The translations under genes were made by a program, and so were the position numbers. Under the pieces are notes generated by a model. The model was not told where the DNA came from and did no database searches. It saw only the letters and a program-made list of their open reading frames with translations. Below, one piece after another: positions 1 to 64,000 of a DNA stretch of 64,000 nt (position 1 is the stretch's first letter; each line of letters opens with the position of its first letter). Origin of the DNA: Neoechinorhynchus agilis (taxonomy: Eukaryota > Animalia > Acanthocephala); NCBI GenBank assembly GCA_051530055.1, contig CM121343.1:2264389-2328388 (forward strand). The letters run 5' to 3'.

Positions 1-770
1 GGGATCAGAAATATGAACGATTCTTAAAAAATCACGTCATTTTTACCTGACGGACAGCGTTGCCCTTCTCTGATTCCTTTTCAGACAACCGAAGAAAAGC
101 TTCCTGACGAAGACGCAAGGCGTCGAAAATTTGAATCAATAAACAAATAAAACACCCATTTTCCGTTCGATAATAAATCTGGAATGTCCAATAGGAAATT
201 CCAATCAATTATTGACACTTTTCCAGAACCAAAAACAGTCGCCTTAACCGGTACTTAAATGACACTGTGAACGCAAAAGTAACAAATGTCGTTCAAAGTT
301 CCATGGAATCAAAATAATAAGTTATTAAATCGAAAAGCGTAAGTTCGGTAAGTTAAAACAGGAAATTGTATCGAAATAAAGATGAACGCATAAAATAGCA
401 AGTCGAAATCGATTTGTTGGTGATGTGAATCAGATGCTTTTACGTTTCAAGTTTTACGTTATTTCCGCTGCGAATATCACGTACGGCATAGAAAATTTAA
501 GAATTCTCTACAAGGTCTATAAAGAATTAAAAGAAAATGTGAAAATTACAAAGCGGCATCCGGGAAACGCAATCTTAACCGGTCATCACTTTTAAAATTA
601 ACTTACAATTTCAACTGAAGAATCCGAAATGCTCGATCGATTATAAAATTATTCATAAGAGCAAATCGACAGCGTTCGCGCTATTACGAAGTAAAGTTCG
701 CGGTCAATGCGAAGAGTGGAAAGCGTGAATAAACGAAAGAAGCGCGTTTACATTTTCCTAAAAGTCGATC
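1..770 (+). repeat. Dispersed AT-rich repeat family X, degenerate copy, inverted relative to 960-1410
   Basis: gggatcagaaatat..., attattgacactttt.cagaaccaaaaacagtc and gaaatgctcga...aagttcgcgg are reverse complements of motifs at 1100-1400. Confidence 0.7.
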
Positions 771-867
771 GATTTACGATGACATTTCAAAGTTTTGATT
801 TCGCTTAATTGATTTGTTTTCCTGCGATTTCGAATACTGAACTGCATTTTTATCAAAATATTTCGAT

Positions 868-950
868 GCAATGCATCTAGCGTGATAGCGACAGCCGAGA
901 AAAGAGAGAAGCTAAGATTTTGTGGACGGTGGTGATTATATCAGAAATTG
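868..950 (+). mobile_element. Short 3' remnant of a CRE-type retrotransposon (also at about 13919-14000)
   Basis: gcaatgcatctagcgtgatagcgacagccgag...ggtggtga matches the ORF ends at 41822-41889 and (reverse complement) 31050-31130. Confidence 0.65.
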
Positions 951-959
951 CATTCTACA

Positions 960-1410
960 TTTAAAGAAATTTGGATTAAACAATGAAGCATCCACTTTTT
1001 CTATATAAAAAGACGCACTCGAGTCTTCGAAATGGTAGATAAAGAAATTCGAAGAGAGAAATAAAAACTTAAAAATGTCGACGTGGCGCGAACGGCGTTT
1101 AAAGTTTTTTAATGTCGTTTTTTCGTTTAAACACGTTTTTCACTCTCCGCATCGTCTGCGAACTTTGATTCGCAATTTCGAAACAGTTGTCGATTTGCTC
1201 TTCTGCGTGATTTCAAAAGAGCTCGAGCATTTCGGCTTATTAAGTTGAGAATATAAATTTGTGAAAGTAATCACCGGTTAAGACGACTGTTTTTGGTTCT
1301 GAAAAAGTGTCAATAATTGATTGGAATTCCCAATTGAAGTTTTGTAAAAATGACGTGATTTTTTTCGAATTCTTAAGAATCGTTAATATTTCTGATCCCA
1401 AGTTTTGATT
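960..1410 (-). repeat. Repeat family X copy at the 3' end of the cassette (also at about 14010-14460)
   Basis: Reverse complement aligns along its length with 10303-10690. Confidence 0.8.
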
Positions 1411-1793
1411 TTTCAATTTCATTTTTTATGAAGTTTTCGATTTTTATAAAATATAAGATGAATTTGTGTGATTATCACTATAAAAGGAAACTTTTAACAC
1501 CCAAGCAAATTGAGATTTACTAATCGATGCTTTATTGAAAACAATTTAATAAGATCGAAGATGTGTAAGCACAAAGCAGTTAACAAATTAATTTTTAATC
1601 GAACAGTTCGCTCCATCCGCGATTTCAAACTTTGCATCCCTGAAGGAAATCTCAATTCCATTGTTGGAACCAATAGAATGCGCGAGTATTGATTCATGGC
1701 GTTTGTTGATCGTCTCATTGTTAATCCATATCTCTTTAAATTAAATTTGACAGAAAAATAGATCCCGCATTCTTTGAAGTGTCTTGCAACTTT

Positions 1794-4007
1794 CTAGTTG
1801 ATCTTGTTGTAGTCTTCTAAACTCTTAACATTAAACAATCCAGGGTCAATCTTTGCAATTGTACTCAAAAGTAAATCCAGCGTCACGGATTTTTCAATAC
1901 TTTCCTTGATCGCAATTGCAGTTTGAAAAGAATTCGCGATGTCCTTATCCGTTCTAACCCGAACCATCTTCCATTCACCTCCGGCAACAACGCATTCAAT
2001 TATATTTTCATGGCAATGAAACAATTCATCCGTGAGTCGAATCCGAGCAAACGGCTCTTGGTAATTTCTAACATACAGCAGCCCACCAGATCCTATTTTT
2101 CGCTTTTCCATCACGTGTCGAGGAATAACCAATTTGAAATCTACCGAATTCAATGGTGGAGGTTTATATTTTAGCAGCTTGTCAAAGGTACCAAAAGTAT
2201 ACGGCATATCAACGGGTTGAAATATAAGACCGTCTGCTTGATGGGGGATTTCATTTCGGAACATCTCGTGCAAAATTTGTTTAGTGAACCGGAGGTTGTA
2301 AAAATCCTTCTTTTGAATCCGAAAAGGCTCTCGACTTCGGTCTATGGTTCCGTATTCGATAATAGCACGGTAACGAGGCTGCATAATCTCCCTCCAAATG
2401 AGTTCCGATCGTTTGTCATAATCCAGTTCCTTACCGGCAGGATGCCCGTCGAATGCCAAGACGTCAAATATAAGGAATCGAGGAATCCGTGTATCACCCA
2501 CGACATCTTCCACCATCTCTCCATCAAGCAAAGTCTGACGAAGATGATCTGTAGTGCCACGGTTCGTCACAAATGTAAGATTCTTTACTTTGAAGATTGA
2601 ATTGCGCCTGTCGATCATATAAATTTCGTTTTTCTCGCGAATGAAAAACAAGTACCGGGTTCCGCCGACCTTCCAACTTACTCGATAATTTAAGTGCCGC
2701 AATGTTTCAATATTTTTAACCGTCATTGATACTGGCTGACTACCGATGAATCCTTTGTCATGACTATCTGGACAAAGTTCTGCAATGTTTTGCTGAATTT
2801 CGTCGATTTTACTTTGATCGGTTTCGTATCTCAGTCGATAGATGTACGGAACATCTACCGAGAAGCCCTGTGACAGACCTGTTGGTTGGATTCCTTCGTT
2901 GAGTGAACCTTCAAGAATGGAAGAGTTTGTTTTTGTCGGTGGTTCAACGAGTTTCCTTTGTGATCTGAAAACTCCTTTCTCCGAGCTGACTGCAACTCTT
3001 TTGGCAGATGGACTCTGTTCCCGGCTTGCCGATTCCGTTATTTGTGCGATTTGAGACGATCTTTTACAAGAGGCTATATCATCCTTTAATCTCTTTCTCG
3101 ATTTGAGGTGCTTTGACTCGTTTTTAACTAATTGAGTAGTGAGTGAAGTATGTGATTCAGTTTGATTATCACCAGACGATTGTGAAACTCGTCTCTTTAG
3201 CGGTATCCTTTGCTCATCTGAATCACTTATACAACGCTTTCGTCCACCAGCGATCTTCTTTCTATCAATGTCAATGATATCAGTTGACAAGCTTTCGTCA
3301 TTTGCTTTCTGCCTCGATCCGTAATTTGTTCTCATTTCAGTACTAACTGCCCCTTTCGTGTTCTCGGTAATTGTCACATCTTTGACATTTATTTTGCGTT
3401 TCAATAACACTCCTGTTCGCCAACTTGAGTACCGCAATCTCAAGCCGTGAATAAACGGGGGAGCTTGAATTCCAGGGGCACGGCATCGCCGAAATTCCGC
3501 TATTGCACTTCTCAACTTCATTTTCATCTTTTCAATAAGATACGAAGCAACAAGAAATCCTGATTTATTGTATCCGCGTGTACAATGAACTGCGATGACT
3601 GAATTCGGGTTAGATTCTAGCAAGATATCGCAAATCTCAATGAATCGATTTTTGATTTCTTTTTTAGGGAAATCCTTATATCCACCGCAGGGCAGACAAA
3701 AGTGCGGCACATTTAAATACTCCGTAAACTCTTTATTGTCATAATATGGATCGTTATTTATAAGACTGATGATCCCGGCAATAGATCGATGTCCGGCAAT
3801 TTGGCGCATCCGATTAGCAGCAATGGTAGGCGTGAATCGCTTGTTTTCAGGAATGAGCGAATCGTATTTTGACGATAACGGAGTCTTAAATACGATAAAG
3901 CGGTCGCTAATGAGAGACGAACCCATCGACGTGGTATTTATCCACCGTTTAGGAATTCGCAGAATTGATGATGATGATGGATTGGTCGCTATTTGTTTCG
4001 TAGTCAT
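1794..4007 (-). CDS. RNGTT: mRNA capping enzyme paralog (cysteine RNA triphosphatase + guanylyltransferase), copy 1, intronless, 737 aa
   Basis: N-terminus IPKRW...RFIVFKTPL..KYD...RFTP and P-loop VHCTRGYNKSG; GTase motifs GF.GSQPVSM, YRVSWKVGGTRY, LLDGEMV, RFLIFDV, DGLIFQP, LKYKPPPLNSVDF, RVRTDK, in the order seen in metazoan RNGTT. Confidence 0.95.
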   Translation of the reverse strand: MTTKQIATNPSSSSILRIPKRWINTTSMGSSLISDRFIVFKTPLSSKYDSLIPENKRFTPTIAANRMRQIAGHRSIAGIISLINNDPYYDNKEFTEYLNVPHFCLPCGGYKDFPKKEIKNRFIEICDILLESNPNSVIAVHCTRGYNKSGFLVASYLIEKMKMKLRSAIAEFRRCRAPGIQAPPFIHGLRLRYSSWRTGVLLKRKINVKDVTITENTKGAVSTEMRTNYGSRQKANDESLSTDIIDIDRKKIAGGRKRCISDSDEQRIPLKRRVSQSSGDNQTESHTSLTTQLVKNESKHLKSRKRLKDDIASCKRSSQIAQITESASREQSPSAKRVAVSSEKGVFRSQRKLVEPPTKTNSSILEGSLNEGIQPTGLSQGFSVDVPYIYRLRYETDQSKIDEIQQNIAELCPDSHDKGFIGSQPVSMTVKNIETLRHLNYRVSWKVGGTRYLFFIREKNEIYMIDRRNSIFKVKNLTFVTNRGTTDHLRQTLLDGEMVEDVVGDTRIPRFLIFDVLAFDGHPAGKELDYDKRSELIWREIMQPRYRAIIEYGTIDRSREPFRIQKKDFYNLRFTKQILHEMFRNEIPHQADGLIFQPVDMPYTFGTFDKLLKYKPPPLNSVDFKLVIPRHVMEKRKIGSGGLLYVRNYQEPFARIRLTDELFHCHENIIECVVAGGEWKMVRVRTDKDIANSFQTAIAIKESIEKSVTLDLLLSTIAKIDPGLFNVKSLEDYNKIN

Positions 4008-5189
4008 CCTTAGTTATCGATAGTTATTGTACGTTATCTGTTATGATTCTAAGATCGATTCATTTTACCTAGTCGTTCTAATGATCGGTTTCTCCCAATT
4101 ACAAATAAGCAAACATGACGCAAATATTGGTTTTAAACATAAAAATATGTATAGAATATTGTTGATCATATCTTTAGCAATGTGTTACATGGGAGACTTT
4201 TATCATTACCAGCTTTTTGATTATTGACTTCGCAATTTTACATGCGGATTAAGCAGATTCTTGGCAATCAATTGGTATATTTCTTTATTATATTTATATA
4301 ATGAAAAATAACGCCACCAAAGTGTTAAGATCAAATGTATCGGTACCATAAATAATCGCCTCGATTAAGGCATATTTTTATAAACCTCTAGCAAAAGAAA
4401 TATTGTTCTCGCTGGATTTAAAGTGCTGATTTCACAGAAGGAAGAGTTCGGTCAATCTTTAAGTTTGATGTTTAGGTCTTCGCCCGGTAGAGAACCTTTT
4501 ATTAAAGACTTTTTGAACTTCGTCCGGTTCTTCATCATCGGAGGATAGTTTTTGCTATTGTTTAGTTATTGGCAGGAGGGAGAAGACGGTTGTGAATAAA
4601 CGAATGATTGACGGAGTTCAAAGTCTGAAGTGACCAGTCTGGGTATATTCGGAATGGTAATAAAAAGTATTATTATTATAATTGACAAGAAGCGTTTTTG
4701 AAGGAAGGAGAATGCAGTGTTTGGCATATGAAAAGTGATTTTGATTAGACAAGAACGGGAGCCGCTAGGGTTTTTGATAGGAGCCAGGGAAGGAAGGAGA
4801 GCAAGAATCCCGGAGAGAGTCATCGACAGACGATGTTAAGGTGATGAATGTACTGTTTCTGAAGGTCTGATTCGGATAAGGCGGTTATTTCGAACATTCC
4901 TAAGATGGCTGTTGACGAGCGAGCGATAGTTATTTTAGATTGCCCATACACTGCCAATTATAGATGCCCATAATTCGTTCAACTCCTCGAGTCCCTCGAG
5001 CTTTAGATAAGTGCAATTCTCGACTGTAAAACGAAACCAGTTTCGATGTAATATAAAAGATTCTGGCCTTCGTATTGTAAGACGGTAATCGGTTACAATA
5101 TTTGGTTAGAAACGAACTGAGGCGCTGGGAAGACACTCTCTTGTTATAAGAAAAGAAAACCGTGTGCAAGCATTGAAATGTTGATTATT

Positions 5190-5659
5190 TCAGAGCTGGT
5201 AATAACGCTGAATGAAGGGGTGGGGAAACCGCCATTGATTTAATTTTAAAATGTTCACACAAGAATCAAACATCAAAGTATACGGAGTCTTCGATAGCCT
5301 CAAACGTAGGTAGAGGAGCAATTTAATTTCGTGAGAGTTCGTACCGTTTATAATCGATCGGATATATTTCAACGGAAGCTTTTTTAAATCACCAAATTGA
5401 AAATCCATGATCCCGTTTCTCGTAATTGCGGGATGTATTTTGTCAAGTTCTATGGAATGTGAGAGACTTTTTCTTGGACAAAGGCGATTTCTGCATTTCT
5501 CAAAGCCGAACAATGCATACTAGAAACGTCGGCAATAATCGATGCTAAAATATCAATTCTGAATCCTTTCATCACAAACTTTTTACTGTTCCGCAATGGT
5601 TTCATGTACAAATTCTCCATTTCCCCTACATTTAAATTAAATATAAGGATGTTGTTCAT
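5190..5659 (-). pseudogene. Unknown frameshifted ORF (MNNILIFNLNVGEM...), part of the cassette; copies at 18239-18708 (-) and about 32990-33459 (+)
   Basis: Two overlapping ORFs (69 + 107 aa) joined by a one-base shift at caagaaaaagtc in all three copies; no recognisable domain. Confidence 0.4.
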
Positions 5660-6731
5660 GGATATATTTTGTTTGATGGTATAGAGATTTATTATTTCTC
5701 ATTTACAATATTTCGTCCGCCCCATCGGACTTTTTAAGATCTAAAAAATATGTCAAGGTGACTTTATTCACAGTTTAAACCCATTAATCCATCTATTTTG
5801 AGTGTCTAATTTCACTCGAGTTCAACACAATTGTCATTGCGAAATATATTATTAAGGCAATTTCGATCTCAACAGAGAATCTGATTGCAATTAAGTCAAA
5901 GATCTAATTACTTGATTTATAATTCAACAACGTCAATCGGCAATATAGCCGGATGCCTTTTTCAGTGAGGCTTTAAGCAGTTGAATTTTTGTTCAACTGA
6001 TAAATGCCAACTTTTGAATTGGTAAATGAAATTCTCGTTGCTAAGAGACGACATTAGAGCTTGGTTTTAAGTATCGACGAAAAAAAAGGAAAATGCCCAC
6101 TATTAAAAAACTCACTTCAATATCGATTATTCCTGCTCTACTGATCGTCACTTTGTTTTTATCAACTATCTTCGTGTATTTAGTATCAAATTTAAGCAAG
6201 AACGTTTCTCCGAGTTCAAGCCTTTTCAAATAGACGATTTACTGAAAACAATAATAAATTTTGTGTTGTTCTAAAGAGGGCATTTCCGAATACTTGAGAT
6301 GCTGAGCAACGCTGATCAATGCTGCCGTCTTATCTTAAAATTTGCTGCTTCAGTCAATTACTCAAAAGCTTACATATCAAATATTTTGTCCATATGTTTC
6401 ACTCGCTTGTTTTTAATCGAAGTTGCAACATTCTTTTCAATATATTCATATTTTACACTCAGTTGTTTAAAAAAATATTTATCCAAAGCGAGAGATCGAG
6501 TGCAATACCTCTTCAATGAACTCACTTTCGTTCTTGAATCGAAAAAAATGTTTAACTAAAAATTCACGGGCTTTTTAGAATACACACGATTTGAATTCAA
6601 GGCGATGAGCACAAAATTCGACAAATTTTTCGCTTATCTTTTATTAAGATACTCGGGTACCGTAGAAATAATTTCAAATAACAAAGAATAATCGTCTTCC
6701 TAAAGTAGTTTTACTTTTAATTCCGGTTTTT

Positions 6732-6953
6732 TTAAATTGATGTATTGCATCCAACGGTGATTGGATGCATTTTCGAATAGTAGTTATAAATGTAAGTGGT
6801 GAAGCATCCTGCCCTTAAAACTTCGGCATTAAGCGATGCTAAAATATCAATTCTGAATCCTTGCATCACAAACTTTTTACTGTTCTGCAATGGCTTCATG
6901 TACAAATTCTCCATTTCCCCTACATTTAAATTAAATGTAAAGATGTTGTTCAT
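6732..6953 (-). pseudogene. Partial paralog of the MNNI ORF, abutting the 3' end of CRE A (equivalent at about 19790-20030)
   Basis: MNNIFTFNLNVGEMENLYMKPLQNSKKFVMQGFRIDILAS vs MNNILIF...; its upstream flank reappears at about 9075-9195 on the far side of the CRE element. Confidence 0.6.
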
Positions 6954-6961
6954 TGACTGAA

Positions 6962-8999
6962 TTTATTTTTTTTTGAAAATATACTCACAGCAAATCAAGT
7001 CTAATGTATCTATTAGCCACCCAGATCCATCTCTTCACCACTCGGAACCGTCGCAAGGACAGTTGCAGCGTTGCCGCACTGGATCGCGAGACCTATGCTT
7101 TGCAGGAAGAACGTTCCTGCTCTTGGGTCTCCGGTTGCGATCCTCATCTTCCTTGAAAGATCCGCCGTAAAGTCTTGGCCTCAGCACCGAGCACAGACGA
7201 GACCGTGTCTACCCAAAGTATCCACAAGGACCTCGGAACGGTGTTCAGCCAGACACCGGATTCCTTCGAGGAGACCGCCAACAATCGAGCTTGGGTCACC
7301 TCATCACGCGCGTCAGAAAGCATTGAGTTGTGAACTCGCGTGATTAAAGGTTTATCCCAAACTGACTGTCTCTTGCCTCTCAAAGTAACTTCATCGCACT
7401 GCGTAATGCGGCAAAATTCGAAGACCGCCTCTTTAAAATTTTCATCAAGTAAAAACTCTTTTTCGAGCAATTTAGCTACCAACTTTTGGCTGCGCTCATA
7501 GGAACCTAAAAAGGCCGGAATCGCAACATCGGCTGTTTTACGGATACCCAAACCGCCGGAAGATACAGGCAAGGAAGCTTGTCTCCAACTTCGGAAGGAA
7601 CAGGGCACTCTTTATTAAAAATAATGCCTGATGGGTTGGAAGTTCCTTCGTACGCTCGCAGAGCAATTCGACTCTCGACGCTATTTTGAGGATCTCCCGA
7701 GGTATATTTCCATTAAAAACCCAGCTACCCAGAAGAGATAGTTGAGCACGCGAAATTATTTTGATGTTAAGTGCTTGCTGCGTAAAGCTGTTGAGGATCT
7801 CAGTTTGACTAGCGGCGTTTTCTGCATTCATTACAAACAGCTCGCATTTCGAGGTATTAAGCTCAACGCCGAGCTTAGCAGCTTCCCTCATGACGACCTC
7901 CAAATCTCGCAACACCACGGAGGGAGACCCAACGAGTGTTGCATCGTCCAAATACCAAGCATTAAACTTGGATTGGAGCGAATGAGCTATCGGGTTGACG
8001 GCAAGAGAGAAACCGATAGGACCGAGAGGATCACCTTGTTGGACACCTCGTTGAGACCAGATGATACGGTCGTTGAAAACAAGAGGAGTCTCAGTCCCAT
8101 CAGCGTTGAGGAAATACTGGTATGCTTCCGGTGCGTAAGTTGCGACAGCTTCCAGGAGCACACTGCGATCAACACAGTTGAAGGCGTTTCGGAAGTCGCA
8201 CTTGAGCACAACACAGGACTATGAACTGTTTGTGACAAAGGAGCGAAGTGCGTGCACGACAGCTTCGGCTCCGCAAGGCGTACAGCAACCGAGTTGTACC
8301 GGGCGGAAAAGTTCGCCAAGATTCACTTCAAGACGTTTGCAAAGAATCTTTGCTGCAAGACGCCGAAGTGTCGATCCCATAGCGATGGGACGAATCCCAC
8401 CGTCTTTCTTTTTAAGGGCACAGAGTGAAGCGCCGAAGAACAATTGAATTGCGACGGGAGGCAATTCGTCACCAAGGAACAGATCAACGAGGCGTGAAAA
8501 TCTATTCGAAAGGCTCTGAGCGGCTTCACCCACGGAGAAGGACAACATGTCCTTGAGGTGTTGAGGCCTAAGCCCGTCTATCCCATGACCGGATCCACTA
8601 GCAAAGGAGGATATCGCCGTTTTTTAAGCAATCCCTAAGCACCGCATTCCGAACAAAAACCTTTCGGAGAAGAGGTGGCCTGGAGGTTTGATAACTCGGC
8701 CTGTTGTTGTAAAGCCGTTGCGTCATCATCATTGAACTCGACGTCGTCCGGTTGTCGTGTGATGGATACAGAGTAATCCAACTCAATTGATGACGTCACA
8801 GTCGGCACGGCAGAATCCGAGAAGTCAACGTTCGGCTGCATTGTTTAAAGAAAAACCTCAAAAAAGACCGACCGAGACAACACAACGAATTCTCAGCTAG
8901 CTTATCGGTCGGTAAGCAACGAGCGCCGTCAAGAACTGCTAAGACAGTTTGCGCAGGAAATTACGATATATAGAACGCAAAAGCTCAGCCTTTTTGAAG
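6962..8999 (-). mobile_element. CRE-clade (RLE-type) non-LTR retrotransposon A, with several internal deletions, RT core retained
   Basis: IRPIAMG..LRRL, LKCDFRNAFN, QQGDPLGP, WYLDD, WRQASLPVSSGGLG, GRHGLVC, LAIQCGNAATV. Confidence 0.85.
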
Positions 9000-9199
9000 C
9001 TAGAAGTCAGAAAGACACTACAAAGTAGGAAATCGCTCAAATCTTCAATGTTGTTTTTATTTTAATTTTGCTTCAATATATTTCGTTTGATGATATATAG
9101 ATATATTATTTACCATTTACAATATTTCGTCCGTCTCGTGGGACTTTTTAAGATGTAAAAAATATGTCAGGGTGACTTTAATCTGAGTTTAAACCAGGC

Positions 9200-9960
9200 G
9201 CCATTTAGCAGCAAAGTTCTGCACATACAGTTCATAGTTAATAACGAGAATAACAAGGGGCGTGTTCAGCACAAGATAGAGAAAACACTGCTGTATTTCT
9301 CAAACCGAAAGTTCTATGGGGACCACTACACTGGTCTAACCAATGAGGTATAAAATCTCCGCGCTCACTTCGTATTTTCGGAGAGCCTTTCTAATACCAT
9401 CCACTTGAGTTGCTTGGATTAAGCAAAGACACAGTATCGTCCGGGAATTGAGAAAAATAAGATATCCTAGATGGATAATTGACGGCGATATTAAGAGGAG
9501 CAATCACCGAACACAGAACACAAAACCGCTCTCAATCCTTGAAATTCGAAAGAGTTCAATTTGTTTTGGCGATGCAACAAACCAAATGATCAATTCGATT
9601 ATAAGGACGGAGGTTGGAGTTCGAGTGTACAATAATAAAGGTATCACTTTCGCAAACATTTTTAAGGAGAAGGGACACAATGATCCGCCTCGTTGCGGCG
9701 TGTATAAAATACAGTGCACTCAATGTAACAAGGCGTACATCGTTCACGTTTCGATCACTCATTTGCGATTTCAAACCACCAGGAAACTATGCAACATCGC
9801 ATAGATTTTGATGGCACTGAATTTATAGAGAAGGAGCCAAATCTTGGAGGGCGCCTTGTTGTTGAAGCCTTGCACACATCTCTGTGGCCGATACAATGGA
9901 AGGTAATAAAGCAAACTTCAGCTTAAAATTGACTACCAGTGAAGTAGTTAAAATCAATAG
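9200..9960 (+). mobile_element. Penelope-like element fragment (GIY-YIG end)
   Basis: CGVYKIQCTQCNKAYI; downstream MEGNKANFSLK is shared with the fragment at 58600-59240. Confidence 0.7.
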
Positions 9961-10302
9961 GACGTACGATACAGTGCAGGGTTACGATCGGACATATTTT
10001 TGTCCCAACCTTGCTAATGGTGTAGCTGTTTACCCTAGCTTGGAAGACTAAAAAGAACTAATACACAAACCTTTTAAGATGACTGATGAGGCGTGGTTTC
10101 TTGTTTCGAAATATTTCATAATAATAAAGGAAGCTTTAACCGAAATGATGTTCTCCATTATTCAATACTTACCATCCCTATCGATCGTCTTAATATGATA
10201 AAATTTGATTACTTAAACAGAAATCTTGGTAAAAAATTCATATTGATTCAGTTATAGATAAATCAAATCACTATGTTTGCCTCTGAATTACACGTCATTT
10301 TT

Positions 10303-10690
10303 ACATAACTCCAATGGGAAATTCCTACCAATTATTGACACTTTTTCAGAAAAAAACAGTCGTCTTAACCGGTGATTACTTTCACAAATTTATATTCTCA
10401 GCTTAATAAGCCGAAATGCTCGAGCTCTTTTGAAATCACGCAGAAGAGCAAATCGGCTGCGTTTTTGGAACTACGAAGCAAAGTTCGCGGTCGATGCGAT
10501 GAATGGAAAACGTGAATAAACGAAAGAAACGCGTTTAAATTTTTTTAAACGTCGTTCGTGCCACGTCGACATTTTTAAGTTTTGACTTTTCTCTTCGAAT
10601 TTCTTTATCTACGATTTTGAAGACTAAAGTGCAGCTCTTTTTATAGAAAAGGTGGATGATTCATAGTTTAATCCAAATTTCTATACACGA
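10303..10690 (+). repeat. Repeat family X copy
   Basis: Aligns by eye with the reverse complement of 965-1345 (e.g. taataagccgaaatgctcgagctcttttgaaatcacgcagaagagcaaatcg); a further degenerate copy at about 29270-29430. Confidence 0.8.
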
Positions 10691-12849
10691 AACGCAAACC
10701 TGTCTTTCTTGACTTATATTCCACGAAATTATCAATGATTTGCCTATAAATGCGGTTGACGTATAAAACGAGAAAATTGATTTCCGACGACCAGTCCTTC
10801 GTTTGATGCATAAACTCAGGGATCCTCCGAAATAAAACATCAAGAATCTCACAAGTTCCTTCTGAATCTAACGCTTTTCGCAAATCACCATTGAAAATCT
10901 CTATGTAAAACGGCATTAGGCTTCCAAATAGACAAAAGATCTTTTATCATGTCCTATTTTTGATTTTATAGCCTCTGTCGCCATCGAGCGATACCGAGCG
11001 ATCACTATCTTAAGATTGATTTGTATTTGATCACAGATTTCTTGTTCCGAATCCCCCAACAATGAGTTCATTCCATAAATTCGTCCATGCATTCTGCTTT
11101 TGCTCTTCCATCGACATTTCTGAAACCGAGTGAATTAAAGGTGCACTGCTATTTATAGATTGGATAACGACACGTCCTGTGCTCCACCGGCACCGCAAAT
11201 CCACCTCGCATGTTATTAACTATTCCGAATAGTGACGTGACCGTCAGATAATCAGTTGAAATTTTTTTGCAGGTACGTTCTTAGGTCACACAAACCGTCA
11301 CGTAGAATTATGAAACTTCGTATTTGAACACGCAATAATCAGAAATAAAGATATTTATTACGTGTCAACTATCATTCATAAAAGTGTTACATCGACTGGG
11401 AGACGGAGATATTGAACGATTCATCTCTCCGATCCAAAGGATTCGAATAAATCACTGCCTAATCGGGAATGTGGGGTATCGTGGCTTCTGAGCTGGGTAA
11501 TATAATGAGCAAATTTGTGGTTTTAGACATTTGACTCTTATGGCTGGCGGTTCATGCAATAATACTGATGATAGTTTTCAGCTTATTTGTCCCTTGATTA
11601 TTTTTATTTTAACAGGACAGTAGGTATTTTTTGCCTAAATTTCATCTGCCACATATAACACGAGCAGTTCTTGTCGAAGGTCAAACGCGTTATTGACAAC
11701 ATCGAAAGTTACCGATAGTAGTCATTTGCACAAAGATTTTACTACCTATTTAAACGGCGAGTAATGGTTTAATACTTAATAAAACAAGATTATGAAAAAT
11801 CTTTTTGTCAGGTCTGATCAGGTTGGAGAATCATCAAACACTTATTCGATTACATTAATTATTCATTTTTATCTAACACTTTAGAAAATTTAAATATCCA
11901 AGCGCTCAAAACATATTTATCCTTCATTACCTCGAGGATGTATCCAGCTTTCCCTTTCTGATTCGCTGATTCTCTGATAAACCCATTTTCCAATCTAAGT
12001 TAAAAATTGTGGAGAGAAGTTGGAAAATGTAGAACGACGGATCGAGGCATTTGTATTTCTCCCTTTTTCGCTACTTGACCAGCACCCGAAACTGCATTTT
12101 CATCCACACAAAAGATTGCAAATTCTCAGAGACGTTAATTATTGTGCGAATCTGTTGAAAATAAAATAAATTAACTTTTCACTTGTGACATTAAGCAATT
12201 CTGGAGAGTTGAGGTAGAATATTGTATATTTGAGCGTTCGTATGAATGCTCTTGGTTTCCTGTATTAAATAAATTGAAATTCCCGGGATAAAACGTGTAA
12301 TCTTGTAGAGATCTGTCGCCCCACCACATTTCCACTGAACAATTCTAAAACTCCCCATCATCACTTGGGTTTTGTCGAGCTGAACTTCCTAGGAATGAGA
12401 TTGGCCGAACCATTATCAATAAGGAATATCTGCTGCTCTATAATCCGACTGACAAATTCGGAATTGCTCTCTTCAGCATCCATACATATATCGTCCAATT
12501 CCTCCATGAAGTTTCCGTGAAAGTGATTTATATTTGAAATCTCTGCAGCTTTAGTGTTGGGTTCTTCGGAATTAGATGTCTTAAGGGCTGATGAACTTGG
12601 TTCGTTGACGACTGAGGAGATCAAATCGGGCAGGTAAGCCAAGTTTTCAATGAGAGCACAAATCTTCGTCGCAAAAACCATAATAGCTTCTAAAACGGGC
12701 CTTCATTAAAGACAGAAGTTTCTCGCACGTTTCCTCCAATCTCCGTTCCAGCAAATCCATAGTGACCAACTGAAAAGTAGGCAGCTGATGACGATGTTGT
12801 GAAGGCAGGGGGCCAAAGCTCAATATTTTCTAAACTCTGTACAATCTTA

Positions 12850-13719
12850 CAATTGCCTCCAAAAGAACTGTACACCATCATGGACACGGCTCTTCGCATT
12901 CCCGCGCTTAGTCCTTTGCACCAGCGATGATTCTGGGATGCCTTTGACATCAACAATCAAGGAAAGGGTGGCACCCTCCGAACAGATATTTAACGATTTC
13001 GAAATCAAATTTCGCGAGGTTCGTAAGGGACGTACGAAGGAAGGGTTTCGTTGCGGTTTTTCAAAGCGATCACTGACGGAATGTGTCTCTTCGAAGCTTG
13101 CGGACGGAGATGTTCGGGGGGCTGCTCAGTTATTGTCATCCTCCGACAGTTTTGCACGAGGAGACAACGCGACACTACAAATACTCCGGTCAAAACACCC
13201 ATGCAGTAGTGGCACTTTTGAAATCCCACCTCCTCCCATGCAAGACAGGACACCCACTGAAACTTCAGAATTAAAAAAGGTAATCTCTTCTTTTGCAAAT
13301 GGATCGGGTCACGGGCTTGACGGACTAAGGCCTCAGCACCTAAAGGACATGATGCCCTTTTCAACTGGTGAAGCAGCTCTCTAGAAACTGCGTCTTCTCG
13401 GTTAGTCGACCGCCTCAATGGAGAGAACCTGAATCCCGTTGCAAAAGACCTATTTTTCCGAGCATCATTATATGCCCTCACAAAGAAAGAAGGTGGGATT
13501 CGTCCCATCGCCGTATCTTCGACGATACACCGACTCACAGGAAAAATTCTCTGCAAACGTATTACAGAGAAAACCGGATAGCAACTTCGGCCAGTCGAAT
13601 TGGGTTGCTGCACATCCTGCCGGGCAGAAGCTATTGTCCACGCACTCCGAAACTTTGCTGCGAGGAGCTCAGAGCCGTGCGTGATTCTTAAGTGCGATTT
13701 TCAGAATGCCTTTAACTCC
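12850..13719 (+). mobile_element. CRE-type retrotransposon internal fragment, same subfamily as 38830-41889
   Basis: Nucleotide match to about 39330-40165 (SSKLADGDVRGA, GHGLDGLRPQHLKDM, LKCDFQNAFN); broken by stops and frameshifts. Confidence 0.85.
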
Positions 13720-14842
13720 CATGCAGTAGTGGCACTTTTGAAATCCCAGTTCGCGGTCGATGCGAAGTGTATATAACGCCTATAAGCGATCGAAACACGT
13801 TTATATTTCCTAAAAGTCGATCGATTTACGATGACATTTCAAAGTTTTGATTTCGCTTAATTGATTTGTTTTCCTGCGATTTCGAATACTGAACTGCATT
13901 TTTATCAAAATATTTCGATGCAATGCATCTAGCGTGATAGCGACAGCCGAGAAAAGAGAGAAGCTAAGATTTTGTGGACGGTGGTGATTATATCAGAAAT
14001 TGCATTCTACATTTAAAGAAATTTGGATTAAACAATGAAGCATCCACTTTTTCTATATAAAAAGACGCACTCGAGTCTTCGAAATGGTAGATAAAGAAAT
14101 TCGAAGAGAGAAATAAAAACTTAAAAATGTCGACGTGGCGCGAACGGCGTTTAAAGTTTTTTAATGTCGTTTTTTCGTTTAAACACGTTTTTCACTCTCC
14201 GCATCGTCTGCGAACTTTGATTCGCAATTTCGAAACAGTTGTCGATTTGCTCTTCTGCGTGATTTCAAAAGAGCTCGAGCATTTCGGCTTATTAAGTTGA
14301 GAATATAAATTTGTGAAAGTAATCACCGGTTAAGACGACTGTTTTTGGTTCTGAAAAAGTGTCAATAATTGATTGGAATTCCCAATTGAAGTTTTGTAAA
14401 AATGACGTGATTTTTTTCGAATTCTTAAGAATCGTTAATATTTCTGATCCCAAGTTTTGATTTTTCAATTTCATTTTTTATGAAGTTTTCGATTTTTATA
14501 AAATATAAGATGAATTTGTGTGATTATCACTATAAAAAGAAACTTTAACACCCAAACAGAATTGAAGTTTACTAATCGATGCTTTATTGAAACAATTTAA
14601 TAAGATCGAAGATGTGTAAGCGCCGGCAGTTAACAAATTAATTTTTAATCGAACAGTTCGCTCCATCCGCGATTTCAAACTTAGCATCCCTGAAGGAAAT
14701 CTCAATTCCATTGTTGGAACCATAGAATACGCGAGTATTGATTCATGGCGTTTGTTGATCGTCTCATTGTTAATCCATATCTCTTTAAATTAAATTTGAC
14801 AGAAAAATAGATCCCGCATTCTTTGAAGTGTCTTGCAACTTT

Positions 14843-17056
14843 CTAGTTGATCTTGTTGTAGTCTTCTAAACTCTTAACATTAAACAATCCAGGGTCAATC
14901 TTTGCAATTGTACTCAAAAGTAAATCCGGCGTCACGGATTTTTCAATGCTTTCCTTGATCGCAATTGCAGTTTGAAAAGAATTCGCGATGTCCTTATCCG
15001 TTCTAACCCGAACCATCTTCCATTCACCTCCGGCAACAACGCATTCAATTATATTTTCATGGCAATGAAACAATTCATCCGTGAGTCGAATCCGAGCAAA
15101 CGGCTCTTGGTAATTTCTAACATACAGCAGCCCACCAGATCCTATTTTTCGCTTTTCCATCACGTGTCTAGGAATAACCAATTTGAAATCGACCGAATTC
15201 AATAGTGGAGGTTTATATTTTAGCAGCTTGTCAAAGGTACCAAAAGTATACGGCATATCAACGGGTTGAAATATAAGACCGTCTGCTTGATGGGGGATTT
15301 CATTTCGGAACATCTCGTGCAAAATTTGTTTAGTGAACCGGAGGTCGTAAAAATCCTTCTTTTGAATCCGAAAAGGCTCTCGACTTCGGTCTATGGTTCC
15401 GTATTCGATAATAGCACGGTAACGAGGCTGCATAATCTCCCTCCAAATGAGTTCCGATCGTTTGTCATAATCCAGTTCCTTACCGGCAGGATGCCCGTTG
15501 AATGCCAAGACGTCAAATATAAGGAATCGAGGAATCCGTGTATCACCCACGACATCTTCCACCATCTCTCCATCAAGCAAAGTCTGACGAAGATGATCTG
15601 TGGTGCCACGGTTCGTCACAAATGTAAGATTGTTTACTTTGAAGATTGAATTGCGCCTGTCAATCATATAAATTTCGTTTTTCTCGCGAATGAAAAACAA
15701 GTACCGGGTTCCGCCGGCTTTCCAGCTTACTCGATAATTTAAGTGCCGCAATGTTTCAATATTTTTAACCGTCATTGATACTGGCTGACTACCGATGAAT
15801 CCTTTGTCATGACTATCTGGACAAAGTTCTGCAATGTTTTGCTGAATTTCGTCGATTTTTGTTTGATCGGTTTCGTATCTCAGTCGATAGATGTCCGGAA
15901 CATCTACCGAGAAGCCCTGTGACAGACCTGTTGGTTGGATTCCTTCGTTGAGTGAACCTTCAAGAATGGAAGAGTTTGTTTTTGTCGGTGGTTCAACGAG
16001 TTTCCTTTGTGATCTGAAAACTCCTTTCTCCGGGCTGACTGCAACTCTTTTTGCAGATGGACTCTGTTCCCGGCTTGCCGATTCCGTTATTTCTGCGGTT
16101 TGAGACGATCTTTTACAAGAGGCTATATCATCCTTTAATCTCTTTCTCGAGTTGAGGTGCTTTGACTCGTTTTTAACTAATTGAGTAGTGAGTGAAGTAT
16201 GTGATTCAGTTTGATTATCACCAGACGATTGTGAAACTCGTCTCTTTAGCGGTATCCTTTGCTCATCTGAATCACTTATACAACGCTTTCGTCCACCAGC
16301 GATCTTCTTTCTATCAATGTCAATGATATCAGTTGACAAGCTTTCGTCATTTGCTTTCTGCCTCGATCCGTAATTTGTTCTCATTTCAGTACTAACTGCC
16401 CCTTTCGTGTTCTCGGTAATTGTCACATCTTTGACATTTATTTTGCGTTTCAATAACATTCCTGTTCGCCAACTTGAGTACCGCAATCTCAAGCCGTGAA
16501 TAAACGGGGGAGCTTGAATTCCAGGGGCACGGCATCGCCGAAATTCCGCTATTGCACTTCTCAACTTCATTTTCATCTTTTCAATAAGATACGAAGCAAC
16601 AAGAAATCCTGATTTATTGTATCCGCGTGTACAATGAACTGCGATGACTGAATTCGGGTTAGATTCTAGCAAGATATCGCAAATCTCAATGAATCGATTT
16701 TTGATTTCTTTTTTAGGGAAATCCTTATATCCATCGCAGGCCAGACAAAAGTGCGGCACATTTAAATGATCCGTAAACTCTTTATTGTCATAATATGGGT
16801 CGTTATTTATAAGACTGATGATCCCGGCAATAGATCGATGTCCGGCAATTTGGCGCATCCGATTAGCAGCAATGGTAGGCGTGAATCGCTTGTTTTCAGG
16901 AATGAGCGAATCGTATTTTGACGATAACGGAGTCTTAAATACGATAAAGCGGTCGCTAATGAGAGACGAACCCATCGACGTGGTATTTATCCACCGTTTA
17001 GGAATTCGCAGAATTGATGATGATGATGGATTGGTCGCTATTTGTTTCGTAGTCAT
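14843..17056 (-). CDS. RNGTT: mRNA capping enzyme paralog, copy 2, intronless, 737 aa
   Basis: Same motifs; 17 amino-acid differences from copy 1 by direct comparison of the translations. Confidence 0.95.
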   Translation of the reverse strand: MTTKQIATNPSSSSILRIPKRWINTTSMGSSLISDRFIVFKTPLSSKYDSLIPENKRFTPTIAANRMRQIAGHRSIAGIISLINNDPYYDNKEFTDHLNVPHFCLACDGYKDFPKKEIKNRFIEICDILLESNPNSVIAVHCTRGYNKSGFLVASYLIEKMKMKLRSAIAEFRRCRAPGIQAPPFIHGLRLRYSSWRTGMLLKRKINVKDVTITENTKGAVSTEMRTNYGSRQKANDESLSTDIIDIDRKKIAGGRKRCISDSDEQRIPLKRRVSQSSGDNQTESHTSLTTQLVKNESKHLNSRKRLKDDIASCKRSSQTAEITESASREQSPSAKRVAVSPEKGVFRSQRKLVEPPTKTNSSILEGSLNEGIQPTGLSQGFSVDVPDIYRLRYETDQTKIDEIQQNIAELCPDSHDKGFIGSQPVSMTVKNIETLRHLNYRVSWKAGGTRYLFFIREKNEIYMIDRRNSIFKVNNLTFVTNRGTTDHLRQTLLDGEMVEDVVGDTRIPRFLIFDVLAFNGHPAGKELDYDKRSELIWREIMQPRYRAIIEYGTIDRSREPFRIQKKDFYDLRFTKQILHEMFRNEIPHQADGLIFQPVDMPYTFGTFDKLLKYKPPLLNSVDFKLVIPRHVMEKRKIGSGGLLYVRNYQEPFARIRLTDELFHCHENIIECVVAGGEWKMVRVRTDKDIANSFQTAIAIKESIEKSVTPDLLLSTIAKIDPGLFNVKSLEDYNKIN

Positions 17057-20029
17057 CCTTAGTTATCGATAGTTATTGTACGTTATCTGTTATGATTCTA
17101 AGATCGATTCATTTTACCTAGTCGTTCTAATGATCGGTTTCTCCCAATTACAAATAAGCAAACATGACGCAAATATTGGTTTTAAACATAAAAATATGTA
17201 TAGAATATTGTTGATCATATCTTTAGCAATGTGTTACATGGGAGACTTTTATCATTACCAGCTTTTTGATTATTGACTTCGCAATTTTACATGCGGATTA
17301 AGCAGATTCTTGGCAATCAATTGGTATATTTCTTTATTATATTTATATAATGAAAAATAACGCCACCAAAGTGTTAAGATCAAATGTATCGGTACCATAA
17401 ATAATCGCCTCGATTAAGGCATATTTTTATAAACCTCTAGCAAAAGAAATATTGTTCTCGCTGGATTTAAAGTGCTGATTTCACAGAAGGAAGAGTTCGG
17501 TCAATCTTTAAGTTTGATGTTTAGGTCTTCGCCCGGTAGAGAACCTTTTATTAAAGACTTTTTGAACTTCGTCCGGTTCTTCATCATCGGAGGATAGTTT
17601 TTGCTATTGTTTAGTTATTGGCAGGAGGGAGAAGACGGTTGTGAATAAACGAATGATTGACGGAGTTCAAAGTCTGAAGTGACCAGTCTGGGTATATTCG
17701 GAATGGTAATAAAAAGTGTTATTATTATAATTGACAAGAAGCGTTTTTGAAGGAAGGAGAATGCAGTGTTTGGCATATGAAAAGTGATTTTGATTAGACA
17801 AGAACGGGAGCCGCTAGGGTTTTTGATAGGAGCCAGGGAAGGAAGGAGAGCAAGAATCCCGGAGAGAGTCATCGACAGACGATGTTAAGGTGATGAATGT
17901 ACTGTTTCTGAAGGTCTGATTCGGATAAGGCGGTTATTTCGAACATTCCTAAGATGGCTGTTGACGAGCGAGCGATAGTTATTTTAGATTGACCCTACAC
18001 TGCCAATTATAGATGCCCATAATTCGTTCAACTCCTCGAGTCCCTCGAGCTTTAGATAAGTGCAATTCTCGACTGTAAAACGAAACCAGTTTCGATGTAA
18101 TATAAAAGATTCTGGCCTTCGTATTGTAAGACGGTAATCGGTTACAATATTTGGTTAGAAACGAACTGAGGCGCTGGGAAGACACTCTCTTGTTATAAGA
18201 AAAGAAAACCGTGTGCAAGCATTGAAATGTTGATTATTTCAGAGCTGGTAATAACGCTGAATGAAGGGGTGGGGAAACCGCCATTGATTTAATTTTAAAA
18301 TGTTCACACAAGAATCAAACATCAAAGTATACGGAGTCTTCGATAGCCTCAAACGTAGGTAGAGGAGCAATTTAATTTCGTGAGAGTTCGTACCGTTTAT
18401 AATCGATCGGATATATTTCAACGGAAGCTTTTTTAAATCACCAAATTGAAAATCCATGATCCCGTTTCTCGTAATTGCGGGATGTATTTTGTCAAGTTCT
18501 ATGGAATGTGAGAGACTTTTTCTTGGACAAAGGCGATTTCTGCATTTCTCAAAGCCGAACAATGCATACTAGAAACGTCGGCAATAATCGATGCTAAAAT
18601 ATCAATTCTGAATCCTTTCATCACAAACTTTTTACTGTTCCGCAATGGTTTCATGTACAAATTCTCCATTTCCCCTACATTTAAATTAAATATAAGGATG
18701 TTGTTCATGGATATATTTTGTTTGATGGTATAGAGATTTATTATTTCTCATTTACAATATTTCGTCCGCCCCATCGGACTTTTTAAGATCTAAAAAATAT
18801 GTCAAGGTGACTTTATTCACAGTTTAAACCCATTAATCCATCTATTTTGAGTGTCTAATTTCACTCGAGTTCAACACAATTGTCATTGCGAAATATATTA
18901 TTAAGGCAATTTCGATCTCAACAGAGAATCTGATTGCAATTAAGTCAAAGATCTAATTACTTGATTTATAATTCAACAACGTCAATCGGCAATATAGCCG
19001 GATGCCTTTTTCAGTGAGGCTTTAAGCAGTTGAATTTTTGTTCAACTGATAAATGCCAACTTTTGAATTGGTAAATGAAATTCTCGTTGCTAAGAGACGA
19101 CATTAGAGCTTGGTTTTAAGTATCGACGAAAAAAAAAGGAAAATGTCCACTATTAAAAAACTCACTTCAATATCGATTATTCCTGCTCTACTGATCGTCA
19201 CTTTGTTTTTATCAACTATCTTCGTGTATTTAGTATCAAATTTAAGCAAGAACGTTTCTCCGAGTTCAAGCCTTTTCAAATAGACGATTTACTGAAAACA
19301 ATAATAAATTTTGTGTTGTTCTAAAAGGGCATTTCCGAATACTTGAGATGCTGAGCAACGCTGATCAATGCTGCCGTCTTATCTTAAAATTTGCTGCTTC
19401 AGTCAATTACTCAAAAGCTTACATATCAAATATTTTGTCCATATGTTTCACTCGCTTGTTTTTAATCGAAGTTGCAACATTCTTTTCAATATATTCATAT
19501 TTTACACTCAGTTGTTTAAAAAAATATTTATCCAAAGCGAGAGATCGAGTTCAATACCTCTTCAATGAACTCACTTTCGTTCTTGAATCGAAAAAAATGT
19601 TTAACTAAAAATTCACGGGCTTTTTAGAATACACACGATTTGAATTCAAGGGATGAACACAAAATTCGATAAATTTTTCGCTTTTATTAAGATACTCGGG
19701 TATCGTAGAAATAATTTCAAATAACAAAGAATAATCGTCTTCCTAAAGTAGTTTTACTTTTAATTCCGGTTTTTTTAAATTGATGCATTGCATCCGACGG
19801 TGATTGGATGCATTTTCGAATAGTAGTTATAAATGTACTTGAGGGATTTTATAAAAGATTTAAGTGGTGAAGCATCCTGCCCTTAAAACTTCGGCATTAA
19901 GCGATGCTAAAATATCAATTCTGAATCCTTGCATCACAAACTTTTTACTGTTCTGCAATGGTTTCATGTACAAATTCTCCATTTCCCCTACATTTAAATT
20001 AAATGTAAAGATGTTGTTATTTGACTGAA

Positions 20030-21741
20030 TTTATTTTTTTTTGAAAATATACTCACAGCAAATCAAGTCTAATGTATCTATGAGCCTCCCAGATCCATCT
20101 CTTCACCACTCGGAACCGTCGCAAGGACAGTTGCAGCGTTGCCGCACTGGATCGCGAGACCCATGCTTTGCAGGAAGAACGTTCCTGCTCTTGGGTATCC
20201 GGTTGCGATCCTCGTCTTCCTTGAAAGATCCGCCGTAAAGTTATTGGCCTCAGCACCGAAGGCACCGAGCGTCTCAACGCCGAAAGGCACGAAGTGGTGT
20301 GCCCTTAAGAGCTCGGCGTACTTCCCCAGCTTGCGTTCCTCCGCGGCGATTGCAGCGCCTCCTTCGCATCGCGAGGAATATCTTAGATTGGACAGGAAAA
20401 GGATGACCTTACGAGTGGCGTCCCAGACACGAGAACACAGTTACCCCGTCCGGTCTTCGACCATAGAATCTGGAGAGGTGACTCTGTTCGAGCAGATTCG
20501 GTGCGTGTATCCAATTCAAGACCCGACTAATCACCGAGCTAATTTCGGCGTGGCGAGCATACCTGCCACCGGGCTGACGACAGACGAGACCGTTTCTACC
20601 CACCAACGAACAGATCAACGAGGCGTGACAATCTATTCGAAAGGCTCTGAGCGGCTTCACCCACGGAGAAGGACAACATGTCCTTGAGGTGTTGAGGCCT
20701 AAGCTCGTCTATCCCATGACCGGATCCACTAGCAAAGGAGGATATCGCTGAATTGAGTTCCTTTACGGAGCAGGGAGACTTCGAGGCAGCCGCGAGGAAA
20801 GTCGGGATTTTCGGTGGTTCCGATGGAGGATGTTTTTAGTTCAGGGTTTCGAGAGTTTCCTTGTTAGCCTGGGCAAATACTTCAGAGGAGAAAAGGATGC
20901 GAACAGCTCCTCGGATGTCACCATCCGCAATTTTGGAGGAGGCACGTTCCCCTATGGATCTAGCCGAAAAATTACTGTGTGTAGATTGTTCTGTAGGTCC
21001 GCGATCGGCAGCTCGAATTGCGTCCGAAAAGAGTTGATCGAAGGAGGCGATTCTTTCTTTGATTGAACTAACCAACGACCCCTCCGAACGGTCACCAGCG
21101 CGAATAACCAGCCTGGGAAAAGCGAAGAGACGTGTCCATGCAATGGAAGAGCCGTTTTCTAAGCAATCCCTAAGCAAAGCACTAAATGACTTCGTCATCT
21201 TATACCGAGCGCCCTTTGGGATCCGTTTCAGGACGTTCCTGGGCAGAACGCGCAAGATATCAGGTAATTTCGTGGGAATGACCTGAGGCGCTGGGACATT
21301 CAGAGGAGGTAGTGGGTTCGGGATGACAGATCTTGGGGGCGGGAGGAACAAGAACAGCGGGATCTGAAGGGACCGTGTATCCGAACTAACAAGGATTTGT
21401 TAAGGCAAAAACAACCACCGCATTCCGAACAAAAACCTTTCGGAGAAGAGGTGGCCTGTAGGTTTGATAACTCGGCCTGTTGTTGTAAAGCCGTTGCGTC
21501 ATCATCATCATTGAACTCGACGTCGTCCGGTGATGACGTCACAGTCGGCACGGCAGAATCCGAGAGGTCAACGTTCGGCTGCATTGTGTAAAGAAAGACC
21601 TCAAAAAAGACCGACCGAGACAACACAACGAATTCTCAGCTAGCTTATCGGTCGGTAAGCAAAGAGCGCCGTCAAGAACTGTTAAGACAGTTTGCGCAGG
21701 AAATTACGATATATAGAACGCAAAAGCTCAGCCTTTTTGAA
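20030..21741 (-). mobile_element. CRE-type retrotransposon B, paralogous insertion to A, RT core deleted, zinc finger and REL region retained
   Basis: CSECGGCFCLNKSLLVRIHGPFRSRC zinc finger, LKRIPKGAR, RHAEISSVISR, RPDGVTVF, PFGVETLGAFG. Confidence 0.85.
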
Positions 21742-22239
21742 ATCCCGGTTATGGTACAACCTTTCCTGATTGTGATTCTAACTCTGAGCAATGATTTGTG
21801 CAGGGGGAACAAATCAAACTTCACCCTGGCATTGCCCGTATTGATAGATAAACAACCAAAAACAAAAACTAAAAATCAATATCTTAATGCAAGGAGTACG
21901 CACGAAACCAACGTCGTACTCGGGCATAGCGGACCCGCGGATTTGAGCTAAAATACCTAACACTCAGTGTCTGGGTGTGTTTTTTAGACAAGACTGAAGA
22001 AGTGAACACAACGTTCACGAAATATTTCTAATAATAATGTCAATGCAAACTTATCCGGGGGTAACTAGTCGTCAAAAAACGATTTAGAACATGCGTTTAA
22101 TGCTAATCTATCTGTTAGATCTGATATTACCAGAATGAGAACACTTTTGAAAAATAGCTCTAACAAATAAAATACTTGTCGCCCTCAAAAACTTTCTTTC
22201 CTCCAAAATTCGTTAAGGTAGCAATTCATCATGGCGACG

Positions 22240-22810
22240 GGTCGTCAAGGACTCTCCTGGTCTATACGACCTTGATCCCTTCCCAAATTTGACCTCTTCT
22301 GAATTAAAACAGGTTCTAGACTCCATCAATCAGAACTTTTGCTTATTCACACCTACATCTGAAACTTTTGTCAACTCAACGATGCTCTCCTTAGTTTCAT
22401 CATACGAAGTACTACAGCATCTCAGGAAATTACCTCGAAATTCGTCCTCTCAATCCGAAATCCCAAAACTGGGCTCTTCGCTACATAATCCCCGAAATTA
22501 AAGACCCTCTTACCGACATTATGTACCACACCTTTTTATATGACATCTACCCCTTATACCTGAAAAACTGCTAAAGTGATCCTTCTTCCAAAAAAAAGAC
22601 ATCCGATTTCCACAGAATCATGTCCGTCCAATGCCCATTAAACCCGCTCTTTCAAGTTATCATCCATGCAATTTATCTTCCTGTCAATTTTTTCCGCAGC
22701 CAATGCCCTACTTTGCATTTATGACATTCTCCTACGAAACCTCGACAATAATGCCTTCCACGTCACCCGTCTCATTCAACTGGATTTATCGAAAGCATTC
22801 CCTTTTGAAC
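22240..22810 (+). mobile_element. CR1/L2-group LINE fragment (family L), degenerate
   Basis: LKQVLDSINQNF, KLPRNSSSQSEIP, TRLIQLDLSKAF; homologous to 54150-55200 and the reverse complement of 31640-32345. Confidence 0.75.
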
Positions 22811-23569
22811 TACAAAAACACAGCATAGAATACAACATAAAAAACGCACGCAGAAGTTTTATTCAGGCGCTTATTAAGGACCGTGTTTTACATGATTCGC
22901 CCAACTGTAAGATCCGCGGTTTTGCTTCGGTGCAATGCTCAGAAAGGGGAGCACGATACGAATTTGGGAAAGGCGTGGGAAGTAACCGAAGAGCTTGCAC
23001 TTAATATGATTTGGAATGCAACGGATCCATATTGCGGAGACACCCTTCGGATTTGAAAGAGCGACATGAACGTCGAGGGCCAGCGGAGGAAATCGAAACA
23101 CCGGTAGCCACAGGAGCTGAGAAATAAGAAAATGGCGAAGATCCAAGAATGGGATGACGAGAACGCAAACCGGCACAAACATACGATCTGCTCAAGGAAA
23201 AAAAAGAGAAGATGTGATGAAAGCGACGAATCGATCGCTACAATGTCGCTTATGAAACATATATTGTGAGCATGAGTAGTTTGAGTTCTTGATTGAGTAA
23301 ATGTCGGTTACCACACTCATCAGATTTCGTTCGTTTTGTTCAGCGTCCAATAATGACGTCAGCTCAGCCTTGAAATGGACGACACGTTTTAACACTTTCT
23401 CCTAGAGAGTCAATAGACGTCGGCTTCATACAGGAAGCATTTGTAGTCTGAATCCATTGCTTGCGAAAATTTTGGAGGCTCTTCTATGAAGCGTTTAAAG
23501 GCAATGGATTTGTGATTTGGGCAGGTTGCAAAAAATTCGATAAGCGTAGTTCAGGCAGGGTAAAATAAA

Positions 23570-24400
23570 AAAATAACATTTTGCGATAACAGCCGAAGAG
23601 ACCACCTAAATTGCGGAGACGTTTGCGGACGTCGCAACAAATCCGCATGCCCCATCGCGTTTCCTCACTACGACTACCAATGTCGCCCAGCTCACATCAT
23701 CCTTGCTGAGATCGACACTTTCGAGAACCCCACAACTAATCAAACGTTGTATCTCTTAAACCACCTTGTCTACAAAGGTTAGTGGTATTCTGCAACTGTT
23801 GAACTTACACGGATTTGCATTTTTGTCTACGTTGATCGATTCCTGACTACCACGAATAAAAGCGTTTCCTTCATTGAATATTTCACCTGCATTCCCAATC
23901 ACTGTGTACAGATCACTTCTCTCGTCGACCATCTCGATGTCGTCTTATTGGGGCCATCTGATACCGAACTCGAACATCCAATGTCACTTGAATATCGATT
24001 TGTCTTTACCAATCATCATTGTTCCCTTCATACGTACTGTCTTCTTGGCTAACGATACTTTAACAAAGAATCTCCCATCGTTCTCACTCTTCCCTCTTTA
24101 AAGGTGCATAATTATCGGTTTTTACTGAGTGATGGTGAACCTATTTCTTTCCAAATATCGCTAGAAATAAATGACGCGGCAGCTAGGTGTCGTACTCCAT
24201 CGCCAATCTTCGGCTATTTATGCAAACAACAATCTCTGGATTAGTACCCGCAGTTCGTACTTGGTTGATCATATTGTTTATCGCTCCTATCTATCATTGT
24301 TTGCCTCTTCATCCTCAATGTTATGTATTTGCTGTTTATTCCAACAGCATCGTTGCAAATGACCAATGCGTTCACATTTGAAGCATTTCATTTTCCGAGC
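23570..24400 (-). mobile_element. Degenerate Ty3/gypsy gag-pol fragment
   Basis: Hand translation of the minus strand: CFKCERIGHLQRCC (CX2CX4HX4C knuckle), MEYDT/AASFISSDIW (protease-like), CRIPLTFVDKVV*EIQRLISCGVLESV...SWATLVVVVRKRDG/MRICCDVRK (RT start). Confidence 0.7.
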
Positions 24401-25099
24401 GGAAACTTTAATTGGTGGAGTTCCCCTTATCCATCAACTTTGAAGCGTGAGTCATCATCACAATTGCATTAGCGATTTTCAATACTTATTCTAAAGACCA
24501 ATCATCAATCTTTAATTTTTTCATATGTACTTCTGAATACATTGTGAGCGCTACTACCAAACCCCGTAACCGGTTATCGATCGCCGATTTTCGTAGTTAA
24601 TATCCTTCGTAAAAGAACGCGCCGACTCGCTAATCATCTACCATCTGCCAAAAACTGTGAGTTGTGATTGACCCGCTCTCATTCCATTTTCCTTGAAAAC
24701 ACACCTCCCTGCTATTACATGTCTTGGTCTACCATAGTAACTGATCAATGTTGTAAGTCCTCATCGTTTACCCGTGGCTCGAATTTTAACAGCAGTTGAA
24801 GGTCGTGCTTGGGTTTCTTTTACGAACTCAAACCGATACACCGAACATATAGGTAAGAATAACAACGGAAAAGGTTATATGAGGCTGAAATCAGCATTAA
24901 AATTTATCAAGAAAAAGTTATTTAATTTGAAATAAATTGATGGCGTCGTCTTATTCCAATTTGTTGCATTTCAATCAATCTACTATTTTGTTCGATCAAA
25001 ATGAGCCCGCAGTAGTCTCTACTTGTTCTTGTGTGAACAAGGAAACCAATAATCGTAATTACCAACAAATTATAATGGTGCCTGCAGGTTGCAACAACC

Positions 25100-25965
25100 A
25101 ATAACCTCCTTTGTTTCCGATTTCGAAACCTGATGAAAACAAGGTTATGGACCGCATTGTCAAGGGATGTTGATCTCTCTATGTTACCGGCGATGTATGT
25201 GGCGATTTATAGTTGGTTGAAGTGTATGCAGCCTCGTACCGCAAAAAGTTGATTCTTGATCCTGGACGATCTTCATTACATGTTATAGAGTTGAGAAAGT
25301 AGATATACGATAACGTAATGGGATCAATCCGAATTGTGGAATTGTTTTCGGCTTGAAATTCGGCAACGTTGAGAAAGTAGATATACGATAACGTAATGGG
25401 ATCAATCCGAATTGTGGAATTGTTTTCGGCTTGAAATTCGGCAACGTTGAGAAAGTAGATATACGATAACGTAATGGGATCAATCCGAATTGTGGAATTG
25501 TTTTCGGCTTGAAATTCGGCAACGTTGAGAAAGTAGATATACGATAACGTAATGGGATCAATCCGAATTGTGGAATTGTTTTCGGCTTGAAATTCGGTAA
25601 CTCTATCGCCCTCGAACAATGCGATCCGGCCTTTAGACCAAACCTCGAACATCCACACTGGAGACCTGCAATGTGGTACAATTGCCCAAAGGATAGCTGT
25701 AATGCATCCTACATTGGCTACACTAAATGCAAATTGACGGACAGGATAAGGCAACACAGGAACCAAACAAGTGCGATACATAAGCATATAAACGATGAGC
25801 ATGGGGGCGTCGATCAAACTTTAAAACCTAATACAAGATCCTCCATAAGGACAATGAGACCACAAGACTAAGACTGGCTGCGGTAATGATTATCCATCAT
25901 GACAGACTCTCAATAAACGTCAAATATAATGAGATGTTCAGTGGTCTCAGATTGTATAGTCAACT
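25100..25965 (+). mobile_element. Penelope-like element 3' fragment (GIY-YIG), interrupted by a 78-bp tandem array
   Basis: YNCPKDSCNASYIGYTKCKLTDRIRQH...SAIHKH. Confidence 0.7.
25290..25601. repeat. Tandem repeat, 78 bp x 4
   Basis: Units start at 25290, 25368, 25446 and 25524; identical except ggcaac>ggtaac in the last. Confidence 0.97.
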
Positions 25966-25979
25966 GTGATGACGACACA

Positions 25980-27790
25980 CGGTTTCAAGCGCCGGCATCG
26001 CTCCCCTACCAGACAAGGTGAAGATCATCCGCGAGTATCCTAAGCCCTTAACGATGATCGAGCTACAGCGGTTCCTGGGGATGGTCAACTACTACCATCG
26101 TTTCCTTCCTCAAGCCGCCAAGATCATGGTCCCTCTCCACAGAGTTCTGGACGTCCATCCCAAGGCAAAGAACAACATCGTCCCGTGGGATTTAGAATCG
26201 TCGCAGGCCTTCCAAAACACCACGGAGCTACTGGCACATGCGGCCCTCCTTGCTCACCCCAACGCAGAAGCAGCGCTCGCCATCATCACTGATGCCTCGG
26301 ACCTGGCAGTCGGCGCAGCCCTCCAGCAACGGAAACAAGGTGGTACCTGGCAGCCCCTCTCCTTCTTCAGCAGAAAGCTGCGTGACGCCGAGACAAGGTA
26401 CAGCACCTACGATAAAGAGCTTTTGGCCGTTTTTCTTGCGGTCAAACACTTTCTCCCCCAAGTCGAGGGACGCGAGTTCACGATTTTCACCGACCACAAG
26501 CCGCTCACATTCAGCTTGGCAAAAAAGACCACTCCGATCTTAGCCCGTCAACAGCGGCACCTTGCGTTCATCGCAGAGTACACCTCTGACATACGCCACG
26601 TATCCGGTCAAGACAACGTAGCCGCGGACTCTCTCTCCCGCGCCCCAGTAGTATCCGGCGTCTCTTTGGGTATCGACTACGAACGATTGGCCGCGGACCA
26701 GGAGGCCGACGACGAGTACATTACCTGTCAGAAAGCCTGTCCTGCACTCCGCTGGGAGAAAATCGAACTCTCATCTGAAGGACCGAAACTGCTCTGCGAC
26801 GTCTCCACAAACCAGCCCAGGCCATGGCTTCCACTTGCCTGGCGCAGCCGGGTCTTTCACCTCATCCACGACACTGCGCACCCCGGAGCCAACGGAACAA
26901 TCAAGCTCATCTCCAAGCGGTTCGTATGGCATGGCATGGCAAAAGACGTCCGCCAATGGTCGAAGGTCTGTGTCTCCTGCCAGCGGTCCAAAATCCATAG
27001 ACATGTAAAGAGCGACCTCTCTGCATTCCAACTACCAGCCACCCGCTTCGCACAAGTTCACGTAGACTTGATTGGACCCCTTCCATCCTCCAACGGATTT
27101 CAATACCTACTAACCATGGTCGACCGATACACGCGGTGGCCCGAAGCCGTTCCAGTGAGCGACATAACTGCAGAGACCTGCGCAAAGGCATTCCTCGGCG
27201 CCTGGGTTGCTCGGTTCGGTGTACCGAGTCATATTACCTCCGACAGAGGAAACCAATTCACCTCCGGTATCTGGACACACCTTGGCGAGGCCCTCGGAGT
27301 AGACGTCCACCGTACGACCGCCTACCACCCGCAAGCCAACGGCATGGTGGAACGTTTCCACCGACAGCTCAAATCCTCACTCACGGCTCGCCTCTCATCA
27401 TCGGCGTGGGCCAGGGACCTGCCTTGGGTCCTATTAGAACTCAGGACCTTGCCCAAGGAAGACCTCGGTTGTTCCCCGGCGGAAGCAGTCTACGGATCAA
27501 CACTGCGACTACCTGGAGAGTTCGTTCAGGACGCTGCATCGGAGATACCCAGCCTCCGTTTAGCACAACTCAGAGACAAGCTAATAGATTTAATGCCCGC
27601 GCCTCCCAGGTGGACCAAGAAGGCCAACAGCAATCACCCTACCAGAATGCCAGCTTCCCTTGATAATGCAAAATTTGTGTTTGTCAGGGTCGACACAGTC
27701 AAGCCCCCGCTATCTTGTCAGTATGATGGCCCGTAGAGGGTCCTACAGACCGGTGCCAAGACGTTCAAGATCCAGATCAACGGGTGGGAG
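25980..27790 (+). mobile_element. Ty3/gypsy pol 3' half: RNase H and integrase (ORF 26018-27736, 572 aa)
   Basis: TDASDLAVGAALQQ, YSTYDKELLAV, FTDHKPL, HDTAHPG...CVSC zinc motif, VHVDLIGP, SDRGNQFTS, NGMVERFHR; no LTR recognised. Confidence 0.95.
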
Positions 27791-28139
27791 TGTGTGTATA
27801 TGTTTTTACTGGTATGTAAATTCTATTCAAGAATAGTACTTGGCAAAATAACTGAGGATGGAAAATATATCTTCAACAATTTTGAATTTGATAAAATAAA
27901 GAATTTTATGATTTGTCGTAAATTTCTTGACCCTTGAAACGAACCAGGTCTCTCGCATGGTCAACGTGCGGCATTGAAGTCGATCAAAGAAGTGTCCCAA
28001 AAGAAGTCGCTAAGGGTGATGGTTAGAGTGATAAAGGTGGCAAATTGGTTGTGGCAAGAAAGCGATATCAAGGCTAGGCCAATTCACTATGCCGAGGTAA
28101 GTGCGAAACTAGATAATGACGGCGAACACGCGGAAAATC

Positions 28140-29195
28140 ACACCGACCGAATGCTGCAATTATCGCCCAGAAAGACTGTGTCACACACGCTAAAATTATT
28201 GGAGCGTATTATCGACAGTCGCATTCGTGAAATCGTTAACATCTCCATTGACCAGGCCGGATTCATCAAGGGATGTTGAACGATCAATGCGATCCATACT
28301 ACGCATCTATTGATGGAAAAACATCGAGAAAAAAAACAGGCATCTCCATACTGCCTTTTTGGATCTGGAGAAAGCTTTAGGCCGCGTCATGAGCTTATTT
28401 GGTACGCACTCCGTGAATTCCTTGAATCTCGGTTCCTGTGAAACACCTGTTTGATTTTTCTTCACTTAAAAAACATCGAACGATAGAACGAAATTAACAA
28501 AGTTGACACAAGAATGGAGTGATAGACTTGCGAGGCGGCATGAGCTACGGGTAAACCGATGAAAACGATCTGGCAACTATTTCCATCAATGAGAAACATA
28601 TCAAACTGGTGAACAAGTTCAAATACTTAGACTCGGTAATTTCTGATGATGATCTCGAATGCGAGCTGTCCGCGAGAATATCAGCCGCCTGGACCAAATG
28701 GGGTGTCCTTTGTGATCGTCGAATAAAGGACTGTTTGAAGTCCAAGGTTTACCGAACAGTGATCGGACCCGTAGCCTTATACGGCGCAGAGTGTTGGCCG
28801 ATAAAGCAGCATACCGAATGTCGACTAGCTGTCGTGGAAACAAGAATGATAAGATGGATCGGTGGTTTCACCCTCAAGGATCACGTCCGAAATGAAGAAA
28901 TTCGGAATCGATATGGAGTAGCACCCATCACCAGTAAAATGCAGCAAGCACGCCTACGATGATTTGGTCAAGTAATGAAGGCGAACACAGGCTCAATCGC
29001 CAAAACTGGTCAAGAATTCACCGTCGAAAGAAAGAGACCGAAAGGACGCCCGAAACAGCGACGGCTCGACATAATGCTCACTTGAACCAAAAAGGCCTGC
29101 GGTCGGATGCATATCCCTTGACCGCGTGAAGTGGAGAGCATGCGTGAATTAGGCCGACCCTGCCGTAGTGCGGGAAATCACCTAAGAACAACAAC
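28140..29195 (+). mobile_element. RTE-clade LINE fragment, internally deleted
   Basis: SHTLKLLERIIDSRIR...QAGFIKG, AFLDLEKA, FKYLDSVI, LYGAECW, DHVRNEEIR, RKRPKGRPKQR. Confidence 0.85.
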
Positions 29196-31049
29196 CGTAA
29201 TTCCATGAAAAAATTGAAAGACCGATTACCTTTTTAATTGAACCTGAATAACTTCTCATTTTAAGAAGTAGAAATGCTCGAGCTCATTTCAAATCACTTG
29301 GAAGAGCACATCGACAACGTTCCACAAAAACGGTGAAACGAAACGCGCACTCAATTCGACGTTGAGAAAACCTTTTAAATACGGAAGAAGCACGGTTTTA
29401 ATTTTTGCGTAGATCGTATTACGTCGACATATTCATTTATTGCCAACGAATTACAAAAGTTCCACATAATAAAATGTATTTGAGGCTGAAAGAGTTGCTT
29501 ACATTGTACAAGCATTGTTTTTTGAAATCTTTTTTAAATTCTTATTTTGAGTGTCTACGATTGATCGAAAAGCAGAAAGTACTTAAAACTAAAGAAGGTT
29601 TCAAAAAATTCGAATTGTTAGGCTGAAGCAAGCTGTTAAATTTTACTTTACTATTGATGTTGTGAAGTATTAAATAACCGCAAGCTCAAAATAAAAATTA
29701 AATGTTTTTGGTCTTTTGCTTACACCCCGCGCTGATATACTCATAGAAATTGGCTTTATTTTAGTAACTTTGACTTCTTCAATACTCAGCGATAGACTAA
29801 CTTTTAAAGATCTTCGTTCAGTCGTACAGCAATCGATTGCCAAATAATATTCTTTTTCTTGGCCGGCCAACAAGTGCAATTTATAAACAATTTGGATTTC
29901 CTGAATTCTGTACACAATCAATTGATCGAAAGTTTTGTCAATTAAGATTTGCTCTTTATAAGTGTAACAATCAAAAAGAAATAATTTGTAGAATTGGAAG
30001 AAATACCGGCGTGAAAAAGCATTTGGTACTGTTGATTTCGGATAAAAACGTAATTCTTACGATAATTCAAACGGACAATGTCGCCACAGAATGCACAGTA
30101 AATATCCTGAAGACCGCATGAGAGTCTTCGGGTTTTATCACTTTATTTAATCCTCCAAATCGAAACCAATTTACATCTCGATAAATAATGATCGCATTTT
30201 TATTTGAATCGAGTAAGTATAATCAGCAAATCGCCACGTTTAAAGCAGAATCATATTTATTGAAAATGTCTATCGGCCTCAGCGAAAAATCAAATTAAAT
30301 AACTTTTTCTTGATAAATTTTAGTGTTGATTTCAGCTGCATATAACTTTTTCGGTTGCTATTCTCACTTATACGTTAGGTGTATCGGTTTGAGTTCGTAA
30401 AAGAAACCCAAGCACGGCTTTCAACTGCTGTTAAAACCCGAGCCACGGGTAAGCGATAAGGACTCGCAACATTAGCCAAGTGGATGGTGTTGATTTCCAA
30501 GCAATCGAGAACTTCAACTGTATCACTGGTTTTCGTAGAACGGCAACATGACTAAAAACTTCCCACTCGACTGCACTTGAAACGGGTCATTTTCCTTGCT
30601 GGGTATGAATACCGGTTGTGTTATGTTCTATATCTCTTACATCGTCTTTGGATGTCCCTAGAATCCGCAAAACGTACGGCTGTTGCTGTGAAAGTTGATC
30701 GATACTCATCGCTTTCAGACACACGTTTGTTTTCTCCACTGGAAAATTCTTTTCGGGTTGCGGATTGACCACCTTATATGTCCGTGTTGTATCTTGAAGC
30801 ACCTCAAACATGTAGCAAACTTTTGATAACATCATACAACAAGAGGGATACCACTGACAAAATCTTGTCTCGAACTTCGTTGTGTGAAGTCTTCATTATT
30901 ATCTGATCTCCGATTCAATAATAATAACAATACGTTTTATTGCTGCACAAAGAAGAAGAGGACCCATGCACCTTTGTATCTTCATAAACACTCGAGTTCT
31001 GATTGGATAATAATCTGGCTATTTCCAAAAAGAACGTTAATTTGTTTGT

Positions 31050-31310
31050 TCTGATACAATCACCACCGTCCGCAAAAATCTTAGCTTTTCTCTTTCCTCG
31101 GCTGTCGCTATCACGCTAGCAGCATTGCCTCGTTGTACTGCGAGCGAGATATTTTGTCGCAGGAATACACCTGCTCGTCCGTCGCCGGTCGTTTCTCTCA
31201 ATTTCTTTAAGAGATTCTGGAGCGGAGTGAGTGCTGAGCTGCCAAGCAGTCCATACGCCTCTAATCCGAAGGGGACAAAATAGTGGGTCCTTGCTAAAAT
31301 CTGGCTATTA
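31050..31310 (-). mobile_element. CRE-type 3' fragment
   Basis: Hand translation THYFVPFGLEAYGLLGSSAL...RAGVFLRQNISLAVQRGNAASV. Confidence 0.85.
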
Positions 31311-31329
31311 ATTTTGGAGTGGATTACGA

Positions 31330-32345
31330 ATCCGGGTGGGTGAGAATATCTGGTCTGGTTGGAAGCTCCGTTCTGGTGGGAATTGATGTTTATTGTTTGC
31401 AGGAGCGCTTGTAAGGTTGGTCTTTCCTTAGAATCATTTCAGGTTATAATACCCGAGAAAATTGGGCAGCATGGAAAAAGGAGAGTAGTTATAGGGAGGT
31501 GCGAGGTAATGGAGGATGAAACGAATTAGGATTACGAGTGTTGTGTTCCTGTGGAAAGAGGAATAAAATGTGGTGGTAGGGTTTAGAGGCGTTTTGTTTG
31601 TTTTAAAATCAGCTGTGTAAATTTTAGATGTTCTTTTATGAAACATTTAAAGACGGCGGATTTGAGATTTGGATGGGTTGCAAAAGACGGGATAACAGTA
31701 GGTGAGGGAGGGTAAAATAAAGATAGAGTAAATCATGAAGAGAAAGGGCGAGGCGATTCCCAAATGTCGGAGGCGTTGCATAAAATTTGGCCCGGAAGCC
31801 CAATTGTTGGAGCGATAACTTTTCGTTGAGAAGTGAAAGAAGGCGAGATTTAAAACATTTTTCGATGATTTTTGAAAGAGCACTTAGAATGGAAATTGGA
31901 CGGAATGATTCGGCCGAAATAGGATGCCCTTTTTTAGAACGAGTATAACTTTGGCAGTTTTCAGGCATCGGGGGTAGATGCCATATAAAAAGCTGTGGTT
32001 TATAATGTGGGTAAGAGTGTCTGTAAGTTCGGGGATGGTGTAGCGAAGAGCCCAGTTTGGGATTTCGGATTGAGAGGACGAATTTCGAGGTAATTTCTTG
32101 AGATACAGTAGTACTTCGTATGATGAAACTAAGGAGAGCATCGTCGAGTTGACAAAAGTTTTAGACGTAGGCGTGAAACATTGTGTGGTGTCTGATGTGG
32201 CGCAGTGATTGTAATTTGAGTCTAAGCAAAAGTTCTGATTGATGGAGTCTAGAACCTGTTTTAATTCAGAAGAGGTCAAATTTGGGAAGGGATCAAGGTC
32301 GCATAGACCAGGAGAGTACGAATTTTGGAGAAAAGAAAACCCCTT
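31330..32345 (-). mobile_element. CR1/L2-group LINE (family L) fragment, RT core deleted; a further family-L 3' UTR piece at about 32450-32645 (+)
   Basis: FRPISILSALSKIIEKCFK..QQLGFR joined to LPSLTYCYPVFCN..SQIRRL. Confidence 0.8.
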
Positions 32346-32656
32346 TTCACACGAGCGGAACACTCGTAATCCTAATCCGTTTCATCTTTATATACCTCGC
32401 ACAACGCTCCTTTTTCTATGCTGTTCAATCTTCTCGGGTATCATAACATGAAATGAAACTGAGGAAACACCAACCTTACAAGCCCTCCTGCAAACAATAA
32501 ACACCAATTCACACCATAATGGACCTTCCAACCCAACCGGATATTCTCAATCGAACGGACACATTCACCCCCGACCAGATATTACCATCCGAACGGGCAT
32601 CCCTCGACTGGATATCAACATCCTAACGGATACGCATTTTTTGAACAATTGTGAAC

Positions 32657-35600
32657 GAACAAAAATTCAACTGCTTAAAGCCTCACTGAAAAAGGCATCC
32701 GGCTATATTGCCGATCGACGTTGTTGAATTATAAATCAAGGAATTAGATCATTGACTTAATTGCAATCAGATTCTCTGTTGAGATCGAAATTGCCTTAAT
32801 AATATAATTCGCAATGACAATTGTGTTGAACTCGAGTGAAATTAGACACTCAAAATAGATGGATTAATGGGTTTAAACTCAGAATAAAGTCACCCTGACA
32901 TATTTTTTAGATCTTAAAAAGTCCGACGAGACGGACGAAATATTGTAAATGGGAAATAATAAATCTCTATACCATCAAACAAAATATATCCATGAACAAC
33001 ACCTTATATTTAATTTAAATGTAGGGGAAATGGAGAATTTGTACATGAAACCATTGCGGAACAGTACAAAGTTTGTGATGAAGGGATTCAGAATTAATAT
33101 TTTAGCATCGCTTGTTGCCGACGTTTCTAGTATGCATTGTTAGGCTTTGAGAAATGCAGAAATCGCCTTTGTCCAAGAAAAGTCTCTCACATTCCATAGA
33201 GCTTGACAAAATACATCCCGCAATTACGAGAAATGGGATCATGGATTTTCCCTTTGGTGATTTAAAAAAGCTTCCGTTGAAATATATCCGATCGATTATA
33301 AACGGTACGAACTCTCACGAAATTAAATTGCTCCTCTGCCTACGTTTGAGGCTATCGAAGACTCCGTATACTTTGATGTTTGATTCTTGTGTGAACATTT
33401 TAAAATTAAATCAATGGCGGTTTCCCCACCCCTTCATTCAGCGTTATTACCAGCTCTGAAATAATCAACATTTCAATGCTTGTACACGGTTTTCTTTTCT
33501 TATAACAAGAGAGTGTCTTCCCAGCGCCTCAGTTCGTTTCTAACCAAATATTGTAACCGATTACCGTCTTACAATACGAAGGCCAGAATCTTTTATATTA
33601 CATCGAAACTGGTTTCGTTTTACAGTCGAGAATTGCACTTATCTAAAGCTCGAGGGACTCGAGGAGTTGAACGAATTATGGGCATCTATAATTGGCAGTG
33701 TAGGGTCAATCTAAAATAACTATGACTCGCTCGTCAACAGCCATCTTAGGAATGTTCGAAATAACCGCCTTATCCGAATCAGACCTTCAGAAACACTACA
33801 TTCATCACCTTAACATCGTCTGTCGATGACTCTCTCCAGGATCCTTCGCTCTCCTTCCTTGCCTGTCTCCTAACAAAAACTCTAACAGCTCCCGTTCTTG
33901 TCTAATCAAAATCACTTTTCATATGCCAAACAATGCATTCTCCTTCCTTCAAAAACGCTTCTTGTCAATTATAATAATAACACTTTTTATTACCATTCCG
34001 AATCTACCCAGACTGGTCACTTCGGACTTTGAACTCCGTCAATCATTCATTTATTCACAACCGTCTTCTCCCTCCTGCCAATAACTAAACAATAGCAAAA
34101 ACTATCCTCCGATGATGAAGAACCGGACGAAGTTCAAAAAGTCTTTAATAAAAGGTTCTCTACCGGGCGAAGACCTAAACATCAAACTTAAAGATTGACC
34201 GAACTCTTCCTTCTGTGAAATCAGCACTCGAGGCGATTACTTATGGTACCGAAACATTTGGTCTTAACACTTTGGTGGCGTTATTTTTCATTATATAAAT
34301 ATAATAAATAAATATACCAATTGATTGCCAAGAATCTGCTTAATCCGCATGTAAAATGGCGAAGTCAATAATCAAATAGCTGGCAATGATAAAAGTCTCC
34401 CATGTAACACATTGCTAAAGATCCGATCAACAATATTCTATACATATTTTTATGTTTAAAACCAATATTTGCGTCATGTTTGCTTATTTGTAATTGGGAG
34501 AAACCGATCATTAGAACGACTAGGTAAAACGAATCGATCTTAGAATCATAACAGATAACGTACAATAACTATCGATAACTAAGGATGACTACGAAACAAA
34601 TAGCGACCAATCCATCATCATCATCATCAATTCTGCGAATTCCTAAACGGTGGATAAATACCACGTCGATGGGTTCGTCTCTCATTAGCGACCGCTTTAT
34701 CGTATTTAAGACTCCGTTATCGTCAAAATACGATTCGCTCATTCCTGAAAACAAGCGATTCACGCCTACCATTGCTGCTAATCGGATGCGCCAAATTGCC
34801 GGACATCGATCTATTGCCGGGATCATCAGTCTTATAAATAACGATCCATATTATGACAATAAAGAGTTTACGGAGTATTTAAATGTGCCGCACTTTTGTC
34901 TGCCCTGCGGTGGATATAAGGATTTCCCTAAAAAAGAAATCAAAAATCGATTCATTGAGATTTGCGATATCTTGCTAGAATCTAACCCGAATTCAGTCAT
35001 CGCAGTTCATTGTACACGCGGATACAATAAATCAGGATTTCTTGTTGCTTCGTATCTTATTGAAAAGATGAAAATGAAGTTGAGAAGTGCAATAGCGGAA
35101 TTTCGGCGATGCCGTGCCCCTGGAATTCAAGCTCCCCCGTTTATTCACGGCTTGAGATTGCGGTACTCAAGTTGGCGAACAGGAGTGTTATTGAAACGCA
35201 AAATAAATGTCAAAGATGTGACAATTACCGAGAACACGAAAGGGGCAGTTAGTACTGAAATGAGAACAAATTACGGATCGAGGCAGAAAGCAAATGACGA
35301 AAGCTTGTCAACTGATATCATTGACATTGATAGAAAGAAGATCGCTGGTGGACGAAAGCGTTGTATAAGTGATTCAGATGAGCAAAGGATACCGCTAAAG
35401 AGACGAGTTTCACAATCGTCTGGTGATAATCAAACTGAATCACATACTTCACTCACTACTCAATTAGTTAAAAACGAGTCAAAGCACCTCAAATCGAGAA
35501 AGAGATTAAAGGATGATATAGCCTCTTGTAAAAGATCGTCTCAAATCGCACAAATAACGGAATCGGCAAGCCGGGAACAGAGTCCATCTGCCAAAAGAGT

Positions 35601-37182
35601 TGCAGTCAGCTCGGAGAAAGGAGTTTTCAGATCACAAAGGAAACTCGTTGAACCACCGACAAAAACAAACTCTTCCATTCTTGAAGGTTCACTCAACGAA
35701 GGAATCCAACCAACAGGTCTGTCACAGGGCTTCTCGGTAGATGTTCCGTACATCTATCGACTGAGATACGAAACCGATCAAAGTAAAATCGACGAAATTC
35801 AGCAAAACATTGCAGAACTTTGTCCAGATAGTCATGACAAAGGATTCATCGGTAGTCAGCCAGTATCAATGACGGTTAAAAATATTGAAACATTGCGGCA
35901 CTTAAATTATCGAGTAAGTTGGAAGGCCGGCGGAACCCGGTACTTGTTTTTCATTCGCGAGAAAAACGAAATTTATATGATCGACAGGCGCAATTCAATC
36001 TTCAAAGTAAAGAATCTTACATTTGTGACGAACCGTGGCACTACAGATCATCTTCGTCAGACTTTGCTTGATGGAGAGATGGTGGAAGATGTCGTGGGTG
36101 ATACACGGATTCCTCGATTCCTTATATTTGACGTCTTGGCATTCGACGGGCATCCTGCCGGTAAGGAACTGGATTATGACAAACGATCGGAACTCATTTG
36201 GAGGGAGATTATGCAGCCTCGTTACCGTGCTATTATCGAATACGGAACCATAGACCGAAGTCGAGAGCCTTTTCGGATTCAAAAGAAGGATTTTTACGAC
36301 CTCCGGTTCACTAAACAAATTTTGCACGAGATGTTCCGAAATGAAATCCCCCATCAAGCAGACGGTCTTATATTTCAACCCGTTGATATGCCGTATACTT
36401 TTGGTACCTTTGACAAGCTGCTAAAATATAAACCTCCACCATTGAATTCGGTAGATTTCAAATTGGTTATTCCTCGACACGTGATGGAAAAGCGAAAAAT
36501 AGGATCTGGTGGGCTGCTGTATGTTAGAAATTACCAAGAGCCGTTTGCTCGGATTCGACTCACGGATGAATTGTTTCATTGCCATGAAAATATAATTGAA
36601 TGCGTTGTTGCCGGAGGTGAATGGAAGATGGTTCGGGTTAGAACGGATAAGGACATCGCAAATTCTTTTCAAACTGCAATTGCGATCAAGGAAAGTATTG
36701 AAAAATCCGTGACGCTGGATTTACTTTTGAGTACAATTGCAAAGATTGACCCTGGTTTGTTTAATGTTAAGAGTTTAGAAGACTACAACAAGATCAACTA
36801 GAAAGTTGCAAGACACTTCAAAGAATGCTGGATCTATTTTTCTGTCAAAATTAATTTAAAAAGATATGGATTAACAATGAGACGATCAACAAATGCCATG
36901 AATCAATCCTCGCGTATTCTTTGGTTCCAACAATGGAATTGAGATTTCCTTCAGGGATGCTAAGTTTGAAATCGCGGATAGAGCGAACTGTTCGATTAAA
37001 AAATAATTGTTAACTGCCGGCGCTTACACGTCTTCGATCTTATTAAATTGTTTCAATAAAGCATCGATTAGTAAACTTCAATTCTGTTTGGGTGTTAAAG
37101 TTTCTTTTTATAATGATAATCACACAAATTCATCTTATATTTTATAAAAATCGAAAACTTCATAAAAAATGAAATTGAAAAA
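32657..37182 (+). repeat. Inverted partial copy of the cassette (equivalent to about 1410-5994), lacking the CRE element
   Basis: Reverse complement of unit 1 from gaacaaaaattcaactgc to gaaattgaaaaat; about 60 bp deleted near 34228. Confidence 0.9.
34585..36801 (+). CDS. RNGTT: mRNA capping enzyme paralog, copy 3 (inverted), intronless, 738 aa
   Basis: Same motifs; differs from copy 1 by one extra Ser in the TCA microsatellite plus V>A (KAGG) and N>D. Confidence 0.95.
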   Translation: MTTKQIATNPSSSSSILRIPKRWINTTSMGSSLISDRFIVFKTPLSSKYDSLIPENKRFTPTIAANRMRQIAGHRSIAGIISLINNDPYYDNKEFTEYLNVPHFCLPCGGYKDFPKKEIKNRFIEICDILLESNPNSVIAVHCTRGYNKSGFLVASYLIEKMKMKLRSAIAEFRRCRAPGIQAPPFIHGLRLRYSSWRTGVLLKRKINVKDVTITENTKGAVSTEMRTNYGSRQKANDESLSTDIIDIDRKKIAGGRKRCISDSDEQRIPLKRRVSQSSGDNQTESHTSLTTQLVKNESKHLKSRKRLKDDIASCKRSSQIAQITESASREQSPSAKRVAVSSEKGVFRSQRKLVEPPTKTNSSILEGSLNEGIQPTGLSQGFSVDVPYIYRLRYETDQSKIDEIQQNIAELCPDSHDKGFIGSQPVSMTVKNIETLRHLNYRVSWKAGGTRYLFFIREKNEIYMIDRRNSIFKVKNLTFVTNRGTTDHLRQTLLDGEMVEDVVGDTRIPRFLIFDVLAFDGHPAGKELDYDKRSELIWREIMQPRYRAIIEYGTIDRSREPFRIQKKDFYDLRFTKQILHEMFRNEIPHQADGLIFQPVDMPYTFGTFDKLLKYKPPPLNSVDFKLVIPRHVMEKRKIGSGGLLYVRNYQEPFARIRLTDELFHCHENIIECVVAGGEWKMVRVRTDKDIANSFQTAIAIKESIEKSVTLDLLLSTIAKIDPGLFNVKSLEDYNKIN

Positions 37183-37559
37183 TTCCAAAACTCGGTAGCA
37201 AAAATATGAATTATTCTTGAACCATAAAAATTCAAATAAAATCTATGATTTATATTTCAGATCTTAGAATAAACGGAAAATAATTCAATATAACACTGAG
37301 CGGTTTCCCTTGTGAAACAAAACATTTTTCAAGCAAGGCAATCGAATTGCAATAGTCTCAGGGAGCAACTATTTTAAGAGGGTACGCAAGTGAAAAAACC
37401 ATCCGGAAATTTTTATATTTTATATGCAGGTACGATTGAAAATATCCGGTTTTACTGAAACCAAGAGATAAACAAAATGGCGAAGCACAATAATAAAATA
37501 TTTTTTGTCAAGATATAATAATGGTCAAGAAGCGAGGACGAAACCTTGTTTCACTCGGA

Positions 37560-37835
37560 TTGGGAACAATTCCGTCAGTTGACATTATATCTGACCATGG
37601 CAGTCCTTCCTTCGTGCAGAGGGTGTACCGGTGTCGCATGGCAGTTGAAGGCTTGGGATAGGTAAAACATGGTCAGAAGGAGAGGTTTTGTATGTTCTAT
37701 GGCTTTTCTTGAAGCTGACGGTCGCCGGCGATTGCATGAATGGCCCCCCTCTGGGTCCGGAATCCATTTTGCCCTTCAGGTAGAATTCCTTCCACGAGGA
37801 GCAGCATATTCAGGAGGATTCTTGCAAGTAATTCA
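37560..37835 (-). mobile_element. RTE-like RT fragment
   Basis: Hand translation GILPEGQNGFRTQRG/AIHAIAGDRQLQEKAIEH..SQAFN. Confidence 0.65.
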
Positions 37836-37883
37836 CCACCGTGGATAGTGGCAAGATTCCTCGACAGTTTCGACATATGGATC

Positions 37884-38100
37884 TATGTTTGAGATATGGG
37901 AATTTGAAATAAGAATTAATTTATTGAAATTGAATATTTCGATCCAAACTAGGATCTTCTTCAGCAATTTGTTTGCAAGTTTTTTCACTTGTGAATGCGG
38001 ATAACTTGCAAACAAATTGCTGAAGAAGATCCTAGTTTGGATCGAAATATTCAATTTCAATAAATTAATTCTTATTTCAAATTCCCATATCTCAAACATA
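37884..38100. repeat. Perfect inverted repeat, 98-bp arms with a 21-bp loop
   Basis: 37884-37981 is the exact reverse complement of 38003-38100 (checked base by base). Confidence 0.97.
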
Positions 38101-38829
38101 TGGATTTTATTTTCAACAATATGGACCTATCTCCCTTTTTGAAGATTTGAACGATAGCTGGATTCTGTAAGCCGGTTGAGTTATCTTAAGAGTATCAACT
38201 TTTGCAAACGATCAGGTAAATCTTTGCTCGGACTTAAAGCAAGCGTGCTTCTATTATATAGTGAGCGATCGTGACACGCACTGCGCGTCCGATCGATAAT
38301 GACCAAACGATGTTTGGGGGTGTTTGCGTTTGTTTTTGGTTTTTGCAGTTGGCCAGGTTTTGAAAAAACGTTAATAAAACTTATCATGAAGAGTGAAGAT
38401 ACTTCACTTATAAAGAAAATATATTTAAGCAATGTTGACCGTTGGTGGTATTTTCCGACTAAGCAGTGTAAATGTTGCTCAACGCCTTATCGTGACCAAA
38501 AAGATAAAGATTCAGATTTGTGCGACCTTCATTTGTTTTTCTTCGATAAGTCCTCCTGGATCCTAAGATCGAAACACGATGTTTTGGCACGTGTGGATTT
38601 CATAAAAATAATCATCTCTAATTATGAAATTGGCATTTTAACGATTTTCGAAATAATGATCAGACATCTTTTATTGATTATACAGAACCGGTTTTAATTT
38701 CCAATGAGCCTCCAGCGAGTATATATGAATATTCAATTGGATTAGAAAGGAAAGCGGATAATGAAGTGTAAAACTTACTAACAACAGAATAAATTCAAAA
38801 AATAACAATTGAATTGACCAAAAACGAAA

Positions 38830-41800
38830 ATGAGGAAATCAGACGATGGATATAGCGACGGATCAAATTCACCTCCCAGCCCTATACCTCCAAGAAGGCT
38901 CAGGACGATCTCAGCATCGGATAGGTTTTGCCGAAATTCCAAATTACGTCACAATGTGTTCAAATCGCCTACAATCGACGCTGCTGACGCAGATAATTTG
39001 AACGCGGCACTTATCGATCATGATCAACCTGAGAAGACCAACGCTGCCGGGCTCCCACGCGTCTCTACTGGTTTGTGTCTGGTTTGCGGTAGGTCTTTTA
39101 AATTAACCAATTTGGGGGTTTTGTTTGTCCATGGTCCCCGTGATCTCCGCTGTAGTGGGTCTGGTTCTCCACCACAATTAACCGAACCTTTCGTGCCTGA
39201 GACCCCTCAGATCACCACTGATTCTATTTCGATACCTGATATCGTGCGGTTTCTGCCCAGGAGCGTCCTGAAACGCATCCCTAAAGGCGCGCGATATCTG
39301 GTCGCCAAAGCATTTACGGGATTGCTCAGATATTGCCTTCAAAAGAACTGTACGCCATCATGGACACGGCTCTTCGCTTTCCCGCGCTTAGTCCTCTGCA
39401 CCAGCGGTGATTCTGGGGTGTCTTTGACATCAACAATCAAGGAAAGGTTAGCCTCCTTTGAACAAATATTTAACGATTTTGAAAGGAATCTCCGCGAGGT
39501 TCGTAAGGGACACACGAAGGAAGAGTTTCGTTGCCGTTTTTCAAAGCGATCACTGACTGAACGTGTCTCTTCGAAGCTTGCGGACGGAGATGTTCGAGGG
39601 GCTGTTCGGTTATTGTCATCCTCCGACAGTTTCGCAAAGGGAGACAGCGAGACGCTACAAATACTCCGGTCAAAGCACCCATGTAGTAGCGGAAGTTTTG
39701 AAATTCCATCTCCTCCCATACGAGACAGGACGCCCACTCAAATTTCAGAGTTACAAAAGGCCATCTCATCTTTTGCAAATGGTTCGGGTCACGGGCTTGA
39801 CGGACTAAGGCCTCAGCACCTAAAGGACATGATGTCCTTTTCAACTGGTGAAGCAGCTCTCTCTAGGAAGTGCGCTTACCCCCTCGCAAAGGACCTATTT
39901 TTCGGAGCCTCATTGTGTGCGCTCACAAAAAAAGAAGGTGGAATCCGTCTCATCGCCGTATCTTCGACGGTACGTCGACTCGCAGGAAAAATTCTCTGCA
40001 AACCTATTACAGAGAAAATCGGACAGCAACTTCGTCCAGTCCAACTGCGCTGTTGCACATCCTGCGGGCCGGAAGCTATTGTCCACTCGCTCCGAAACTT
40101 TGCTACGAGAAGCTCGGAGCCGTGCGTGATTCTTAAGTGTGATTTTCGGAACGCCTTTAACTCTCTCAATAGAGAAACCATGTTCTGCGCAATTAGGGAT
40201 CATGCCCCAGAAGCCTTCCAGTATTTTCTCAATGCCTACGGGACGGCGACTCCTTTGCTTTTCGAAGACCACCTCATTTGGTCCGAAATAGGAGTGCAAC
40301 AAGGAGATCCCCTCGGTCCAATCGCATTCTCCCTAACAGTAAATCCAATAGCGCATTCTCTCCATTCCAGCTTCAAAGCTTGGTACTTGGATGGCGCTAC
40401 GCTCGGAGGTGATCCCTCCGTTGTACTGCGCGATTTGGAGACGCTGATTAGGGAGACCTCGAAGATGGGCATTGAGCTCAATGCTGGAAAATGTGAGCTC
40501 CTTGTATTGAATATTGGAGACGCCGCCAAAGTCAAAGAACTAATGGCTGGGTTCGAGGCCGTAGCTCCAGGTCTGAAATTCGTGACTCGGGAGCAACTCA
40601 GCCTCCTGGGCAGTTGCGTCTTCGATTCAAATGCGGAAGATGCGATCGGCCATATCATACCGAAATTTTCGTTGCTGTGCGATAGGGTGCGCGCTCTCTC
40701 GACTCATGAAGCCTTGTTTCTCATAAAGAACGCGCTCTTCATCCCCAAATTATTGTACAAGGTTCCTACAGCAACATTTTTCAAACACAAAAAAGGATTG
40801 GCAAAGCTGGACGATAAGGTGAGGGCTTGTCTCGAGCGTATTTTAAATGTCCAGCACTCAGATGAGGCGTGGCGACAAGCTTCTTTGCCTGTGTCATCTG
40901 GGGGATTGGGAATTCGGGCACTAGTGGACCTTGCTTTGCCGGCCTTTCTTGGATCGTTAGAGGGGAGCCTACCAGTATCGAAGAAAATTTTGAAGGAAAA
41001 GTTCTGTCTTGACCGGGATTTCGTGGTGGCGGTTGAGGAATGGTGCCAGCAGACAGGCGCTAACCATGTTCCCGTGAATGGCCTCAGACAGTCGATCTGG
41101 AACGGACCTCTTGTCGCGAGAGCTAACAGCTCTCTACTTTCCGGTTCTCGCGATGGGGTCGTCCGAGCTAGACTGTTGGCAGTTTCAACACGAGAATCTG
41201 GGGCGTGGTTGGAGGCTGTTCCTCTGGCATCAGTGGGAACTCTTCTTACTGATGAGGTAACGAGGATCGCAGTATCCTTAAGACTTGGTCTTCCGATATG
41301 CACGCCCCAGCGCTGTCGATGTGGGTCTTTGGTTGATGCTTTCGGGCGACACGGTCTCGTCTGCAGAAGGTCAGGAGAAAGGTTCTCACGCCATTCTGAA
41401 ATCAATAACGCAATTTCTCGGGCGTTGAGAACGGCGAACTTCCCGAACATCCTGGAACCCGCCCACCTTTGTCGACTAGACGGCCGTAGGCCCGATGGAA
41501 TTTCGGTCTTCCCGTGGCGGGAGGGCAAATGCCTTCTCTGGGACGCCACGTGTGTGAACACCCTCGCAGCCAGCAACATCCCCTATTCCCTCGAAATCGC
41601 CGATGGTGCCGCCAGTGCAGCGGAAGGGAGGAAAATACGGAAATATATTCAGTTATCGAGGGCTCACTATTTTGTCCCCTTTGGGGTAGAGACGTATGGA
41701 GCGCTCGGCAGCTCGGCACTCTCTCTGCTCCAGGATCTCTCGAAGAAATTGAGAGAGGCAACCGGAGACTCAAGAGCAGGCGTATTCCTCCGACAAAATA

Positions 41801-41889
41801 TCTCGCTGGCAGTACGACGGGCCAATGCTGCCAGCGTGATGGCGACGGTCGAGGAAGGACAAAAGCTGGAATTTGGCGGGAGGTGGTGA
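38830..41889 (+). mobile_element. CRE-clade retrotransposon C, single open 1019-aa ORF (zinc finger - RT - CCHC - REL endonuclease), probably RT-dead
   Basis: CLVCGRSF..HGP..C, LKCDFRNAFN, QQGDPLGP, WYLDG (for YLDD), CRCG..GRHGLVC, RHSEIN, RPDG..PW..GK.LLWDATC. Confidence 0.92.
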
Positions 41890-42699
41890 GTGTGCCTCAA
41901 ACAGATTGTTTGAATTATTAAAAATTTAAACCCGATTTTATGAAGTGACCGACCTAATCATTCTAAAAACGTGCTGGGCAACCAAACCAAAAGCAAAGTT
42001 TGTTGTCTTTTGACCTTTGTGAAGGGCTTTTTAATAATCTAGAGCCCATTTTTCTTGAGAGGTTAGAAAATAATCTCTTGGATTCGAATTATATTTTATC
42101 AATGAGGGATGGAGCACATTTTGTCAAGGTAAACGAGATTGAAAATATTCTAAAGGTCAGAAATGAAGGAACGTCGAGAGAAACACATCAAAGGAATTAA
42201 TAATGGAGCTTCGGCAAGAAATTGATGAAATATTTAATCGAACAATATAATAATTTTGCCTGTGAAGTCCATGCGTTCTTGAAACAAGGAAAAGGAAGAC
42301 TCACATAATTCCTATGAGCGATAATCCACAATGAACCAAACCTACAAATTTAAGCCATCCAATTGTAATCCATAGAATTTAGGACTTGACATCGTCTAAG
42401 GTTTAATTTTTGCGATTCCACAAATAATAAATTCGCAATCCTCTTTGAATCGCAGATATTTCATTCTTCAATTGAATGGAACCACAACCAATCACCAACA
42501 GTGAATTCCTATCTAAAGATCTTAAACTAAATTTTTGCTCTCGACGAAGTTAAACAGCGTGTTTTAAAGCTCCTAGGATCCAGTAATCATTAGCTAAACT
42601 AAAAGATCGTGTATCCGAGATTGATTTAGGGCACGAAATCGATTTTGATTGGATCTGTCTTTAAGAAAAGCACTACTGATAAGAAGATATTTTCGTATG

Positions 42700-43031
42700 A
42701 GGAACAGAATTTGGGTCCCAATATACGTTTTACCAGATCCTTACTCCCTTCGAGTGATCCTAAAAACGCGGGCAACGACACATCTACTGTTTTTCGAATA
42801 CCCAAGCCACCGGACGATACAGGCAATGAAGCTTGTAACCAGGCATCGTCTGATAGCTGGATATTTAAAATGTGCTCGAGACACGTTTTCACAGTGTCAT
42901 CGAGCTTCTTTATCTTATTGACGTGCTTGAAGAACGAAGCCGTGCGCAGTTTATAAAGTAGTTTCTTGATGAAGAGGGTATTCTCTATCAGGAATAGAGC
43001 CTCGTGTGACGAAAGTTCCCGGACTCTATCT
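42700..43031 (-). mobile_element. CRE-type internal fragment
   Basis: HEALFLI..KLLYKLRTASFFKH..LSDDAWLQASLPVSSGGLGIRK. Confidence 0.85.
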
Positions 43032-43614
43032 AGTTTTTAAGGAGCCTTCAGCGAGCCCATACGAATATTCAGTTGAATCAAAATTGCAGTATTCAGAATT
43101 CATTATAATTTTTTTGTCCGGTTTCGATTTGGAGAATATTCCAGTTTGACGATCCAGCGGTAGGATCGAACCTCAAAGTCGCGATGCAACTGAGATCGTT
43201 AATTTCATCAATTCAAGCTAAAATCAAGAAACCATCAGTTTTCGAAAGACGTTGCACTTTGTGAATGCCTTTTAAAAACTTGAGTAGAAGACAAAATTCG
43301 CAATTTTCCATGCAAAAATTGTAATTTGAATTGTCTTCAAATGTTTTTCAAATTAAAGCTCAAAACGATAATAATACAACGTTAATCAAGAGGCTAGAGG
43401 AATTTCCCTTGTCTATGCAGAAGATTTATTAGTATGGATTTTGTTTTAACAGTCGAAATCACTGCATTTCTGAATTTATTTGCTTTAGGGTTTTTGTAAG
43501 CAACCAAACGAAATCTATTGTCGAGAATTCAAAATATGAATAGAGCTGTATTTATTTGGTTACCATGACAATCCATGGAGAAAATGATACTTAAGCATTG
43601 GTCTTTGAGTAATC

Positions 43615-44268
43615 TTGATGGTAATTAAGGTATCCAGTACGATTCGACTTCTGAACCCATGTAATCAACAAAACGAAAGTTCGTCCATGAGTTTGGTTTC
43701 GGAAATAGCTAGGCGGGAGCAGTCACCGTACTATGAGATTGCAAAGACCCGACGTCTTGTAAGACGAACCCGAAAAAAACTTGCCCTGATAAAGAAGGAG
43801 ATCGTTGCAATAAAAGACGATCTATCTCTTTACAACGGTGATTCTGTACAGACCCAAGAATTGGAAGTTCGAATCGACGACAATTTGAGAGAGTTACGTA
43901 AAGCGGCAGTAGATTCGAAGAACACGCCGATCGCCTGTAAAGTTTATAAGATTGCATCTCGCGAATACGCAATTTATCAGAGCTTTATGTTACATAAGAA
44001 ATTCTTTAGTGATGTTATACAGGCGGAAAAACGAGTTAAGCGATTAATGAAACGAACAAGTAATCACTTTAGTTTCCAAATGCCCTCCGATTCGCTGAAG
44101 AGCTGTTTGCTCGAGCTCAACGAAATAAAGAATTTATCGAAATTGATGGAAATGAACGAGAACGCTCACAAAATATTAGGAATAATCGATAAATTAATGG
44201 ATGAATTAATGAAGATTTACAAAAAAGATCAGAGCCGACGGAAAGTCTCTGTAGAGAACAAAGATTAA
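43615..44268 (+). CDS. Hypothetical protein, 217 aa, helical/coiled-coil-like
   Basis: Long uninterrupted ORF in AT-rich DNA, rich in K/E/L/R; no motif recognised. Confidence 0.4.
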   Translation: MMVIKVSSTIRLLNPCNQQNESSSMSLVSEIARREQSPYYEIAKTRRLVRRTRKKLALIKKEIVAIKDDLSLYNGDSVQTQELEVRIDDNLRELRKAAVDSKNTPIACKVYKIASREYAIYQSFMLHKKFFSDVIQAEKRVKRLMKRTSNHFSFQMPSDSLKSCLLELNEIKNLSKLMEMNENAHKILGIIDKLMDELMKIYKKDQSRRKVSVENKD

Positions 44269-44829
44269 CTATAAATTTTAAAAATATTTTTTTCTGACAT
44301 ATTTTGTTTAAGTATTCCGAAATCCTTATTTTCAGCATCGTCACAACACGCAACTCACGAAATAATTCTATGTGAAAAAAATAGAATTATTAAATACATC
44401 TAATAAGTTAAGTTAATAATTTTCAAATGAGCATTGTTCTGATGGAATAGCACCGCTAATACTTCGAATGGCGAATGCGTCGTTGGCCACTTGTGTGAAA
44501 TAAAAAGAGTCAATCAGCTGAAGACTTGCATCACATTATCCTACTAAATCATTAATCCTCACGGTACGAAAAGACGCTTTTAAGAAACCGAAGTCAAGAG
44601 TGGTTTTAATTGAATTATAGTTACTTTGCGGCCGCTCAATTAAAATCCACGGTGCTCCAGAATTTTTTGTGGGATGATACGTTCCCACAGCATTTAAATT
44701 TCGCTAAAGAAGATTAAAAAATAATCGAACATTTTTAGATCAACAATTGAGCCGCTTTGTATTTGTTCGATAAAAGCAGTCTCCGTGAGAAATTTTTATG
44801 GCTAAGCTGTGAAAAATGCGATTCGTATA

Positions 44830-45200
44830 ACCTGAATGGTTTATAGATACATTAAGTCTCGTAGTTGAAAGCGATTGGACGATATTCGGTTTCGTGATCA
44901 ATATCCTTCAGGAGTAGTCATAGGGTTTGAAATTCGAGGAAAAATTCAACGAACAGCACGATGGTGTTGCAATGGGATCACCTCTAGCTCGGACCCTAGC
45001 TGAGCTGTTCATGCTAGGGTTTGAAAAAGATATTAAGTTGGCTCCCTGAACTCACGAAATACTGCCGATATGTAAACGTTGCATTCTTCATTATCGAAGA
45101 TAGCACTGATACCGACAGTTTAAAAAAGTTGTTGGCTTCCATACATAACAACATCAAATGGGATGTAACAGCCAAGGGACTTGGATCGAAATCATTATTT
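44830..45200 (+). mobile_element. Penelope-like RT fragment
   Basis: Hand translation QHDGVAMGSPLARTLAELFMLGFEK followed by KYCRYV. Confidence 0.75.
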
Positions 45201-45549
45201 CGTTCCCCGCAAGGTTGATCGCTAAGTCCAATGGCACTTTTGCGAATAGAGACTTGGCATCAGCAGAAACCATTCTATATTCTTTATTGCCGTGCGCCTT
45301 CAGTCATTCCAGGAACTCTGGACCCGATGATACGATGTGCTTATCCGCCGGCATTAAATTTCGCAACATGTTAGCCAATGTTTTGGTGTGGTATCCAGAA
45401 CGTGAGGCAATAACTGGTCGTGCTTTTAATGGCGACTTATGTATTTTGTCCGATAAGTACATATTCGGTGTCTTCCCTTTACTTGACCGATGTTTCTAGT
45501 ATATTTCAGGACTTATCCTTCCACGTTTCTTCAGCGTTAGTAAGAATTG

Positions 45550-46850
45550 ATTGAACATCTATTCTCGTTTCATAGTGGGGTATTATGTTGGACTGGAATC
45601 TAAGCTGCGCACAAGCGCATCGTAGATGCAGAGGAGGGCATCAGAACAAGAGTAATTGGTGGCGGGTTTTAAAACATTTTTCTAAGATTTTAGAGAAAGG
45701 TGATAGGATAGAGATGGGACGAAAGGATGTGGGGGAAATCGGCTTATCGTTTTGGGGTAGGGGGACAACACGGGCTTCCTTAAGACACGACGGGAAAGAG
45801 CCCAATAGAAAGCTAAGGTTCGTTTTTGCGTTGGAGGATCGATAAGTTCCGAGATGATGAAACGAATGGTCCAATTTGGGATAGTTGAATTAGGGAAAGA
45901 ATGGCGGGGTAGGCGTTTAAGGATCCCTAGGATTTCGAGATGGGAAACTAAGGAAGGGCATGTATGAATGAACGGGTCAAAAAGTGAGGAGGGAGGTTGG
46001 GACAATGGATGGGAGATTTGGGGATGACAGAGGTTTTTATTCATGGAGTTAAGGATTGAGAGGAGATCAGATTTGGGGAGAGATGTGAAGGGGTGGATCT
46101 ACCAAGACCAGTTACATTTTTTATTTCACGCTACCAGTTTCGATTGGGAACGGACGAGACGGGCTATACGGACGCGTTTTGTCAGCGTGGAGTGGAGGGA
46201 GGGGTAAGCGAGATTACCTGGCCGGAAAGCTTCGGTGACCTGGATTTGAAGGGTTTTTAGAAAAGGCGAGAACCATGAAGAGTCGCGGTTCGAGGTTCGT
46301 ATTGTTTTGCGAGGAAAGGAGGCCTTCATCGCAGATTCTATTAGATTTAACAAAGAGCCCGTTGCAATCGAGGGGTCGGGGCCAAAGATGGTAGAGCGGT
46401 TATGCGTGATAAGAGAATTGACACATGCAGCAAAGGATTGGGTATGATGATCACGTTTATCCCAGAAAACTTAGGGGTCGGAAAGGGAATGTTTTTGAGG
46501 TGATGAATGGGAGAGAAGGATGGAACAATGGTCAGACGAGGCGATCGGAGAAGTTTGGTAGTGCACGAATATTGCCTGATGTTTGAGAAAATTTTATCAA
46601 GGCGGGAGGAGAAGCGTGTAGGGAAAGTAACGAGTTGGAAAAGATGAGAGAGCGAGGGCGGGATCGGCAGTTTGTTAAAATCGCCAAGATGTTTAGAAGG
46701 GACATGAGGGGTGGATACTGACGGAGAGGTTTGAAGCTGCGCAGAGAGAAGGGATGGGAGTGGGGGTAAGGGATTCGTGGGTGGACACTGTAGTAAGGGA
46801 CACACTTTGATTAATGCTGTATCGATCATGTTATAAACATTAAATACTGC
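45550..46850 (-). mobile_element. CR1/L2-group LINE (family L) fragment: end of the AP endonuclease to start of RT
   Basis: LGDFNK..LVTFPTR..RLDKIFSN; GSFPSCLKEARVVPLP..FRPISILSPFSKILEK. Confidence 0.8.
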
Positions 46851-48229
46851 AATAATTGATTATAAAGCGCAGTATATAAATAGGTGAGAATGTGTGTGTT
46901 TCAAAAATATTTTCGATACTTAGCGTTGCAGCGGAGGGGGGGGGCGAACGACCACCCAATGCCCGGAGGTTGTCTTTAACCTCAGCTTTACGAAAGCAAC
47001 TGCTTTCAAAACCTTCATCAAACTCAAAGCTCCTTTCGCAACCTGTTGTTGTGGAGGAGGGTGGCAAATGACCACTTATAAACTTCAACTTATGTGTAGA
47101 TCTCGAAGAGTCTTGCACAAAGCACCAACAAACAACGGAGGATTTTCATCTCTCGAACAGTCAGCAATTCATTGACTTACCAATTGAAAATAGCCGTATT
47201 CGATTTCCCGGCAATCGATGCCCATCCAGCCAAGGGATAAGATACGCAAATTATATGTTGCTCCGATGATCAAGACCCTTAAAGACGATTGTCATAGTAT
47301 TCGCTCAATATCATACTTCGGAGGAACCTCAGAAAGATCTACTTTGTATCGTGCGAATTCCTTCAACACTGTAGACTTCCTCTTCGGGATCTCACAGTAT
47401 CGGACTTAAGTTTCTACTCGGCATTTATCCTTTCAGGCTTATCTCCAGGCATTAACGCAGAGGATCGCCGTGATTTCGAGAACGAGTTCGGATGTTCCAT
47501 CTTATTCTTTCTAAGATCAAGAAAGACGGGCAAACCGATTCCTGGATCGGTCGTTGAGGCTCCAATTCATATACGAAATGATTTGACGACATGTAGGTCA
47601 TTCGATTCTTCGCTAATCAGATTTCAGCACAGGACGAATACGTATTTCCACGTTGCAACATTTGCAATAAATATGAGGAGCAAAAATGTCCCTCGAAAAA
47701 GACGATATGCGTTTTTTGCGCTCAAGACCACCACTCATCAGTATGCCCGAGAAAACCACCAAGCAATGTTCGAACTCTGCGATTAGAAAGGGCACTGCGA
47801 GTTTGCCAAAACATGCGCTTATTTTATAAAGAGTGCCTCCTGTGGGCCAAGAAAAAGACTGCAAACTCAACGTCATCTACCGTCACTAAAGAAGAATAGG
47901 AGAAAGATTAAGGAACTACTACCAAACTCTAGTCAGGGGTGGAAAATTGTCTATCGGCGAAAATTTGTTCTTGGCAAAAAGTTGCTGCTGCCTGGATCAA
48001 AAGCTGTGGTTTAGGGAGTGTAATACAGGGATACACACTCTGTGGGAATAACATCCGCGCCCTTTGCCTACAATAATCTTCCGATTAAGGCAAAAATTTC
48101 CGATTTAGTTAGCCATTGGAATTCGAAAGATAAAATCTCAAATAATAAATCGTCAGCACGAGCGAATTTAACAGATATTGCACAGGTCTTCATTCACGCT
48201 CCACCGGAAGAGTGGACAGAAATCAATTT

Positions 48230-48520
48230 TTGCAAAAAGGATCTTCTTAACCAAGAAGCGCAGGAAGGTGGCTTCTGAAGGGGACGTTAGGCCAATTTCG
48301 ATTCAGAACTCTCTTGTTTCGATTTATGAACGCGTCTTAACCAAACTAGTCTTACGATTTGCTTCGAACAATAACTGTATTAGTCCGAGATGTTATGATT
48401 TTTTACCGAATGAGTCAGTGCACTCGGCAATTTCGGAGATTGTGTTTAATTTTAGGTATTATCAGAAATCAATGAATGTTTTGATTTCGTTTGATATTTC
48501 TAAAGCATTCGATTTTATAA
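48230..48520 (+). mobile_element. LINE RT fragment, truncated by CRE D
   Basis: DVRPISIQNSLVSIYERVL...ISFDISKAFD. Confidence 0.75.
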
Positions 48521-51262
48521 ATGGAGGCAGATCTTTTCCCTCCGCCCACTTCGCTTTCGATTTCGACTCGCTGTACTGTATGCGATTGCGTCATAGGCGT
48601 GACGATAAGTGGACTCATTCGAAAACATGGCCCGGTACGATCTCGATGCCCTGGATCTTCCCTTCCACCAGTGTTGGACAAACCTTTTATCATCGACAGT
48701 CTCGAAACTCAAAATGTGATGAAGCGCCTATCCAGGGCATCGAGATCGTACCGGGCCATGTTTTCGTACTAGTCGTGACCCCGAGTCCAGCCTCACGACC
48801 ACCATCAAGCAGCGGATAACCAATTTTGATCGACTTTTTGAGGAGGCTGTGACGAAAAGTTACAATAATCAAACTCTTACCAAGAAACGTCCAGAAGGAC
48901 CCTTCGGCCGTCCTTATAATTTGAGTAATAGGATTTCTGCCAAATTGGCAGACGCAGATGTCCGTGGAGCGGTCAGGTTACTCAGTTCCACAGCTACGTT
49001 TGCGGACAACGACCGCTCGACACTGGAGGCGTTGAGAAGTAAGCATCCTTCAGCTTTGCCACCGATTTTGCCCCCGATACCGGAAAAGTCGCGTCAATCG
49101 ACGAGGTGCACGCGGGAGGAACTTAGATGTGCTGTATCCTCGTTCCCCAATGGGTCGGGACATGGACCCGACGGACTTCGACCCCAACACATCAAGGATA
49201 TGTTGGGATTTGGAACGGGAGTGATGGGAATGAAGCTCGAAACCGAACTCGTTAATGTGGTCGATGAAATCATAAATGGACCTCTCCCACTTGAAGCAAC
49301 GAATTTTCTATTCTCGGCATCTCTTTGCGCCCTTTCCAAATCAAACGGAGATATTCGTCCGATAGCTGTGGGCTGCACTCTAAGACGTTTGGCAGGGAAG
49401 ATTTTGTGTAAGCGACTGAGCGAAAGTGTAGGTGGGCAACTCAGACCTTTTCAGTTGGGCTGCTGTACTCCATGTGGAGCAGAAGCGATAGTGCACTCCA
49501 CACGTACCTATATCGACGCCTCTGCCACCCCAACGGTTGTCCTAAAAGTCGATTTTTCGAACGCCTTTAATACAGTCGATCGAACAGCCTTGCTAAGTAC
49601 CATTGCTCGAGAATTACCTGAAGCCTATGAATACTTTGTGAAGGCGTATGGTTCTAAGACACCTCTACATTTCAACGAGCACACCATTTGGTCCGAAACA
49701 GGCCTGCAACAAGGCGATCCTCTCGGCCCCATAGGATTTTCCTTAACAACCAATGGAATATCTCGTAAGCTCAAGGCAAGTTTGAACGTCTGGTACTTGG
49801 ATGACGCGACATTGAGCGGTGACCCAAAGACGGTTCTAGAAGACCTGCAATCCCTGCTTGTTTCTGCTGCGGAATTGGGCTTACGTGTCAACCCCGCGAA
49901 GTGTGAACTATTGCCACTAAATATTTCACATTCTCGCATGGCGGATATAATGCAGTCCTTCGAATCCGTTGCCCCAGGAATCTGATTAATCAACCGGCAA
50001 AGCTTCACTCTTCTCGGCAGTTGCGTCCTGGATGCGAACATAGATCGCGAGATAGAAGAAGAAGAGCTCCCTAAACTGGATCTTTTGTGCTCCCGCGTTC
50101 AAGAATTGAATGCACACGAAGCTCTCTTCTTGGTGAGAAACTGCCTATACATACCGAAGCTTATGTTCAAGATGAGAGCAGCCCCGTACTTCCGACACAC
50201 CAAACGTCTCCTTGACTTAGATGGTTTGATGAAAAACATCTAGAGAAGGTAACGAACTGCGCCATCACTGATGAAGCTTGGCAACAAGCTGCCCTTCCGA
50301 TCAAATACGAAGGTTTAGGCTTACGAAGTGTGGCTGGTTTGGCCCTTCCGGCATTCGTATCCTCGATGCACAAGACGGAGGAATTACAGGGGGAAATTCT
50401 TTTAAACAGAATGCCGAAGCCATGCAAACTATTGAAACAGGGAGTCACATCATGGCTCTCGCAGACCGGTCTGCAACAAGCTCCAACCAACGCGCACGAA
50501 CAATCTGCTTGGGATAAACACTTAATCCTGACGGCTCACAACAAACTAAAAGGCCAGATGGACGAGATGTCTCAAGCTAGACTTGTGGCCAGTTCTTCGA
50601 AGGAGTCAGGCGCATGGTTGAACGTTTTGCCAATTGGTACTTTGGGAACTTTGCTGGACGACGAGACAGTTCGAATAGCCGTCGCTCTACGTTTAGGACT
50701 TCCAACCTGTGCCCCACACCAGTGCCGATGTGGAATAAAAGTTGACGTGCTCGGGAGACATGGACTCTACTGCAAGAGATCGAGCGGTCGTTTCCCAAGG
50801 CACGCAGAGCTCAACGCGATCATTAGCAGAGCTCTGAACTCGATCCACGTTCCAACCATCCTGGAGCCCAATCACCTCTGTCGCTCGGATGGTAAGCGTC
50901 CCGACGGTATAACCGTTTTCCCTTGGAAAGAAGGGAAGAGTCTAATTTGGGACGCAACATGCGTGGACTCACTCGCCCTGTCCAACCGGCAAGATGCTTT
51001 AGCGGAGACGGGAGGAGCAGCGAGTGCCGCCGAAAGGAGGAAAGCGTAGAAATACAATGAGCTCAAACAAAATTACATTTTCCTTCCTTTCGGCGTGGAA
51101 ACACAAGGGGCGCTGGGATCTTCGGCACGAAGCTTTTGTGCCGAACTCGGAAGACGACTTGCAGCACAAACAGGGGAGCGACGCGAGAGGATTTTCCTGA
51201 TCCAAAGAATAAGCCTAGCAATCCAACGAGGAAATGCGGTCAGCGTCCGGGGGACGATTTAA
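48521..51262 (+). mobile_element. CRE-clade retrotransposon D, near full length, broken by frameshifts and stops
   Basis: CTVC..HGP..C, IRPIAVG, VDFSNAFN, QQGDPLGP, WYLDD, CRCG..GRHGLYC, RPDGITVFPWKEGKSLIWDATC, LAIQRGNA. Confidence 0.92.
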
Positions 51263-51369
51263 TCTAAAATTGTCCTTTAAAAAGAAACAAATTTTATAAA
51301 TATTGAATTCATTATACACATTCTAGAATACTTCCACTTCCCACATAACCTTATTGCCAAAATCAACAA

Positions 51370-51800
51370 TTCTCTGTGTTCAAAACGATTCTTCGTCCAA
51401 GACGATCCTTCTCTTACTATTTATTTCCAAACGAGAGGAGTTCCTCAGGGTTCACCACTTTCCCCGATTTTATTTTGTTTAGCCTCACAGTTCATAATTC
51501 AAAACTGTAAAGCGTGTAAAGACACACAGGCTCTCTTCACTCACATACTCTCTGCACTCACAGGCTCTCTTCACTCACGGGCTCGCTTCAAAACCCCGAT
51601 TTAGAATTCATCGCAGTCCATTTCATAGCTCCTTTGAGAAACGGCAGAAGAGAATTCACCATTGCTGGCGTCTATCGCCTTCCGGCGTCTCGACCTGAGT
51701 CCTCCTTGCTCCAAATCGACTCTATGATGGAGCTCATGAACTCCACAAATTCGCACCATTTCTTAATTGCAGGGGACTTCTATAATCTATTTTCTCGCCT
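51370..51800 (+). mobile_element. Short LINE RT and AP-endonuclease scraps
   Basis: RGVPQGSPLSPILF; DLEFIAVH..AGVYRLP..LIAGDF. Confidence 0.65.
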
Positions 51801-52208
51801 TCCCTTCTCCGAGTAATCCATGATAACGATCATCGATGCAACTGTGTCCGATCGTAAATTTCGGAATCATTTTCGAGGGGCTCTTCCATAAATCGACACC
51901 AGGGAATTCTGAGTAGAGATGGGTCTCAATTGTTCGGCAGAACTGACGGCCTTGCCCCTATTATTTACTAGAAGGATTCTTTTAGCCGTGTTGATTTATG
52001 TCCAATCTGCGGCAGGTGCCGTAATCACGGAGATTCGGCGAACATTTGTACTATCAAAAGTACGTTCGCGGCTTTAAAAGGTAGGGAAGATCCATTGCTA
52101 GACTCCAGATTTTTAGATAGTAAAGATGTAGCAATGTCGGAGAACGTTACATCGAATCTTATATGGAATAACGACATAAGTCACAGTTGTCGGGGACGTA
52201 GGACACCC

Positions 52209-53990
52209 CTCAGAAAGGCATGCCGTATGATGTGGCATCCAAAAAGAAAACACAACCACCAATTTTAATAAGGGTTTGTGCGAACTCCTTAGCAATTGTC
52301 GCCCAAACGTTGCACCCTCATATATATTCGTAACTTAGATGCTTGAAAAAACTTTGTTTACAAACAAGCTCTGAAATGAACTACAACTGAAAAGAGTCGT
52401 CATATAAATGCAAGTCCCATGATGTAGCATTGACAAAGAAAACACAGTCACCAATTTTAAGCGTTTGTGCGAACGCTTTAGCTATTGTCGCTCAGAAGTT
52501 GCATCTTCATATATATTCGTAACTTAGATGTTTGAAAAAACTTTGTTTACAAACAAGCTCTGAATTGAACTACAACTAAAAAAAGTTGTCACAGAAAGGC
52601 ATGTCCCATTATGTGGCATCGACAAAGAAAACACAACCACCAATTTTAATAAGGGTTTGTGCGAACTCCTTAGCAATTGTCGCCCAAACGTTGCACCCTC
52701 ATATATATTCGTAACTTAGATGCTTGAAAAAACTTTGTTTACAAACAAGCTCTGAAATGAACTACAACTGAAAAGAGTCGTCATATAAATGCAAGTCCCA
52801 TGATGTAGCATTGACAAAGAAAACACAGTCACCAATTTTAAGCGTTTGTGCGAACGCTTTAGCTATTGTCGCTCAGAAGTTGCATCTTCATATATATTCG
52901 TAACTTAGATGTTTGAAAAAACTTTGTTTACAAACAAGCTCTGAATTGAACTACAACTAAAAAAAGTTGTCACAGAAAGGCATGTCCCATTATGTGGCAT
53001 CGACAAAGAAAACACAACCACCAATTTTAATAAGGGTTTGTGCGAACTCCTTAGCAATTGTCGCCCAAACGTTGCACCCTCATATATATTCGTAACTTAG
53101 ATGTTTGAAAAAACTTTGTTTACAAACAAGCTCTGAATTGAACTACAACTAAAAAAAGTTGTCACAGAAAGGCATGTCCCATTATGTGGCATCGACAAAG
53201 AAAACACAGTCATCAATTTTAATAAGGGTTTGTGCAAACTCCTTAGCAATTGTCGCCCAAACGTTGCATCTTCATATGTATTCGTAACTTAGATGTTTGA
53301 AAAACTTTTTTTACAAACAAGCTCTGAATTGAACTACAACTAAAAAAAGTTGTCACAGAAAGGCATTTCCCATTATGTGGCATCGACAAAGAAAACACAG
53401 TCACCAATTTTAATAAGGGTTTGTGCGAACTCCTTAGCAATTGTCGCCCAAACGTTGCATCTTCATATATATTCGTAACTTAGATGTTTGAAAAACTTTG
53501 TTTACAAACAAGCTCTGAATTGAACTACAACTAAAAAAAGTTGTCACAGAAAGGCATTTCCCATTATGTGGCATCGACAAAGAAAACACAGTCACCAATT
53601 TTAATAAGGGTTTGTGCGAACTCCTTAGAAATTGTCGTCCAAACGTTGCATCTTCATATATATTCGTAACTTAGATGTTTGAAAAAACTTTGTTTACAAA
53701 CAAGCTCTCAATTGAACTACAACTAAAAAAGTTGTCACAGAAAGGCGTCCCATTATGTGGCATCGACAAAGAAAACACAGTCACCAATTTTAATAAGGGT
53801 TTGTGCAAACTCCTTAGCAATTGTCGCCCAAACGTTGCATCTTCATATATATTCGTAACTTAGATGCTTGAAAAAACTTTGTTTACAAACAAACTCTGAA
53901 ATGAACTACAACTGAAAAGAGTCGTCATATGAAGGCATGTCCAATGATGTTGCACCCATGAAGAAAGCACAGCCACCAATTTTAAGAAGG
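52209..53990. repeat. Satellite array, ~190-bp monomer, about 9.4 copies
   Basis: Monomer starts at about 52209, 52399, 52588, 52780, 52969, 53161, 53352, 53543, 53734 and 53924. Confidence 0.95.
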
Positions 53991-54003
53991 GTTCTCGTTG
54001 CGT

Positions 54004-55200
54004 CAACTTATTGAATTTCCAACTTGTTTGAAGCTTTCCTCGACAAAGTATTCACAAATATCGACGCCTGCTGATCCGGCTCTAAACTTCCTCCCCCCGC
54101 GAACTCTGTCCATTCCTCTGCCCTTATCACTCCCGTCACCCTACCTCAGCGTATGAAATCTCCCCGTTTACCCGTCTGGAATAAACGTGATCATCACATC
54201 CACAATTTTATAAAATTATTCAACTCTAACATCCACACATCCCACTCTGACAGCATAAATGGCCCTTCCTTGGCCATGTCCTTCCTAACCTCAATCATAG
54301 AAAATTCCATAGCTTCGGCAATTCCCAAGAAATTCATTAGGATCTCCAACCGCGACCCTCCATGGATAACCCCCATTCTTAAACTTCTACAAAGACAAGC
54401 TTCTAAGGCCCATCGCAATAAGTCCCCTGGCTCTCCCCGTTTACAAAAGATCCTTACTAACAAAATACTTATCACCCGCAAAAACTTCCTTTCCTCTAAA
54501 ATTCAATCAGATGGCAACTCAACATGGTGGCGGGCCGTCAAGGACTCTCTTGGTCTACGCCACCCGGATCCCTTCCTTAATTTGTCCTCCACTGAATTAA
54601 AACAGGTTCTAGATTCCATTAATCAAAACCTCCGCCATGACTCAATTTACATTATCTGCTCAACATCAGTCTCCACACAATCTTTCACGCCCGCACCTGA
54701 AACTTTTGTCAACTCACCGATACTTTCCTTAGTTTCATCATATGAGGTACTAAAGTATCTCATGAAATTACCTAAAAATATGTCCTTTCAATCCGAAATC
54801 CCAAACTGGGCTCTTCGCTGCATCATCTCCGAACATCTTGATCCTTTTACCCACATTATAAACCTCAGCTTTTTATATGGCATCTACCCCTCTTGCCTGA
54901 AAACTGCCAAAGTTATATTCGTTCCAAAAAAGGGCATCCCATTTCGACCGAATCATTCCGTCCAATTTCCATTTTGCCGCCCTTTCAAAAATCATCGAAA
55001 AATGTTTTAAATCTCGCCTTCTTTCACTTTCCCACGAAAAGTTTTCGCCCCTACAATTTGGCTTCCGGCCCAGATTTTCTGCAACCGATGCCCTATTTTG
55101 CATTTATGACACGCTCCCCTCAACAATAATCCCCCATATCACCCGTCTCATTCAACTTGATTTATCTAAAGCTTTAGACTCAGTGGACCATTCACAAAAA
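54004..55200 (+). mobile_element. CR1/L2-group LINE (family L) fragment
   Basis: LDKVFTN, RDPPWITP, GIYPSCLKTAKV, FRPISILP, TRLIQLDLSKA.DSVDH. Confidence 0.85.
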
Positions 55201-55589
55201 GCACCTTCAAGCTGTGGGGGAACTCATCAACAACAGCAAAAATTACTCGGCACATATATCCCTCGTCTCAGCCAAATGTATCCAACGCCGTAAATTTTTG
55301 GAATGTGCCCAAAGAACCCGCCGCAACTTAGTCGGCACTACCAAATCATACACCCTTGGCACAGCAATGGGCGTCTCCGTATCTTCTACAACGACCATCA
55401 CCGCAACAGCAACCCCTGATGTATCCGACAAATCAACTCTCATGCCCACTCCCTGCGATATAAACTCCACATCTATTTTCGCACCCACTAATCCATCCCA
55501 TGAACGCTCCTTATGCGCCACCGAGTTAAGCGTATCTGACGCCAAGTCGGTCTCAACAAATCATCGCCTCAATCCTAGAAGAAAGAAAA

Positions 55590-57000
55590 TATACTTCCCT
55601 AGGATACTTTACTTAAATGCTCGCAGCCTCCTTCCCAAACTCGATGAGGTTATAAGTATGTCAGTAAGCACCAATGCGGATATCATAATAATAACCGAAG
55701 CATGGCTTACCCTTAGGAACAAGGACTCCGCAATCCTGCCCGGGTTCACAGCGTTTCACTCTTATCGTGAAGACAGAACAGGGGGAGGAATCTCAATCTT
55801 TGTTCGCACTCTACTGCCTTATTCAGTATCCCGCATAGGTTCCCTACAACATCCCGACCTCGAGTTCATTGCCATTCATCTCCCCGCCCACTTAAGAAAC
55901 GGCTTTTGAGAGTTCTCTATCGCAGGCGTCTACCGTCCCCCCAATTCTCCCCCTCGGCCGCAGCAGCCCAAATAGAAACACTGATGGATCTGTTCAACAG
56001 CAACAATTCACACCGCTTCCTCACTGCAGACGACTTTAACAACCTTTTTCCACTTACGCCACTCTCTGACCTGCATCAACTCGTCAAGTTTCCTACACGG
56101 CAAAAATCCCGCACCCACAAAGAATATATCCCGTCCAGCATTCGCTCCACAGGAAACGCACATTGGTGGCATAAAATCAAAAGTTCCCTTGGACTACGGA
56201 ACCCTGAACCTTTCGCACACCTGTCAGCCTCTGCATTAAAGGCGACCCTCGATTCCATCAACGCAAAGCTATGCTCACCAAACGACGGTGACATCAAACT
56301 TAAAGCTACACAAAAAATGGGCTCTTCGAAGTTACCCCCACTGGTTTCCTCCCTCGAAGTGTTTCAGCATCTCAAGAAACTGCCGCGCAACGGATCCCCA
56401 CATTCGGACACCCTTAACTGGGCTGTTCGTCGTATCATGCCGGAAATCATTGACCCATTGACTACCATCGCCAATCATAGTTTCGCATCTGGAATCTACC
56501 CATTATGTTTAAAAAATGGCCAGGGTAACCTTATTACCAAAAAATGGACTTCCAGTATCCTCGTCATCTTTTCGCCTCATCTCTATCCTTCCCGCGCTCT
56601 CCAAGTCTTCGAAAAATGCTTTAAAGCGCGCCTTTTCCCCAAGCTCCTAACTGTCGCCCCTACAATTTGGATTTCGCCTTAAATATTCAGCCACAGATGC
56701 TCTACTCTGCATTTATGACGCGCTCATCCAAAATATTGATTCCAAACCTTCCCTCGTCTCACGCCTTATCCAACTTGATCTATCGAAAACGTTCGATTCT
56801 GTGGAAGATCACAAGCTTATCGAAGCCTCTTCCGATTTCGGACTGGATGCTTGGCAAATTCGATGGCTCTTTTCATATTTGACAAATCGATCACAATACA
56901 TAAAATGCAACGCCGTCACCTCAAAGACCATGCTTCTATCAAAAGGTGTCCCCCAAAGAGTCATCCTCTCCCCACTCCTCTTCAACATCTTTCTTAAAAG
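55590..57000 (+). mobile_element. CR1/L2-group LINE fragment with AP-endonuclease N-terminus and partial RT
   Basis: RILYLNARSLLPK..IIITEAWL..RTGGGISIFVR; KGVPQRVILSPLLFNIF. Confidence 0.85.
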
Positions 57001-57004
57001 ACTC

Positions 57005-58560
57005 AAACCCCTCTCGGGCGAACCGGCAAATAGGTCACTGTCTGTTACCCTGGCTGAAATCTCACAGGGCCAGGCACATACATCCAGTGTGGGAGAGCGT
57101 CTACACCGCACTACGAAGAGATTACAGAGCTCGGCTGAAAATTACGCTAAACATCCACCTCAAAAACGAGGAATTAAGCCGTATAGCAGCGGCTGAACGA
57201 CCTCGCTCGTCTACAACCGCATCAGAACCTTCGTGGAATCCAGCGTACTACCGGACGAACAATACGGTTTCAGGTCGAGAAGATCGACGATAGAGGCCAT
57301 TTAGCTAGTCAGGAGGTACATCAAAAATCACGCGAAACCACGCGAACCGGTGTACTCCCTGTTTGTGGATTTCAAATCAGCGTTTGACTCCATCGATCGA
57401 AGTCTACTTCTCAAGAAATTGAGAATCTGGAAAGAAATCGATGACCGCTCATGGGTATAATTGAACGAATCCTGGACCCACTTTCGATAAAGATCTACGA
57501 CGGCATCAAATTCTCGGATGCAATCACACAGTCGACGGGTGTGCTGCAGGGCGACCCGTTGAGTCCTCTCCTTTTCGACATCTTCATTGCGGATCTCCCA
57601 AACCAAGTGGGAAACAACAACACTCGGGTAGTGTTGTACGCGGACGACCTGGCAATCCTGTCAAAAGACCGGAACGATCTACAAAACGCACTTGATCGAC
57701 TCACTGTGTACTGTGAGAAAAACCGGTTGACGGTGAACGAAGGGAAAATTGTCGCAATCAAGTTCAGGAAAGGAGGCAACCTGAAGCGATCGGACGTCTT
57801 GCGGTACCGCGAGTCCCAGATCAGTTTCACGAACGACTTCAAGTATCTCGGCGTAACGCTCAGCTCACGTTGGAGTTTTTGCCGACATATCAAGGATGTC
57901 GTTCGTCGGACTGTCTTGGCCATGCACTCAGCTCGTTCACTTGGACGTCTCTCTATTGCTGCTGCAGGGCGATTCTCCAAAGTGATGCTGCAACCGATTC
58001 TCATGTACGGTATAGAAGTGATCTAGGACGACCTGAAGCGAAAAGACTTTGAGGCCTTGGACAGCTGCCGGTGGATATTCTGGAAGCGCGTGTTAGGCGT
58101 TTCACGATTCGTCAGCAATTCAGCCATCAGCAAAGTATGTCTGATAGATGCGCTATGTCAAACATACCGAATCGAACGAGGTTTGCAAAGCACAATCCAG
58201 TTTGAGCAGTACTGCGCAAAATGGAACAATAAGCTCACGGCGTTGCCTGATGACCTCGAGCTCACTCCGGCGAGGCTGCAGTCGAACTGGAGGTTAGCCG
58301 GTCAAAAGAATCGCTCGTTAGTCATCCGAACCTCTGTGCATGGCGACCACGACAAGTTGTGCACAAACCAGATCCGATTCCACAGCCCGTGCGATTCGTG
58401 CATATGCCGACTATGCACGCAGAGGTGTGGATCAATCCTGCACCTACTCAAGTGTGAGATGAGACCATCTCTCTCGTACTTGGACGCCTATCAGCCTCAA
58501 ACATCATTCCCAAACAGAAAGGGCAGGGGGTGATGATGTTTGAAGGCGCGTGTTGTGTGT
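57005..58560 (+). mobile_element. Second LINE family: RT and C-terminus
   Basis: QYGFRSRRST, FVDFKSAFDS, GVLQGDPLSPLLF, LYADD, FKYLG, Cys/His-rich C-terminus. Confidence 0.88.
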
Positions 58561-58599
58561 GAGTGTATGTGCAATAAAACTTTCTTAGGCCACCGTGTT

Positions 58600-59240
58600 T
58601 CGGAAACCAGGTATACCATGGGCCCCACCTCAATGGTCAACTCACAGACCCATGAAATACAAAATATCCTCAGCCATAATTTTAATGACCAGGATATATA
58701 GGATCTGCTCGACCACCCTAAGCAGGGAAACTGCACTCAAAAAAGTAACTGACGTACAAAGGAGAGGTTTTCCTGAATGGGTCTTAAAATACAATGTAAC
58801 CAGACTAGGATCCGAAAACCGCATATTTCTGGGGATCGGAATTGTGGATGACGCAACCCTGCATATACTCGAACGAGATTTGAAGCGTATCGATTCAAAC
58901 GTCGTACTCTATGCTAAGAGGGAAGGAAACCTAGGCGGATTTTTCAAGAACAAACCGGAACATCCTGTAGAGGAAGGAGTCTATCGAATACCATGCAAGG
59001 ACTGTAAGGCTTCGTATATCGGCCAAACCAAACAAGGGTTGCTAATACGGATTGCTCATCGGCAATCGCTAATCACACGGAGAGGATGCAGCACAGGATA
59101 GCCTTTGATGAGGCCAACTTTATCTCTTACCAATATGTCCTACTAAGACGTCTTATAATGGAAGCAATGATGATCGCTTCGACGAAAAATACGATGGAGG
59201 GCAATAAGTCGAACTTTAGTTTGAAACAACCTCCATTACA
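58600..59240 (+). mobile_element. Penelope-like fragment (GIY-YIG)
   Basis: EGVYRIPCKDCKASYIGQTKQ..RIAH. Confidence 0.85.
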
Positions 59241-59539
59241 CAATCGCAGGGGTTTCAGAGGACCAAATCAACAGTCGGGAAACACGGGTCTGGCACTCCC
59301 GGGATCCCAAGCTACGGCATCCACTACGAATCAAGGGCGCAAAAATGCGATCACGTAACCAAACGATTTTTAATTTTTGAAGTTTAATTTTGGATTAATG
59401 CTTGAGAATGCTGGATTTTCCCAGCGAAATATCGCAATAAATCAATATCTTTATTGTCCGGAGAGTAATAATCACCTCAGCAACACTATAATACCGCCGA
59501 GGAACCCTTTACATCAGATTTAGGAATCCCTTCACCCGT

Positions 59540-60115
59540 TCTCTACAAATTTTACTTCTGCTTTATGTTACCATCCCTCACCTACGGTAACCCCGTATTT
59601 TGGAACCTTTCCAAATCGCTAATCCGCTGTCTTGAAATTCTTCACAAAAGAGCATTTAAAATTTGCACAACTTATTTTCCCCCTCTCACAGAATGCCTTG
59701 ATGCTATTTTCATTAAACAATCAAAACGCCTCTCAACCCTACTACCACAATTTCTTCCACATATCGCTCCATTTCCACACGAGTACAACACTCTTAATCC
59801 TAATTCGTTTCACCCTCCTATACCTCGCACCTCCCTGTATCTACGCTCCTTTTTCCATGCTGCCCAATCTTCTCGGATATCATAACCCGAAATGATTCTG
59901 AGGAAAGACCAACCTTATAAGCGCTCCTGCAAGCAATAAACACCAATTCCCACGAGAACGGACCTTCCAACCCAACCGGATATTCTCAATCGAACGGACA
60001 TCCTCACCCGAACGAACCGTCCCCGACTGGATAGTTCCTACCCGAATAGGGATCCCTTTGACCAGATATTACCTCCCGAACGGACATCCCTCGACACATA
60101 TTCCCATATTAACGG
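59540..60115 (+). mobile_element. Family-L LINE 3' end with degenerate gaacggacatcc sub-repeats
   Basis: LPSLTYGNPVFWNLSKS..LHKRAFKI; the UTR matches 32450-32645 and the reverse complement of 31330-31440. Confidence 0.75.
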
Positions 60116-60776
60116 ATGAGGACCCAATGGTATATGTGTCCTTCTAACCTTTTGTATTTTCAACCACCAACCTTCCTAACCTGATTGGATATTTCCCCGC
60201 CCGACTGGACCTGTTATAGACTCGAAAACTCACTGCCACATTCATTTAAAAAAATCAGAACTCTAGTGTTCTTGAGGACCTAAAGGTACATGGGTTATAT
60301 TCTTTTGGGTTTACTAAAACGTGTTTTTATTATGTCGATGAAATTACGGTTGTAATAAAATAACCCAACTATCGGGCAGCAATTAAGAAACTGCATGCGC
60401 TATTTACCTGACTCAACTCTATTCTCCTCAAATGGGTCTTACCCTCCCACTCAAACTATTTGGAGTGCCTGGGCAGTTTCAGGTCTTGTCTTTTATTCAA
60501 GAGGACGTACCCCTGAGCCAAGACTCAAATTCGTTAGCACCTTCCTAAAGACTGAGCAAGACCCCATTCGATTGGAAACACTCAACGCACAGGGCCGACA
60601 ATACACTCACTTGGATGAACCTGAACAAATAGGATAAAGAACCTCCATTGACAGTACCTACGCATATTCTGTACCTAAAGGTTCTTTGCGATTAAATCAT
60701 CTTATTATTGTATGCTTGTAATGGTTTTTCAACTTAATAAAATATGGACGGTTAAAAGTTCAAACATTTACCTGTA

Positions 60777-61361
60777 GTGTGCAGATTTAAATTTTTATTC
60801 ACCACAATGGCTCACTCAAATTCCCCGCTTCAAAGAAAAATGCGAGTAGCGCTAAAATTGATAAAAAATTGCGCTCTATGTTCAAAAAGGTATATACTTG
60901 AAGGCAAACCTCCGGATCCTCCGGGTTTTGGTGCAGTCAGTTCATCGTCCGATATGGATTGTGAACTAATTACCCCGTATCGAAAGGAAGTGATCGATAA
61001 AGGTTTGTTTCGATTTAATGACTCTTACTCCGGTTTTGATGGAGTTTTGGGATCATCACTTTCTCAAGGCCAGGGGGATGATCATAAGCAACCTGGTAAG
61101 TTTTCTGTCGTCTCTGGTTGTAATGGAGACAAAAGCTCTGCCCATAAAAGTAGTTATGCCCTTCGTCCTGCAAGGAAAGAGGGTTACATAGTGATAATCA
61201 AAAATGAAGACCTTTCATCAAAAGAAAGTAATATCAAAAAAGTAACCAAAGATTTTGGAAAGTCGTTACCTATGGATTGTATAATTGCTCAATCCGCCCC
61301 CCGAGGTGGGAATCCGTTTTTATCCGAGTCCCGGACCGGTTCACGTCACGAACTCCGCTAA
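60777..61361 (+). CDS. Hypothetical ORF, 194 aa, upstream of the putative viral insert
   Basis: Open frame only; no domain recognised. Confidence 0.25.
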   Translation: MCRFKFLFTTMAHSNSPLQRKMRVALKLIKNCALCSKRYILEGKPPDPPGFGAVSSSSDMDCELITPYRKEVIDKGLFRFNDSYSGFDGVLGSSLSQGQGDDHKQPGKFSVVSGCNGDKSSAHKSSYALRPARKEGYIVIIKNEDLSSKESNIKKVTKDFGKSLPMDCIIAQSAPRGGNPFLSESRTGSRHELR

Positions 61362-61775
61362 GCACTGTGAGTCCTTATTGGCAGGTGTAGGAGGGAGTGT
61401 GTATGGGCCACCGCCCCGCAGCCCACCGTAAGTCATTATCTGCAGGTGGTGGGGATCCTCGTGCGAACTGCGGGCGACGTCGGCCTGTTTTGATGCGTCA
61501 CTTCAGGTCCTCCGTTGCACACCCCTTTTTGTGGTGTGTGACAACCACCCCTGGCGGCAATTCCTACGGGAAGCGCGATCAAGTCCCCAGTGGCCTCTGA
61601 CACAGGCAGCATGGGTTTGTCGGGCTCCACCCGCAGGAATCCCCACGCACAAGGGTTCCTGTATGGGCTTTCCGTAGAGAGTTTGCAGCCGGTGGTGGTG
61701 AGCGGGTGTGATTCTCAGTATAATTTAACTTCAATTTCCTTTACTGATCTCACATGTTTCCTATTTTGTTTTTAG

Positions 61776-64000
61776 ATGGAATATAGTGATCAAACAGCAC
61801 CTGTCTCTGAGGCTCCGGCCCCTCTAGCACCTTCAGTGGCTCTTGTGGAGGTTGGCGAACAACTTCCAAAAGATCAAATCAACGTTGGAAACCAACGTCG
61901 AGGGAGTTTGCGTTCAGCACAGCAAGCTAACCTTGACCAGACGATCACTGGATTGCGGCGGCCCAAGAGGACAGTCCTCGATGTTTACAATAACTTCAAC
62001 AACGGATCTTCTCTCAAGTTCGGAACCGCATCAGTCATGACCTCGAATGTATGCCTACCTGTGCCGTATCAATCAGTGGAGCGGCGTCCCACATTTTTCC
62101 GGGCCTGGCGAACTGAGCCGCATACTTATATGCCTGTACTTCATCGCAGACAAGCTACTGGAAACTTTTATTGGAATTTCGGGGTTAAGGCCTTGGTTGA
62201 GATGGGTATTGGACGTACTGTAACTAGAGAACAGCATGTTCAATTGTCATCCGTTGAATTGAATCCGCAATATAATTTGCGAATCATCTTTTGTCAATCT
62301 CCTCTATACAATCCCAACATAGCTCCACTGGTAGCTGGATTAACTTCAACTCCTGGGTTATACGATACTAGCCACGGAACGAGAATGTTACAGTAAGTGT
62401 TAGGGTTTTCTAGGCATGTCGCTTCTACCATGAATGGAGTACTGTCATAGGCGCTCTTCAAGGCTAATACTTCAGCCTTCTATGCCAAATGTTGGCTAAT
62501 GGCCATGATGTTATCTTGGAGCGAAGCAGTTCACTGGGCATTACATACTCTACCCATAGCTAACAATGTTGTGACAGCTGTCTCGTATTCACCGGCCGAT
62601 GGTGCAGCCGAAAGTGAGATGCTAACTTCACTGGCTAATGGAGTGCGGTCAGGAGTGCTGGTTGTCGACAACGTCAAGTTCAGTGTGGATCAATTGAACG
62701 TATTAGCTTTAGCGGCCAACGAATTCCCGAGATTTGCAGTTACAGCACCTGGTCATCCAGCTCTTATTCAAGCTGTTACGATTCCAGCAGTCCCTTTGAT
62801 TATTCTATTCAGAGGAGGTCAAGCTATAGTTCCGCCCGCAATCCTCCCACAATTCGCTACAGTGAAGGAGACGATAATCAAACTAATGTAGGTGCGTCGT
62901 GAATTTTCTGCCGCAATTGTCGGTTTTCACCGAGCGGCATCGGTCTTTGCCCGTTGGGGTCCAACCCTGCACCAGAGTCGAATTGGAGGGTTCACTGGAA
63001 CGCTGGAGGTTTCAGTCCTTGAGTGGCCAAAACCGCATTTCGGCAAATCCTTCCTCCACTTACTCGGTCTGGTGAGAGATGCAGCAGATGAGGATATCAA
63101 GTTAGAAGCGTCATACATGGCTGCAGTTGATGTCCCTGATTGTTTCCGGCTAGCCCTATTTTCTTCGGCCATGAGTGTGTTAGCTATTTCAACAGCATTC
63201 GACCAGTATTGCATCACGGCACGCGGGTTATTTTTCGGTGACATCGTGGAAACTGCCACGCACTACAGCTGTCGGCGGTGAGCCGTGTGGCTCCCGCTGT
63301 TTGTGCCCTATACAAAATGGCCATGCGAATATCGACGGCAATGAAAATGCCGAGTCTCGGTATCCACTATTGGACGGCAACAGCTTGGGCAACCGAATTC
63401 ACAGCTATAGCTGTCACGGAGAACATTACAAATGCTATTTGGCATGGCGCCTTTGGGGCTTATGTACCCTATCCTGTGAGTCTACCCGGCACATTGGGGT
63501 TTCTCAAGCCCACCAACTTCTATTATGATAACTCGTGAAGTAACTCGAGCTGGGCGCCCCCAGGACACCTTCTTCATGCCCAGCCTTATGGACGAGATAT
63601 TCAATGCTGGGGGCGTTATATCCAATGCAAGACATTGCACTTCTCACTACGTCCGACTACTCTTGAATGTAATAGCGCAGACCGCCCGCCACGTATTTCC
63701 GGCTACCACCGAATGGATTTCCCGGGATCCCGACATGCTCTGTCACGAACGGTCTACGCAGGACGATGAGCCCTTACCAGCGATGCAGTGGGATGAAGAG
63801 CTGTTAATATTGGTACCTGGCACTTTGCCAGCGTTTTCAAGGGCTGAATTATCACGGGTTATTCTTCGACGGGACTGCTTGCAGCATCCAGCAGTTGGGA
63901 TTGAGTGTGATCGGGGGAGTATTTATGCTCCAGGTGCTTTTGATATCCTGGGGCTGCGTAATGCAAACGGTGAGGCAAACGACCTGCCCGCTGAGGATTA
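61776..64000 (+). pseudogene. Putative endogenous viral element: toti-like (Ghabrivirales) dsRNA-virus capsid gene, degraded, running off the window
   Basis: ORFs 61776, 62499 and 62892 are in one frame, separated by single stops; a shifted segment 63260-63530, then the original frame open to 64000. Ala/Pro-rich, no retroelement motifs. STAFDQYCITARGL and ILVPGTLPAFS recall toti-like capsids (from memory, not searched). Confidence 0.55.

Follow-up and report, generated by a model that had tools for sequence, protein, structure and literature searches.

A multi-copy family of capping enzyme paralogs in Neoechinorhynchus agilis that probably pairs a pseudo-phosphatase with a competent guanylyltransferase

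Animals normally keep the essential mRNA capping enzyme RNGTT as a single copy, and its triphosphatase (TPase) and guanylyltransferase (GTase) are believed to act in close coupling on Pol II. What, then, are the RNGTT-like genes that lie side by side in a 64,000-nucleotide stretch of the Neoechinorhynchus agilis genome (contig CM121343.1, positions 2,264,389 to 2,328,388; hereafter the window)? The host is a fish-parasitic thorny-headed worm (Acanthocephala). As an earlier note on this DNA had claimed, the window holds three intact intronless RNGTT-like open reading frames: copy 1 (1794-4007, minus strand, 737 aa), copy 2 (14843-17056, minus strand, 737 aa) and copy 3 (34585-36801, plus strand, 738 aa). 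Each is uninterrupted, and all three read HCTRGYNKSG in the phosphatase P-loop, K(V/A)GG in GTase motif I and LKYKP in place of LKWKP (motif V, LLKYKP).

The products have the architecture of a fused capping enzyme. In copy 1 (minus strand) a TPase-like domain (3423-3959) is joined by a linker of 190 aa (2853-3422) to a GTase and OB domain (1797-2852). Pfam searches of the window frames returned DSPc (E 1.4e-9), mRNA_cap_enzyme (PF01331; 4.6e-53) and mRNA_cap_C (PF03919; 1.9e-12), and human RNGTT was matched in the PDB with E 2e-110, the TPase and GTase parts aligning separately. The TPase domain aligns with the Mce1 TPase (1I9S; E 3.6e-31) and so has the cysteine-phosphatase (DSP) fold. PIR-1/DUSP11 was considered as an alternative identity and rejected, since the window proteins carry a fused GTase, lack the P-loop Arg and match PIR1 structures only at E 2.4e-15. 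The AlphaFold model is confident for residues 20-195 and 385-737 (pLDDT about 90) but not for residues 196-378 (below 40). The linker is rich in Ser, Lys and Arg and predicted to be disordered; it is about 150 aa longer than in the canonical N. agilis enzyme, and its basic NLS-like clusters (RKK..RKR, KRR, RKR) suggest nuclear localisation of the protein.

To be the housekeeping enzyme, the window copies would have to be the worm's RNGTT ortholog, an assignment that we rejected. A genome search turned up a canonical RNGTT, P0005 (L001:10001-11794), on the same chromosome about 2.1 Mb from the window, with intact catalytic motifs (HCTHGYNRSG with its CX5R signature, KADG as KxDG, and LKWKP). 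P0005 is changed at 4 of 74 ultra-conserved positions, against 12-13 of 76 in the window copies, and has the shortest branch (0.33 against 0.62-0.73). The proposal that the window genes are not the housekeeping enzyme was thus upheld, and they are not the only capping genes of the genome. P0005 is itself intronless, so the intronless state of the paralogs, which the earlier note had mentioned, carries no special meaning. The RNGTT gene of Pomphorhynchus (P. laevis) is intron-rich and spans 39.5 kb; intron loss relative to P. laevis is older than the paralog family.

The window frames are young copies (subfamily A) of this RNGTT paralog family. Subfamily B comprises four copies about 98% alike, spread over two further chromosomes and two scaffolds and reading CX5Q and KDDG; across the family, seven full or nearly full copies keep open reading frames. 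The genome further encodes a paralog that is only a TPase (P0059) and another that is only a GTase (P0006); in domain trees each of them is sister to the multi-copy family. Pseudogenes, fragments and truncated copies are common: L003 carries a frameshift and no longer has the catalytic Lys, L004 is truncated at its 5' end, L009 lacks a start codon and has a 17-aa deletion, and P0032, P0035 and P0066 are annotated fragments. In the tree, all N. agilis paralogs fall into a single clade (support 100/100), sister to P. laevis and a relative (95/94) and nested inside animal RNGTT. The TPase-domain tree agrees. An iridovirus capping enzyme was unrelated to the paralogs. The family is species-specific and has so far been found only in Neoechinorhynchus.

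Damage is concentrated in the phosphatase half. RNGTT P-loops read HCTHGxNR(T/S)G, whereas in copy 1 (3558-3587, minus strand) Cys142 is kept, the His at C+2 is Arg144 and the Arg at C+6 is Lys148, whose codon lies at 3564-3566, exactly where the earlier note had placed it; the P-loops of copies 2 (16607-16636, minus strand) and 3 (35008-35037, plus strand) read alike. Five changes in the paralog family (H128R, R132K/Q, Y165Q, K166A, Y169F/V) fall at sites at least 98% conserved among 180 reference RNGTTs, a set selected for Arg at P-loop C+6, and P0005 retains all five residues. His at C+2 is present in 179 of the 180. Among the approximately 250 homologs collected, the Arg is absent from only four outside the Neoechinorhynchus family, within which the site reads Lys in subfamily A, Gln in subfamily B and Glu in the L003 pseudogene (codon series CGA > CAA > AAA/GAA). 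The P-loop Arg is the phosphate-binding residue, and this variety implies that the pocket is seemingly no longer selected for holding phosphate. Given the loss of the Arg and of four further near-invariant residues, the TPase domain, with fold and Cys retained, has most likely ceased to remove the gamma-phosphate from pppRNA by hydrolysis, although a Lys at C+6 in combination with the newly gained Arg at C+2 could preserve some phosphatase activity in subfamily A. As judged from its residues, the domain has the marks of a pseudophosphatase (PTP fold kept, catalytic-motif Arg replaced, purifying selection), as had been proposed. A further proposed mark of the paralogs, IISL in place of the DLT loop, is present in all three copies, but P0005 shares it and the TPase-only paralog reads VISL; it is a lineage trait and not a paralog signature.

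The guanylyltransferase half, in contrast, is largely spared. The window paralogs contain motifs III, IIIa, IV, V and VI and the OB domain, and K294, G297, R299, R315, D343, E345, D363, R380, D438, G439, K458 and K460 are retained, as are R530, D532, K533 and N537. Tyr362 of motif IIIa is Phe, a substitution shared by 14 of the 180 reference enzymes. Motif I reads KVGG in copy 1 (2661-2672, minus strand) and KAGG in copies 2 (15710-15721, minus strand) and 3 (35923-35934, plus strand), such that the nucleophile Lys446 and Gly449 are kept and the Asp is Gly448. This Asp>Gly change is limited to the three window copies, the sister subfamily B reading KDDG. The claim that both catalytic signatures are altered in every copy therefore stands for the phosphatase and was overstated for the GTase. 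In capping enzymes the motif I Asp has been reported as unnecessary for guanylylation and for capping in vivo (PMC1807946), and the GTase domain in isolation caps ppRNA (PMC5640233). Among the RNGTTs examined, Asp>Gly is otherwise nearly absent, with only Asp>Asn found (Adineta, an iridovirus), and because of this rarity it may carry a cost that the published assays missed. From its residues, the GTase and OB domain most likely remains able to form enzyme-GMP and to cap RNA with diphosphate ends.

These observations could be the signature of redundant duplicates in birth-and-death decay, with no distinct role, slow pseudogenisation and motif changes that are simply early damage. Besides the many dead relatives, the few changes within subfamilies are in keeping with such decay: dN/dS there is 0.3-0.8, and pooling gives 52 nonsynonymous against 24 synonymous changes (p 0.04), which looks like relaxed selection. 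Over the longer interval between subfamilies A and B the pattern is different. At dS 0.58 dN/dS is 0.28 overall, with 0.245 for the altered TPase domain (p 1.4e-8), 0.38 for the linker and 0.24 for the GTase, and binomial tests for purifying selection gave p from 1e-8 to 5e-25; the ratio is far from the value near 1 that the earlier note had named, beside a lack of transcription, as speaking against its reading. Simulated neutral drift to the A-B depth introduced about 18 stop codons per copy, with a probability of no stop of approximately 0, yet both subfamilies keep frames of more than 2.2 kb and all seven full or nearly full copies are still open. Moreover, the TPase active site was hit selectively while the essential GTase residues were untouched, which is not a pattern of random damage. 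Decay alone is therefore an unlikely explanation, if one to be taken seriously.

The locus also appears to be transcribed. Contigs from four probable RNA runs match copy 1 at 99-100%, including the K148 codon and motif I, and span 1200-5505 (minus strand, assumed from the gene); in all four runs coverage ends near 5505, leaving the adjacent control stretch (5531-6900) essentially uncovered. The contigs are assembled and unstranded, from runs only guessed to be RNA, and the level of expression is low, a point in favour of decay.

On balance, the residues retained and lost favour a paralog family that probably combines a pseudo-phosphatase with a competent guanylyltransferase. In this model, duplication of the worm's own intronless capping gene would have founded the family; local segmental duplications then raised its copy number, and gene conversion homogenised the copies. 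Since purifying selection still acts on it, the altered phosphatase is probably a non-catalytic module, for example one for docking on Pol II/SPT5 and for regulating the GTase. Against this reading, R411 of the CTD site CDS2 is Gln in subfamily A. The protein would act as a GTase-only capping enzyme on ppRNA supplied in trans, whether from canonical P0005, from the TPase-only paralog P0059 or, as happens in recapping, from a kinase.

A broader scheme would have capping split among the RNGTT descendants, with the canonical enzyme, P0059, P0006 and the multi-copy family each taking a share and the last serving as a dedicated second capping or recapping enzyme for a special class of RNA. That class might be, for example, decapped mRNAs, ppRNA ends or the transcripts of a particular set of Pol II genes, and the dead phosphatase would have found new use in docking or regulation. 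We regard this fuller division of labour as doubtful.

It is improbable that, as first suggested, the phosphatase binds or traps 5'-triphosphate RNA of viral or RdRP origin and the GTase has altered specificity. The retained Cys nucleophile and fold, and the constraint on the domain, would suit a trap; the phosphate-binding Arg, however, is exactly what was lost, at a site that tolerates Lys, Gln and Glu, and the basic, near-invariant K166 has become Ala. STYX-type pseudophosphatases that bind phospho-ligands have lost the Cys but still have the Arg, the opposite of the paralog pattern. No GTase specificity residue is changed.

Still less probable is a competitive regulator that docks on Pol II/SPT5 with little catalytic power in either half and so damps or times canonical capping. 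The CTD-site residues are mostly kept and the motif I Asp>Gly of subfamily A would accord with a weakened GTase, but the catalytic residues of the GTase are fully kept over dS 0.58, which is unexpected if catalysis is dispensable, and subfamily B retains KDDG.

The preferred reading, a family with a putative pseudo-phosphatase and an active GTase, attributes its spread to duplication, and the window preserves the units. Unit 1 (695-7190, minus strand) is 98.3% identical to unit 2 (13748-20259, minus strand), with which it lies in tandem in the same orientation, and its core (1375-5994) matches 37218-32657, the inverted unit 3 (32657-37218, plus strand), at 97-98%; unit 3 is without the 58 bp that unit 1 has at 4364-4421. 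The three units show a mosaic of identity, pointing to gene conversion among the window copies. A processed retrogene was rejected as their origin, since the canonical parent is intronless, the duplicated segments extend upstream by more than 1.5 kb, and inspection of the unit ends showed neither poly(A) nor target-site duplications. Capture and spread of a host capping gene by a transposable element or endogenised virus is the least likely account: the dispersal of the nearly identical B copies and the fragments of one abundant RT family adjoining many copies hint at it, but the shared segments end at nested, non-coincident points instead of constant termini, no terminal repeats are visible at the unit ends, the RT fragments vary from copy to copy in distance and orientation, and the window units hold no second long open reading frame.

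Capping paralogs that are multi-copy, transcribed and selectively maintained are unusual for this gene. A natural family with a disabled phosphatase half, a conserved GTase half, selection on the whole protein and split TPase-only and GTase-only paralogs alongside is a ready-made dissection of what the TPase domain does beyond catalysis, such as docking or allostery. It bears on whether non-mammalian animals have dedicated recapping-type enzymes and on how an essential gene behaves once intronless and prone to duplication; were the copies merely decaying, their interest would shrink to that of one acanthocephalan example of birth-and-death evolution and gene conversion.

Among the closest known systems is metazoan RNGTT/Mce1/HCE (PDB 8P4B, 1I9S, 3S24), with which the paralogs share the order of cysteine-phosphatase, linker, NTase and OB domains, the GTase motifs and about 35% identity overall. 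They differ in the replaced P-loop Arg and four near-invariant TPase residues, in the Gly of motif I (subfamily A), the Tyr for Trp of motif V and the longer linker, and in being multi-copy beside a separate canonical paralog. Loss of the C+6 Arg in an otherwise recognisable capping enzyme homolog recurs in Ditylenchus dipsaci (A0A915DGR4, Leu), Hirondellea gigas (A0A6A7G1Z7, Leu) and Aquilegia (A0A2G5DS30, Asn). Unlike the N. agilis family, these are unrelated singletons that occur sporadically and sit on long branches; our literature search found no characterisation of them, and we know of no evidence for their amplification, selection or expression. PTP-superfamily pseudophosphatases (STYX, MK-STYX, RPTP D2; PMC8269279) likewise have a fold under selection and an altered catalytic motif, whereas the paralogs keep Cys and lose Arg, belong to the RNA 5'-phosphatase branch and are fused to an apparently active enzyme of another class.

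In mammalian cytoplasmic recapping, Nck1 brings capping enzyme together with a 5'-monophosphate kinase (PMC4138027); TbCe1 of trypanosomes, a kinase-GTase, is a dedicated second capping paralog (PMC11417388). By analogy, the N. agilis paralogs may resemble these as GTases that work without triphosphatase chemistry on diphosphate ends made by another activity; they differ in having no known kinase domain or partner, in their NLS-like linker clusters and in lacking a proline-rich C-terminal Nck1 site. Finally, the separate TPase (P0059) and GTase (P0006) recall the split capping apparatus of fungi (PMC4066402). The fungal TPases, however, are metal-dependent tunnel enzymes, whereas the worm pieces come from fission of a fused metazoan-type gene, and the canonical fused gene has been kept beside them.

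Three uninterrupted RNGTT-like ORFs, together subfamily A, lie in the window at 1794-4007 (copy 1, minus strand, 737 aa), 14843-17056 (copy 2, minus strand, 737 aa) and 34585-36801 (copy 3, plus strand, 738 aa). The region maps to ~2.26 Mb on CM121343.1, and the copies are annotated as N. agilis proteins in GCA_051530055.1, with 98-99.6% protein identity among them. Pfam matches cover the dual-specificity phosphatase, capping-enzyme nucleotidyltransferase and C-terminal OB domains. Human RNGTT was the top match among solved structures (E 2e-110), with the triphosphatase (TPase) half (residues 17-194) aligning separately to 1I9S/2C46 and the guanylyltransferase (GTase) half (395-717) to 3S24/3RTX. 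An AlphaFold model built with 40 homologs gave two confident domains (pLDDT ~90 for residues 20-195 and 385-737) separated by a 183-residue segment with pLDDT <40. This linker is Ser/Lys/Arg-rich and contains several NLS-like basic clusters; an atlas search with the linker alone found no foreign domain, only weak capping-enzyme matches (0.66).

The earlier note had described these ORFs as an amplified capping-enzyme paralog with both catalytic signatures altered, marked also by an IISL motif and a lack of introns. Every motif that it quoted was located: the P-loop reads HCTRGYNKSG in all three copies (Lys148 codon of copy 1 at 3564-3566), IISL is found in all three, motif I reads KVGG (copy 1) or KAGG (copies 2 and 3), and motif V is LLKYKP. 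A canonical RNGTT does exist elsewhere in the genome, at 4.38 Mb on the same chromosome, neighboured by Piezo, TCP1 and EST1 genes. This 597-aa protein (P0005) has the canonical motifs HCTHGYNRSG, KADG and LKWKP, is encoded by one 1794-nt exon without introns (L001:10001-11794) and carries IISL as well; therefore neither IISL nor the intronless state marks the window copies. The Pomphorhynchus laevis ortholog spreads 607 aa over 39.5 kb (L007:3001-42486) and is therefore intron-rich, and the entire N. agilis clade may have descended from an intron-less, perhaps retroposed, replacement of the original gene.

Further family members lie outside the window. Subfamily B (HCTRGYNQSG, KDDG, LKYKP; 750 aa) is 71% identical to A and consists of four copies that are ~98% alike, located on scaffold JBMGUZ010000012 (L002), chromosome CM121341 (L008), chromosome CM121342 (L009, which lacks its start codon and has 17 aa deleted) and scaffold JBMGUZ010000018 (L010). 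Damaged relatives comprise a 5′-truncated B copy (L004), a frameshifted locus 1.63 Mb along the chromosome that holds the window (L003), with the loop HCTRGYNESG and the catalytic Lys lost (WEADG), and fragments annotated as the short proteins P0032, P0035 and P0066. Two paralogs carry only one half of the enzyme: P0006 (L005:10001-11266; CM121341.1, ~5.27 Mb) is a 421-aa GTase with KADG, and P0059 (L011:6001-7131; CM121342.1, ~10.16 Mb) is a 376-aa TPase with a long basic tail and an HCTLGFNRSG loop in which the Arg is kept, with no GTase within 6 kb.

A phylogeny of 22 capping enzymes placed every N. agilis paralog in a single clade (100/100), sister to P. laevis and one relative (95/94), with P0005 branching first, then P0006, then B and A. 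In the TPase-domain tree P0059 was sister to A and B (97/96) and P0005 lay outside. P0059 and P0006 are each sister to the putatively dead-TPase family in their own domain tree, and together they look as if a second RNGTT copy had split naturally into its two halves. Outside N. agilis, the nearest relative in an exhaustive profile search of 1.84 billion representative proteins was only 41% identical. One N. agilis clade sister to P. laevis indicates a radiation of the host gene within the lineage; a viral origin was rejected, the iridovirus capping enzyme included in the tree being unrelated and placed elsewhere.

To compare active sites, 180 full-length RNGTTs were aligned and the 76 columns that are ≥95% conserved were used. 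Of the 74 columns present in P0005, 4 are changed; A and B are changed at 12-13 of 76. The changes specific to A and B cluster around the phosphatase active site (mouse numbering): H128R, Y165Q and K166A in both, R132K in A and R132Q in B, and Y169F or Y169V within the family. At the Arg site P0005 uses CGA, B CAA, A AAA and L003 GAA; the simplest path between these codons would lead from Arg to Gln first and then to Lys or Glu. Since positive, neutral and negative side chains are all accepted here, the site is predicted to be no phosphate clamp any more. In the GTase half the family-specific changes are W459Y and, in motif IIIa, the conservative Y362F; motif I carries A295V or A295D at its variable x residue (Ala in 95% of the aligned sequences), and D296G is confined to subfamily A. 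The remaining residues examined as essential to Mce1 guanylyltransferase are all retained in the family: K294, G297, R299, R315, D343, E345, D363, R380, D438, G439, K458, K460, R530, D532, K533 and N537. Residues that bind the CTD, looked at for uncoupling from Pol II, are mostly conserved, with only R411Q and L381S changed in A.

These residues fit a protein that would combine a pseudo-phosphatase domain with a competent GTase, both activities being predicted from sequence. When isolated, the GTase domain of the human enzyme can cap diphosphate RNA unaided (PMC5640233), and ppRNA could be supplied in trans by P0005 or by the stand-alone TPase P0059. A non-catalytic reason for retaining the phosphatase domain is plausible, and two rival readings are less favoured: a competitive regulator of capping, against which the retained GTase residues speak, and a trap for ppp-RNA, against which the altered phosphatase site speaks. 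The earlier note had suggested such a trap, fused to a GTase of altered specificity; what it observed is borne out, and its interpretation is only partly supported.

A further alternative is that the copies are redundant and in decay. Nei-Gojobori estimates between A and B (with binomial p) gave a dN/dS of 0.28 for the whole protein (dS 0.58, dN 0.16; p 5e-25), 0.245 for the TPase domain (p 1.4e-8), 0.38 for the linker (p 3e-5) and 0.24 for the GTase (p 9e-14), far from the ratio near 1 that the earlier note had named as counting against it. When neutral change was simulated at 0.29 per site, ~18 stop codons arose in the ORF, and after a simulated 5% change 0.7% of copies were still open. The low dN/dS and this stop load together argue that the family, its altered phosphatase domain included, has been maintained by selection over the greater part of its existence. 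Comparisons inside the subfamilies give a weak signal (synonymous to nonsynonymous changes 11 to 18 in A and 13 to 34 in B; pooled p 0.04), as would be expected if near-identical copies are redundant, and in keeping with the large number of dead relatives.

Evidence for transcription comes from four N. agilis runs, their RNA label a guess, which probably belong to the 74 public RNA-seq libraries made from single worms in PMC12690905; 42-55% of sampled unit words were present in them. Contigs from these unstranded, low-depth runs, placed at ≥95% identity, cover 1200-5505 and end near 5505 in all four, and 5531-6900 is essentially without coverage; the sharp stop and the bare stretch argue against DNA contamination. 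The contigs cross the P-loop codon unchanged and carry both motif I variants, GTC (copy 1) and GCC (copies 2 and 3), indicating that more than one copy is transcribed. The ~1.5 kb covered upstream of the copy 1 ATG (4007-5505) could be a very long 5′ UTR or belong to a separate transcript. At 4680 and 4422 some contigs depart from the locus.

The copies sit in duplicated units, of which units 1 (695-7190) and 2 (13748-20259) lie 13 kb apart as direct repeats and unit 3 (32657-37218) is inverted relative to them. Units 1 and 2 are identical over ~2.1 kb that precede the gene and reach into its start, and differ by 1-2% over the remaining CDS; units 1 and 3 differ in the CDS by four substitutions and one codon indel, and by 2-5% in both flanks. 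This mosaic identity is the pattern expected if segmental duplication came first and gene conversion later. The unit ends showed no terminal repeats, target-site duplications or poly(A), and a retrocopy was also rejected on the ground that the unit continues past an AATAAA ~255 nt after the stop.

An abundant RT family, perhaps LINE or Penelope-like, leaves fragments near many copies, at varying orientation and distance, and adjoins the capping genes at L008 and L010; it is scattered through the window as one intact 1019-aa ORF (38830-41889, plus strand; Pfam RVT_1 only) and as fragments at 7541-8218(-), 12803-13381(+), 20839-21399(-), 48723-49982(+) and 50216-51046(+). Mobile-element cargo was nevertheless rejected after comparing the flanks of seven loci, because the segments common to B copies have nested, non-coincident ends, repeats are absent and the RT fragments follow no consistent order or orientation, leaving a carrier element unsupported. 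A 992-aa ORF (L002:4469-7444, plus strand; no Pfam match, atlas scores ≤0.74), with relatives in L004 and L010, lies near B copies on unplaced satellite-rich scaffolds and is absent near the chromosomal ones. A Pfam RdRP_1 match, indicating an RNA-virus polymerase fragment, marks a called gene ~5 kb upstream of a B copy (L008:4419-4894). The window also holds a Ty3/gypsy-type pol fragment with RNase H, integrase zinc-binding and integrase core domains (26018-27736, plus strand), a 78-bp repeat (25290-25601; 4 copies, 99% identity), a 192-bp satellite (52211-53993; 9.3 copies, 90% identity) and two paralogous ORFs of 285 and 258 aa without a Pfam match (54153-55010 and 55906-56682, both plus strand), around which the 54-58 kb region has a strong negative GC skew (-0.38).

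The preferred reading, a putative pseudo-phosphatase joined to a probably competent GTase, makes this a variant within a known enzyme family; a literature search found no paper on such an RNGTT paralog. Recapping by a GTase without triphosphatase is known in mammals (PMC4138027) and trypanosomes (PMC11417388), and RNGTT-like sequences that lack the Arg occur sporadically in Ditylenchus, Hirondellea and Aquilegia.
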